Assembly: GCF_021054785.1 (NCBI RefSeq)
Contig: NZ_CP088239.1
Coordinates: 120,001 to 152,000 of the forward strand
Source of the DNA: Tannockella kyphosi
GTDB taxonomy: Bacteria > Bacillota_I > Bacilli_A > Erysipelotrichales > Coprobacillaceae
Length of the DNA stretch: 32,000 nt
Reading direction: 5' to 3'
Shown here: in pieces, positions 1 through 32,000 of the stretch
How the letters are laid out: every line of letters begins with the position of its first letter
Position numbering within the stretch: the first letter of the stretch is position 1
The notes under the pieces: generated by a model
Database searches by the model: none
The model's input: only the letters and a program-made list of their open reading frames with translations
Told to the model about the DNA's origin: nothing
Translations under genes and position numbers: made by a program

Positions 1-651
1 ACCCTTTCAAAGTATATTGCAGAAAATCAAAGAGATGAAGAAATAATAACTTATGTAAAAACAATTGATGAAGATAGCTCAATTAGTGTGATTAAATCTT
101 TAGATCCTTTTGAAGGATATGAACGTGTTGTTGTTGAAACAGGTCCTTGGGAACCTTCATTATATACTATTATTTGTGAAAGTGTTGTTGATGTACCAGA
201 AGTAACTGAAATTCTAAATGAAGCAGGTTTTAATGCATATAGTAGTTGGAGTGAAGTAAGTAGTTTGTATGATATGGAAGAGAACAATAATTCGATAGTA
301 AGTATTTTCTTGGCTATTTGTGCAGTTGTTATCCTTATTGTAAATATTGGAATTAAGGCAAATAATCGAAAAGATGAAAAAAGTTATAGTCAGTTTTTAT
401 TTGATCAATTATATTCAAAGCAAGAAATAAGGATGATAAAGATACGAAAACACATGTATTTCTTTTTTTGCAGAACAATTCAAGCAATTATTTCTATCTC
501 GTGTTTTATTACATTCCTTAGTTATACTACCTACTTGCCTATAGAAATAAATAAAATAACGGTTCTAATGATAGTAACGATTTTATTTGTTTTAGAGGTT
601 GTAGTCCCATTAATCGTAGAAGGGAAGATAAAAAATGATAAAGTTAACTAA
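1..651 (+). CDS. C-terminal part of a MacB/FtsX-type fused ABC ATPase-permease (5' end upstream of window)
   Basis: Frame 1 is open from base 1, so the listed ORF 88..651 is only the tail of a longer gene. The tail has an extracytoplasmic segment followed by three hydrophobic helices (SIVSIFLAICAVVILIV, IQAIISISCFITFLSY, VLMIVTILFVLEVVVPLIV). This is the same layout as the C-terminus of the 689-aa protein at 3960..6029. It overlaps the next ABC gene by 17 nt. Confidence 0.7.
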   Translation, partial: TLSKYIAENQRDEEIITYVKTIDEDSSISVIKSLDPFEGYERVVVETGPWEPSLYTIICESVVDVPEVTEILNEAGFNAYSSWSEVSSLYDMEENNNSIVSIFLAICAVVILIVNIGIKANNRKDEKSYSQFLFDQLYSKQEIRMIKIRKHMYFFFCRTIQAIISISCFITFLSYTTYLPIEINKITVLMIVTILFVLEVVVPLIVEGKIKNDKVN

Positions 652-2422
652 TATTCATATAGAGTTTGATAAAGTATTACTAGATAATGAAAACTTAGAA
701 ATATATGATCATGAAATAACCCTACTTTATGGAAAAAGTGGTTCAGGTAAAACAACATTGTTGTATCGTGTTGGATTACTATCATCCAATGAGCAAGAGT
801 ATATATATAAGGATATTGATATAACTCATTTTAGTGACAAACAAAAAAGTAATCTAAGACAAATGAATATAGGATATGTTATACAAGAGAGTAGTCTGTT
901 TGAACAATATGATGTGCTTGGTAATATGAAACTGTGTGCTAGTTTTACAGGTAAATCATACACAAAAGAAGAATATCAAAAAATCCTAGATAAATTACGC
1001 TTGGAAATTGAGTTTGAACAACCTATACAAACTTTATCTGGGGGAGAAAAACAACGATTAGCTATTGCATGTGCATTATGCAAAGATGTGGAAATTTTAA
1101 TATTAGATGAACCAACGAGTGCTTTAGACAGTTATAATGCACAAATAATCTTCGAAATACTAGAGGAATTAAAAAAAGAAAAAACGATTCTATTAGTAAG
1201 TCATGATGATCGTGCTAAAGAATATTCTGATCGCATTTATAATCTGGAAGATAAACACTTGTATTTAGAAAAGGAAACTAGTGCAAAAAGTGAAATGAGA
1301 TTAACAAAACTTAAGTATACGTATGCCTTTACTTTTTATAAAAAATATATCAGTTATTTTTTTAATGCATATAAGGGATTTAGTTTATTTATGACATGTT
1401 TATTTTTTCTATCTTCTTTTTTAGTATGTAGTTCATTGCTTTATATTGATGAGTTGACAAATGAGAATATACAACTTATCAAGGATACATCCATCAATCA
1501 ATTGTTTGTGCAAGTAGATAATGAGACGCTAGATTACCTAGAAAATAGTGATTACGTAGAAAGAATCTATCCTTATACAGAGATGAAAGTAGGCGTAGAC
1601 GGAACATATTATGATGTATATCCTTATTATAATCAAGATAGTGTTATTGATTCCTTAGAAGTAAAGCTAAATAATGAAGGGGATACTTATACTAGCAGTG
1701 AGGTGTACAAAAGTATCTTTAATTCAACTCAATCTACTAGTGAGGTAATGACCTTTGATTTTGTTGTACAAGTGGATGATGAATTTGTTGAGTTTGAATA
1801 CGACATAGAAGTAGGAGGTTTTTTAAAAGAAAGTACAAACAGTTATTATGGGAGTGATGACTTCCTTTATGTATCAGAGGAGCTTTTTCAAGAGTTAATG
1901 GATTTGAGTGGAGTACAAACATATGAATACTATACTGTATTTACTACGGACTATGATGCATTAATTTTCACTATTCATATTTTTGAGGAAAATAATTTGT
2001 ATGTGGAAAGCGGGTTTAATAATATTGAATTGATAGACTACGTTATAAAAGAAATGAATACATTATGTATGCAGTTATTAATTATCATATTTGTAGTATC
2101 AGCATTTTTTATAACTATTTTACAAGTAAACTATTTTTATAAACGAAATATTGAATTTTCTTTATTAAAGATAAATGGATTAAATAATAGGAATATACTA
2201 CTGTTAGTATTCTATGAGTTATGTAGTAAAGCTATTATTTCATCACTTCTTTCTATTCCTTTATTTATTGTAATAAATGTTATTATAGGACAAGGAGTTT
2301 CCAAGTTTTTCTATTTTATATTTATTAACATTATATTTATGATATTTATTATAACAAGTAGTATGTTTTTTAATTATTTATATATTAAGAAGTTGAATTT
2401 ACAAGAAATATTGCGAACATAA
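635..2422 (+). CDS. MacB/FtsX-type ABC transporter, fused ATP-binding and permease protein (595 aa)
   Basis: N-terminal NBD motifs: Walker A GKSGSGKTT, signature LSGGEKQR, Walker B ILILDEPTSALD, H-loop LLVSHD. These are followed by TM1, a ~230-aa extracytoplasmic domain and a C-terminal FtsX-like 3-TM bundle (LLKINGLNNRNI...). The ATG overlaps the upstream gene by 17 nt. Confidence 0.85.
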   Translation: MIKLTNIHIEFDKVLLDNENLEIYDHEITLLYGKSGSGKTTLLYRVGLLSSNEQEYIYKDIDITHFSDKQKSNLRQMNIGYVIQESSLFEQYDVLGNMKLCASFTGKSYTKEEYQKILDKLRLEIEFEQPIQTLSGGEKQRLAIACALCKDVEILILDEPTSALDSYNAQIIFEILEELKKEKTILLVSHDDRAKEYSDRIYNLEDKHLYLEKETSAKSEMRLTKLKYTYAFTFYKKYISYFFNAYKGFSLFMTCLFFLSSFLVCSSLLYIDELTNENIQLIKDTSINQLFVQVDNETLDYLENSDYVERIYPYTEMKVGVDGTYYDVYPYYNQDSVIDSLEVKLNNEGDTYTSSEVYKSIFNSTQSTSEVMTFDFVVQVDDEFVEFEYDIEVGGFLKESTNSYYGSDDFLYVSEELFQELMDLSGVQTYEYYTVFTTDYDALIFTIHIFEENNLYVESGFNNIELIDYVIKEMNTLCMQLLIIIFVVSAFFITILQVNYFYKRNIEFSLLKINGLNNRNILLLVFYELCSKAIISSLLSIPLFIVINVIIGQGVSKFFYFIFINIIFMIFIITSSMFFNYLYIKKLNLQEILRT

Positions 2423-2467
2423 GAAATGTTTTATAAGATTTTTAGAAACTAGAAATATATTGATTTA

Positions 2468-2971
2468 TTGGATAAGATTAGTGATTATTTAAAAATTATA
2501 ATCAGAAAAATGTTATTGACCTATAAATACGTTGCAATAGCTTCTTCTAATGATAATATGGAAGATACGTTAGATTATTTATACTTACTGTCTAGTGATG
2601 AAACACTAGTATCTCTCTTACTAGCAATGTATGATGATGGTACTTTAGGTGACTATGGATTAGGTAATAGTTACTTAATAGAAGAGGATATTAATAATCT
2701 TTTAACAACACCATATCCAGAGAACTTTAGTGTAGAAAGTCATAGTGAGTATTTAGAAACCTTTGAATTATCAACAATATTTAATCAAACAATTTGTTAT
2801 GATGAATATCTAGATGAATTACTCCCATATTTACCATACCATTATTTTCTGATACCAGGTTCTTATGAATCTTCAAGTGGTGATTGGATAGATGTTGATA
2901 AATATAATAACTATATGGATATTGATTTATTGTATGAGATTAGAGATTATTTAAATCTTTGTATCGACTAA
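2468..2971 (+). CDS. hypothetical acidic cytoplasmic protein (167 aa)
   Basis: Long ORF in the same orientation as the ABC genes, rich in D/E/Y/L. It uses a TTG start without a clear SD (alternative ATG at 2510). No family recognised. Confidence 0.5.
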   Translation: MDKISDYLKIIIRKMLLTYKYVAIASSNDNMEDTLDYLYLLSSDETLVSLLLAMYDDGTLGDYGLGNSYLIEEDINNLLTTPYPENFSVESHSEYLETFELSTIFNQTICYDEYLDELLPYLPYHYFLIPGSYESSSGDWIDVDKYNNYMDIDLLYEIRDYLNLCID

Positions 2972-3824
2972 AATAACAAGACTTTTTCAAATAAATATTG
3001 CTTTATTATAGGGCATTTCATTCGTGACCATCCAACTTACAAACCAAGGAAATTATTTATATTTTAAAATGAGTTTAGATGGTAATTACGAAATTACTAT
3101 TCCTGACTTTAAGTCTGAACAATTAAAAGCACAAGAATATTTTCATGAAGATGATCAAACGATCATAAAATTATTATATCAAGAAACTACAATTGCTTAG
3201 AGGTATATTTATAAAGTTAACGTGAGGTAAATTGATTAACATTATTTTCTAGTTATGAGTTGACAACTATCTTCCCTTTTTGAAATTAATACTACGAGAT
3301 TCTGTTCAGTCAAATATATAGCACAATAGTTTTAAGTGCCAAAATAGCCCTTAGGCTATTTAAAGACCAGGCTTTTCTTAAGTAAATTTGATATACCTTT
3401 TTTTAGAAGTTCTTTTCATATTTACAGGTATAATATTGATATCTATACTGATTTAAGATAAAAGGAATTATCGAAGGTGCTAATACAGGAGATTTTAAAG
3501 AGGCAGTAAGAAAAGCAGAAGATAGCAAAGCAGAGTTCAATGATGGAGAGGAAAAATATAATCTTTTGAATATTTCTTAGTAGAAGGTAACATCATTTTT
3601 GAGAACTTAGAAAAAAATCTAACATCCACTAAATAATGAATAAAAGTAACTATTTTGTTAATAAGCTATACTTATTAACTATTAGTTACGTATCAATCGT
3701 AATGGAGGAAATATGATTGATAGAATTTTAATAAAAACAGAAAAGAATCTTATAACCATATTTTCGCATTTAAAACACAAGAAGAGCTCTTTATGTCATT
3801 AAAATGCATGATAATCACAATCGG

Positions 3825-3854
3825 TTGACATCCTCATACAATTGATAGATTATA
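3825..3854 (+). promoter_or_regulatory. candidate sigma70-type promoter for the second ABC module
   Basis: TTGACA at 3825-3830, then a 17-18 nt spacer to GATTAT/ATTATA (3848-3854), about 105 nt upstream of the ATG at 3960. The -10 element is weak. Confidence 0.3.
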
Positions 3855-3959
3855 AGGTTATAAATGTAAATGCTTATCATCTTATAACACCAATATGACT
3901 AAGAATACAGTATACAACAAATGAGTGATTTTATTTTTATCTAATATGGGAGGAATACT

Positions 3960-6029
3960 ATGCTGAAAATAACGAATTTAACATTTGGTTTTGGTATGAA
4001 CTGTATATTTGATACGACTTCTTTTCAAGCAGGAGCAAACCAAATTACATTAATAAAAGGAAGTAGTGGTTGTGGAAAAAGTACATTATTAAAGATACTT
4101 AATTTAGAGTATAAAGGTATTGGAACATATTTTTATAGTGATAAACTAATAGATAAGGAAACTTTTAGTGCAAACAACCTTTATTATATTCATCAAGAAT
4201 CTATTGCCTTAGATTCTTTAACTGTGATACAACATTGGAAATTTTTAACGGAAAACTATAATTCTGCAACCAAGTTAGATGAATATATAGAAAAACTAGA
4301 ATTAGTTGATTGTTTGCATCAATATCCTAAACAGTTATCAGGTGGACAACTTCAAAGAGTTATGCTTATTAATGCGTTAATTATTGATAAACCAATCTTA
4401 TTAGTTGATGAACCTACTAGTGGATTAAATGATGAATTATCTAATGTATATTTAGATATTTTAAATGAATTTAAAAAAGATCATATTATTATTGTAACTA
4501 GCCATGATGATATTTTTGATAATGTTGATGTTGTTTATACTATTCATAATAGAAAACTAATTACAAATGATAATATCAATCCTAGTATGACAAATGAAAA
4601 GAAATCTATAAAAATAAAATGGACTAACTTATTTTTAAAAGAAAGAAAACAAAAGTTTTTAAAACCAATGTTAAGAAATTTCTTATTTTCTCTTATTATT
4701 GGTATTAGTGCTTACTTACTATTTATGGATACAGAACTATCAGAATACTTCACTGTGGGAGAGGGGAACGAAAGATATACTAGTGAATTTTTATTGTACA
4801 AAGCAGTTTCTCCAGGGGTGCTTATATATGATACTGATGGATCTAGTTTTCCTTTTACCCAAGAAGAGCTGGAACAAGTAATAAATATAGAACATCTTGA
4901 ATCATTGGAATCACAATATATATTTTCCTTAACAGATATTTTCGAAGAAGTAGAACATATCAATAATGGAGAAACTATTTTAGTCGAAGAATATGCAGGG
5001 AAAGAGTTTGAGATTTATAGCAACCAAATCTTGTGGAAGTATGAAGATGAACAGAGTTATTTAACCCCAACTATTCAAAGTATTGATTCAAGCATTGACT
5101 ACCAAGAGATTACTTACCTAAGTGATGACAGAGAAGGTTTCTATATTCATCGTAATCTTCTCAATCAGACAGGATTAAGTGATGAAGTAATAATGAATGC
5201 GAGTATTAAAATAACTGTTAATATACCAGATAGTATTCTTTATGGGGTATCTTCCATAAGTTACACTAGTGGAGAGACGGATGTGCCAACTGCATTATTA
5301 CACACCACAACCTATACGATAGATGCAAAAATAATAGGTATCATCGAAGAGTTTATGCCTAATGTTGTAACTTCATCGCAAAACACATTACTGTTATCAA
5401 CGGATATTATGGAAAAATTGATTTATACTTATAATACAGAAGAAACATATACAACTTATTTTAGTAATGTGATATGGGATTATGTGGATGATCCTATGCT
5501 AGCAACAGAATCAACAACGACAACGCCCTATTATCCTAACCTTTATTTAGTATCGGTAGAATCAAGTGAGTATATGGAAGAAGTTATTAATGAAGTACAA
5601 GAAATGGGGTATATTGCTTACTGGATGTATGGTAATAATGCAACTGTGCTATCTAATTATGAATACTTATTTGTAATGGCAAAAACAATAGGAGTCATAT
5701 TAGTTATATTTGTAACTGTGCTTTGTGCAATGCAACGATTTATCAAAAATGATAAAGAGAAAAATTTTAATAACTGGCTTTCAACAATTGGTATAAGTAA
5801 TAAAAAAGAAATCTTTCAAATAAAAGGACAAAAATATATATATGATACGATCATCATAATATTACTTTCAAGTATCGTTCTCTTTTTTATCCAACTGATA
5901 GATTATAGTACAAGCTATCACTCTATATACTATGTACTAATCGGATATGTGTTTATTGTTATCATTTCAATATTCATTGAATGGGTTATACCAATGCTAT
6001 GGGAGGTTACTTATGATAGAAATAAATAA
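3960..6029 (+). CDS. MacB/FtsX-type ABC transporter, fused ATP-binding and permease protein (689 aa)
   Basis: GGGAGG SD lies 7 nt upstream of the ATG. Motifs: Walker A GSSGCGKST, signature LSGGQLQR, Walker B LLVDEPTSGLN, H-loop IVTSHD. Then TM1 (LFSLIIGISAYLLFM), a ~300-aa extracytoplasmic domain and three C-terminal TM helices. Confidence 0.85.
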   Translation: MLKITNLTFGFGMNCIFDTTSFQAGANQITLIKGSSGCGKSTLLKILNLEYKGIGTYFYSDKLIDKETFSANNLYYIHQESIALDSLTVIQHWKFLTENYNSATKLDEYIEKLELVDCLHQYPKQLSGGQLQRVMLINALIIDKPILLVDEPTSGLNDELSNVYLDILNEFKKDHIIIVTSHDDIFDNVDVVYTIHNRKLITNDNINPSMTNEKKSIKIKWTNLFLKERKQKFLKPMLRNFLFSLIIGISAYLLFMDTELSEYFTVGEGNERYTSEFLLYKAVSPGVLIYDTDGSSFPFTQEELEQVINIEHLESLESQYIFSLTDIFEEVEHINNGETILVEEYAGKEFEIYSNQILWKYEDEQSYLTPTIQSIDSSIDYQEITYLSDDREGFYIHRNLLNQTGLSDEVIMNASIKITVNIPDSILYGVSSISYTSGETDVPTALLHTTTYTIDAKIIGIIEEFMPNVVTSSQNTLLLSTDIMEKLIYTYNTEETYTTYFSNVIWDYVDDPMLATESTTTTPYYPNLYLVSVESSEYMEEVINEVQEMGYIAYWMYGNNATVLSNYEYLFVMAKTIGVILVIFVTVLCAMQRFIKNDKEKNFNNWLSTIGISNKKEIFQIKGQKYIYDTIIIILLSSIVLFFIQLIDYSTSYHSIYYVLIGYVFIVIISIFIEWVIPMLWEVTYDRNK

Positions 6030-7737
6030 TCTAACTTTACAATATGACAAAGTATTATTAGATAAACAACGTTTAGAAATAAAAGAAAAAAGTATCACGC
6101 TTATACATGGACCAAGTGGGTGTGGTAAAACTACATTGCTCTATTATCTTGGCTTATTCTATGATTTAGAAAATGATTATATTTATCATGGAAAGAATAT
6201 AAGCAAAGAAAGTGAAGAATTTAAAGCGAATCTTAGAAAGAAGGAATTTGGTTTTTTGTTTCAAAATTATATTCTATTTGATGAATATTCCATTTATGAA
6301 AATTTTGAATACTTTGCAAGATTAACGAATAGCTCAATTAGTGAAGATAAGGCAAGAGTACTATTACAACAAGTACGGGTAGATGAAGATATTCATCGTA
6401 ACTTATATACTTTATCAGGTGGTCAAAAACAAAGAGTAGCATTAGCTTGTTTACTTATAAAAGATCCTAAGGTTTTATTGTTGGATGAACCAACAAGTGC
6501 GCTAGATAAAGAAAATAGTGTAATTATCTTAGAAATACTAGAACAATTAAAAAAAGATAAAACAATAGTTATTGTAAGCCATGATCAAATGATTAAAGAG
6601 TATAGTGATGAAATAATCTGTTTTGAAAACAAAAAATTAGTGGTACAAAAATACACAAAGAAAACAAATAGTTCTAATGAAATACCTATAAAAACAACGT
6701 TAAATAAGTCATTTTATACTTTTTATAATAAAAAGTATAAATCAAAAAAGAAGAATAATTTTAAAATAATTTGCTTTGCAATTGCCATGTTATTATTAAC
6801 TAGTGTGGGTGTATTCAATATAACGAATAGTTATATTGATTCATTAAAACAAGATAATGTTTCATCCTCTAATTTGGCACAAGTTTATATACAAGAAACT
6901 ATGGATGTAATGGATTATGATATTTATAAAAGTTATCCATATTATGAAGTATCTATTGAACTATTAGGAAATATGTATCCAGTTTTACCAATCTATCCAG
7001 AAACAAATCAAACATCATCTAATTGGATGACAATTGATTATATTCCAGAACTAGAGTTTTCAATTAGTTTTGATTTGTTTTATCTAATTGAATATGTGTA
7101 TGTTCCAACCACATCTATATCTACAAACTTATATAGTATCTCTGATTCTAGTGGCTTTAACTATGCATATACAAATATACTATTAAATGGATATCAGTAT
7201 GGCTATACTGATTCAACTTATTTTGTTACTTTGCCATATGATTATATAGAATCTAGTCTGTCAGATAACGAAAAAGGAATGACTTTATTCTTTGATGATT
7301 ATGATTCCTTAACTTTCTTTATAGAAGAAAATCAAGATAAAGTAGTAGATATATCATTTAATCAATTAGATGAGGTTATTGAAACTATTCAACTTTTTTC
7401 AACTTTAAAATATGTATTTGTTTTAATGACTTTGGTATTAGGTGAAGCTGCCTTGTTCTATTTATATAAAACATATATTAAAAATAGATATGAAGAATTA
7501 GCTTTATTGAAAGCAATAGGTTTATCAAATAAAGAAGTAAACTATTTGTTATTAGAAGAACTACAGTTACCCATTCTTATTAGTTTTATAACTATTAGTA
7601 TCGTTCAATTATTAATGAGAGATATTTATGCTGTATTATTCTTGTTTTTTATTAGTATCGGATTAGAAATAATGATTAGTTTGATATTACATTATTATGT
7701 AAAAAAAATAAATCCAGTAAAAGTTTTCAGGACATAA
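6013..7737 (+). CDS. MacB/FtsX-type ABC transporter, fused ATP-binding and permease protein (574 aa from ATG 6013)
   Basis: GGAGG at 6002-6006 precedes the ATG at 6013 (MIEINNLTLQYDKVLL, matching the N-terminus MIKLTNIHIEFDKVLL of the 635..2422 paralog). Motifs: Walker A GPSGCGKTT, signature LSGGQKQR, Walker B LLLDEPTSALD. C-terminal FtsX-like segment LLKAIGLSNKEV. 17-nt overlap with the upstream gene. Confidence 0.85.
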   Translation: MIEINNLTLQYDKVLLDKQRLEIKEKSITLIHGPSGCGKTTLLYYLGLFYDLENDYIYHGKNISKESEEFKANLRKKEFGFLFQNYILFDEYSIYENFEYFARLTNSSISEDKARVLLQQVRVDEDIHRNLYTLSGGQKQRVALACLLIKDPKVLLLDEPTSALDKENSVIILEILEQLKKDKTIVIVSHDQMIKEYSDEIICFENKKLVVQKYTKKTNSSNEIPIKTTLNKSFYTFYNKKYKSKKKNNFKIICFAIAMLLLTSVGVFNITNSYIDSLKQDNVSSSNLAQVYIQETMDVMDYDIYKSYPYYEVSIELLGNMYPVLPIYPETNQTSSNWMTIDYIPELEFSISFDLFYLIEYVYVPTTSISTNLYSISDSSGFNYAYTNILLNGYQYGYTDSTYFVTLPYDYIESSLSDNEKGMTLFFDDYDSLTFFIEENQDKVVDISFNQLDEVIETIQLFSTLKYVFVLMTLVLGEAALFYLYKTYIKNRYEELALLKAIGLSNKEVNYLLLEELQLPILISFITISIVQLLMRDIYAVLFLFFISIGLEIMISLILHYYVKKINPVKVFRT

Positions 7738-7891
7738 AAGTGTATGTTATTTTATAAAAAATTCTAAACAAGAAGTAATGTAATCATGGTAAGAGGAGGG
7801 ATAATGAATTACAATTTTGGAATCATAAGTGAATTAAGTTTGTTTATTCTATTTAAGAAAGGAATCCATAACAGGATAAAGGAAAAGAATA

Positions 7892-8299
7892 ATGAAATTA
7901 ATTGTTGGTAATAAGAGTGATTCGCACTGGGGTATTGATGGTGATTATATAAAAATATATAAACCAGTTTATCTTGGTAATAAAGAAAAAGTAAGTGAAG
8001 AGTTTTCAATTTATAGCATTCAATATATTGAAATGTATTGGAAGAAAACACAAATGACAGGGACTGTTACTGGGCAATTAGCACATATTGCATTTTTTAA
8101 ATTTGTGAGTGATACAAAAAATTATGAATTTCCTTGTAATACCGGGGTAAGTAGAAAAGAATTGTTAGAAGCAATAGAGTATTTTCAAAGAATGAATATT
8201 GAAATAAGGGATGAGTATCATTTAATAGCTGGGTTTAAAGATCCAAACATAGGAATGTGGGAGTATATTGATAAAATAACGAAAGATGATAAGAATTAA
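7892..8299 (+). CDS. hypothetical protein (135 aa)
   Basis: ORF with AAGGAAAAG upstream of the ATG. Soluble, no recognisable motif. Confidence 0.5.
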   Translation: MKLIVGNKSDSHWGIDGDYIKIYKPVYLGNKEKVSEEFSIYSIQYIEMYWKKTQMTGTVTGQLAHIAFFKFVSDTKNYEFPCNTGVSRKELLEAIEYFQRMNIEIRDEYHLIAGFKDPNIGMWEYIDKITKDDKN

Positions 8300-8367
8300 A
8301 CAATATGTATCTATTTGTTATTTAAATTAGGAAGTTTTGACTATAAATAAGATGGGAGAGATGCTAA

Positions 8368-8683
8368 GTGAAGACTTTTGGATTATCATCAAAAATATTA
8401 AAACGGGAATATAAAAGTGGTATTGTTTATGGAGCAGCATTAACAGTTTGTATTATTTCTAATTTGTTATTTATTAATATATTGGGATAAGAAATATTTC
8501 TATACACTTCTTTTACTTGATTTAGGAACAATTTTCTATATCGTTTATTTCTTAGCTCCTGTAGCCTATTCATTGCAACTGATTCTTGTTCATGTCCCAT
8601 TCTTTTTAAAGAATGAGCGTAATGATAAGATAAATAATAAACTGTTCAACTTTAATAGAAAGAAAAAGTCTAATAAAATATAA
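8368..8683 (+). pseudogene. decayed fragment paralogous to the C-terminal half of the membrane protein at 9818..10459
   Basis: The reading from GTG 8368 gives VKTFGLSSKILKREY... (compare IKTFGVDNNRYL in 9818..10459) and stops at 8488-8490. A different frame continues YIVYFLAPVAYSLQLILVHVPFFLKNERNDKINNKLFNFNRKKK, ending at TAA 8681-8683. That matches YIVYFLAPTGELAPVAISIQLILAHIPFFFTDELNDKINSKLLNFSKKRK. Confidence 0.65.
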
Positions 8684-8796
8684 GTAACTAGGTTGTTATA
8701 TTTAAAAAACATAATATTCTAAAAAGAAATGACCCTAAAGTTAGAATAAAATCTAATAAGTAAAAGTCGGTTTTTTAGTTAAGTAAAAAATATTTT

Positions 8797-8834
8797 AAAC
8801 TAGACATAGTGTGTCATGTTTGTTGTGCTATACT
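8797..8834 (+). promoter_or_regulatory. palindromic operator plus extended -10 promoter (copy A)
   Basis: AAACTAGACA-N5-TGTCATGTTT (8797-8821), followed 7 nt later by TATACT (8829-8834) with an upstream TG (TGcTATACT). The same module with identical spacing occurs at 10935-10972. Confidence 0.5.
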
Positions 8835-8851
8835 ACTCACACGGCTAACCC

Positions 8852-8882
8852 ATCCTATCACTTATTAAAAAAGTGATAGGAT
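8852..8882 (+). promoter_or_regulatory. perfect 12-bp leader hairpin (possible attenuator)
   Basis: ATCCTATCACTT (8852-8863), loop ATTAAAA, AAGTGATAGGAT (8871-8882), followed by AATCTTTTAT. It lies between the putative promoter at 8829 and the ATG at 8952. Confidence 0.4.
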
Positions 8883-8951
8883 AATCTTTTATCAACCTAA
8901 AAAGTTGAATAGAGAATGTTACATGTAGTAGATAGAAATAGGAGAAGGTTT

Positions 8952-9461
8952 ATGGATTTTACAATACAATATTATGATGTTTTTCCTACAATAATGTACA
9001 TAGTTTGGGGCATTATTTATGAATATACACAAAAGAAACAATTTGTTAAATTGTTTGGAGATTTACAGCTATTTAAAAAGAATAGTATAAAGAAAATTAT
9101 GCAGTGGATTATTTTTAGTGTTATTTTATATATTATATCTAGGATATCAATAGTCTTAACAGCTTGTATATTTGGTTCTATCTCTTATGAATTATTATTT
9201 CATAATGATGGTGAACCAGGATATTTCTTTGGTATAGGAGATGAAAAAGAGATTAGTAATGCATCAATAAAAGAACATATAACTAATATCTCTAGATTAT
9301 TTATACCATTTATACCTCTTTGGATATTATTAATTATAACAATGATCATTGTAAGGAAACAAAAAACATTTGTTGTTTTGATACTCATTGCAATGTATTT
9401 TCTATACTTTGAAAATATCAAGGAAGCTCTTTTTCGTAGTGGCTTATTTAATTTATTATAG
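8952..9461 (+). CDS. multi-pass membrane protein, unknown function (169 aa from ATG 8952)
   Basis: AGGAGAAGG lies just upstream of ATG 8952 (the listed ORF begins at 8916 without an SD). At least four hydrophobic helices. Confidence 0.6.
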   Translation: MDFTIQYYDVFPTIMYIVWGIIYEYTQKKQFVKLFGDLQLFKKNSIKKIMQWIIFSVILYIISRISIVLTACIFGSISYELLFHNDGEPGYFFGIGDEKEISNASIKEHITNISRLFIPFIPLWILLIITMIIVRKQKTFVVLILIAMYFLYFENIKEALFRSGLFNLL

Positions 9462-9817
9462 TGTTCGATACAAGAGAACAGTAAATAGTCAGGTATCCAA
9501 TTAACAAATTAAAATGTATAATGTGTCAATTATGTCTATTGTATGTCGCTAAATACATAAATATATATTTAGTTTCAGGTAAATACTATGGACTTATCAA
9601 ATGCATCGAACAAAAAGCACATACACAGTAGGGAATACAAAACAATACGGGTATAGGTATGCAAATAATGGTCTTAACTATAAAGTTTGTACACCGCAAA
9701 CAACTGTAAGTCTTCAAAAAAATAATAATTCAAAAGGTAATTGGTGGGTTACACAAAAACCGTTTTAGAGATTTGGATAGAGAAATATAATATTTTGATA
9801 ATGAAGGAGAAATTAAA

Positions 9818-10459
9818 ATGGAAGCAGGATTTCTAATTAGTGCAACATTAGTTGCACTAGTAATAAGTTTTATTGAGTTTAAGATTATGAAGGAACAAGG
9901 TTCTACATTAGTTATTAGTGCATTTTTTGTCACTGTTTATACTAATTTACCAAAATATCTTGGGATAGATGAAACTATAACATTGTATTGTGTACTGATA
10001 CTTGGAATTAATGCGGTAATGAACATGATTATCTATCATCACAGGAGAAATCGAAGTATACAAAACGGAACCAGTGATGAAGAAATAATAAAGACTTTTG
10101 GCGTGGATAATAATCGTTATCTCATTATTATGAAGCTCGTATGGATTGTGATTTTTATTCATTTGATTACAGTAATGTATGAAGGAAGTGAAACTTTAAG
10201 ATATATATTTGTGATAATTATGCTATCAAGTATGATAATTAGAGAATTGATGCTTAAAAACAAATATTTGTATATGTTAGTTATAGAGGATGTAGCAATG
10301 GTGATTTATATAGTTTACTTCTTAGCGCCTACAGGAGAGTTGGCTCCAGTAGCAATTTCTATTCAATTAATCTTAGCGCATATTCCATTCTTTTTTACAG
10401 ACGAATTAAATGATAAGATAAATAGTAAGTTATTAAATTTCAGTAAAAAAAGAAAGTGA
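9818..10459 (+). CDS. multi-pass membrane protein, unknown function (213 aa)
   Basis: GAAGGAG lies upstream of the ATG. Six or so hydrophobic segments. A paralog fragment is at 8368..8683. Confidence 0.65.
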   Translation: MEAGFLISATLVALVISFIEFKIMKEQGSTLVISAFFVTVYTNLPKYLGIDETITLYCVLILGINAVMNMIIYHHRRNRSIQNGTSDEEIIKTFGVDNNRYLIIMKLVWIVIFIHLITVMYEGSETLRYIFVIIMLSSMIIRELMLKNKYLYMLVIEDVAMVIYIVYFLAPTGELAPVAISIQLILAHIPFFFTDELNDKINSKLLNFSKKRK

Positions 10460-10542
10460 ATGATAATTAAGTGTGCAAGATTTATTATGGTAATGAAGTT
10501 GTGAAGTGTGTCAAGTTATTTTTTACTGCTTAAGTCGTAGAA

Positions 10543-10793
10543 TAATATAAAGTTATTAGCATCTTTAACTAGGATTAGTTTCTGTCTAAACAGGAGCCAA
10601 TCCTTTTTATGTTCCTAATAATTAGGACAATGCACACCTATCTTATCTTACTCATATAGTAAGTGAGGAGATAGGAAATGTTAGTATTGTTAATTAGCGG
10701 ACATGGTGCAGGCACTTGACCCTAGTTCTAAAATTATCTAGAAAACCTCTGTTTTATATAGAAAAAACAGTATTTTAACATACATAAAAACAG
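10543..10793 (+). repeat. cassette-boundary repeat R1 (full length: terminator hairpin, leader, 13-codon mini-ORF, conserved right half)
   Basis: The left half aligns with 31088-31234 (amidase upstream region and first codons). It carries hairpin GGATTAGTTTCTGT/ACAGGAGCCAATCC plus T-run (10572-10610), palindrome CCTAATAATTAGG (10614-10626) and mini-ORF ATG 10678 to TGA 10719 (MLVLLISGHGAGT). The right half TGCAGGCACTTGACCCTAGTTCTAAAATTATCTAGAAAACC... is shared with R2-R5. Confidence 0.9.
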
Positions 10794-10934
10794 TCTGTTT
10801 TATAGGATTTATATGAATGAAAAAAATATTTGCTATGAAGGCTATGAAGTATAGGGTATCTTAGCTGTAGATGATAATATCTTTGAATATATGTCATTGA
10901 TTACCTTAAAAATTATAAAATAAATATTTTTAAT

Positions 10935-10972
10935 AAACTAGACAAGAGGTGTCGTGTTTACCTTGATATACT
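10935..10972 (+). promoter_or_regulatory. palindromic operator plus extended -10 promoter (copy B)
   Basis: AAACTAGACA-N5-TGTCGTGTTT (10935-10959), then 7 nt later TATACT (10967-10972) with TG (TGaTATACT). Paralogous to 8797-8834. Confidence 0.5.
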
Positions 10973-11357
10973 GTATTTATAGAATTTAATGAATCTCTTA
11001 CATAATATTAAATTAAAAGCTTCATTTTGAGTCTTGCAGTAAGCTCATCGTCAGGCTAATTGTGATAAGTTAAGAAAGCCTTTAAATTACTTGTCAAGAA
11101 AGGCGTGTAATAAAAAATAGAAAGTAGTAATGTAAATTGACGAATGGGTCAGTGTCTATTTTTCATATAAACAAAAAATGCCAAAAATTAACCTAATCTT
11201 TGAGATGGGGATCAGCCAAATTATATATAAATTTCAATATTGTATTGATTAGATTAAAGTGTATGGATTTATCAAAAATTGTTGGTATGCTTACAAAGCA
11301 TGTTCAATATCATTGGTTAATGAAACACTTTATACTTAATGGAAGGAAACTTAAATA

Positions 11358-12119
11358 ATGAAAACAAAAATGATATTTTTTATTCTTTTGTTTGGGTTGT
11401 TGATATCGAACATTAGTATGTTACCGACAAATGCTCGTTGTTTCGATAGTGACTTTGTATTTGATGAAGAATATACAGTAACAGATGCACTATACGATTA
11501 TCAAAGTGGGGATTTACAACCTAGATATAATACAATTAGTAAAGAAGATATTGAGATAGGAATTAGTGGTTTACATAATCTAAATACTTCGAGTAGTTCA
11601 CGTATAGGCGGGTATACCTGGAAAATGATAAGAATGTCTACTCATTCTAGCTACGGTATTCTTAGAGGTAATTGTTTTAAAAAAGTGGAAGCGGGTGTAA
11701 CAACTTCAAAGTCTGTTAATGCATCTTTTTCTATTAGTGGAAAAATAAAGGGAGTTGAATTAACTGGATCTTTCAACTTCTCGACGTCATTTACCTATAA
11801 TGGTCCCAATGGAACAGAATCAGTTGGACACAAAAAAGCAACTCATAGATTATATTCTAGTATTGCTTATGGTAAAATTATGAAGTATGACTATGTTTAC
11901 AAGGATAAGTATACTGGCCATATAGCTAAAACAAAAACAGAATATTATATTACAAATCAATCAGTTCAAAAGTACAGCAATTTAGTTTATATTAATCCAA
12001 CAGATCTTAGTTTAATAGTGAGAAGTAGTGGAAGTAGTAACATAGAAAGTCATAAAAGTGAAGACAGTTTTACAAGCAAAATTAATTCAACATCTCCAGC
12101 CAAGTATATTGACTTTTAA
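11358..12119 (+). CDS. secreted beta-rich protein, unknown function (253 aa)
   Basis: GGAAGGA SD. Signal peptide MKTKMIFFILLFGLLISNISMLPTNA. The mature part is S/T/G/N-rich with an alternating polar/hydrophobic stretch SVNASFSISGKIKGVELTGSFNFSTSFTY. Confidence 0.7.
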   Translation: MKTKMIFFILLFGLLISNISMLPTNARCFDSDFVFDEEYTVTDALYDYQSGDLQPRYNTISKEDIEIGISGLHNLNTSSSSRIGGYTWKMIRMSTHSSYGILRGNCFKKVEAGVTTSKSVNASFSISGKIKGVELTGSFNFSTSFTYNGPNGTESVGHKKATHRLYSSIAYGKIMKYDYVYKDKYTGHIAKTKTEYYITNQSVQKYSNLVYINPTDLSLIVRSSGSSNIESHKSEDSFTSKINSTSPAKYIDF

Positions 12120-12353
12120 ATGAAAAGAATAGATTTTTATTTTGTTACTTCACTTATTTCATTTATTCTGTGCTTGGGTTTCACAAATAATATAATTACT
12201 AGTATTTCAGGATATTTTTACTTTTTGATTAATGAACCAGACATTTTCATGTTACTATCAGCAGTATTTTTATTCTTCGCTGTAGCCGGGTTATTTAAAA
12301 TTATTGTTGATAAAAGAAAATATGTTTCAAAAAAAACAAATAACAATAACTAA
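12120..12353 (+). CDS. small two-TM membrane protein (77 aa)
   Basis: The ATG immediately follows the TAA of the upstream gene (TAAATG). Two hydrophobic helices and a basic C-terminal tail. Confidence 0.55.
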   Translation: MKRIDFYFVTSLISFILCLGFTNNIITSISGYFYFLINEPDIFMLLSAVFLFFAVAGLFKIIVDKRKYVSKKTNNNN

Positions 12354-12908
12354 TCAATTGTGAGACTGTAGAAATAAAGTTTACACTTCCTAAGTGTGCC
12401 AGGCATGGTATACATCTAAGTGGTGAAAGTCCACCGTGGGGGAATAGTCGCCAACCACTAGTCGAAGTCAAGGGTGTCCATCGTGAGGCGGAATCTGAAG
12501 GAAGAATTAGACAAAACTCTGGTCTTAGGAACACGAACTATATCAGGCAGGAGATAAGAGACAAGTGTGCTTAACAACACAAAATCTAACAGACTATGAA
12601 GTACTTATCTAATGTAAATATGGAAGATATATGGAGGGAAAGATGTATAGCCTTACCCTGGGAGGTCTCACAAGCGAGAAAGTAGTAACAACGAATTGTG
12701 AGAAGTCAGCCGAGGTCGTAGTAGTGAGGAAGTACCTGTAATGGGTATGGAGCAAAGGACTGAACAGATTTATCAGTTAAAGAACTGTCAAATTGCACCG
12801 GTATGTGTAACTCGAGGACAAGAGTGAAACTAGAATAGTGAGTAAACAAGAACGGAGGAAAGCTATAAGTCAACATACAGGAAACGAAAGGAAGGGAAGT
12901 AACGAAAT

Positions 12909-13596
12909 ATGGAAACAGAAAGAAATGAATTACTTAATCAACTGCTTAGTGAAGAAAATATGATAGAAGCATATAAGCAAGTCAAACGAAATAGAGGAGC
13001 TAGTGGAATAGATGGTATGGAAGTAACTGAGTTAAAGGAATACCTAGAAGAACACGGCGAAGAAATTAAAGAAGAGATAAGGACAAGGAGATATAAACCT
13101 AGTCCGGTAAGAAGGGTAGAAATACCAAAAGAGAATGGTGGAGTAAGATTACTTGGAATACCAACAGTAAAAGATAGAATGGTACAACAAATGATAGTGC
13201 AAGTATTAACACCAATCTATGAACCGATATTTAGTGAACATAGCTATGGGTTCAGACCGGGTAGAAACTGTGAAATGGCAATCATAAAAGTATTAGAGCA
13301 CATGAATGAAGGATTGCATTGGATAGTAGATATTGACTTAGAGAAATTCTTTGATAATGTTCACCATGATAAACTAATTCGACTAGTGAGTCAACAGGTA
13401 AAAGATGGTGATGTAATATCCCTAATTAGAAAATTCCTAAGAAGTGGAATCATGATTGATGACGAATATAAAGAATCAACAATCGGAACGCCACAGGGCG
13501 GAAATCTTAGTCCATTATTATCAAATATTATGCTTGATGTGTTGGATAAGGAATTAGAGGCAAGAGGACTTAATTTCGTAAGATATGCAGATGATG
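12909..13596 (+). CDS. group II intron 1 reverse transcriptase/maturase, 5' part (interrupted after the YADD motif)
   Basis: RT motifs GIPTVKDRMVQQ, YGFRPGRN, DIDLEKFFDNVHHD, GTPQGGNLSPLLSNIML, VRYADD. The listed tail GAPRKCA* (to 13619) is read-through into the inserted intron. Confidence 0.85.
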
Positions 13597-15463
13597 GTGC
13601 GCCACGAAAGTGTGCGTGAGTAACAAGAATTACTCAAGTATAACTAAGCTATACAAATGATGGTGGAAGACCCACCGAAATCGCCATGCAGGTGGAGGTT
13701 TCAAACTACCTTAAGGTGCTGTAGACAAAAGCTATGGTATTGAGCGTTAAGGAAAAGGCAGTGTAAAACTGTCAAGTATGTGTTATGGAGATGAGAAACC
13801 AAGCGAATCACTGATGAAAACATCGAAAGCGTATAGATTCCATCAAAACCAGGGGGTTGTCGTTAACCTGGGATAAGTGTAGAGGAAACCTGTTTACTGA
13901 CTACACGGTGGGCGGTGTAAAGGTGACATGAACATAACATAGGCGTTTGTATGGAACGTGGGAACCCACGGGCTGATGATAAGGGAGTACTACAAGTGGA
14001 AGAACCATAAGTAGAGAGTACCAATGCAGTCATGGGGACAGATTGAATTGTAGTAGTGAAGAAGCTTCTGTAATGGAAGTGGAGCGAAGGGTTCAAGTCA
14101 TTTAGTTTTGAGAATGAGTCAACTTTGAAAGGAGGAGGAACTTATGCAAGAAACCAAACCGTTTAATATTTCAAAACAAGCATTTGTGAAAGCATTTGAA
14201 CTAGTGAAAGCAAACAGAGGAACATATGGGATAGATAATATAACTATTGAAATGTTCGAAGCAGACTACAAGAATAACATGTATAAGCTTTGGAATAGAA
14301 TGTCATCAGGAACATATTTCCCAAAACCAGTAAAAGCAGTGGATATACCAAAGAAAAGTGGTGGGACAAGAACACTTGGAATACCAACAGTGGAAGATAG
14401 GATAGCACAAATGGTTGTAAAGTTATACTTCGAACCAAATGTAGAGAAAATCTTCTATGAAAATTCATATGGGTATCGACCAAATAAGTCTGCAATACAA
14501 GCTGTAGGGGTAACTAGGGAAAGGTGTTGGAGAAGAGACTGGGTATTAGAATTTGATATCAAAGGACTGTTTGACAACATAAGACATGACTATCTAATGG
14601 AAATGGTAGCAAGACATACCAAAGATGAATGGATAAAACTATACATACAAAGATGGCTTACAACACCATTCCAAAAAGAAGATGGAACAAAAATAGAAAG
14701 AAGATCTGGAACACCACAGGGTGGGGTAATCAGTCCAGTACTAGCGAATCTATTTTTGCACTATACTTTTGATGAGTATATGACAAAACAATTTCCTAAT
14801 ATTCCATGGGTGAGATATGCAGACGATGGAGTAACGCATTGTGTATCACTTAAACAAGCGCAGTACCTATTAAAGAAACTAGAAGAAAGATTTCAACTAC
14901 TAGGACTAGAATTAAACCTAGAGAAAACGAAAATAGTATATTGTAAAGATGATGACAGGAAAGAAGAGTATCCTAACGTATCATTTGATTTTCTAGGATA
15001 TACATTTCGAGCTAGAGGGAGTAAGAACAAGTATGGAAAATATTTTGTAAACTTCCTACCAGCTATAAGTGATAAAGCGAAGAAAGCAATTCGCAAAGAA
15101 GTAAGAAGTTGGAAAATACAATTTAAAGTAGATAAAAGTTTAGAAGATATAGCAAATATGTTCAATAAGAAAATCCAAGGTTGGATTAATTATTATGGAC
15201 ATTTCTATAAATCTGAAATGTACGATGTATTGAGATATATTAATAGACGTTTAATTTACTGGGTGCGAAGAAAGTACAAAAGGCGAAACTCAAACAGAAG
15301 AGCTGAAAGATGGTTAGGTGGTGTGGCAAGAAGAGACACCAGACTATTTGCACACTGGAAACTAGGAATATTACCGGCGATAAATGATGGGAGCCGTATG
15401 AGCTGAGAGGTTCACGTACGGTTCTGAGAGAGACTTAGGGGGAGGTTCCCTAGGTCTACTCAC
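13597..15463 (+). mobile_element. group II intron 2 (inner intron, inserted in the YADD codons of the intron 1 RT gene); junctions uncertain by 1 nt
   Basis: It starts GTGCGCCACGAAAGTGTGCG at 13597, directly after GAT GAT G of YADD. Domain V is GAGCCGTATGAG...CACGTACGGTTC (15395-15428) and overlaps the IEP stop. A domain VI-like helix follows and the intron ends ...CTACTCAC before TTGCAAATATTGGTAGG, which resumes the outer RT frame (LQILVGS). Confidence 0.8.
14144..15406 (+). CDS. group II intron 2 reverse transcriptase/maturase (420 aa, no obvious endonuclease domain)
   Basis: GGAGGAGG SD. RT motifs GIPTVEDRIAQ, YGYRPNKS, FDIKGLFDNIRHD, GTPQGGVISPVLANLFL, VRYADDGVTHC. Maturase X motif QGWINYYGHFY. 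The ORF ends inside domain V. Confidence 0.9.
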   Translation: MQETKPFNISKQAFVKAFELVKANRGTYGIDNITIEMFEADYKNNMYKLWNRMSSGTYFPKPVKAVDIPKKSGGTRTLGIPTVEDRIAQMVVKLYFEPNVEKIFYENSYGYRPNKSAIQAVGVTRERCWRRDWVLEFDIKGLFDNIRHDYLMEMVARHTKDEWIKLYIQRWLTTPFQKEDGTKIERRSGTPQGGVISPVLANLFLHYTFDEYMTKQFPNIPWVRYADDGVTHCVSLKQAQYLLKKLEERFQLLGLELNLEKTKIVYCKDDDRKEEYPNVSFDFLGYTFRARGSKNKYGKYFVNFLPAISDKAKKAIRKEVRSWKIQFKVDKSLEDIANMFNKKIQGWINYYGHFYKSEMYDVLRYINRRLIYWVRRKYKRRNSNRRAERWLGGVARRDTRLFAHWKLGILPAINDGSRMS

Positions 15464-16066
15464 TTGCAAATATTGGTAGGAAGTCAAAAAGCAGCAAATA
15501 GAGTAATAGAGAATGTGAGTAGGTACATAGAAAAGAAACTAGGATTAAAAGTAAATATGACAAAAAGCAAAGTCAACAAACCAGAGGGTACAAAATACCT
15601 AGGGTTTGGATTTTACTATGATAAACTTCAAAAGACCTATAAAGCGAAACCACATAAACTTTCTGTAGAAAAACTGAAAAGAAAACTGAAGCAACTTACA
15701 AGCCGGAATTGGGGAGTGAGCATGGACTACAGACTACTAAAGATAAAGCAATTGATAGTAGGATGGGTCAACTACTTTAGAATAGCGAGTTTTAAGAAAG
15801 TGTGCAAACAAATAGATGCACATACACGGTTTAGACTTAGAATGTGCATATGGAAACGATGGAAAAGAATAGGTACAAAATACAGAGCACTAATAAAACT
15901 AGGAGTAAACAAATATAAAGCATGGGAATGGGCGAATAGCAGAAAAGCATACGCACGAGTTGCCATGTCATATATCATGTGTAGAACGGTAACGAACGAT
16001 AGACTAAAGAAAAGAGGTCTAGTATCACTACTAGACCAGTATCAGTTAAAACATATTTTAGTATAA
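15464..16066 (+). CDS. group II intron 1 reverse transcriptase/maturase, 3' part (thumb/maturase X domain)
   Basis: LQILVGSQKAANRVIENVSRYIEKKLGLKVNMTKSKV continues the consensus that follows YADD in intron RTs. Maturase motif VGWVNYFRIA. It is in frame with 12909..13595/6 if 1868 nt are removed. Confidence 0.8.
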   Translation: MQILVGSQKAANRVIENVSRYIEKKLGLKVNMTKSKVNKPEGTKYLGFGFYYDKLQKTYKAKPHKLSVEKLKRKLKQLTSRNWGVSMDYRLLKIKQLIVGWVNYFRIASFKKVCKQIDAHTRFRLRMCIWKRWKRIGTKYRALIKLGVNKYKAWEWANSRKAYARVAMSYIMCRTVTNDRLKKRGLVSLLDQYQLKHILV

Positions 16067-16278
16067 ATTTGAACCGCCGTACACCGAACGGTACATACGG
16101 TGGTGTGAGAGGACGATAAATAAATTAATTATTTATCTCCTACTCGATTATAACCAAGCGCTTATATGTCACTCTAAAAGATAGTGGAGATTAAGGCGTT
16201 TAATTTGAAGTTAATATTGGGTAAAATGAACCCACCCAATTTATTGGATAGCCAATAGATAAGAGGTGTGGTTTTTTT

Positions 16279-17910
16279 GGCGCTTTAAAATCTAGCGGGG
16301 TTTAGCGTAAAAAAGCTTTAAAAAAGAGCGGGGATAATTTTCCCCGTTCTATTTTTAAAGCCAATGCGAACATAAATTACAGTTTTTTTATTTTTTCGAT
16401 TTTTTGTAGGGGCCCCTTGGTGATCCTACTCTTTTTATTCTGGTAGAATGTTCACTTATAGTATATGTTTCGTATAAGTTTTGAGAGTAGATGAACTTAT
16501 TTCGGGCTCTTTGGAAATTACTTAGCCCATTCCCGTTGCTTATGATCTTTTTGATATAGTTGTTTTTCCCTTCTATAGGTCCATTGGATAATCTTCGATT
16601 ATCTATCCAGTGAAAAGAATTTAATATCTCTACTTTCCAATTTTTTAAAGTGCTTGCACAGTCTATCATTTCTTGGATGTTGGATAGAAGCATCTTCTTG
16701 ATTAAAGAATCTAATTCTTGTTCTTTCTTTTCTCTGGAAACAAATGTAGTTGAGTCATCATCTTGAAAAGCAATAAACTCTTCTTTTATCTTATATGCGT
16801 TATGTAAAACATCGCTAATATTTAATAGCTCTCTTAGTAGTGCTGTTTTTGTGGTTGTATACTTTAGTAAGTAATCATAGTATAAATTCTCAAAGTCTAG
16901 AGTGTCCTTATTTTTTAATAGTATGTAATATCTACTTTTGAGCAGTTTATATTCTAATTTGTCTTTATCTTCACTAAAGGAACGCATAATACGTTTTCTC
17001 ACACTGTTCAAAGAATCAGTTACTTTTTTTGTTGCATGGAACGGATCAATAGAAATAACTGCATCGGGAAAGAAAATATGTGCTATATCAGCATAATTTT
17101 GATACATATCAATGATAATATATTTTACTTTCTCTCTTTCTTTTAAAGGAATACTAAAAAAATAGTTGGTTAAGTCTTCGTTCCATCTAGATTCTACTAT
17201 ATCAATAATATACTTTTTACGAAAATCCATGATCATAAAAGCGTATTTTTTTTCAGTATGTCGGTTGAAATAAAATTCATCCCAACAGAGTATATCGGTT
17301 AATTGTTTTCTAGGTATTTGAACATGTTTGTCAAAAATATCAACAACTGTACCAACAGAAACATGATACTTAGAAGCAATACTAGAATAGGTAGCTGTAT
17401 AAGGCTTCAAGTCATTTAATATATTAATGATAGTAGTAGGAGTTAGTGTTTTTCTACTGTTTCCAAAAGGATTAGGTTCAATAAAAGTTTTCTTACAGTG
17501 ATTGCATTTATAACGACGCTGACGATAGAATATAGTAGTGTCACAATGAATAATAACTTTATGTTTTAATTCTCTAGTTTTATAATCTTTTACAGTGCTT
17601 GTAATGGAACCACAGTGAGGACAGACTTGTTTTCTTTGTTTGAAAGTTACTAGGAAATCAGAATGATTTGATTGAACAACAGAATCAATGAATTGTATAT
17701 CTTGTGCTTTTAAATCTAAAAGATTAATGATAAAATCGTACATAGAATCTCCTTCCTTTTAATTTTGTTCGCAAACTAATTATAACAGGAGATTCTTTTT
17801 TTTGCCTAAAATCACCCCGCACTAGATTTAAAGCGCTAAATTTAAGTGAAAGAAAAGACCCCGACTTATATTTAAAGCCTAGGTCCTTCCCCGCGATAAT
17901 TTAATATACC
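16279..17910 (-). mobile_element. ISL3-family insertion sequence
   Basis: Terminal motif GGCGCTTTAAAATCTAGCGGGG (16279-16300) versus the reverse complement of 17889-17910 (GGTATATTAAATTATCGCGGGG). A better inner copy sits at 17815-17837, and each end carries three copies of a GCTTTAAA-N-CGGGG motif. Identical GTTTTTTT(G) abuts both ends (16271-16279 and 17911-17919), consistent with an 8-bp target duplication. Confidence 0.7.
16388..17743 (-). CDS. ISL3-family transposase (451 aa)
   Basis: N-terminal zinc-finger pairs CPHCGS...YKCNHCKK, a central DDE region (CWDEFYF..., IIDMYQNY) and C-terminal SNGPIEGKNNYIKKI, characteristic of ISL3 transposases. AGGAAGGAG SD. Confidence 0.85.
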   Translation of the reverse strand: MYDFIINLLDLKAQDIQFIDSVVQSNHSDFLVTFKQRKQVCPHCGSITSTVKDYKTRELKHKVIIHCDTTIFYRQRRYKCNHCKKTFIEPNPFGNSRKTLTPTTIINILNDLKPYTATYSSIASKYHVSVGTVVDIFDKHVQIPRKQLTDILCWDEFYFNRHTEKKYAFMIMDFRKKYIIDIVESRWNEDLTNYFFSIPLKEREKVKYIIIDMYQNYADIAHIFFPDAVISIDPFHATKKVTDSLNSVRKRIMRSFSEDKDKLEYKLLKSRYYILLKNKDTLDFENLYYDYLLKYTTTKTALLRELLNISDVLHNAYKIKEEFIAFQDDDSTTFVSREKKEQELDSLIKKMLLSNIQEMIDCASTLKNWKVEILNSFHWIDNRRLSNGPIEGKNNYIKKIISNGNGLSNFQRARNKFIYSQNLYETYTISEHSTRIKRVGSPRGPYKKSKK

Positions 17911-18051
17911 GTTTTTTTGTGGTAAAACTAAACAAAGAATTTAAAGTAAAGTTATATAAATGTAAGCGTCAAATAATAAAGCACTAGTTGTCCTATAAGT
18001 AATAGGATATACTAGTGCTATCTTTTAAAACAGTACAAAAAAGTCATATCT

Positions 18052-19587
18052 CTATGATTTTTCAGTAATTTTTATGTTTTCAGGCAACTCTGTTGCCCAA
18101 GGCATAATATTTTCTAGATCTTTCTCATCATGTAAGTCAATATTAGGCAAGATATTTAATATATATTCTAAGTATGCTTGTGGATTTAGTTTGTTTAGTT
18201 TTGCACTTTCTACAATACTGTAGTAACAACTAGATGCACGTGCTCCATGAGGAGATGTAGAGAACATCCAATTTTTCCTACCAATTGTGAATGGACGTAT
18301 CGCTCTTTCTAGGCTGTTATTTGATAGTTCAATTCTACCGTCATCTAAATAAGTACGTAGTTTACTTTCTTGATTTACACAATACGTAATGGCTTGTTGT
18401 AATTTCTTGTTTACAATCTTTCCTTGATTTGCTTCATGGATTCTTTCCATCATTTCATAAAAGATTGGTTTTGCCTTCGTTTGTCGTAAACTAGTTATTT
18501 CTAGATAGGACATATCTTTTGTTTCTTTTTCTATATGAAATAGTTGGTTCATTAATATAACTATTTGATTCGAAAAAGAATCACTTATATCAGTACCTTT
18601 TGGGGCACTATCTAGTACTTCTATAAATTTTCTTCGGGCATGAGCCATACATCCTGCTTGTGTTACATCTTCTAGTTTATCATATGCTTGATAGCCATCA
18701 GATTGTACAATCTGATGATATCCTTCTAGATGTTTCTTTGCACAGTCATGACCTCTAGTTGGTTCATAGTGAAATAGTACTAGTTGCTTTTCTTCACTGC
18801 GACCACTCTTATATGCCCACATATAGGATTTTGTAGAAGCTGCTATCCCTTGTTCACGTAATACTTGTACCGTTGTTTCATCTGCTCCAATGTATTCCAT
18901 TTGTAGTAAACAACGATGCATATATGCTTGAACATCCTTTAGGTAGTAATCATAAAGTTTCACTAACCAGTTGGACATTGTTTGTCTAGTAATGAGTAAG
19001 TTTGTCCTCTTATAATCCATCTCTTGACGATATAGTGGTAAAGATAAACAAAACTTATTATAGATAATCGTACTAGCCACACTAGCAGATAAGAAACTTT
19101 TTGGTAGTAAGGCAATTGGTGCTTTTCCTTTTACAAAGTTTGCTTTTTCTTCATTGCATGCATCACATGTATAAACATATTGAACATGTTCAATGACTTT
19201 ATAGCTAGCAGGAATATATACTAATTCTTTACGTATATTTTCACTTACTTTACGTAATGGAGCATGACATAGATTACATGTTTTCTCTTCTACGTCATAA
19301 ACAATACGTTCTACTGGGAATAGTGATAAGTCTTGTTCTCTTTTCCCTTTTTTCTTTTTACGTTTATAAGTAATCTCTTCTAGTTCTGGTTCTACTTTTA
19401 TTGGTGTTTGTTCTATTTCTACTTCATCAAATAAAGATAACTGTTCAGGTAAGTCTGTCTTTTCAGATTTCTTTCCATACATATTTTTTTGAAGAAGTTT
19501 TATCTGTTGTTGATACCAATCTAGTTGTTCTTCTAGGGTAGAAATATGATCAATTAATTGTTCTTTTGATAGCTTATTTAAGTCCAT
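18052..19587 (-). CDS. tnpC: IS66-family transposase TnpC (511 aa)
   Basis: N-terminal coiled coil, zinc finger CNLCHAPL...CDACNEE, DDE region GADETTVQVL / VQSDGYQAYD, and hallmark SNNSLERAIRPFTIGRKNWMFS. Confidence 0.9.
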   Translation of the reverse strand: MDLNKLSKEQLIDHISTLEEQLDWYQQQIKLLQKNMYGKKSEKTDLPEQLSLFDEVEIEQTPIKVEPELEEITYKRKKKKGKREQDLSLFPVERIVYDVEEKTCNLCHAPLRKVSENIRKELVYIPASYKVIEHVQYVYTCDACNEEKANFVKGKAPIALLPKSFLSASVASTIIYNKFCLSLPLYRQEMDYKRTNLLITRQTMSNWLVKLYDYYLKDVQAYMHRCLLQMEYIGADETTVQVLREQGIAASTKSYMWAYKSGRSEEKQLVLFHYEPTRGHDCAKKHLEGYHQIVQSDGYQAYDKLEDVTQAGCMAHARRKFIEVLDSAPKGTDISDSFSNQIVILMNQLFHIEKETKDMSYLEITSLRQTKAKPIFYEMMERIHEANQGKIVNKKLQQAITYCVNQESKLRTYLDDGRIELSNNSLERAIRPFTIGRKNWMFSTSPHGARASSCYYSIVESAKLNKLNPQAYLEYILNILPNIDLHDEKDLENIMPWATELPENIKITEKS

Positions 19588-19637
19588 TTTCTTCCCTCGC
19601 TTTTCCTATATATTATACCAAAAAAAGGGTTATTTTT

Positions 19638-19997
19638 CTATAAAATAAGCCCTGTTTTTTGACTATTTGATAAGAATTTTGATTCCATATCTAAGCCTTG
19701 TAATAACCAATTTAATTGTACACTTGTAATTGTTTTCACCTGTTTAGTTTCATCTACTACATACTGAAATCTGCCTTGCTCTAGTCGCTTTAGAAACAAC
19801 CAAAACCCATTGTTTTCATAATAGAGGATCTTTATTCTTGTTCTGTTTTTATTGATGAACAAGAATAAAGAATGATCTAATACATCTAATTCAAAGGATT
19901 GATGGACCAGTAAAGCTAGTCCATCAATCGATTTCCTCATATCTACGTAATTGGTAGATAGATAAATATGTTTCACTTCTTCTGTATTAAGTATCAT
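19638..19997 (-). CDS. tnpB: IS66 Orf2-like accessory protein TnpB (119 aa)
   Basis: Motif VDMRKSIDGLALLV is typical of IS66 Orf2. The start overlaps the tnpA stop (ATGA-type overlap, 19994-19997). Confidence 0.85.
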   Translation of the reverse strand: MILNTEEVKHIYLSTNYVDMRKSIDGLALLVHQSFELDVLDHSLFLFINKNRTRIKILYYENNGFWLFLKRLEQGRFQYVVDETKQVKTITSVQLNWLLQGLDMESKFLSNSQKTGLIL

Positions 19998-20290
19998 GCA
20001 TCTACTCCAAGTAATGAACGCAATACATGAATATCACCTTTAATAGAAACACCATTTATTTCCATACGTATATCTTGATTCGTAGTAACAAGAACCGGTT
20101 CAAACACAACTGGTGTTACAGTTTCTACTATTTTCTTTTTTTTATACTTTGTGAGAAAGGCACGTTTTTGATAAAAAGTACTTTCCCCAATATCATGTTG
20201 CTTACAAAAGTCTACAAGTGATAAAGTGGTTGATTCAAACTCCTTGAGTATTTTTATCCACTTTTCATCACTTAATTTATGTCCTCGCAT
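19994..20290 (-). CDS. tnpA: IS66 Orf1-like HTH accessory protein TnpA (98 aa from ATG 20290)
   Basis: GGAGG lies 8 nt upstream of the ATG at 20290 (MRGHKLSDEKWIKILKEF...). The listed ORF start at 20323 has no SD. Position and size fit IS66 orf1. Confidence 0.75.
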   Translation of the reverse strand: MRGHKLSDEKWIKILKEFESTTLSLVDFCKQHDIGESTFYQKRAFLTKYKKKKIVETVTPVVFEPVLVTTNQDIRMEINGVSIKGDIHVLRSLLGVDA

Positions 20291-20491
20291 AAAATCACCT
20301 CCTACATGAACCAAGTATAGCATTGTAGCAGGTGACTAGATAGTGCCGTTATATTTGACGCTTACATATAAATTAAGAAAAGAAGGGAAATCAATAGGGA
20401 AACTTAGTAAAGAGTACAAATTGGTTATTAATAATTTAAAGTATGTGATTCGGTTAATAGAAAGATACAAAATAGAAATATCAAAAAGAAA

Positions 20492-20600
20492 ATGAAATTA
20501 TTATTAATTAATGAACATGGTGCAGGCACTTGACTCTAGTTCTAAAACTTTGTAGAAAACTCTCTATTTTGTAAAAAAAGAATTTCAACATACATAGAAC
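20492..20600 (+). repeat. cassette-boundary repeat R2 (left half missing; mini-ORF remnant plus right half)
   Basis: ATGAAATTATTATTAATTAATGAACATGGTGCAGGCACTTGACTCTAGTTCTAAAAC... aligns with R1 10678-10793, including the distal ATTTCAACATACATAGAAC. No terminator hairpin or leader lies upstream. Confidence 0.8.
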
Positions 20601-20783
20601 ATACCAAAGACATCGATAAAATCATAAACTTTTAATGATAGGTGATATTGGTATTTATTTTGTGAAGAATAGTAAGAGTGATAGAAAAGTTTGTGTTTAT
20701 TTGTGTTTGGACATAGCAATGTAAAGATTTATATTTACTGGGTATATTAGTAGTAAGCACGGTAGATTAATTATTGAAATCGT

Positions 20784-20812
20784 TTGATTTAACGATGTAT
20801 CTGTGCTATATT
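20784..20812 (+). promoter_or_regulatory. sigma70-type promoter of the toxIN-like locus
   Basis: TTGATT (20784-20789), 17-nt spacer, TATATT (20807-20812) preceded by TGc (extended -10). Confidence 0.6.
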
Positions 20813-20837
20813 TTAGTTGTCAAGAGAATTAAAAATT

Positions 20838-20895
20838 GGAGAACCATAGCCTGAGTTGGATCTATTAAATCGGAGAACCATAGCCTGAGTTGGAT
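20838..20895 (+). ncRNA. candidate type III antitoxin RNA: tandem direct repeats, 34-nt period
   Basis: GGAGAACCATAGCCTGAGTTGGAT occurs twice without mismatch (20838-20861, 20872-20895). Flanking sequence (AGTTG..TTAAA upstream, GCAATAGAC downstream) looks like partial units. It sits between a promoter and a terminator, immediately upstream of a ToxN-family ORF. Confidence 0.65.
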
Positions 20896-20904
20896 GCAAT
20901 AGAC

Positions 20905-20943
20905 TAAAAAACAGGGAAATACATTAAGTATCCCTGTTTTTTG
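20905..20943 (+). terminator. intrinsic terminator between the repeats and the toxin gene
   Basis: AAAAAACAGGGA, loop AATACATTAAGTA, TCCCTGTTTTTT: a 7-bp GC-containing stem extended by A/T runs, followed by a T-run. Confidence 0.7.
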
Positions 20944-20967
20944 TTTAAAGAAAGAGAGGTAAAATTC

Positions 20968-22707
20968 ATGAGGTTTTATAAAGTGAATACTAGGTATTTA
21001 GAACATATACATAAATATGATAACAATATTATTTCAACAAAAGAAATGATTGGAATACCCGTTCGTTTAAGAGGGAAAATATATTTTCTACCTGTGTGTA
21101 CTCTTTCTAAAAATGATTTTGATAATGATGGAAATTTGCGTAAAACGAATCCTGCAATATTAAGATTGATTGATTTAAAATCAAACAAGGCTATTGGTAA
21201 GTGTTTGTTTTCTAATATGTTACCAGTTCCATATAATGAATTAGAGATTGTAATATTTGATGAACTAACAGGTAATAGAATTTTATATGAAAAACAATTA
21301 AATTATTTACAGAAAAATTATAGTAGAATTAATAAGGCAGCAAACAGAATATATAGTCAAAAAGAAAAAGGCTACAAACATACATATTTAAATAAAACAG
21401 TAAACTTTAAAAAAATAGAAAAATATGCTTTGGAGTGGGAATTAGAGAAGTATGGCAAACACTACAATAGATTTCCTGACTCTAACTTCTTTTTAACCAA
21501 CCCACAGGCAGATGGTGTAGGTGAATATTATTTGATGAATAAACATCATAAAGTTGCTAGAATACTTTATAATCATCAGTCAAATGATATCCAAGTAGTG
21601 GAACTATTAGAAAAGGAATATGCTCCATTAGAGTGTATAGTTAAAGAAGGCATCCTAGATAAAGATGTTTCAAGTTGGTTCCGTAATAGAGGAATACCAT
21701 CATGGAGAGATGGACTAGATGACTTTTTAGATAATTTAGGTATATCAGATAAAGATATATTATTAAGTAAAGCATTTGGGCTGTCTTTAACTGATCAGTA
21801 TTGGTTAAATCCACTGTCGATGCCAATGGAATGGGATGATATCAATTTTTTTGATAATGATTTCTATACACAAAATTATAAAGAAGCAATATTTCAAAAC
21901 AAGATACAAGATGCTTATAAAGTTAATCTTTTTACCCCTAATAATACTTCTGATGGTATGTTAAAAAAAGTATGGATTTGTGAGAATGGTGAACGTTATT
22001 TGTTAAAAGGATCGTATAATGAAAAGGGATTAGAGCCATTTAATGAGGTTTTAGCTTCAATGATCAGTGACGTTCTTGGACTTGAGTATGTATATTATTG
22101 CGTGGAAACATGCTATGGGAGTATGGTCTCTAAATGTGCGTGTTTTATTGATGGTGATACAGAACTGATATCTGCTTATTCAGTACTAAAAAATGCTGGA
22201 ATTGGTATGGTTAGCGAACTTGATTCAGTAGCTGTATATAGCCAATATAAGCAAATATTACTCAAACAAGGGATAGTTTCACCTGGTAGGTCGCTTGTAA
22301 AGATGTTTTTACTAGATTATATTATCCTGAATGAAGATCGTCATTTAGGTAATTTTGGCATTATCAGAGATGTGGAAACACTAGAGTGGAGATGTGTAGC
22401 ACCAAACTTCGATAGTGGGCAGTCAATGAATTCACAAAAAAAAGCATATGAGATGGACTTTGATCATGCAAAAGGATGTTTCTTTCATGATAAAAATATT
22501 GATTTTGAAAACATATTGTCTTTTATAAAGGAAGATATTGACTTTGAAATAACTTTTGGGAAACTGTATGACGTTGTCAAAGAGTGGAAAAAACTTTTAA
22601 AGGATTATCAAGCTGTGTCTGTTTTAAACGAGGATATTATTGATACTCTTGTAAAGGGATTGCAAATACGTATAGAAATGCTAGAAAACAAGTTAAATGA
22701 AAAATAA
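20968..22707 (+). CDS. ToxN/AbiQ-family endoribonuclease domain fused to a HipA-like Ser/Thr kinase domain (579 aa)
   Basis: AGAGAGG SD precedes ATG 20968. The N-terminal ~165 aa resemble ToxN/AbiQ (MRFYKVNTRYLEHIHKYDNNI, IGIPVRLRGKIYFLPV, LYEKQLNYLQKNYSRINKAANRIY). The C-terminal part has HipA-like motifs (GLSLTDQYWLNP, YLLKGSYNEKGLEPFNEVLAS, LNEDRHLGNFGII, VAPNFDSGQS). Confidence 0.8.
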   Translation: MRFYKVNTRYLEHIHKYDNNIISTKEMIGIPVRLRGKIYFLPVCTLSKNDFDNDGNLRKTNPAILRLIDLKSNKAIGKCLFSNMLPVPYNELEIVIFDELTGNRILYEKQLNYLQKNYSRINKAANRIYSQKEKGYKHTYLNKTVNFKKIEKYALEWELEKYGKHYNRFPDSNFFLTNPQADGVGEYYLMNKHHKVARILYNHQSNDIQVVELLEKEYAPLECIVKEGILDKDVSSWFRNRGIPSWRDGLDDFLDNLGISDKDILLSKAFGLSLTDQYWLNPLSMPMEWDDINFFDNDFYTQNYKEAIFQNKIQDAYKVNLFTPNNTSDGMLKKVWICENGERYLLKGSYNEKGLEPFNEVLASMISDVLGLEYVYYCVETCYGSMVSKCACFIDGDTELISAYSVLKNAGIGMVSELDSVAVYSQYKQILLKQGIVSPGRSLVKMFLLDYIILNEDRHLGNFGIIRDVETLEWRCVAPNFDSGQSMNSQKKAYEMDFDHAKGCFFHDKNIDFENILSFIKEDIDFEITFGKLYDVVKEWKKLLKDYQAVSVLNEDIIDTLVKGLQIRIEMLENKLNEK

Positions 22708-22715
22708 ATCAGATA

Positions 22716-22747
22716 AAAACAACCAGATTCTTTTTGGTTGTTTTTAT
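22716..22747 (+). terminator. intrinsic terminator of the ToxN-HipA gene
   Basis: AAAAACAACCA, loop GATTCTTT, TGGTTGTTTTT, followed by a T-run, 9 nt after the stop codon. Confidence 0.75.
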
Positions 22748-22751
22748 CTGT

Positions 22752-22878
22752 ATTAGGACAATGCACATACACCTACCTTATCTTACTCATATAGCAAGTA
22801 AAAAAGTGAGAAATGTATTATTATCAATTAGTGACCATGGTGCTGTACTTAACCCTAGTATTAAAGTTATCAATAAAA
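22752..22878 (+). repeat. cassette-boundary repeat R3 (degenerate, lacks the terminator hairpin)
   Basis: ATTAGGACAATGCACATACACCTACCTTATCTTACTCATATAGCAAGT...GTGACCATGGTGCTGTACTTAACCCTAGTATTAAAGTTATC aligns with R6/R1 with many substitutions. Confidence 0.75.
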
Positions 22879-23158
22879 CCACCTTATCACGATAAACTAG
22901 AAAACATAAGATTTTTCATAAAACACATTTTACAAATACTTTATTGGGGATAGAAGCTGTATAAAATACAAGACTATACTCTCAGGAAAGAAATTATTTC
23001 TAGCATACAAAATGGGAAGAAGTAAACAAATTCCTCAATTTTCTACCTCGTGGAGGAGTACTGTTATCTGCTGTAGACATAAAATGAATTTGATGGATAT
23101 GAGAAAAAGAGAATAAGAAGTGTAGGCACCGGCAACAATGTAGATGTATAAGATAGGG

Positions 23159-23187
23159 TTGACAAAACTGTATTTCATAGTATTATT
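23159..23187 (+). promoter_or_regulatory. candidate promoter of the abiE-like operon
   Basis: TTGACA (23159-23164), 16-nt spacer, TATTAT (23181-23186). Confidence 0.4.
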
Positions 23188-23247
23188 TAAGTAAACACCC
23201 ACAAATATATAGCAAGTGTGGGCTTTTGGTGGAAGGTGGTGATACAT

Positions 23248-23790
23248 TTGTTAAAAACATATGAAGAATGTATAGCAGAGTTTGGTTCAAATCATTATCT
23301 TGATAAAGCAATTGAAAGTGGTCGGTTATTTAAAATAGAAAAAGGTATATATTCTGATGAGCAGTTACCTTCACAATTATCAGTTGTTGTTTTTAAGTAT
23401 CCAAATACTATAATGACCATGGAATCAGCTTTTTATTATCATGGATTGACTGATAGTATTCCAGATGAGTATGTGCTATGCACAGAAAGAAATGGAACTA
23501 AAATTAAGGATATAAGAATAAAGCAAATTTTTTGTCAGAAAAAATTATTTTTAATTGGAAAAAGCAAAATGGAATATCAGGGCATAAAATTAAACATTTA
23601 TGATAGAGAAAGAATGTTGATTGAGTTAGTCAGAAACAGAGAGAAACTACCCTATGATTATTATAAAGAAATCATCAGAAGCTATCGTGATAAGCTCTTT
23701 GATTTGGATATAGAAAAAATGCAAGAATACATTAGGCAGTTTCCAGGAAGCAAAACTATTAATGAAGTGATTGCTAGGGAGGTTTTTTAG
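23248..23790 (+). CDS. abiEi: AbiEi/AbiGi-family antitoxin-like protein (start uncertain: TTG 23248 or GTG 23218-23242)
   Basis: GAAGGTGG lies upstream of TTG 23248. Motifs GRLFKIEKGIYS and ESAFYYHGLTD are typical of the AbiEi_4/AbiGi N-terminal wHTH family. It overlaps the downstream AbiEii-like gene by 1 nt (TAGTG). Confidence 0.7.
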   Translation: MLKTYEECIAEFGSNHYLDKAIESGRLFKIEKGIYSDEQLPSQLSVVVFKYPNTIMTMESAFYYHGLTDSIPDEYVLCTERNGTKIKDIRIKQIFCQKKLFLIGKSKMEYQGIKLNIYDRERMLIELVRNREKLPYDYYKEIIRSYRDKLFDLDIEKMQEYIRQFPGSKTINEVIAREVF

Positions 23791-24593
23791 TGAATATAAA
23801 AGAGCACATAAATAGAATATACGCAGAAGGGTACAGTGAAGCAAACGCAGAGGCAAAACTCTGTCAGGATATTATTCTTGAGTTACTATCTAAAAGCTCC
23901 TTAAATCAAAATGTCACCATAAAGGGCGGTGTGGTAATGAGAAGTATATCGGATAATGTGAGAAGAGCAACACAGGATATAGATATTGACTTTATCCGAT
24001 ATTCGTTAGAAGAAAATTCAATTAGAACATTTTTGGATAAACTTAATGAGGCAGGGTCAGGAGAAATAACACTATCTATAGTAGGAAATATAGAAGAATT
24101 GAAACAACAGGATTATCACGGGAAACGAATCCATGTAGAAATAACAGATACTACAGGAATAAAATTAATGAGCAAAATAGATCTTGGAGTACATAAAAGG
24201 TTGGAAATCACACAAGAAGAATATTGCTTTGATATTGGTTTTAATAAAGAAGGAGCAAGTCTCTTAATCAATTCCAAAGAACAGATTCTAACAGAAAAAC
24301 TTCGTTCTATTTTAAGATTTGGAAGTTATTCTACAAGATATAAAGATATTTATGATATCTATTATCTACTAGGAAGCATTGATAATGAAAAGCTAGAACA
24401 TTGCTTGGATCTGTACATATACCAAGATAACAAAATGAGAGAAAACAATAAAGAGGATATTTATAAAAGAGTTTATGAGACATTAACAGATACTAGCTAT
24501 TTAAAAAAACTAAACACATCGAAAAGAAACTGGCTAGATGTATCAAATAACGAAGTTGTTTCAGGTATTATACAGGCATTGCAGGAACTGTGA
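23790..24593 (+). CDS. abiEii: AbiEii/AbiGii-family nucleotidyltransferase toxin (267 aa)
   Basis: IKGGVVMRSISDNVRRATQDIDIDF matches the GG...R.T.DID nucleotidyltransferase motif of AbiEii/AbiGii. GTG start coupled to the upstream gene. Confidence 0.75.
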   Translation: MNIKEHINRIYAEGYSEANAEAKLCQDIILELLSKSSLNQNVTIKGGVVMRSISDNVRRATQDIDIDFIRYSLEENSIRTFLDKLNEAGSGEITLSIVGNIEELKQQDYHGKRIHVEITDTTGIKLMSKIDLGVHKRLEITQEEYCFDIGFNKEGASLLINSKEQILTEKLRSILRFGSYSTRYKDIYDIYYLLGSIDNEKLEHCLDLYIYQDNKMRENNKEDIYKRVYETLTDTSYLKKLNTSKRNWLDVSNNEVVSGIIQALQEL

Positions 24594-24911
24594 TATGGTC
24601 CCTTTGATAGAAACATAAGATTATCCTTCAGAAGTATGTTGGGCCCTAGAAAAATATCATATGGGATATCTTGTACAAAGCAAAATAGGATGTTATTACT
24701 TTAACTCAAAAAAAGTCTATACTTGTAGTGGAATTATAATGTCCAGAAGTAGCAGTACTTGGAGTAGCATTTCATTCACTCAAATGGTTATTTGTAAGAA
24801 TAGCACCTTTTGCTTTAGTAGGTGCAATTATTGGTATAATTGTGACTTATAAAAAATATTCTTTTATAAGTAAGAATTACTAACCATAGAAGAACTCAAC
24901 GAGTGGTGCAA

Positions 24912-25097
24912 AGTTAATTAGGATTAGTTTCTGTACAAACAGGAGCTAATCCTTTTATGTTCCTAACAATTAGGACAATGCACATACATCATTCTCATCT
25001 TCTTCATATAGTAAGTGAGGAGGTGAGAATATGAAATTATTGTTAATTAGCGGACATGGTGCATGTTCTTGACCCTAGTTCTAAAATTATCGATAAA
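24912..25097 (+). repeat. cassette-boundary repeat R4
   Basis: Hairpin GGATTAGTTTCTGT/ACAGGAGCTAATCC plus T-run (24921-24956), CCTAACAATTAGG (24962-24974), SD-sequestering hairpin, mini-ORF ATG 25031 (MKLLLISGHGACS*) and the right half TGCATGTTCTTGACCCTAGTTCTAAAATTATCGAT. Confidence 0.9.
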
Positions 25098-25206
25098 ATT
25101 TCATTTATGATTCACAATTAATTTTTAAGGACTTTTTAAAGAAATAATATAATAACTTTTGTATACCTAAAAGAAGGTAAATGTGATGTGATGGAGTGTA
25201 TGCCAC

Positions 25207-26688
25207 ATGGCAAGGGAAACAACAGAGATAATAAAAGGAAATTATTATTATGAAAGGAAATATAGTAGTATGAAAGAGGTAATGAGGGATGTAGATAAAG
25301 TTGATTTTACTAGTATGATAGAAAATAAAAAAATTGAATTTAAAGTAGAATTAAATAAAAACAAACCTATTGGATGGTTAAAAACAGTAGTAGGATATGC
25401 TAATGATAGAGGTGGAATTATATACATAGGTGTTAGTGATGAGGGGTATCCTAAAGGTTTTTATAGAAAAGAAACAGATGAAATTCAGTTATATATGGTG
25501 GATATGATGAAAAGAAGAATTGATCCTCCTATTGAATATGATATTGAACTAATAAAAATAAAGGAACGATTTATTTTAAAGTTGATAATAGAGGAAAGTA
25601 AGATAAACGTAGTTAGTTATGTTGATAGAAAAAATGATATAACTGAAATTTATATTAGAAAACATGGCTCTACAACAAAGGCAAACTTATACGATATGGC
25701 TGAATTATTTCTACGTAAAAACCCTATTCCTTTTGATGAAAGAGTGAGTGAAGAGCAGTTTGAAAACCATACTTTTCATAGTTTAAATGAGAAATATAAG
25801 GAGCTTAATAATACAATGGTAGATTTAAGTCAAAAAAAGATGCAAGCACTAGGACTAGTTAATGAAGATGGCCTTTTAACAAATGCAGGATTACTATTTG
25901 TTGATAAAAGAAAAGAAGAATTCCCACTTATTCATATGAGAAAATGGCCTGGATTTGATAAGGGGAGTGATGAAGTGATTGATAGAAAAGAATTTAGAGG
26001 GAATCTTATTGATCAATTAAATAATGCAACACTGTTTATAAGAAATAACATAAAGACAGGATTTGTAAAGTTGCCAATAGGTAGGGTAGATAAAGAATCA
26101 TATCCAATGAGGGCAGTAGTAGAAGCATTATGTAATGCTATAGCTCATAGAGACTATCTAATTGGAGGTACACAGATAGATATTGATATTTATCAAGATA
26201 GGATGGTAATCACATCACCTGGAGATTTCTTACCAATAGGTAATGCTTCTGAATATGTTTTAGAAGAAATCCCATCAAAACGAAGAAATGAAACAGTCTG
26301 TAATATATTATCTGTATGTAAATTGATGGAAAAATCGGGGAGTGGATTTGAAAAGATTGTAAAGGAATATAATAAATTCGATAAAAAATATGCACCCAGG
26401 ATTATATCAAGGCAAGATTATTTTATGATTGTATTAAAGGATGTTTTGTATGATGATAAGATTATTTCAACTCAACACACAATATCGATAGAAGAAATTA
26501 AACTTCCAAAAAACCAAAAACTTATATATGATGTAATTTGCGAAAATCCTGGACTTAGGGTTCCTGATATATCTTCAAAGAGTGGACTTAAAAAATCCAG
26601 TGTGGATAATGCGATTAGAGAATTGAAAAACAAAGAAATTATCAAATTTGTTGGAACAAGCAAAGGTGGAGGATATTACAAATTATAA
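25207..26688 (+). CDS. AlbA_2 (Schlafen-like) / HATPase_c_4 / C-terminal wHTH protein (493 aa)
   Basis: The N-terminal segment IEFKVEL...GGIIYIGVSDEG is typical of AlbA_2/Schlafen divergent-AAA DNA/RNA-binding domains. The central segment AVVEALCNAIAHRDY...ITSPGDF...SKRRNETVCNILSVCKLMEKSGSGFEKI is typical of HATPase_c_4. The C-terminal segment IYDVICENPGLRVPDISSKSGLKKSSVDNAIRELKNKEII is wHTH-like. Confidence 0.75.
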   Translation: MARETTEIIKGNYYYERKYSSMKEVMRDVDKVDFTSMIENKKIEFKVELNKNKPIGWLKTVVGYANDRGGIIYIGVSDEGYPKGFYRKETDEIQLYMVDMMKRRIDPPIEYDIELIKIKERFILKLIIEESKINVVSYVDRKNDITEIYIRKHGSTTKANLYDMAELFLRKNPIPFDERVSEEQFENHTFHSLNEKYKELNNTMVDLSQKKMQALGLVNEDGLLTNAGLLFVDKRKEEFPLIHMRKWPGFDKGSDEVIDRKEFRGNLIDQLNNATLFIRNNIKTGFVKLPIGRVDKESYPMRAVVEALCNAIAHRDYLIGGTQIDIDIYQDRMVITSPGDFLPIGNASEYVLEEIPSKRRNETVCNILSVCKLMEKSGSGFEKIVKEYNKFDKKYAPRIISRQDYFMIVLKDVLYDDKIISTQHTISIEEIKLPKNQKLIYDVICENPGLRVPDISSKSGLKKSSVDNAIRELKNKEIIKFVGTSKGGGYYKL

Positions 26689-26713
26689 ATAATTGTTATA
26701 GCTTTAAAAAAGA

Positions 26714-26749
26714 AAACCACGGAGTAAACCACGGAGTAAACCACGGACT
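26714..26749. repeat. 3 x 12-nt tandem repeat AAACCACGGAGT
   Basis: AAACCACGGAGT AAACCACGGAGT AAACCACGGACT, 26 nt after the stop of 25207..26688. Confidence 0.9.
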
Positions 26750-27013
26750 AGATTACAGGTTAAAACACTTGGTAATAGTGATTGCGAAGGAATAGATAAA
26801 ATTAATATTCATAAAAACAACGCATTTTTCAATATCAGTAGAGGTTATTATATTCTAGGGTTTAACTAATTGTTAATGTGTTTAATGTTCACAACATAGT
26901 AATAGTCATTTTAATTAATATGATTTATGTACTGTAGTTACTTTTACTATCACTCTATTTAATGAAACTCTAAGAAAGTGCAGAGTTAAATAGATCGCAT
27001 ATTTATTGTTCAG

Positions 27014-27245
27014 TAATATAAAGTAAAAAGCATCTTTAATTAGGATTAGTTTCTGTACAAACAGGAGCTAATCCTTTTATCTTCCTAATAATTAGGACAA
27101 TGCACATACATCATTCTCATCTTCTTCATATAGTAAGTGAGGAGGTGAGAATATGAAATTATTGTTAATTAGCGGACATGGTGCGGGCACTTGACCATAG
27201 TTCTAAAATTATATAGAAAACCTTTGTTTTATATAGAAAAAACAG
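27014..27245 (+). repeat. cassette-boundary repeat R5 (full length)
   Basis: Near-identical to R4 and R1: hairpin 27043-27074 plus T-run, CCTAATAATTAGG 27084-27096, SD-sequestering hairpin 27113-27152, mini-ORF ATG 27153 (MKLLLISGHGAGT*) and the right half to ...TATATAGAAAAAACAG. Confidence 0.9.
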
Positions 27246-27380
27246 CATTTATATATATGTTAAAAAGCTAGATTTTCATCTTTTTCGTAAAAAAGAAAAA
27301 AACAGTTAAAGATAAGGGGAAGATACACTTACATAAGAATTAGTTTTACTATTTAATGGAATAATCATTTCGATGAACAT

Positions 27381-27410
27381 AAAAACAACCACCTTATAAT
27401 AGGTGGTTGT
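27381..27410 (-). terminator. intrinsic terminator of the minus-strand PadR operon
   Basis: Perfect 10-bp stem ACAACCACCT/AGGTGGTTGT with loop TATAAT. On the minus strand it is followed by TTTTTAT. Confidence 0.7.
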
Positions 27411-27531
27411 TCACGTCAAAGATTAGAGCAGTAAAGTTGTCGTCATAACTAATCTTCTTGTATGCAGTACGGCAGATGTAGAGAAGATAAGTCAGGAAAT
27501 CCATCAGTAAAAGGCACATCACAAAATAGTA

Positions 27532-27993
27532 TTAGTATAAATTACCATCTATACTACAATACAGTGATATTGATTTTGTAATACTGTCTGTTTCAAATCC
27601 TAAAAAGTATTCTTTTATTGTTGCTGTAGCTTTTGCACAATTACCAGATTTAGATGTATTCGTACTATATGTTTTCCATGCACTATCATAGATAGTGATA
27701 TTTAGTTTTGATGAACTGCAAGTCACAGATGTACCAACAAATGAAAACGTACCAGTAACACTAATAGACCATAGTGCTTCACCTGATGATGAACGATAGG
27801 TTGTAGTTTTTGTACCAGATACTGTATCCAAAGAAGAACGAGTTTGTGCAGTTGTTTGGTTAGAATAGTTGATAACTGTTTCATAATAACATCCAGTATC
27901 TAAGCACTGTTCTTCTAAAGCAAAGGTTGCTTTAGGTGATAATATAAAAGTAAGTAACAAGATAGAGATAAAAATTTTTATTGTTTTTTTCAT
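27532..27993 (-). CDS. secreted S/T-rich protein, unknown function (153 aa)
   Basis: AGGAG SD. Signal peptide MKKTIKIFISILLLTFILSPKATFA. The mature part is T/S-rich with several Cys. Confidence 0.65.
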   Translation of the reverse strand: MKKTIKIFISILLLTFILSPKATFALEEQCLDTGCYYETVINYSNQTTAQTRSSLDTVSGTKTTTYRSSSGEALWSISVTGTFSFVGTSVTCSSSKLNITIYDSAWKTYSTNTSKSGNCAKATATIKEYFLGFETDSITKSISLYCSIDGNLY

Positions 27994-28006
27994 AAGTAAT
28001 ACGCTC

Positions 28007-28384
28007 CTATTCGTAAGTTATAGATGAATCATCAAAATAAGATCCATGACTATCTTTTGCATCTTCACGGGCTAAACTTAAAACACCAAAAAAGATGATT
28101 GTATTAATGATTAAAAATAGAAATATAAGCTTTAGAGATTTTTGTTTGAATTTAGTATCTTTCATACGTGAATAAATACCTTGTGGTTCTAAGTCATCAT
28201 AAAATGATTCCACTATTTCTTTAGGGTTACCAAACCTAGAAGAATAGTAATCATAGTTTTCATTTTCTTCAGAATTTTCAGTAATAGATTTTGTGAATCT
28301 GTTAAAATATTCTATTTCTTCTTTCCCAAATGTAGGAAAAGCTTTTTTTATGTCTAATAAGTACGTATCTCTACTCATCACCAT
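28007..28384 (-). CDS. membrane-anchored protein, DUF1700-like partner of PadR (125 aa)
   Basis: AAGGAG SD. The N-terminal soluble helical region (LLDIKKAFPTFGKEEIEYFNRF) resembles DUF1700 proteins that commonly follow PadR genes. One TM helix (LIFLFLIINTIIFFGVLSLA). It overlaps the padR stop. Confidence 0.55.
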   Translation of the reverse strand: MVMSRDTYLLDIKKAFPTFGKEEIEYFNRFTKSITENSEENENYDYYSSRFGNPKEIVESFYDDLEPQGIYSRMKDTKFKQKSLKLIFLFLIINTIIFFGVLSLAREDAKDSHGSYFDDSSITYE

Positions 28385-28709
28385 GTTCTCCTTTTATATT
28401 TAATATTACTTGTATTTTATTTTCCCATTGATGATATTCTTCAATCATTGCTTCTAGATAAGGAATACCAGATTCTTCTAGATGATAATAAACACGTATC
28501 TTTCTATTTACTATTACTTCATTAGAAGATATATATCCTTTATCTAACATCTTATAAAGAGTAGGGTATAAAGAACCTTCTTTTATATCAATGATGCCAT
28601 CTGATAATTCGCGTATTTTAGTTGTAATTTCATAACCATAACAATCCTTGGTTGTTAAAATAACAAGTATTAACATCTCAAATTTAAAATAAATGTTCTT
28701 CTTAGCCAT
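28371..28709 (-). CDS. PadR-family transcriptional regulator (112 aa)
   Basis: wHTH motif ILVILTTKDCYGYEITTKI...GSLYPTLYKMLDKGYISS...RVYYHLEESG is typical of PadR. AAGGAG SD. Confidence 0.85.
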   Translation of the reverse strand: MAKKNIYFKFEMLILVILTTKDCYGYEITTKIRELSDGIIDIKEGSLYPTLYKMLDKGYISSNEVIVNRKIRVYYHLEESGIPYLEAMIEEYHQWENKIQVILNIKGEHGDE

Positions 28710-29228
28710 TTGGATCTCCTTTTCTAAATATAGTATAAATATATCAAATAGTAGCGTTTAAGTAAATACATTTAAAACTATGTATAATATTATTGACATA
28801 TTATTTGCATATAGAGTATAGTTTAAGTATGAGATATATCACATAATGTATTGTGCCGATTCTAGTTTGAACACAAAAGCTAGCAAACGGTCGAAAGGGG
28901 GAGTGTGTCTATAGAATATCTTTAACTTAGTATTCATAGTGATTTGTATGATAATTTTTGAAAACAGTGTTATTATTTACTGTAACTAAATTATTTATCT
29001 CAATGATTTTTGCTCAAAAGAATAATATGATATACATTGTTATTAAAATAGGGCCAAGTGGTTTGTGACGAGAATGCTAGGGGATTGAATAAGTATTAAA
29101 TGTACAAAATAAAACAAAGACAAAGGTTGACTTAATTGTGTGAGAAGTTAGTTAAACTTTATCAAAATACTGAAAGGAAAGTATGATCTGACACTAAGAA
29201 ACAAGTGCTTTTCATACAAGGTTATGGT

Positions 29229-29786
29229 ATGAAAAAGAAGAGAAGTATATGTTTAATTATTGCAATAGGTGCATGTATTATTCTAACATTACTTTTTTTG
29301 AAAAGAGAAAATATTTATGTTCAATTAGGCGGCTTACAATATCAATTTGAATCTATGAATTACTCTTTATCTCAAGAAAAAGTAGATGGGGAATATTCTT
29401 TTGATATTGATTTAGAAGACTTAGAATCAAATGAAAACAAAAAAATAGAAATAGATGATAATTGTTATATAGAAATAGCAAGTATTATACTAGAAAGTAA
29501 TGGTCAGTATGCTTTACATTTACAATCTCATGGAGAGTATGATTTTAATGGAGGATATTTCTATACAGCGAATGAATATTATACAGGAGATCAAAACAAT
29601 ATGATAACTGTAATCGGTGAGTTAGAATCTGATGGAGAAAGTTGGTACTCATCCTCTTATTTAGCTGTTAGTAATAAATATGGAGATAGTTTTAGTTATA
29701 GCATTGATGCAAGTAAAATAGATAGTAATCATGTAACGGTTACATTAAGTAATATAAATAAAGTAATATTGGAAAGGGAAAATTGA
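29229..29786 (+). CDS. N-terminally anchored extracytoplasmic protein (185 aa from ATG 29229)
   Basis: MKKKRSICLIIAIGACIILTLLF signal/anchor. The remainder is acidic and Y/S-rich. The listed GTG start at 29205 is less likely. Confidence 0.55.
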   Translation: MKKKRSICLIIAIGACIILTLLFLKRENIYVQLGGLQYQFESMNYSLSQEKVDGEYSFDIDLEDLESNENKKIEIDDNCYIEIASIILESNGQYALHLQSHGEYDFNGGYFYTANEYYTGDQNNMITVIGELESDGESWYSSSYLAVSNKYGDSFSYSIDASKIDSNHVTVTLSNINKVILEREN

Positions 29787-29788
29787 AA

Positions 29789-30538
29789 ATGAAAAAAATA
29801 AGAATAATGTTAATAACTACTTGTATGGGAATATTAAGTGTTGCAAATGTTTATGCAAGCGAAAAAACACTTTTTGATTATACAGCAAAAGAAATTGCAC
29901 AAATGCAAGATGAGGAATATTTAACTCTATATACAGACTATTATATTGAAGCAAAATCACAAAACAAAACAGAAGAAGATATTAAAATAGAATTACAAAA
30001 TGTAGGAATTGATTATTCCTGTGTTGATCTGGTTAATAATTCAAGGGCAGCATCTTTCAGTACAGATATCGACTTGAATATAACTTTATCTCGTAGAAGT
30101 GGTCAAACGTATACTTATGTGACGGGTGTTGCTACTTCTACGAAACTTCTCAGCTCTCCTTCAACAGAAGATATGCTTTCAATTGAATGGGAACCCTCTA
30201 AAGGAACTTATTATGGATATACTGAAACAAAAAATGCCACATTGAAAAATTATTCTAAAAAGAGCCAAGGTATATTAGTTTTTAATATACAGGATTCAAA
30301 TTTAGTGATTAGCGGTAGCTACGCACTATGCTCGGTAAAAGTTGTTTTCGATGACAATACTGATGTAGGTGATTTAGGATTAAATTATATACATACATTT
30401 ACTGATGCAGCACCCACTTTAACGATAGGTGGGAATGTATCCTTTACATCTGTAGGAGCACTAACTGGAGGTCTTAGTATAGGGTTAACAATCACAAATG
30501 TAAGTTGTGTTTGGGAAAGATCATATTTATATTCTTAA
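29789..30538 (+). CDS. secreted beta-rich protein (249 aa from ATG 29789)
   Basis: Signal peptide MKKIRIMLITTCMGILSVANVYA. The C-terminal region is S/T/G-rich with an alternating pattern (TLTIGGNVSFTSVGALTGGLSIGLTITNVS). It starts 2 nt after the upstream stop. Confidence 0.65.
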   Translation: MKKIRIMLITTCMGILSVANVYASEKTLFDYTAKEIAQMQDEEYLTLYTDYYIEAKSQNKTEEDIKIELQNVGIDYSCVDLVNNSRAASFSTDIDLNITLSRRSGQTYTYVTGVATSTKLLSSPSTEDMLSIEWEPSKGTYYGYTETKNATLKNYSKKSQGILVFNIQDSNLVISGSYALCSVKVVFDDNTDVGDLGLNYIHTFTDAAPTLTIGGNVSFTSVGALTGGLSIGLTITNVSCVWERSYLYS

Positions 30539-30631
30539 AAGATGATATAACTTACTTATAAATAAAACTGTAAATAACTATAATATTCAAATAAGTCAGT
30601 ATGTTATATACGAGTATAATCTAAATTTTAG

Positions 30632-30657
30632 ACTAGAATTTTATTCTAGTTTTTTTT
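30632..30657 (+). terminator. intrinsic terminator
   Basis: ACTAGAAT, loop TTT, ATTCTAGT, followed by TTTTTTT. Confidence 0.7.
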
Positions 30658-30724
30658 GATACTTTCTAGCTAGTAAGTTCTAAAAGTAAATGTATGACAT
30701 AGCATTATTTAGGAGGTAGTTAAT

Positions 30725-31030
30725 ATGGAAACAAAAAAGATACTTAAAGATATAGCAAAGAGATGTGACGACGATATCTCATTTAGCAGTAGTAGGACCT
30801 GTAAGAACAGGGAAGTCTACGTTTATAAAAAAGAACACGTCAAGGCAGTAATACCTTATATTGATGATCCTGATGCTAAGTTACATGCTATTGATGAATT
30901 ACCACAATCTGGTAAGGGAAAAATGATTATGACGGTAGAGCCTAAATTCATCCCTAATCAAGCAGTATCGATATTATTAGAAGATAATTTAAATGCTAAG
31001 GTGAGACTAGTAGATAGTGTTAGATTCTAA
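30725..31030 (+). pseudogene. spoIVA: 5' fragment of stage IV sporulation protein A gene (frameshifted across Walker A, truncated at about codon 100)
   Basis: AGGAGG SD. METKKILKDIAKRCDDDI and DELPQSGKGKMIMTVEPKFIPNQAVSILLEDNLNAKVRLVDSV match the B. subtilis SpoIVA N-terminus (recalled: MEKVDIFKDIAERTGGDIYLGVVGAVRTGKSTFIKKF...DELPQSAAGKTIMTTEPKFVPNQAMSV...IRLVDCVGY). The Walker A peptide VVGPVRTGKSTFIKK is encoded in a different frame at 30789-30833. The ORF stops at 31030, whereas full-length SpoIVA is about 490 aa. Confidence 0.8.
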
Positions 31031-31087
31031 GTCCAATTATAATAAGGTAAATAATTATTTGAATAAAAATATAATAAGCTAGTTAAC

Positions 31088-31234
31088 GTTAATTAGGATT
31101 AGTTTCTGTACAAACAGAAACTAACCCTTTTATGTTCCTAATAATTAGGACAATGCACATACACCTACCTTATCTTCCTCATATAGTAAGTGAGGAGGTG
31201 AGAATATGAAATTATTGTTAATTAGCGGACATGG
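31088..31234 (+). repeat. cassette-boundary repeat R6 = native upstream region and first codons of the amidase gene
   Basis: Perfect hairpin GGATTAGTTTCTGT/ACAGAAACTAACCC plus T-run (31096-31132), CCTAATAATTAGG (31137-31149), leader hairpin, SD GAGGAGG and ATG 31206. Homology with R1-R5 ends after GGACATGG (31234). Confidence 0.9.
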
Positions 31235-32000
31235 ATCTGGAGACAGTGGGGCAGTTGGAAATGGCTACAAAGAATCGGATCTTACAATTGAAGTAGTTAA
31301 AAACATTAAGAATTATTTAGATGAATACATGAGTGTTACAGTCTATGATACAAATAGAAATGCTTTTAAAGATTGTCAAAAAGGTCAATTTAAAATAGGA
31401 AGATATGATTATATATTAGAAGTACATTTTAATGCTTTTAATGGAAAAGCCACAGGTACAGAATGCTTTGTTACTACAAGAGAAAAAGGTATCGGAGTAG
31501 AACAAAAAATAATGAAAAAAATGGCTAAATATTTTAAACTTAGAGATAATGATGCTATTTTTGATGGAGTAAAAAGAAAGAACTTCTTAGTCATTAATAC
31601 ATGTAAATCAAGAGGAATGTCAGGTTGTTTATTAGAAGTTTGTTTTATAGATAATCCTAGTGATATAAAGATATATCAAGAAAATAAGTTAGAAATAGCA
31701 AAAGATATTGGTGATGCAATTATGGACGGATTTAAAGTAACAAAAAAAGTTACTAGTAATACTAAAAAAACAACAGTAACTAAAAAATCAAATACGACAA
31801 TTGCCAAAGAAGTTATTGCTGGTAAATGGGGTAGTGGTGATGAAAGAAAAGAAAAATTAGAAAAAGCAGGATATAGCTATCAAGCTATTCAAAGTAGGGT
31901 CAATACTTTGTTGAACAAGAAAAAATCAAATACTACAATAGCCAAAGAAGTTATTGCTGGTAAATGGGGTAACGGATCTAGTAGAACAGATCGATTACGA
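31206..32000 (+). CDS. N-acetylmuramoyl-L-alanine amidase (Amidase_3) with C-terminal Cpl-7/CW_7-type cell-wall-binding repeats; 3' end beyond window
   Basis: Not in the ORF track because no stop occurs before the window end. Translation: MKLLLISGHGSGDSGAVGNGYKESDL...YILEVHFNAFNGKATGTECFV...GCLLEVCFIDNPSD (Amidase_3 Zn-ligand pattern H..E..H..E). A T/K-rich linker follows, then two 46-aa repeats KKSNTTIAKEVIAGKWGSGDERKEKLEKAGYSYQAIQSRVNTLL (31782-31919 and 31920 onward), which resemble CW_7 repeats. Confidence 0.85.
   Translation, partial: MKLLLISGHGSGDSGAVGNGYKESDLTIEVVKNIKNYLDEYMSVTVYDTNRNAFKDCQKGQFKIGRYDYILEVHFNAFNGKATGTECFVTTREKGIGVEQKIMKKMAKYFKLRDNDAIFDGVKRKNFLVINTCKSRGMSGCLLEVCFIDNPSDIKIYQENKLEIAKDIGDAIMDGFKVTKKVTSNTKKTTVTKKSNTTIAKEVIAGKWGSGDERKEKLEKAGYSYQAIQSRVNTLLNKKKSNTTIAKEVIAGKWGNGSSRTDRLR

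Follow-up and report, generated by a model that had tools for sequence, protein, structure and literature searches.

In staphylococci, composite SCC islands and pseudo-SCC elements consist of tandem cassettes at one end of the gene rlmH (orfX), some of them without recombinase genes; direct repeats that duplicate the gene end separate the cassettes, and defence genes are found among the cargo. The SCC repeats are 15-20 bp long and lie at the 3' end, and at least one cassette carries ccr serine recombinases. Tandem accretion with integrase-less elements that keep both attL and attR is an established process, and such CIMEs owe their mobilisation to related ICEs or IMEs, for example in the ICESt1/ICESt3-related islands at fda of Streptococcus thermophilus (PMC5704250). 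Sedentary chromosomal integrons (PMC12614218; bioRxiv 10.1101/2024.07.02.601719) form long, strain-variable arrays in which small units lacking a recombinase alternate with repeats of one homogeneous family, and toxin-antitoxin (TA) and phage-defence genes are among the cargo. The PeSL cassettes of T4-type phages (PMC2839356) are non-essential genes flanked by short terminator-containing regulatory repeats; recombination between the repeats leads to insertions, deletions and replacements between close relatives, possibly with mini-circles, and a dedicated site-specific enzyme is not needed.

Here we analysed a 32,000-nucleotide stretch of the fish-gut bacterium Tannockella kyphosi (the window), in which five gene modules are arranged head-to-tail before a phage-type cell-wall amidase gene. 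They comprise two TA phage-defence systems, one Schlafen/AlbA_2-type protein and two sets of secreted or regulatory proteins, and every module is bounded by a copy of the amidase terminator, leader and first ~12 codons. An earlier note on this DNA had described separate modules in series, delimited by repeats in which the 5' region of the amidase gene is copied; this observation is confirmed, while the site-specific or integron-like mechanism proposed with it is only partly supported. The array is like the SCC islands in its gene-end repeats and defence cargo, but it has neither 15-20 bp 3'-end repeats nor ccr recombinases. Its formation appears to resemble CIME accretion: the elements lie head-to-tail at one gene end with internal hybrid att sites between them, and the members carry no integration and transfer genes while retaining both flanking sites. 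Unlike in CIME accretion, what is targeted is not a 3' end but the 5' part of a protein gene, with its terminator, leader and 12 codons; none of the five members is autonomous, and before IS invasion they were only 1.9-3.8 kb long; the repeats span 110-290 bp with homologous mosaicism, and no cognate integrase-bearing element is known, a search for such a relative of the modules having found none. The idea of an integron-like cassette system with an attC-like site fails. The array shares all the above features of sedentary integrons, but it has no intI, attI or Pc; its repeat has neither end-to-end R''-L''/L'-R' symmetry nor a GTTRRRY core and so is not attC, and copies the 5' end of the neighbouring gene; and the modules are multi-gene units with their own promoters in both orientations. 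The PeSL cassettes are comparable in each of the respects named, but the present array is bacterial and chromosomal, a promoter scan found no good sigma-70 promoter inside the repeat, the cargo genes are not driven by the repeats, and the repeat takes in coding sequence from one particular gene and has a fixed breakpoint.

The amidase gene starts at 31206 on the plus strand and continues beyond the window (31206-32000). The full protein of 283 aa contains Amidase_3 and two CW_7 repeats (Pfam) and is 100% identical to T. kyphosi protein P0001, while homologous genes are located close to viral contig ends and, in the relative L009, adjoin holin and tail fibre genes. As judged from these domains and contexts, the gene encodes a phage-type endolysin; it is indeed the target named earlier, but not an ordinary housekeeping amidase. 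The other side of the array is formed by a conserved left flank (9818-10542, plus strand), comprising the gene for a 213-aa multi-pass membrane protein and 83 bp of intergenic DNA.

Six repeat copies were found, as claimed before, all on the plus strand. Three sub-motifs of the repeat (22-34 nt) occur 3-5 times each with at most 3 mismatches, and none of 100 shuffles matched them, so the repeats are not due to chance. The full-length R1 (10543-10831) contains a terminator hairpin (10571-10604), the palindrome CCTAATAATTAGG, the SD region, a mini-ORF (MLVLLISGHGAGT, then stop) and a right arm with a second weak hairpin. R2 (20486-20604) is partial, with only the ATG/mini-ORF (MKLLLINEHGAGT, then stop) and the right arm, without leader and terminator. 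The degenerate R3 (22752-22915) begins with ATTAGGACAATGCACA, is devoid of the R-type terminator hairpin and has lost the mini-ORF frame to two 1-nt deletions. R4 (24910-25108) consists of a terminator hairpin (24920-24953), leader, mini-ORF (MKLLLISGHGACS, then stop) and short right arm, and R5 (27014-27307) is a full-length mosaic. R6 (31063-31234) continues into the true amidase ORF with its ATG at 31206; its left half (31063-31205) is the genuine amidase upstream region, with a terminator hairpin (31095-31128), the palindrome TCCTAATAATTAGGA (31136-31150) and an SD-sequestering hairpin. The copies are those described earlier, with the corrections that R1 and R5 share ~290 bp, more than had been assigned to them, and the homology of R6 begins ~25 nt further left. 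Both proposed leader structures are upheld, since R4, R5 and R6 each have a predicted terminator-like hairpin, with the R1 copy matching the motif with 3 mismatches, and the SD-sequestering hairpin is predicted with z = -4.9. Additionally, the flank-R1 junction is reproduced in the independent Logan contig L001 (100%) and the R3-AbiE-R4 junctions in L173 (99.8%), so that the junctions cannot be put down to misassembly.

The alignments of the other repeats to R6 all end at 31234, the last G of GGACATGG, with the exception of R3 (31239), in agreement with the common breakpoint after a conserved motif seen before. A fixed crossover core at GGACATGG, however, is not demonstrated. Specifically, the bases after CATGG in R1, R2, R4 and R5 (GGT GCx ..) still encode G-A, which R1, R2 and R5 extend to G-A-G, in line with other alleles of the lysin (consensus MKILLISGHGAGD; also L009); because GGTGC.. 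matches the GHGAG of typical lysins, the lysin-derived part runs to about codon 11-12. Neither dyad symmetry nor att-like inverted repeats were found at the junction. Since MKLLLISGHGAG, the usual N-terminus in the lysin family of this amidase, can still be read from the stump, the repeats derive from the lysin 5' end and not the reverse. Beyond the stump, R1-R5 have in common a non-amidase right arm of 45-110 bp (TGCAGGCACTTGACCCTAGTTCTAAAATTATC...). The junction pattern had no match in genome, metagenome and viral collections, and the repeated leader and first codons were found at none of 160 homologous amidase loci.

The modules carry their own promoter-like sites, consistent with their description as self-contained units. 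Module 1 (10832-20485, plus strand) encodes a 253-aa signal-peptide protein (11358-12119) and a 77-aa protein with 2 TM segments (12120-12353), followed by later insertions whose ends were read directly from the sequence: nested group II introns (~12395-16140; Rfam intron domains, Pfam RVT_1/GIIM), ISL3 (~16279-17836; DDE_Tnp_ISL3) and IS66 (17962-20367; DDE_Tnp_IS66/TnpB_IS66) with the 8-bp duplication ATATAAAT. IS66 splits a 54-aa ORF, whose TGA overlaps the ATG of R2. Module 2 (20605-22751, plus strand) is a type III TA-like unit with two ToxI-like tandem repeats (20828-20895, read from the sequence), a terminator and a fused ORF (20968-22707) matching ToxN_toxin (Pfam, 4.6e-18), HipA_C (6e-4), AbiQ (PADLOC, 5.7e-21) and PDC-M03A (1.6e-13); the ToxN/AbiQ and HipA_C-like content reported earlier is present, but as a single fused ORF and not a multi-gene locus. 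Module 3 (22916-24909, plus strand) encodes AbiEi (23218-23790; PADLOC 1e-74) and AbiEii (23790-24593; 1.2e-117) behind a promoter-like site at 23159-23186 (promoter scan 11/12). These two modules are the recognised cases among the cassettes considered to be of defence or TA type. Module 4 (25109-27013, plus strand) encodes one 493-aa protein (25207-26688) with SLFN_AlbA_2, HATPase_c_4 and winged-HTH domains (Pfam 3.4e-20, 1.1e-19 and 4.4e-5), whose function is unproven; PADLOC gives only weak matches to pAgo-associated models. Module 5 (27308-31062) uses both strands, with a 153-aa signal-peptide protein, DUF6120 (1.3e-10) and PadR (Pfam 3.1e-18) on the minus strand, and signal-peptide proteins of 193 and 251 aa and a spoIVA fragment on the plus strand. 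The latter is a double-frameshifted 5' fragment of 101 aa (30725-31030; TIGR02836 1.2e-22, PF09547 6e-25; alignment). As noticed before, the window holds no integrase or recombinase gene: no tyrosine or serine recombinase domain was found in ORFs of at least 95 aa.

The array varies among related strains, as had been supposed, and the differences begin at or inside the repeats (L169, L172, L174). L169 is 96.7% identical to the window in the left-flank gene and 95.2% in the intergenic DNA, followed by a sharp drop at 10543; its AbiE lies directly after the first repeat, which is only 67-90% identical to that of the window, compared with 95-97% in the adjoining flank. L001, 100% identical in the left flank, breaks inside R1. 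Seven contigs of other sequencing runs contain the AbiE block (23010-24781) at 98.6-99.8% identity; the part common with L169 begins ~120 bp past the repeat, and four contigs end ~130 bp before the next one. In L172 and L174 a different, R6-like repeat allele follows AbiE (5 differences in the last 62 nt versus 7 in 2154 nt, p ~1e-5), so that between 99.5%-identical modules the repeat differs from its left edge onward. L173 ends exactly at the T/G branch separating these variants, which suggests that both occur in one sample.

The repeats are also mosaics. Left halves are 98.6% identical between R4 and R5 and only 85.7% between R1 and R5, while the right halves (first 45 nt) are 91.1% identical between R1 and R5 and only 72.3% between R4 and R5. 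R5 is accordingly R1-like at its far left, R4-like (98.6%) from the terminator to codon 3 and R1-like (91%) in the right arm. Compared with R6, the left halves of R4 and R5 are 93% and that of R1 86% identical, R2 and R3 being truncated. Such mosaicism of the left halves indicates homologous exchange between copies. The left/right switch of R5 lies within 25 identical bases, TTGTTAATTAGCGGACATGGTGC, which contain the junction, as expected if two consecutive modules supplied the left and the right arm, respectively.

The reading we prefer, to which we give slightly less than an even chance, is that non-autonomous modules were inserted serially as circles at the lysin 5' end and that homologous recombination reshuffled the repeats. 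Each module would enter by a single Campbell-type crossover and would itself bring a copy of the terminator and leader of the gene and of the first ~12 codons; because the circle carries this replacement 5' end, the endolysin would stay intact after every insertion, and the earlier copy would be left as a 13-codon stump fused to the common right arm of the module. Repeated insertion, one after another, would stack the modules; the copies nearest the gene resemble its leader most, decay is strongest in the mid-array R2 and R3, and module 1 has the secondary IS and intron insertions. We infer that the founding insertions were made by a site-specific recombinase acting in trans and encoded at another genomic locus or on a helper element, after which host homologous recombination across the ~150-290 bp repeats would delete, convert and reshuffle modules. 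In favour of this reading are the common breakpoint with the right arm that follows it, the lysin-derived stump, the separate histories of left and right halves, the graded similarity to R6, the self-contained modules, the strain variation and the precedent of CIME accretion. Against it, the window has no recombinase gene and the junction no att-like inverted repeats, neither an integrase-bearing relative of the modules nor a match to the junction pattern in the collections was found, the 160 amidase loci offer no general precedent in the lysin family, the right arm may yet prove to be 3'-flanking DNA of the amidase gene itself, and the post-AbiE repeat difference, the divergent first repeat of L169 and the AbiE block edges off the repeats are signs of homologous rather than site-specific exchange.

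These signs lead to a second explanation, which we regard as possible but doubtful, namely that shuffling proceeds without any recombinase and the repeat is a portable homology block. RecA-type recombination, for which 150-290 bp of homology is ample, would excise module circles, re-insert them at any copy or lysin leader and, following transformation or transduction, swap modules from strain to strain, the first left and right junction having arisen once by accidental deletion or insertion and then been propagated. The mosaic left halves with nearly homogenised R4/R5, the R6-like allele from the left edge in L172/L174, the L169 first repeat diverged beyond its flank, and the missing recombinase gene and junction dyad symmetry in the window all favour it, as does the documented PeSL-mediated shuffling with mini-circles (PMC2839356). 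However, the first junction needs an ad hoc origin, whereas a gene-restoring copy of the target 5' end is a classic integrase-driven signature; R5 switches at the junction and not anywhere along the stretch common to R1 and R5; direct repeats so long should delete fast unless selected; and the common AbiE block does not end in repeats.

This last point fits with duplication in place, which is improbable overall. Here, the repeat would be the lysin gene without its interior, lost from codon 13 up to the 3' flank; the array would arise by unequal crossing-over, perhaps from tandem prophage right-end remnants, and the cargo would later be replaced piecemeal by illegitimate recombination. The endolysin-type gene lies at a prophage end in L009, after tail fibre and holin; the right arm starts with lysin-like codons and finishes in a weak terminator-like, 3'-flank-like hairpin; the AbiE block has its own boundaries; and the spoIVA fragment is a second truncated gene copy in a region that collects gene fragments. 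Yet right-arm copies diverge by up to 30-45%, too much for recent local duplication, the relationships of left and right halves are incongruent, PHROGs gave no matches to phage structural or holin genes in the window, and the amidase C-terminus is not encoded in the right arm. A MITE-like or REP-like element scattered genome-wide, with several copies here by chance, would suit repeats that are short, structured and non-coding except for the 13-codon stump, but is very improbable, since R carries conserved N-terminal lysin codons and R6 runs into the intact gene, the six copies are co-oriented exactly at module boundaries, no terminal inverted repeats or target duplications surround R, and no further copy turned up in a motif search of the 10.5 kb at the left end of the window.

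Returning to serial insertion with later reshuffling, collapse of the array is probably counteracted in part by its two modules of TA type, ToxN/AbiQ-like and AbiE. Since the module stack differs among close strains, it is a recombination hotspot without a recombinase gene of its own. Together, the region is best explained as a strain-variable island of non-autonomous cargo that accumulated stepwise where an orphan endolysin gene of phage type begins.

We identified a single repeat family in the 32-kb window, with six copies that all lie in the same orientation. As set by alignment and pairwise BLAST, they occupy 10543–10831 (R1), 20486–20604 (R2), 22752–22915 (R3), 24910–25108 (R4), 27014–27307 (R5), and 31063–31234 (R6) of the plus strand. 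R1 and R5 are full-length, having ~290 bp in common; R2 is reduced to the ATG, the short ORF, and the right arm; R3 is without the hairpin and carries two single-base deletions; and R6 continues directly into the amidase ORF. Three diagnostic sub-motifs are each present three to five times at ≤3 mismatches, which was matched in 0 of 100 shuffles. When aligned with R6, the amidase homology of R1, R2, R4, and R5 stops at 31234, the last base of GGACATGG, and that of R3 stops at 31239. Beyond this breakpoint, R1–R5 share a different sequence of 45–110 bp, the right arm (TGCAGGCACTTGACCCTAGTTCTAAAATTATC). We ruled out the right arm as the C-terminal coding region of the amidase, since the known C-terminus is not encoded there.

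The amidase-like frame in R1, R2, R4, and R5 runs for 13 codons (MKLLLISGHGAGT or close variants) before a stop. Past the breakpoint, GGT GCx .. encodes G-A in these four copies, and G-A-G in R1, R2, and R5. Across 25 homologous lysins, the consensus is MKILLISGHGAGD, and the orthologue in a related MAG reads MKVLLISGHGAGDSGAVGNGYKEADLTIEVV. Since the post-breakpoint residues resemble these lysins, unlike GHGSGD of the resident gene, sequence comparison indicates that the lysin-derived part of the repeats extends to about codon 11–12 and comes from a slightly different allele. The earlier note had described six copies of one element, whose amidase homology ends exactly after GGACATGG. The repeat search, alignments, and shuffles bear out the six copies and, for R1, R2, R4, and R5, the common alignment end (R3 runs on to 31239); the exactness of the breakpoint stands as a fixed alignment end, but not at the level of the lysin-like codons that continue beyond it.

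Terminator-like hairpins are predicted in R4, R5, and R6, and R1 contains the same hairpin motif with three mismatches. The predicted leader fold is comprised of the terminator, a small palindrome hairpin, and an SD-sequestering hairpin (z = −4.9), and an Rfam search of the leader returned no known RNA family. The terminator hairpins and a 7-1-7 palindrome were all that a dyad scan detected; it showed no dyad around the junction and no end-to-end symmetry. The 8-mer TAATTAGS, which may be a candidate protein-binding motif, occurs up to three times per repeat (three in the full repeat), always on the plus strand, at positions preceding the terminator, within the palindrome, and 8 nt upstream of the breakpoint; 10 of its 11 occurrences in the window are inside repeats (10619–10698, 24915–25051, 27037–27173, and 31090–31226). 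Independent public contigs reproduce the junction between the flank and R1 at 100% (L001) and the R3-AbiE-R4 arrangement at 99.8% (L173), so the junctions are not assembly artefacts.

The two halves of the repeat are related in different ways. In the left half (146 nt, terminator to CATGG), R4 and R5 are 98.6% identical and each is 93.2% identical to R6, while R1 is 85.7% identical to R4, R5, and R6. In the first 45 nt of the right arm, the identity is 91.1% between R1 and R5, 87.0% between R1 and R2, and only 72.3% between R4 and R5. Site by site, R5 resembles R1 at the far left, R4 between the terminator and codon 3, and R1 in the right arm, and its second switch maps within 25 identical bases spanning the junction. 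The incongruent identities and the position of this switch point to separate histories of the left and right halves, which meet at the junction, with left halves that are mosaic. Regarding a crossover core, the breakpoint is fixed and the R5 switch falls in the surrounding 25 nt, yet the site lacks dyad symmetry and the left halves are mosaic.

The segments between successive repeats form five modules of 1–6 genes each. Module 1 contains a signal-peptide protein and a 77-aa protein with two transmembrane helices; two nested group II introns, an ISL3 element, and an IS66 element have since inserted into it. One intron (both within 12395–16140) is inserted inside the RT ORF of the other, so that the outer RT is split into 12909–13619 and 15464–16066, with the inner RT at 14144–15406. 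The ISL3-family element (about 16279–17836, inverted ends GGCGCTTTAAAATCTAGCGGGG) adjoins the IS66-family element (17962–20367), which encodes tnpA/B/C and is flanked by an 8-bp target duplication, ATATAAAT. The latter interrupts a 54-aa ORF, the stop codon of which shares bases with the ATG of the R2 stump. Module 2 is a type III TA-like unit (20828–22707) consisting of two ToxI-like 36-nt repeats, a terminator, and one ORF of 579–588 aa, in which a ToxN/AbiQ-type domain is fused to a C-terminal HipA_C-like / PDC-M03A-like domain; among type III TA toxins, such an architecture appears to be unusual. Module 3 encodes AbiEi/AbiEii (PADLOC, 1e-74 and 1e-117), and module 4 a single protein with AlbA_2/Schlafen, HATPase_c_4, and winged-HTH domains. 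A short tandem repeat of AAACCACGGAGT in about three copies (26717–26750) immediately follows the AlbA_2 gene and overlaps a predicted minus-strand terminator-like site. Module 5, with genes in both orientations, encodes PadR, DUF6120, three signal-peptide proteins, and a 101-aa spoIVA fragment.

Strong promoter-like sites are located inside the modules and none in the repeats; the promoter scan returned no site of at least 9 of 12 within any R copy. A 39-nt promoter-like sequence (TAAACTAGACA...TATACT) at 8796–8834, upstream of a gene for a 181-aa membrane protein, recurs with 74% identity at 10934–10972, just inside module 1 and upstream of the secreted-protein gene. The only mobility genes of the window belong to the secondarily inserted ISL3, IS66, and group II introns, and the modules contain no integration or transfer genes. 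GC content does not distinguish modules from flanks (uniform at 0.25–0.32, introns excepted), and we therefore dropped compositional distinctness of the modules.

The last ORF before R6 (30725–31030) duplicates spoIVA over its first ~99 codons (TIGR02836, 1.2e-22), in which the Walker A region is apparently out of frame and then back in (SFSSSRTCKNREVYVYKKEHV versus YLAVVGPVRTGKSTFIKKFME). A second short copy in T. kyphosi (P0122, 127 aa) retains Walker A intact. In both copies, homology to SpoIVA ends after VRLVD(S/C)V, where relatives (L168) continue normally. The fragment could be a second duplicated gene 5′ end, or could mark an element interrupting spoIVA. No spoIVA remnant was found before the other repeats, and no sequence common to the spoIVA and amidase breakpoints was seen. 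Separately, six contigs with a related intact spoIVA (L162–L167) all end at codon 99–100 (..VRLVDCV), close to the break of the T. kyphosi copies, and frameshifted variants of this gene are present in the protein set (P0126, P0128, and P0140); these ends and frameshifts could reflect strain polymorphism or an insertion site.

The amidase ORF, starting at 31206, encodes an Amidase_3 domain and two CW_7 repeats, and is 100% identical to a 283-aa T. kyphosi protein (P0001) on a 2.26-Mb contig. Its homologues are abundant in viral contigs, mostly within a few kb of a contig end, and the amidase orthologue in L009, a related Coprobacillaceae MAG, comes after a tail-fibre-like gene and a holin and borders directly on host genes. 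The viral homologues and this holin/tail-fibre neighbourhood indicate, by homology and gene context, that the amidase is a phage-type endolysin. In the window, the gene has no phage neighbours. The 10.5 kb upstream of the array encode ABC ATPase/FtsX-type proteins and membrane proteins, including three paralogues of ~590–690 aa (635–7737), each with an ABC ATPase domain and two also with an FtsX-like permease C-terminus; small unannotated ORFs lie between them, and this stretch gave no phage signal. A PHROGs search of the upstream genes returned no matches, and we accordingly rejected these genes as a phage lysis or structural module.

Exact-pattern scans for the junction CATGGTGCNKGYWCTTRACNNTAGTWYTAAAR were negative in genome, metagenome, and viral collections, as was the leader pattern in metagenomes; a 15-mer leader pattern gave 34 matches in viral contigs, all of which we set aside as chance. 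Phage records contained nothing that matched the repeat or the amidase start by BLAST, and plasmids matched the array at its group II intron only. Upstream copies of the leader and first codons were present in 0 of 160 loci with amidase homologues (80 genomic, 80 viral), so the array is not a general property of this lysin family, and an nhmmer profile of the right arm detected no further copies in any fetched locus. In an unrelated Clostridia MAG from goat caecum (L035), the non-coding DNA just upstream of an amidase homologue is repeated before several other genes (1933–2130, 3879–3955, 9476–9691, and 9905–10000), with no coding sequence copied.

Relatives of the array were reached by searching with the AbiEii protein: seven sequencing runs yielded variants of 97% and 99% on short contigs, which end in or near repeats. 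In one of them, L169, the flanking gene and intergenic DNA are 96.7% and 95.2% identical to the window, and the identity of the first repeat drops, part by part, to 86%, 67%, 90%, and 70%. The L169 stump also stops at codon 14, with TAA in place of TGA. After ~125 bp of unrelated sequence, the AbiE block (window 23010–24781) follows at 98.6%, without modules 1 and 2 in between; since the flank itself is 95–97% identical, this value is not strong evidence of horizontal transfer. In two further contigs, L172 and L174, the AbiE module matches the window at 99.5% and the next repeat is R6-type from its left edge, with 5 differences in the last 62 nt versus 7 over the 2154 nt before them (Fisher p ≈ 1e-5). 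L173, from the same run as the contig with the 100% flank, stops exactly at the first variant base of L172/L174, probably at a branch between two coexisting variants. The differences in L169, L172, and L174 indicate that the locus is not invariant and that, in these sequences, differences start at or inside repeats. The expectation that strains would differ at the repeats holds for these starting points, but the ends of the AbiE block lie outside: the block shared with L169 starts ~120 bp after one repeat, and four contigs end ~130 bp before the repeat that follows AbiE.

We compared the array with known modular systems. Tandem accretion has been described for ICEs, IMEs, and integrase-less CIMEs (PMC5704250). 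R1–R6 show the gene-end layout of CIME accretion, here at the 5′ end of the gene, and the array is alike in missing integration and transfer genes; it differs in its target, a 5′ end with leader, in that all members are non-autonomous, and in that no helper is known. The earlier note had alternatively proposed an integron-like cassette system, while observing that no recombinase gene is visible. The latter proved correct, as no tyrosine or serine recombinase domain (including Phage_integrase) and no intI-type integrase was found in any ORF ≥95 aa of the 32-kb window. The former did not hold up, each defining feature tested being missing: in addition to the integrase, the end-to-end inverted-repeat symmetry of attC is absent and the boundary GTTAATT does not fit the GTTRRRY core, and most integron cassettes consist of one promoterless ORF, all oriented alike, in contrast to the multigene modules with internal promoter-like sites and, in module 5, mixed orientation. 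What the array shares with integrons is the idea of a store of recombinase-less cassettes, defence and TA genes among them (PMC12614218; bioRxiv 10.1101/2024.07.02.601719). As for Xer-dependent modules (IMEX/pdif), the right arm is by eye only loosely like the B. subtilis dif, from which the host dif may differ, and no conserved 11-6-11 site (28-bp, dif-like) is common to all copies or present on the amidase side of R6. SCC composite islands, which use short repeats together with ccr recombinases, are similar in principle. PeSL cassettes are promoter-bearing, phage-borne units of T4-type phages (PMC2839356). Regulatory repeats and recombination between them are common to both systems, and, as in PeSL, the differences among relatives map to repeats (L169, L172, and L174), apart from the AbiE ends; PeSL repeats combine a strong promoter with a terminator stem-loop between genes, whereas those of the array have only the terminator. 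The intergenic repeats of L035 resemble the PeSL type.

In each unit, a copy of the gene 5′ end is fused to the shared foreign arm and followed by cargo, and the next 5′ copy leads into the next unit or the intact gene. The independent assortment of the halves fits a crossover at the junction, and the mosaic left halves, the R6-like allele after an otherwise identical AbiE module, and the fast-diverging first repeat show homologous recombination at work between copies as well. Together, these observations lead us to favour, at slightly under even confidence, a model in which a trans-acting site-specific recombinase made the founding insertions and homologous recombination later reshuffled the array. 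The structure is what would result if a circle with left arm, junction, and right arm recombined once with the gene 5′ end and the process were repeated, which is how tandem accretion works; every insertion would restore the endolysin and leave the previous 5′ copy stranded. As TA cassettes do in chromosomal integrons, the two TA-type modules may help to stabilise this array. Purely homology-driven shuffling, like that of the PeSL cassettes, shares the signs of exchange between copies and would have to produce the assortment at the junction as well; we regard it as possible though somewhat unlikely. Local duplication of an internally deleted lysin unit seems quite unlikely. It is highly improbable that six same-orientation copies, the last running into the gene itself, are a dispersed repeat.

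The array may alternatively be a self-sufficient cassette platform on the endolysin 5′ end, integron-like but integrase-less, a reading that we consider rather unlikely. Modules with a decoy leader and first codons would then move between Tannockella strains in the guts of fish, and host recombination functions or a new kind of trans-acting enzyme would insert and excise them, and the two spoIVA 5′ copies of the genome, cut at the same codon, may represent a second anchor.

To our knowledge, what defines a described defence hotspot is in most cases an integrase, a tRNA gene, or conserved core genes on each side. The array, from a gut Firmicute family that has received little study (Erysipelotrichaceae/Coprobacillaceae), is a compact 20-kb stack of modules without a recombinase, bounded by copies of a lysin regulatory region and first codons. 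If the proposed mechanism is true, tandem accretion would extend to the 5′ ends of genes and to entirely non-autonomous arrays, and a gene-start stump joined to a shared arm would be a simple signature for hidden cassette arrays. As a natural system, the locus would then make it possible to ask whether short portable homology is enough to sustain the modular exchange of defence genes.

Follow-up and report, generated by a model that had tools for sequence, protein, structure and literature searches.

The type III toxins characterised so far are, according to reviews, RNases (ToxN/AbiQ, CptN and AbiV). In ToxIN, known from Pectobacterium atrosepticum and Bacillus thuringiensis, a repeat RNA serves as the antitoxin, a terminator controls the RNA:protein ratio, and the system has a role in abortive infection (PMC5086642, PMC13064643). 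In the AbiQ/antiQ system of L. lactis pSRQ900, AbiQ is a stand-alone RNase of 172 amino acids with an essential serine, Ser51, and the substitution S51L eliminates its RNase activity (PMC5086642). Kinases of the Hip families have been described in ten gene organisations, and ToxN/AbiQ is found in none of them (PMC8262856). Two of these kinases, YjjJ, which has an N-terminal HTH, and HipL, are monocistronic, and their extra domain could regulate the kinase in cis (PMC8262856). A HipA-like kinase is also known as the toxin of a system for anti-phage defence, where a DUF3037 protein acts as its neutraliser (PMC12548924).

Here, we analysed a locus in a 32-kb stretch of DNA, hereafter the window, from Tannockella kyphosi, a gut bacterium. 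The locus resembles AbiQ/antiQ in its order of promoter, tandem repeats of about 35 nt, terminator and toxin gene, and its repeat core is homologous to that of antiQ. It differs in having two full repeats, versus 2.8 in antiQ, and in coding for a protein that adds a 400-aa kinase to the AbiQ-like domain. With ToxIN it shares the toxin fold and a terminator between the repeats and the gene, but its repeats show no sequence relationship to those of ToxI (36 nt x 5.5), and ToxN lacks a fused effector. The kinase fold and the catalytic motifs are those of HipA/CtkA, as in HipBA/HipBST, YjjJ/HipH and HipL. Like YjjJ and HipL, the gene is monocistronic and its product has an extra domain that could act in cis; in this case, however, that domain has an RNase fold and comes with a repeat RNA, which it is proposed to bind. 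The system with DUF3037 (PADLOC PDC-M66 / DS-6) is similar in that it has a HipA-like kinase in a defence-type module, whereas its neutraliser is a protein and here an RNA, acting via the fused receptor, is proposed. Judged from sequence, the fusion module is a new variant among type III toxin-antitoxin systems.

The leader and its repeat RNA

The locus is composed of the following features, all on the forward strand.

20784..20812, +, promoter of sigma-70 type: -35 TTGATT, 17-nt spacer, extended -10 TGcTATATT (9/12 match with TG)
20833..20861, +, antiQ-like repeat unit 1: A-rich lead AAATT and the 22-nt core GGAGAACCATAGCCTGAGTTGG at 20838-20859 (16/22 antiQ identity)
20867..20895, +, antiQ-like repeat unit 2: AAATC and the core at 20872-20893 (repeat comparison, core scan)
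20906..20948, +, intrinsic terminator/attenuator that separates the RNA from the ORF: stem AAAAAACAGGGA / TCCCTGTTTTTT, then a T-run (hairpin search, folding)
20954..20959, +, Shine-Dalgarno GAGAGG, 8 nt ahead of the ATG (read from the sequence)
20968..21462, +, AbiQ/ToxN-fold domain, residues 1-165, without the canonical catalytic residues; proposed RNA receptor (Pfam, PADLOC, PDB, Foldseek)
21463..21498, +, interdomain linker, residues 166-177, YNRFPDSNFFLT (pLDDT <50; 68% mean pairwise identity)
21499..22704, +, complete HipA/CtkA-like Ser/Thr kinase, residues 178-579 (PADLOC, PDB, Foldseek, motifs)
22715..22746, +, probable terminator 3' of the ORF: AAAAACAACCA ... TGGTTGTTTTT (read from the sequence; the scanner gave none)

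The promoter, the direct repeats, the stem-loop with its T-run, the Shine-Dalgarno sequence and the ORF had all been described in the original prediction, and each of them is present at its place. The -35 and -10 (TATATT) hexamers occupy positions 20784-20789 and 20807-20812, respectively. Promoter-like sites are not enriched across the region (10 found versus 15.7 expected), and the promoter call therefore rests on position and conservation; inspection by eye, without scoring, shows a -10 similar to TATAAT ahead of the first core in homologous leaders as well. The repeats are identical over 24 nt (20838-20861 and 20872-20895), with a period of 34 nt, and they lengthen to 29 nt with one mismatch (20833-20861 versus 20867-20895). 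A scan of the window for the 22-nt core, with up to 3 mismatches allowed, gave two matches, for an expectation of 0.00 in 100 shuffles. Partial units had also been suspected in the flanks. They are weak in the window, where a similarity to the 3' half of the repeat unit is seen in TTTAGTTGTCA (about 20813-20823), but a clear degenerate third copy is found in the lineage of loci L003 and L004.

The terminator hairpin has perfect arms of 12 nt each (20906-20917 and 20931-20942), which are followed by the T-run, and it is the main element of the leader's predicted fold (-29.7 kcal/mol, z = -3.0). It was missed by the terminator scanner, whose loop limit is 8 nt, only because its loop has 13 nt; the same limit accounts for the absence of the terminator behind the ORF from the scanner output. 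The ORF extends from the ATG at 20968 over 579 codons to the stop codon at 22705-22707. An alternative TTG start at 20941, given by the ORF finder, was rejected, since this codon falls within the terminator and the ATG is the start in the homologues.

The repeats are homologous to antiQ of L. lactis pSRQ900 and to its Listeria relative. The core aligns with that of L. lactis antiQ without gaps (GGAGUAUCCAAGCCAUAGUUGG versus GGAGAACCAUAGCCUGAGUUGG), 16 of the 22 positions being identical. On this sequence comparison the RNA is specifically an antiQ homologue, which refines the earlier assignment to type III RNAs in general. When 32 units, taken from 16 different leaders, were compared, 19 of the 22 core positions proved invariant. 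The stem ACAG(A/G)G...C(T/C)CTGT and a T-run are found at the matching place in nearly all homologous leaders, and in three of them (L081, L082 and L090) the hairpin has a different stem sequence. At the equivalent place in RNAs of the AbiQ clade, the stems covary (UCCAA/UUGGA, UCCUA/UAGGA, UCCAC/GUGGA, UCCGC/GCGGA and UCUCA/UGAGA). A MAFFT alignment of the units for pair counting placed the stems in different registers and was dropped for this reason; the minimum free energy structures predicted for individual units are weak and do not agree with one another. A scan of the leader against Rfam returned chance-level matches only and no family. AAAU(C)-type motifs precede 27 of the 32 cores, and in L090 and L081 there is no AAA tract directly 5' of the core. 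The A-rich motifs resemble the sites that are cut by ToxN/AbiQ enzymes and would fit continued processing.

An AbiQ-like domain fused to a HipA/CtkA-like kinase

The N-terminal domain was predicted to belong to the ToxN/AbiQ family, and both sequence profiles and the predicted fold bear this out. Residues 1-156 match the whole Pfam profile ToxN_toxin (PF13958) with an E-value of 4.4e-18 and 66 bits, well above the cut-off of 25, and the PADLOC model of AbiQ matches with an E-value of 5.5e-21. The best sequence match in the PDB is AbiQ (2.2e-9), followed by ToxN_Bt (1.9e-7). In a Foldseek search, the predicted structure of the domain aligned with 4glk and 2xd0 with TMt values of 0.80 and 0.77, respectively, and also with 4ato and 7d8o.

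The active site was compared between 62 fusion clusters (proteins of 540 aa or more encoded by a single ORF, in isolates and in MAGs) and 97 unfused ToxN/AbiQ relatives, gathered by an exhaustive HMMER search. A conserved RNase active site, composed of ToxN residues Tyr29, Lys33, Thr52, Ser53 and Lys55, or of Ser51 in AbiQ, is not retained in the fusions at the level of sequence. The position of AbiQ Ser51 and ToxN Thr52 is Ser or Thr in 90 of the 97 unfused proteins versus 6 of the 62 fusions; it is Asp in 31 fusions, Cys in the window protein, and Leu, Val, Tyr or other residues elsewhere. The position of ToxN Ser53 is Ser or Thr in 92/97 versus 31/62, and the window protein has Thr45 there. 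At Lys33, 88 of the unfused proteins have Arg or Lys, while the segment is deleted from every fusion (62/62). Lys55 is Lys in 62/97 unfused proteins versus Lys or Arg in 3/62 fusions. From the identity of these residues we infer that the RNase activity of the fused domain has been lost.

The domain has a mean pairwise identity of 47% among the fusions, versus 56-61% for the parts of the kinase, and its pattern of conserved residues indicates that it is still under constraint. R33, R66, K78, R120, K123, R127, Q131 and K132, most of them basic, are invariant or nearly so, and conserved basic residues of this kind sit on the helix equivalent to helix H3 of ToxN, which is the main site of contact with ToxI. 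Furthermore, the former catalytic loop contains an invariant residue, Asp50, which could form a different active site together with other invariants specific to this family.

Residues 166-177 make the linker, which together with the preceding G-K-H corresponds to a conserved motif, GKHYNRFPD, with invariant H165, N167, P170 and D171. The kinase starts with a part similar to the N-subdomain (178-335), which is followed by the core. Three motifs can be recognised, the Gly-rich loop T327-K334, the catalytic loop N455-x-D457-R-H-x-x-N462 and the Mg loop P479-x-F-D482, and they are kept in 62, 61 and 62 of the 62 fusions, respectively. The PADLOC model PDC-M03A, from PDC-M03, an unvalidated candidate defence system, matches residues 326-563 with an E-value of 1.6e-13. 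The closest solved structure for the core is CtkA of Helicobacter pylori (JHP0940), found in the PDB by sequence (5.6e-4) and by Foldseek with the predicted structure (4.5e-9), ahead of HipA (1.9e-7) and HipT (9e-6). The motifs NxDRHxGN and APxFDxG align between the two proteins; however, CtkA is a secreted pro-inflammatory kinase outside any RNA or toxin-antitoxin context, and the identity is only about 20%. The HipA-like C-terminus of the original prediction is thus upheld by fold, motifs, PADLOC and CtkA, but not by the Pfam profile HipA_C (PF07804), in which the window protein reaches 20 bits, below the gathering cut-off of 30.5. With 36-43 bits, related kinases of this family score above that cut-off, and many of the fusion homologues have HipA_C on record.

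Standalone homologues of the kinase begin at about residue 181-189 of the window protein, and one member of the family (P0115) bears an N-terminal HTH. At 71 loci of unfused kinases we found neither the tandem repeats nor the core (0/71), no ToxN domain in the vicinity, and no neighbour family in more than three loci that would represent a conserved protein partner. Since none of these loci carries such repeats, the RNA travels with the AbiQ-like domain. Moreover, because the unfused homologues exist without a conserved partner, the fused kinase may lack intrinsic toxicity.

The original prediction had offered two readings of the fusion, a two-headed toxin and a ToxN domain turned into a switch that binds RNA and controls the kinase. 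The second is favoured, because the RNase positions are conserved in the unfused relatives and not in the fusions. According to the first, which is less supported, the AbiQ-like domain has kept an endoribonuclease function through remodelling of the active site; it would process the repeat RNA at its A-rich spacers and be inhibited by that RNA as in ToxIN/AbiQ, and the kinase would be set free along with it, either as another effector or as a sensor. The complete ToxN/AbiQ fold has been kept, the motifs in front of the cores match the cleavage preferences of ToxN/AbiQ (AA/AU and A/AAA), and the site in AbiQ appears to tolerate change, as S51L is the only point mutation that abolished activity. 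Asp50, the six fusions with Ser or Thr at the Ser51 position and Thr45 in the window protein are also consistent with a surviving enzyme. Such an enzyme would, however, need a rebuilt active site: four of the five positions known from ToxN_Pa are variable or lie in the deleted segment, the fifth, Ser53, is kept in only half of the fusions, and all of them except Tyr29 are strongly conserved in the 97 unfused relatives. Diverse residues occupy the position at which Leu kills AbiQ, and two leaders lack the AAA tract before the core. We consider a two-headed toxin unlikely.

Distribution of the fusion and RNA-only alleles

Some 60 clusters of proteins, from Erysipelotrichales and from unnamed gut Bacillota, share this architecture, with the conserved linker, so that the ToxN-HipA fusion noted in the window is a recurrent one. 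NCBI lists the window protein as a 'ToxN/AbiQ family toxin', and homologues have records of both Pfam domains. Searches of the accessible literature turned up no description of a ToxN-HipA fusion or of an RNA-gated kinase module, in agreement with what the original prediction had supposed. In the window, and at all 12 of the loci that were retrieved by protein alone and had enough upstream DNA (41-55% protein identity), two cores are followed by the terminator and then by the gene; the type III layout and the association of the fusion with upstream repeats therefore hold at every fusion locus with sufficient upstream sequence. No HipB, HipS, HipN, HipR or HTH gene adjoins the ORF in the window or at the homologous loci, and the lack of a HipB-like neighbour had been noted correctly. 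Upstream, on the opposite strand, there is an IS66 element; the downstream side has an AbiEii gene, which is preceded by its partner ORF. The neighbours in the window are defence-related or mobile (AbiEii, Schlafen/AlbA_2, IS66 and ISL3), and the flanking genes of the module vary between loci. A megablast search of the locus against plasmids gave no match. The core had 0 matches in the viral contig collection that was scanned, which therefore gives no sign of phage-borne mimics.

RNA-only alleles retain the promoter, the cores and a terminator, and their location is syntenic with that of complete systems. Among the surveyed loci, none had the toxin alone. This asymmetry is expected of an antitoxin. 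By the first ORF rule, 40 metagenome loci had a core without a gene. Most of them are true orphan RNA loci; a few are truncated by contig ends, and L111, L131 and L141 were rejected as chance matches in GC-rich DNA. The orphan loci come mostly from one chromosomal site and thus represent few independent events.

These alleles bear on another explanation, in which the protein binds the leader of its own mRNA via the AbiQ-like domain and autoregulates termination or translation, the kinase having a non-toxic signalling function. The repeats are indeed in the 5' leader, directly ahead of the terminator and the Shine-Dalgarno sequence, and the partnerless unfused kinases would fit if the cell tolerates the kinase in the absence of an antitoxin. 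But antiQ, to which the RNA is homologous, is a trans-acting antitoxin, the RNA-only alleles have kept their elements with no gene to regulate, and flanks that differ by locus and are defence-related or mobile in the window are typical of toxin-antitoxin and defence modules. We regard a purely cis-regulatory role as quite improbable. That the ORF is a chance or assembly-made fusion of adjacent genes with repeats that match by chance is refuted, although the gene is fragmented in some low-coverage metagenome contigs (L099, L104, L121, L127 and L139), by the 62 single-ORF clusters with their conserved linker and by a core that is never expected in the window and recurs in every homologous locus.

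A proposed RNA-gated kinase

The most likely reading of these sequences is an RNA-gated kinase toxin or abortive-infection module. We lean towards an RNA-protein module of the antiQ/AbiQ type (type III-like) with a changed effector, in which a pseudo-RNase is the receptor of the RNA that gates the kinase. By the established arrangement of ToxIN, the promoter would constitutively give a short RNA of about 130 nt, which contains the two antiQ-like units and ends at the terminator, and occasional read-through would give the 579-aa protein. Because read-through is proposed to be only occasional, the RNA would exceed the protein. The AbiQ-fold domain, with its conserved basic helix and without the canonical RNase site, would bind the repeat RNA, and the bound RNA would silence the fused HipA/CtkA-like kinase, which is presumably competent for catalysis. 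Two protomers might be joined by the pair of cores on a single RNA.

Phage-induced shut-off of host transcription is the trigger shown for ToxIN. By analogy, when the labile RNA is not replenished, as in such a shut-off, the kinase would be released. It may then phosphorylate an essential target, which by analogy with HipA and HipT could be an aminoacyl-tRNA synthetase or another component of translation, and the outcome would be growth arrest or abortive infection. In its most specific form, the proposal is that this is the first type III-style system with a kinase effector, in which an AbiQ-derived pseudo-RNase has been kept solely as the receptor of an antiQ-type RNA and a two-unit RNA gates the kinase; we judge the chances of this to be evenly balanced. 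The RNA possibly tethers two protomers and thereby controls trans-autophosphorylation.

If the proposal is true, a kinase controlled by a repeat RNA broadens the range of targets of RNA antitoxins, and control by an RNA antitoxin would be transplantable onto an unrelated toxin by domain fusion. The module would also be an eleventh organisation among the HipA kinase families (cf. PMC8262856), and it is relevant to the control of monocistronic members of these families, a question raised in the same work. Apparently, the family is a natural case of separation of function, in which the RNA-binding fold has been kept and catalysis has been lost, and it could help to dissect RNA recognition by ToxN/AbiQ proteins. 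Since the core is near-invariant across proteins of only 41-55% identity, the RNA-protein interface is directly testable. Finally, the RNA-only alleles of gut bacteria offer material for testing an 'anti-addiction' role of orphan antitoxins.

Architecture of the locus and of the fusion protein

Every part of the layout in the original prediction was found in the window sequence, at 20784-22707:

20784-20812, promoter TTGATT, 17-nt spacer, TGcTATATT
20833-20861 and 20867-20895, two direct repeats with a 34-nt period, 29 nt with one mismatch (24 nt exact)
20906-20942, hairpin with perfect 12-nt arms, followed by a T-run
20968 (ATG) to 22705-22707 (stop), 579-codon ORF, preceded by an SD

The 22-nt core of the repeat unit, searched with up to 3 mismatches, occurs twice in the window and 0.00 times in shuffled sequence.

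NCBI names the identical Tannockella kyphosi (Erysipelotrichales) protein 'type III toxin-antitoxin system ToxN/AbiQ family toxin'. The AlphaFold2 model, based on 36 homologues, has a mean pLDDT of 80.8 and comprises two parts connected by a disordered linker, residues 166-177. The proposed ToxN nature of the N-terminal domain was borne out by a profile search, in which the full length of Pfam ToxN_toxin aligned to residues 1-156 (E = 4.4e-18, 66 bits, cut-off 25). This domain also matches PADLOC AbiQ (5.5e-21), its nearest solved structures by sequence are AbiQ 4glk (2.2e-9) and ToxN_Bt 4ato (1.9e-7), and Foldseek aligned the model to ToxN/AbiQ structures with TMt of 0.73-0.80. For the C-terminal part, the predicted HipA-like kinase is supported by sequence matches to PADLOC PDC-M03A (1.6e-13) and CtkA (5.6e-4) and by Foldseek matches to CtkA (4.5e-9), HipA (1.9e-7) and HipT, but the Pfam HipA_C profile stayed at 20 bits, under its 30.5-bit threshold. 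Since full-length HipA can be aligned over ~450-490 columns, residues 178-579 correspond to a whole HipA-type kinase and more than its core. Many Bacilli and Clostridia have stand-alone homologues of residues ~189-579 (~390-440 aa), several of which score above the HipA_C cut-off; one bears an N-terminal HTH. In the fusions, the catalytic loop and the Gly-rich loop are present in 62/62 and the Mg-binding loop in 61/62.

The interdomain motif GKHYNRFPD (residues 163-165 plus the linker, window 21463-21498) is among the best-conserved stretches, with 68% pairwise identity. Residues H165, N167, P170 and D171 are invariant, yet pLDDT is below 50 there; a role as functional hinge or docking peptide is possible.

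The part of the window that holds the module is rich in mobile elements and defence genes:

12909-13619, 14144-15406 and 15464-16066, plus strand, group II intron reverse-transcriptase/maturase ORFs in 2-3 pieces, upstream of the module
16388-17743, minus strand, ISL3 transposase
18052-20323, minus strand, complete IS66 unit with tnpA-like, TnpB and DDE transposase genes (tnpA/B/C)
23218-24593, plus strand, AbiEii gene and upstream partner ORF, one-base overlap
25207-26688, plus strand, Schlafen/AlbA_2-HATPase_c_4-wHTH protein, 493 aa

RVT_1 and GIIM each occur twice among the intron pieces, pointing to duplication or disruption of the intron. The IS66 unit ends ~460 nt from the module promoter. 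Directly downstream of the module, the AbiEii pair is a second TA/Abi module: its second gene encodes the AbiEii nucleotidyltransferase toxin (Pfam 1.3e-20), and its first (190 aa) has no Pfam match and occupies the position expected of an AbiEi antitoxin. The 493-aa protein looks defence- or regulator-like in architecture. Elsewhere in the window, at 635-7737 (plus strand), three large ORFs carry ABC-transporter ATPase domains, two of them together with FtsX-like permease domains (MacB-type exporters); they have no relation to the fusion module.

Recurrence of the fusion and of its repeat RNA

The fusion recurs: the same architecture is present in ~60 clusters (540-623 aa, 41-55% identity) from Beduini, Coprobacillus, Thomasclavelia and further Erysipelotrichales. 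Fusion loci were picked by protein alone from genomes (L001-L004) and assemblies (L081-L092), and 12 had enough upstream DNA. All 12, like the window, carry GGAGRACCAnAGCCTnAGTTGG twice in tandem, followed by a hairpin and T-run, an SD and an ATG; one core is visible in a thirteenth, L082, which ends at a contig edge. No fusion gene without repeats was found. When 32 units belonging to 16 distinct leaders are compared, 19 of the 22 core positions show no variation; ten of these leaders come from loci found by the core pattern itself, and the protein-retrieved loci are equally invariant. The repeat period is 27, 34, 35 or 38 nt. The 27-nt period (22-nt core plus AAATC spacer) occurs in one sub-lineage (L083, L084, L130); it is shorter than the 36-nt ToxI and 35-nt antiQ units and indicates that the spacer is dispensable. 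Flanking genes vary between fusion loci, as expected for a mobile single module.

Among 71 loci of unfused kinases, neither an upstream tandem repeat or core (0/71), nor a nearby ToxN domain, nor a common conserved partner gene was found. The RNA is thus associated with the AbiQ-like domain and not with the kinase.

The repeat upstream of abiQ in L. lactis pSRQ900 is GGAGTATCCAAGCCATAGTTGGAATTGATAAAATT and that of a Listeria plasmid is GGAGTATCCTAGCCAYAGTAGGAATTGACAAAATAT. The window unit, GGAGAACCATAGCCTGAGTTGGATCTATTAAATC, is identical to antiQ at 16/22 core positions, and by sequence the repeat RNA of the fusion loci is an antiQ homologue. No Rfam family matched the leader. Among unfused ToxN/AbiQ proteins, those nearest to the N-terminal domain (31-33% identity) are associated with three 36-37-nt repeats, each with a hairpin at the equivalent place, and these hairpins show compensatory stem differences: UCCAA/UUGGA, UCCUA/UAGGA, UCCAC/GUGGA, UCCGC/GCGGA and UCUCA/UGAGA. 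By comparison, a CCA(n)A/UUGG stem is expected in the fusion-type core, where the first variable position would bulge out and the second would fall within the loop; in thermodynamic predictions, single units fold weakly. One unfused relative has, upstream of its ToxI-like array, a second array (L154:300-396) of four copies with a 21-nt period, TTTTGCTCAAAATTACATAC...

A core scan of metagenome contigs gave 59 loci. Three were rejected as chance matches in GC-rich DNA, and in 18 the core is followed by a fusion gene, some fragmented on low-coverage contigs. Most of the remainder have a promoter, a degenerate copy, 1-2 cores and a terminator without a toxin gene. These orphan RNA loci occupy ~36 human-gut metagenome contigs within L095-L153 (e.g. 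L095, L101, L117, L144); the L095 core is on the minus strand (7834-7855 as stored, 4313 in core-forward orientation). The orphans are syntenic on both flanks with the full system of L003 (region compared L003:3882-5716) and lack exactly the toxin-ORF stretch (L003 ~3938-5753); the same chromosomal site holds the full system in L003/L004. A similar orphan look was seen in at least two other contexts, L119/L129 and L108. RNA-only loci are present and toxin-only loci were not found, the asymmetry that a TA relationship predicts, with most orphans sharing one chromosomal site and thus representing few independent events.

The former RNase site and the proposed role of the RNA

The active site of ToxN_Pa consists of Tyr29, Lys33, Thr52, Ser53 and Lys55; in AbiQ, activity was abolished only by Ser51Leu, and Ser51Thr was tolerated (PMC5086642). 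The alignment is robust at the catalytic Ser/Thr because it lies two residues past the Pro in Y-F-x-P-x, a strand that is strongly conserved.

Active-site residues in 97 unfused relatives and 62 fusions.
AbiQ Ser51/ToxN Thr52: unfused, Ser/Thr 90/97; fusions, Ser/Thr 6/62, Asp 31/62, Cys in the window protein
ToxN Ser53: unfused, Ser/Thr 92/97; fusions, Ser/Thr 31/62
ToxN Lys33: unfused, Arg/Lys 88/97; fusions, deleted 62/62
ToxN Lys55: unfused, Lys 62/97; fusions, Lys/Arg 3/62

Judged from these residues, the RNase site is not maintained in the fusions. The domain itself is not decaying: its mean pairwise identity is 47%, compared with 56-61% for the kinase parts. Residues R33, R66, R120 and Q131 do not vary, and K78, K123, R127 and K132 are nearly invariant. 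Several of these residues lie on the long helix equivalent to ToxN H3, through which ToxN mainly contacts ToxI (PMC5086642). In most fusions the former catalytic loop (residues 44-51, window 21097-21120) is rich in acidic and Ser/Thr residues, as in D-S-I-S-Q-T-D-Y-D, and Asp50 is invariant; possible roles are those of a new active site, a phosphate mimic, or a phospho-acceptor/pseudo-substrate of the fused kinase.

In the main alternative, the N-terminal domain would have kept RNase activity through a rebuilt active site. The A-rich AAAU(C) motifs retained ahead of most cores speak for this alternative, which we consider less likely than the leading reading. That the repeats are a purely cis-regulatory leader is improbable, fitting poorly with both the antiQ homology and the orphan RNA loci. 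An artefactual origin of the fusion or repeats is excluded.

The module is like AbiQ/antiQ in layout and RNA but lacks the conserved RNase site, one of the defining features of that family, and its kinase half is similar to monocistronic Hip kinases with a cis regulatory domain (YjjJ, HipL). Ten Hip gene organisations have been described, none with ToxN/AbiQ or an RNA (PMC8262856); the HipA + DUF3037 system is a precedent for a HipA-like kinase as a defence toxin (PMC12548924). As the original prediction had it, no description of a ToxN/AbiQ-kinase fusion was found in the searchable literature, though the domain pair is visible in database annotations. Other long ToxN-domain proteins are P0155, with a YqaJ-like nuclease domain (419 aa), P0236, with a zincin-like MPTase-PolyVal domain (379 aa), and P0198, in which ToxN occurs as two stretches (589 aa); these could be additional effector fusions or artefacts of gene calling.

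We lean towards the reading, the most likely one, in which the effector is the kinase and the RNA serves as antitoxin or gate by way of the pseudo-RNase domain. The data show anatomy, conservation patterns and co-occurrence; from there, we infer that binding and toxicity, a target and a trigger exist. In ToxIN, release follows RNA loss during phage-induced transcription shut-off (PMC13064643). By analogy, the RNA would bind the pseudo-RNase domain and gate the fused kinase, which would be released upon loss of the RNA.
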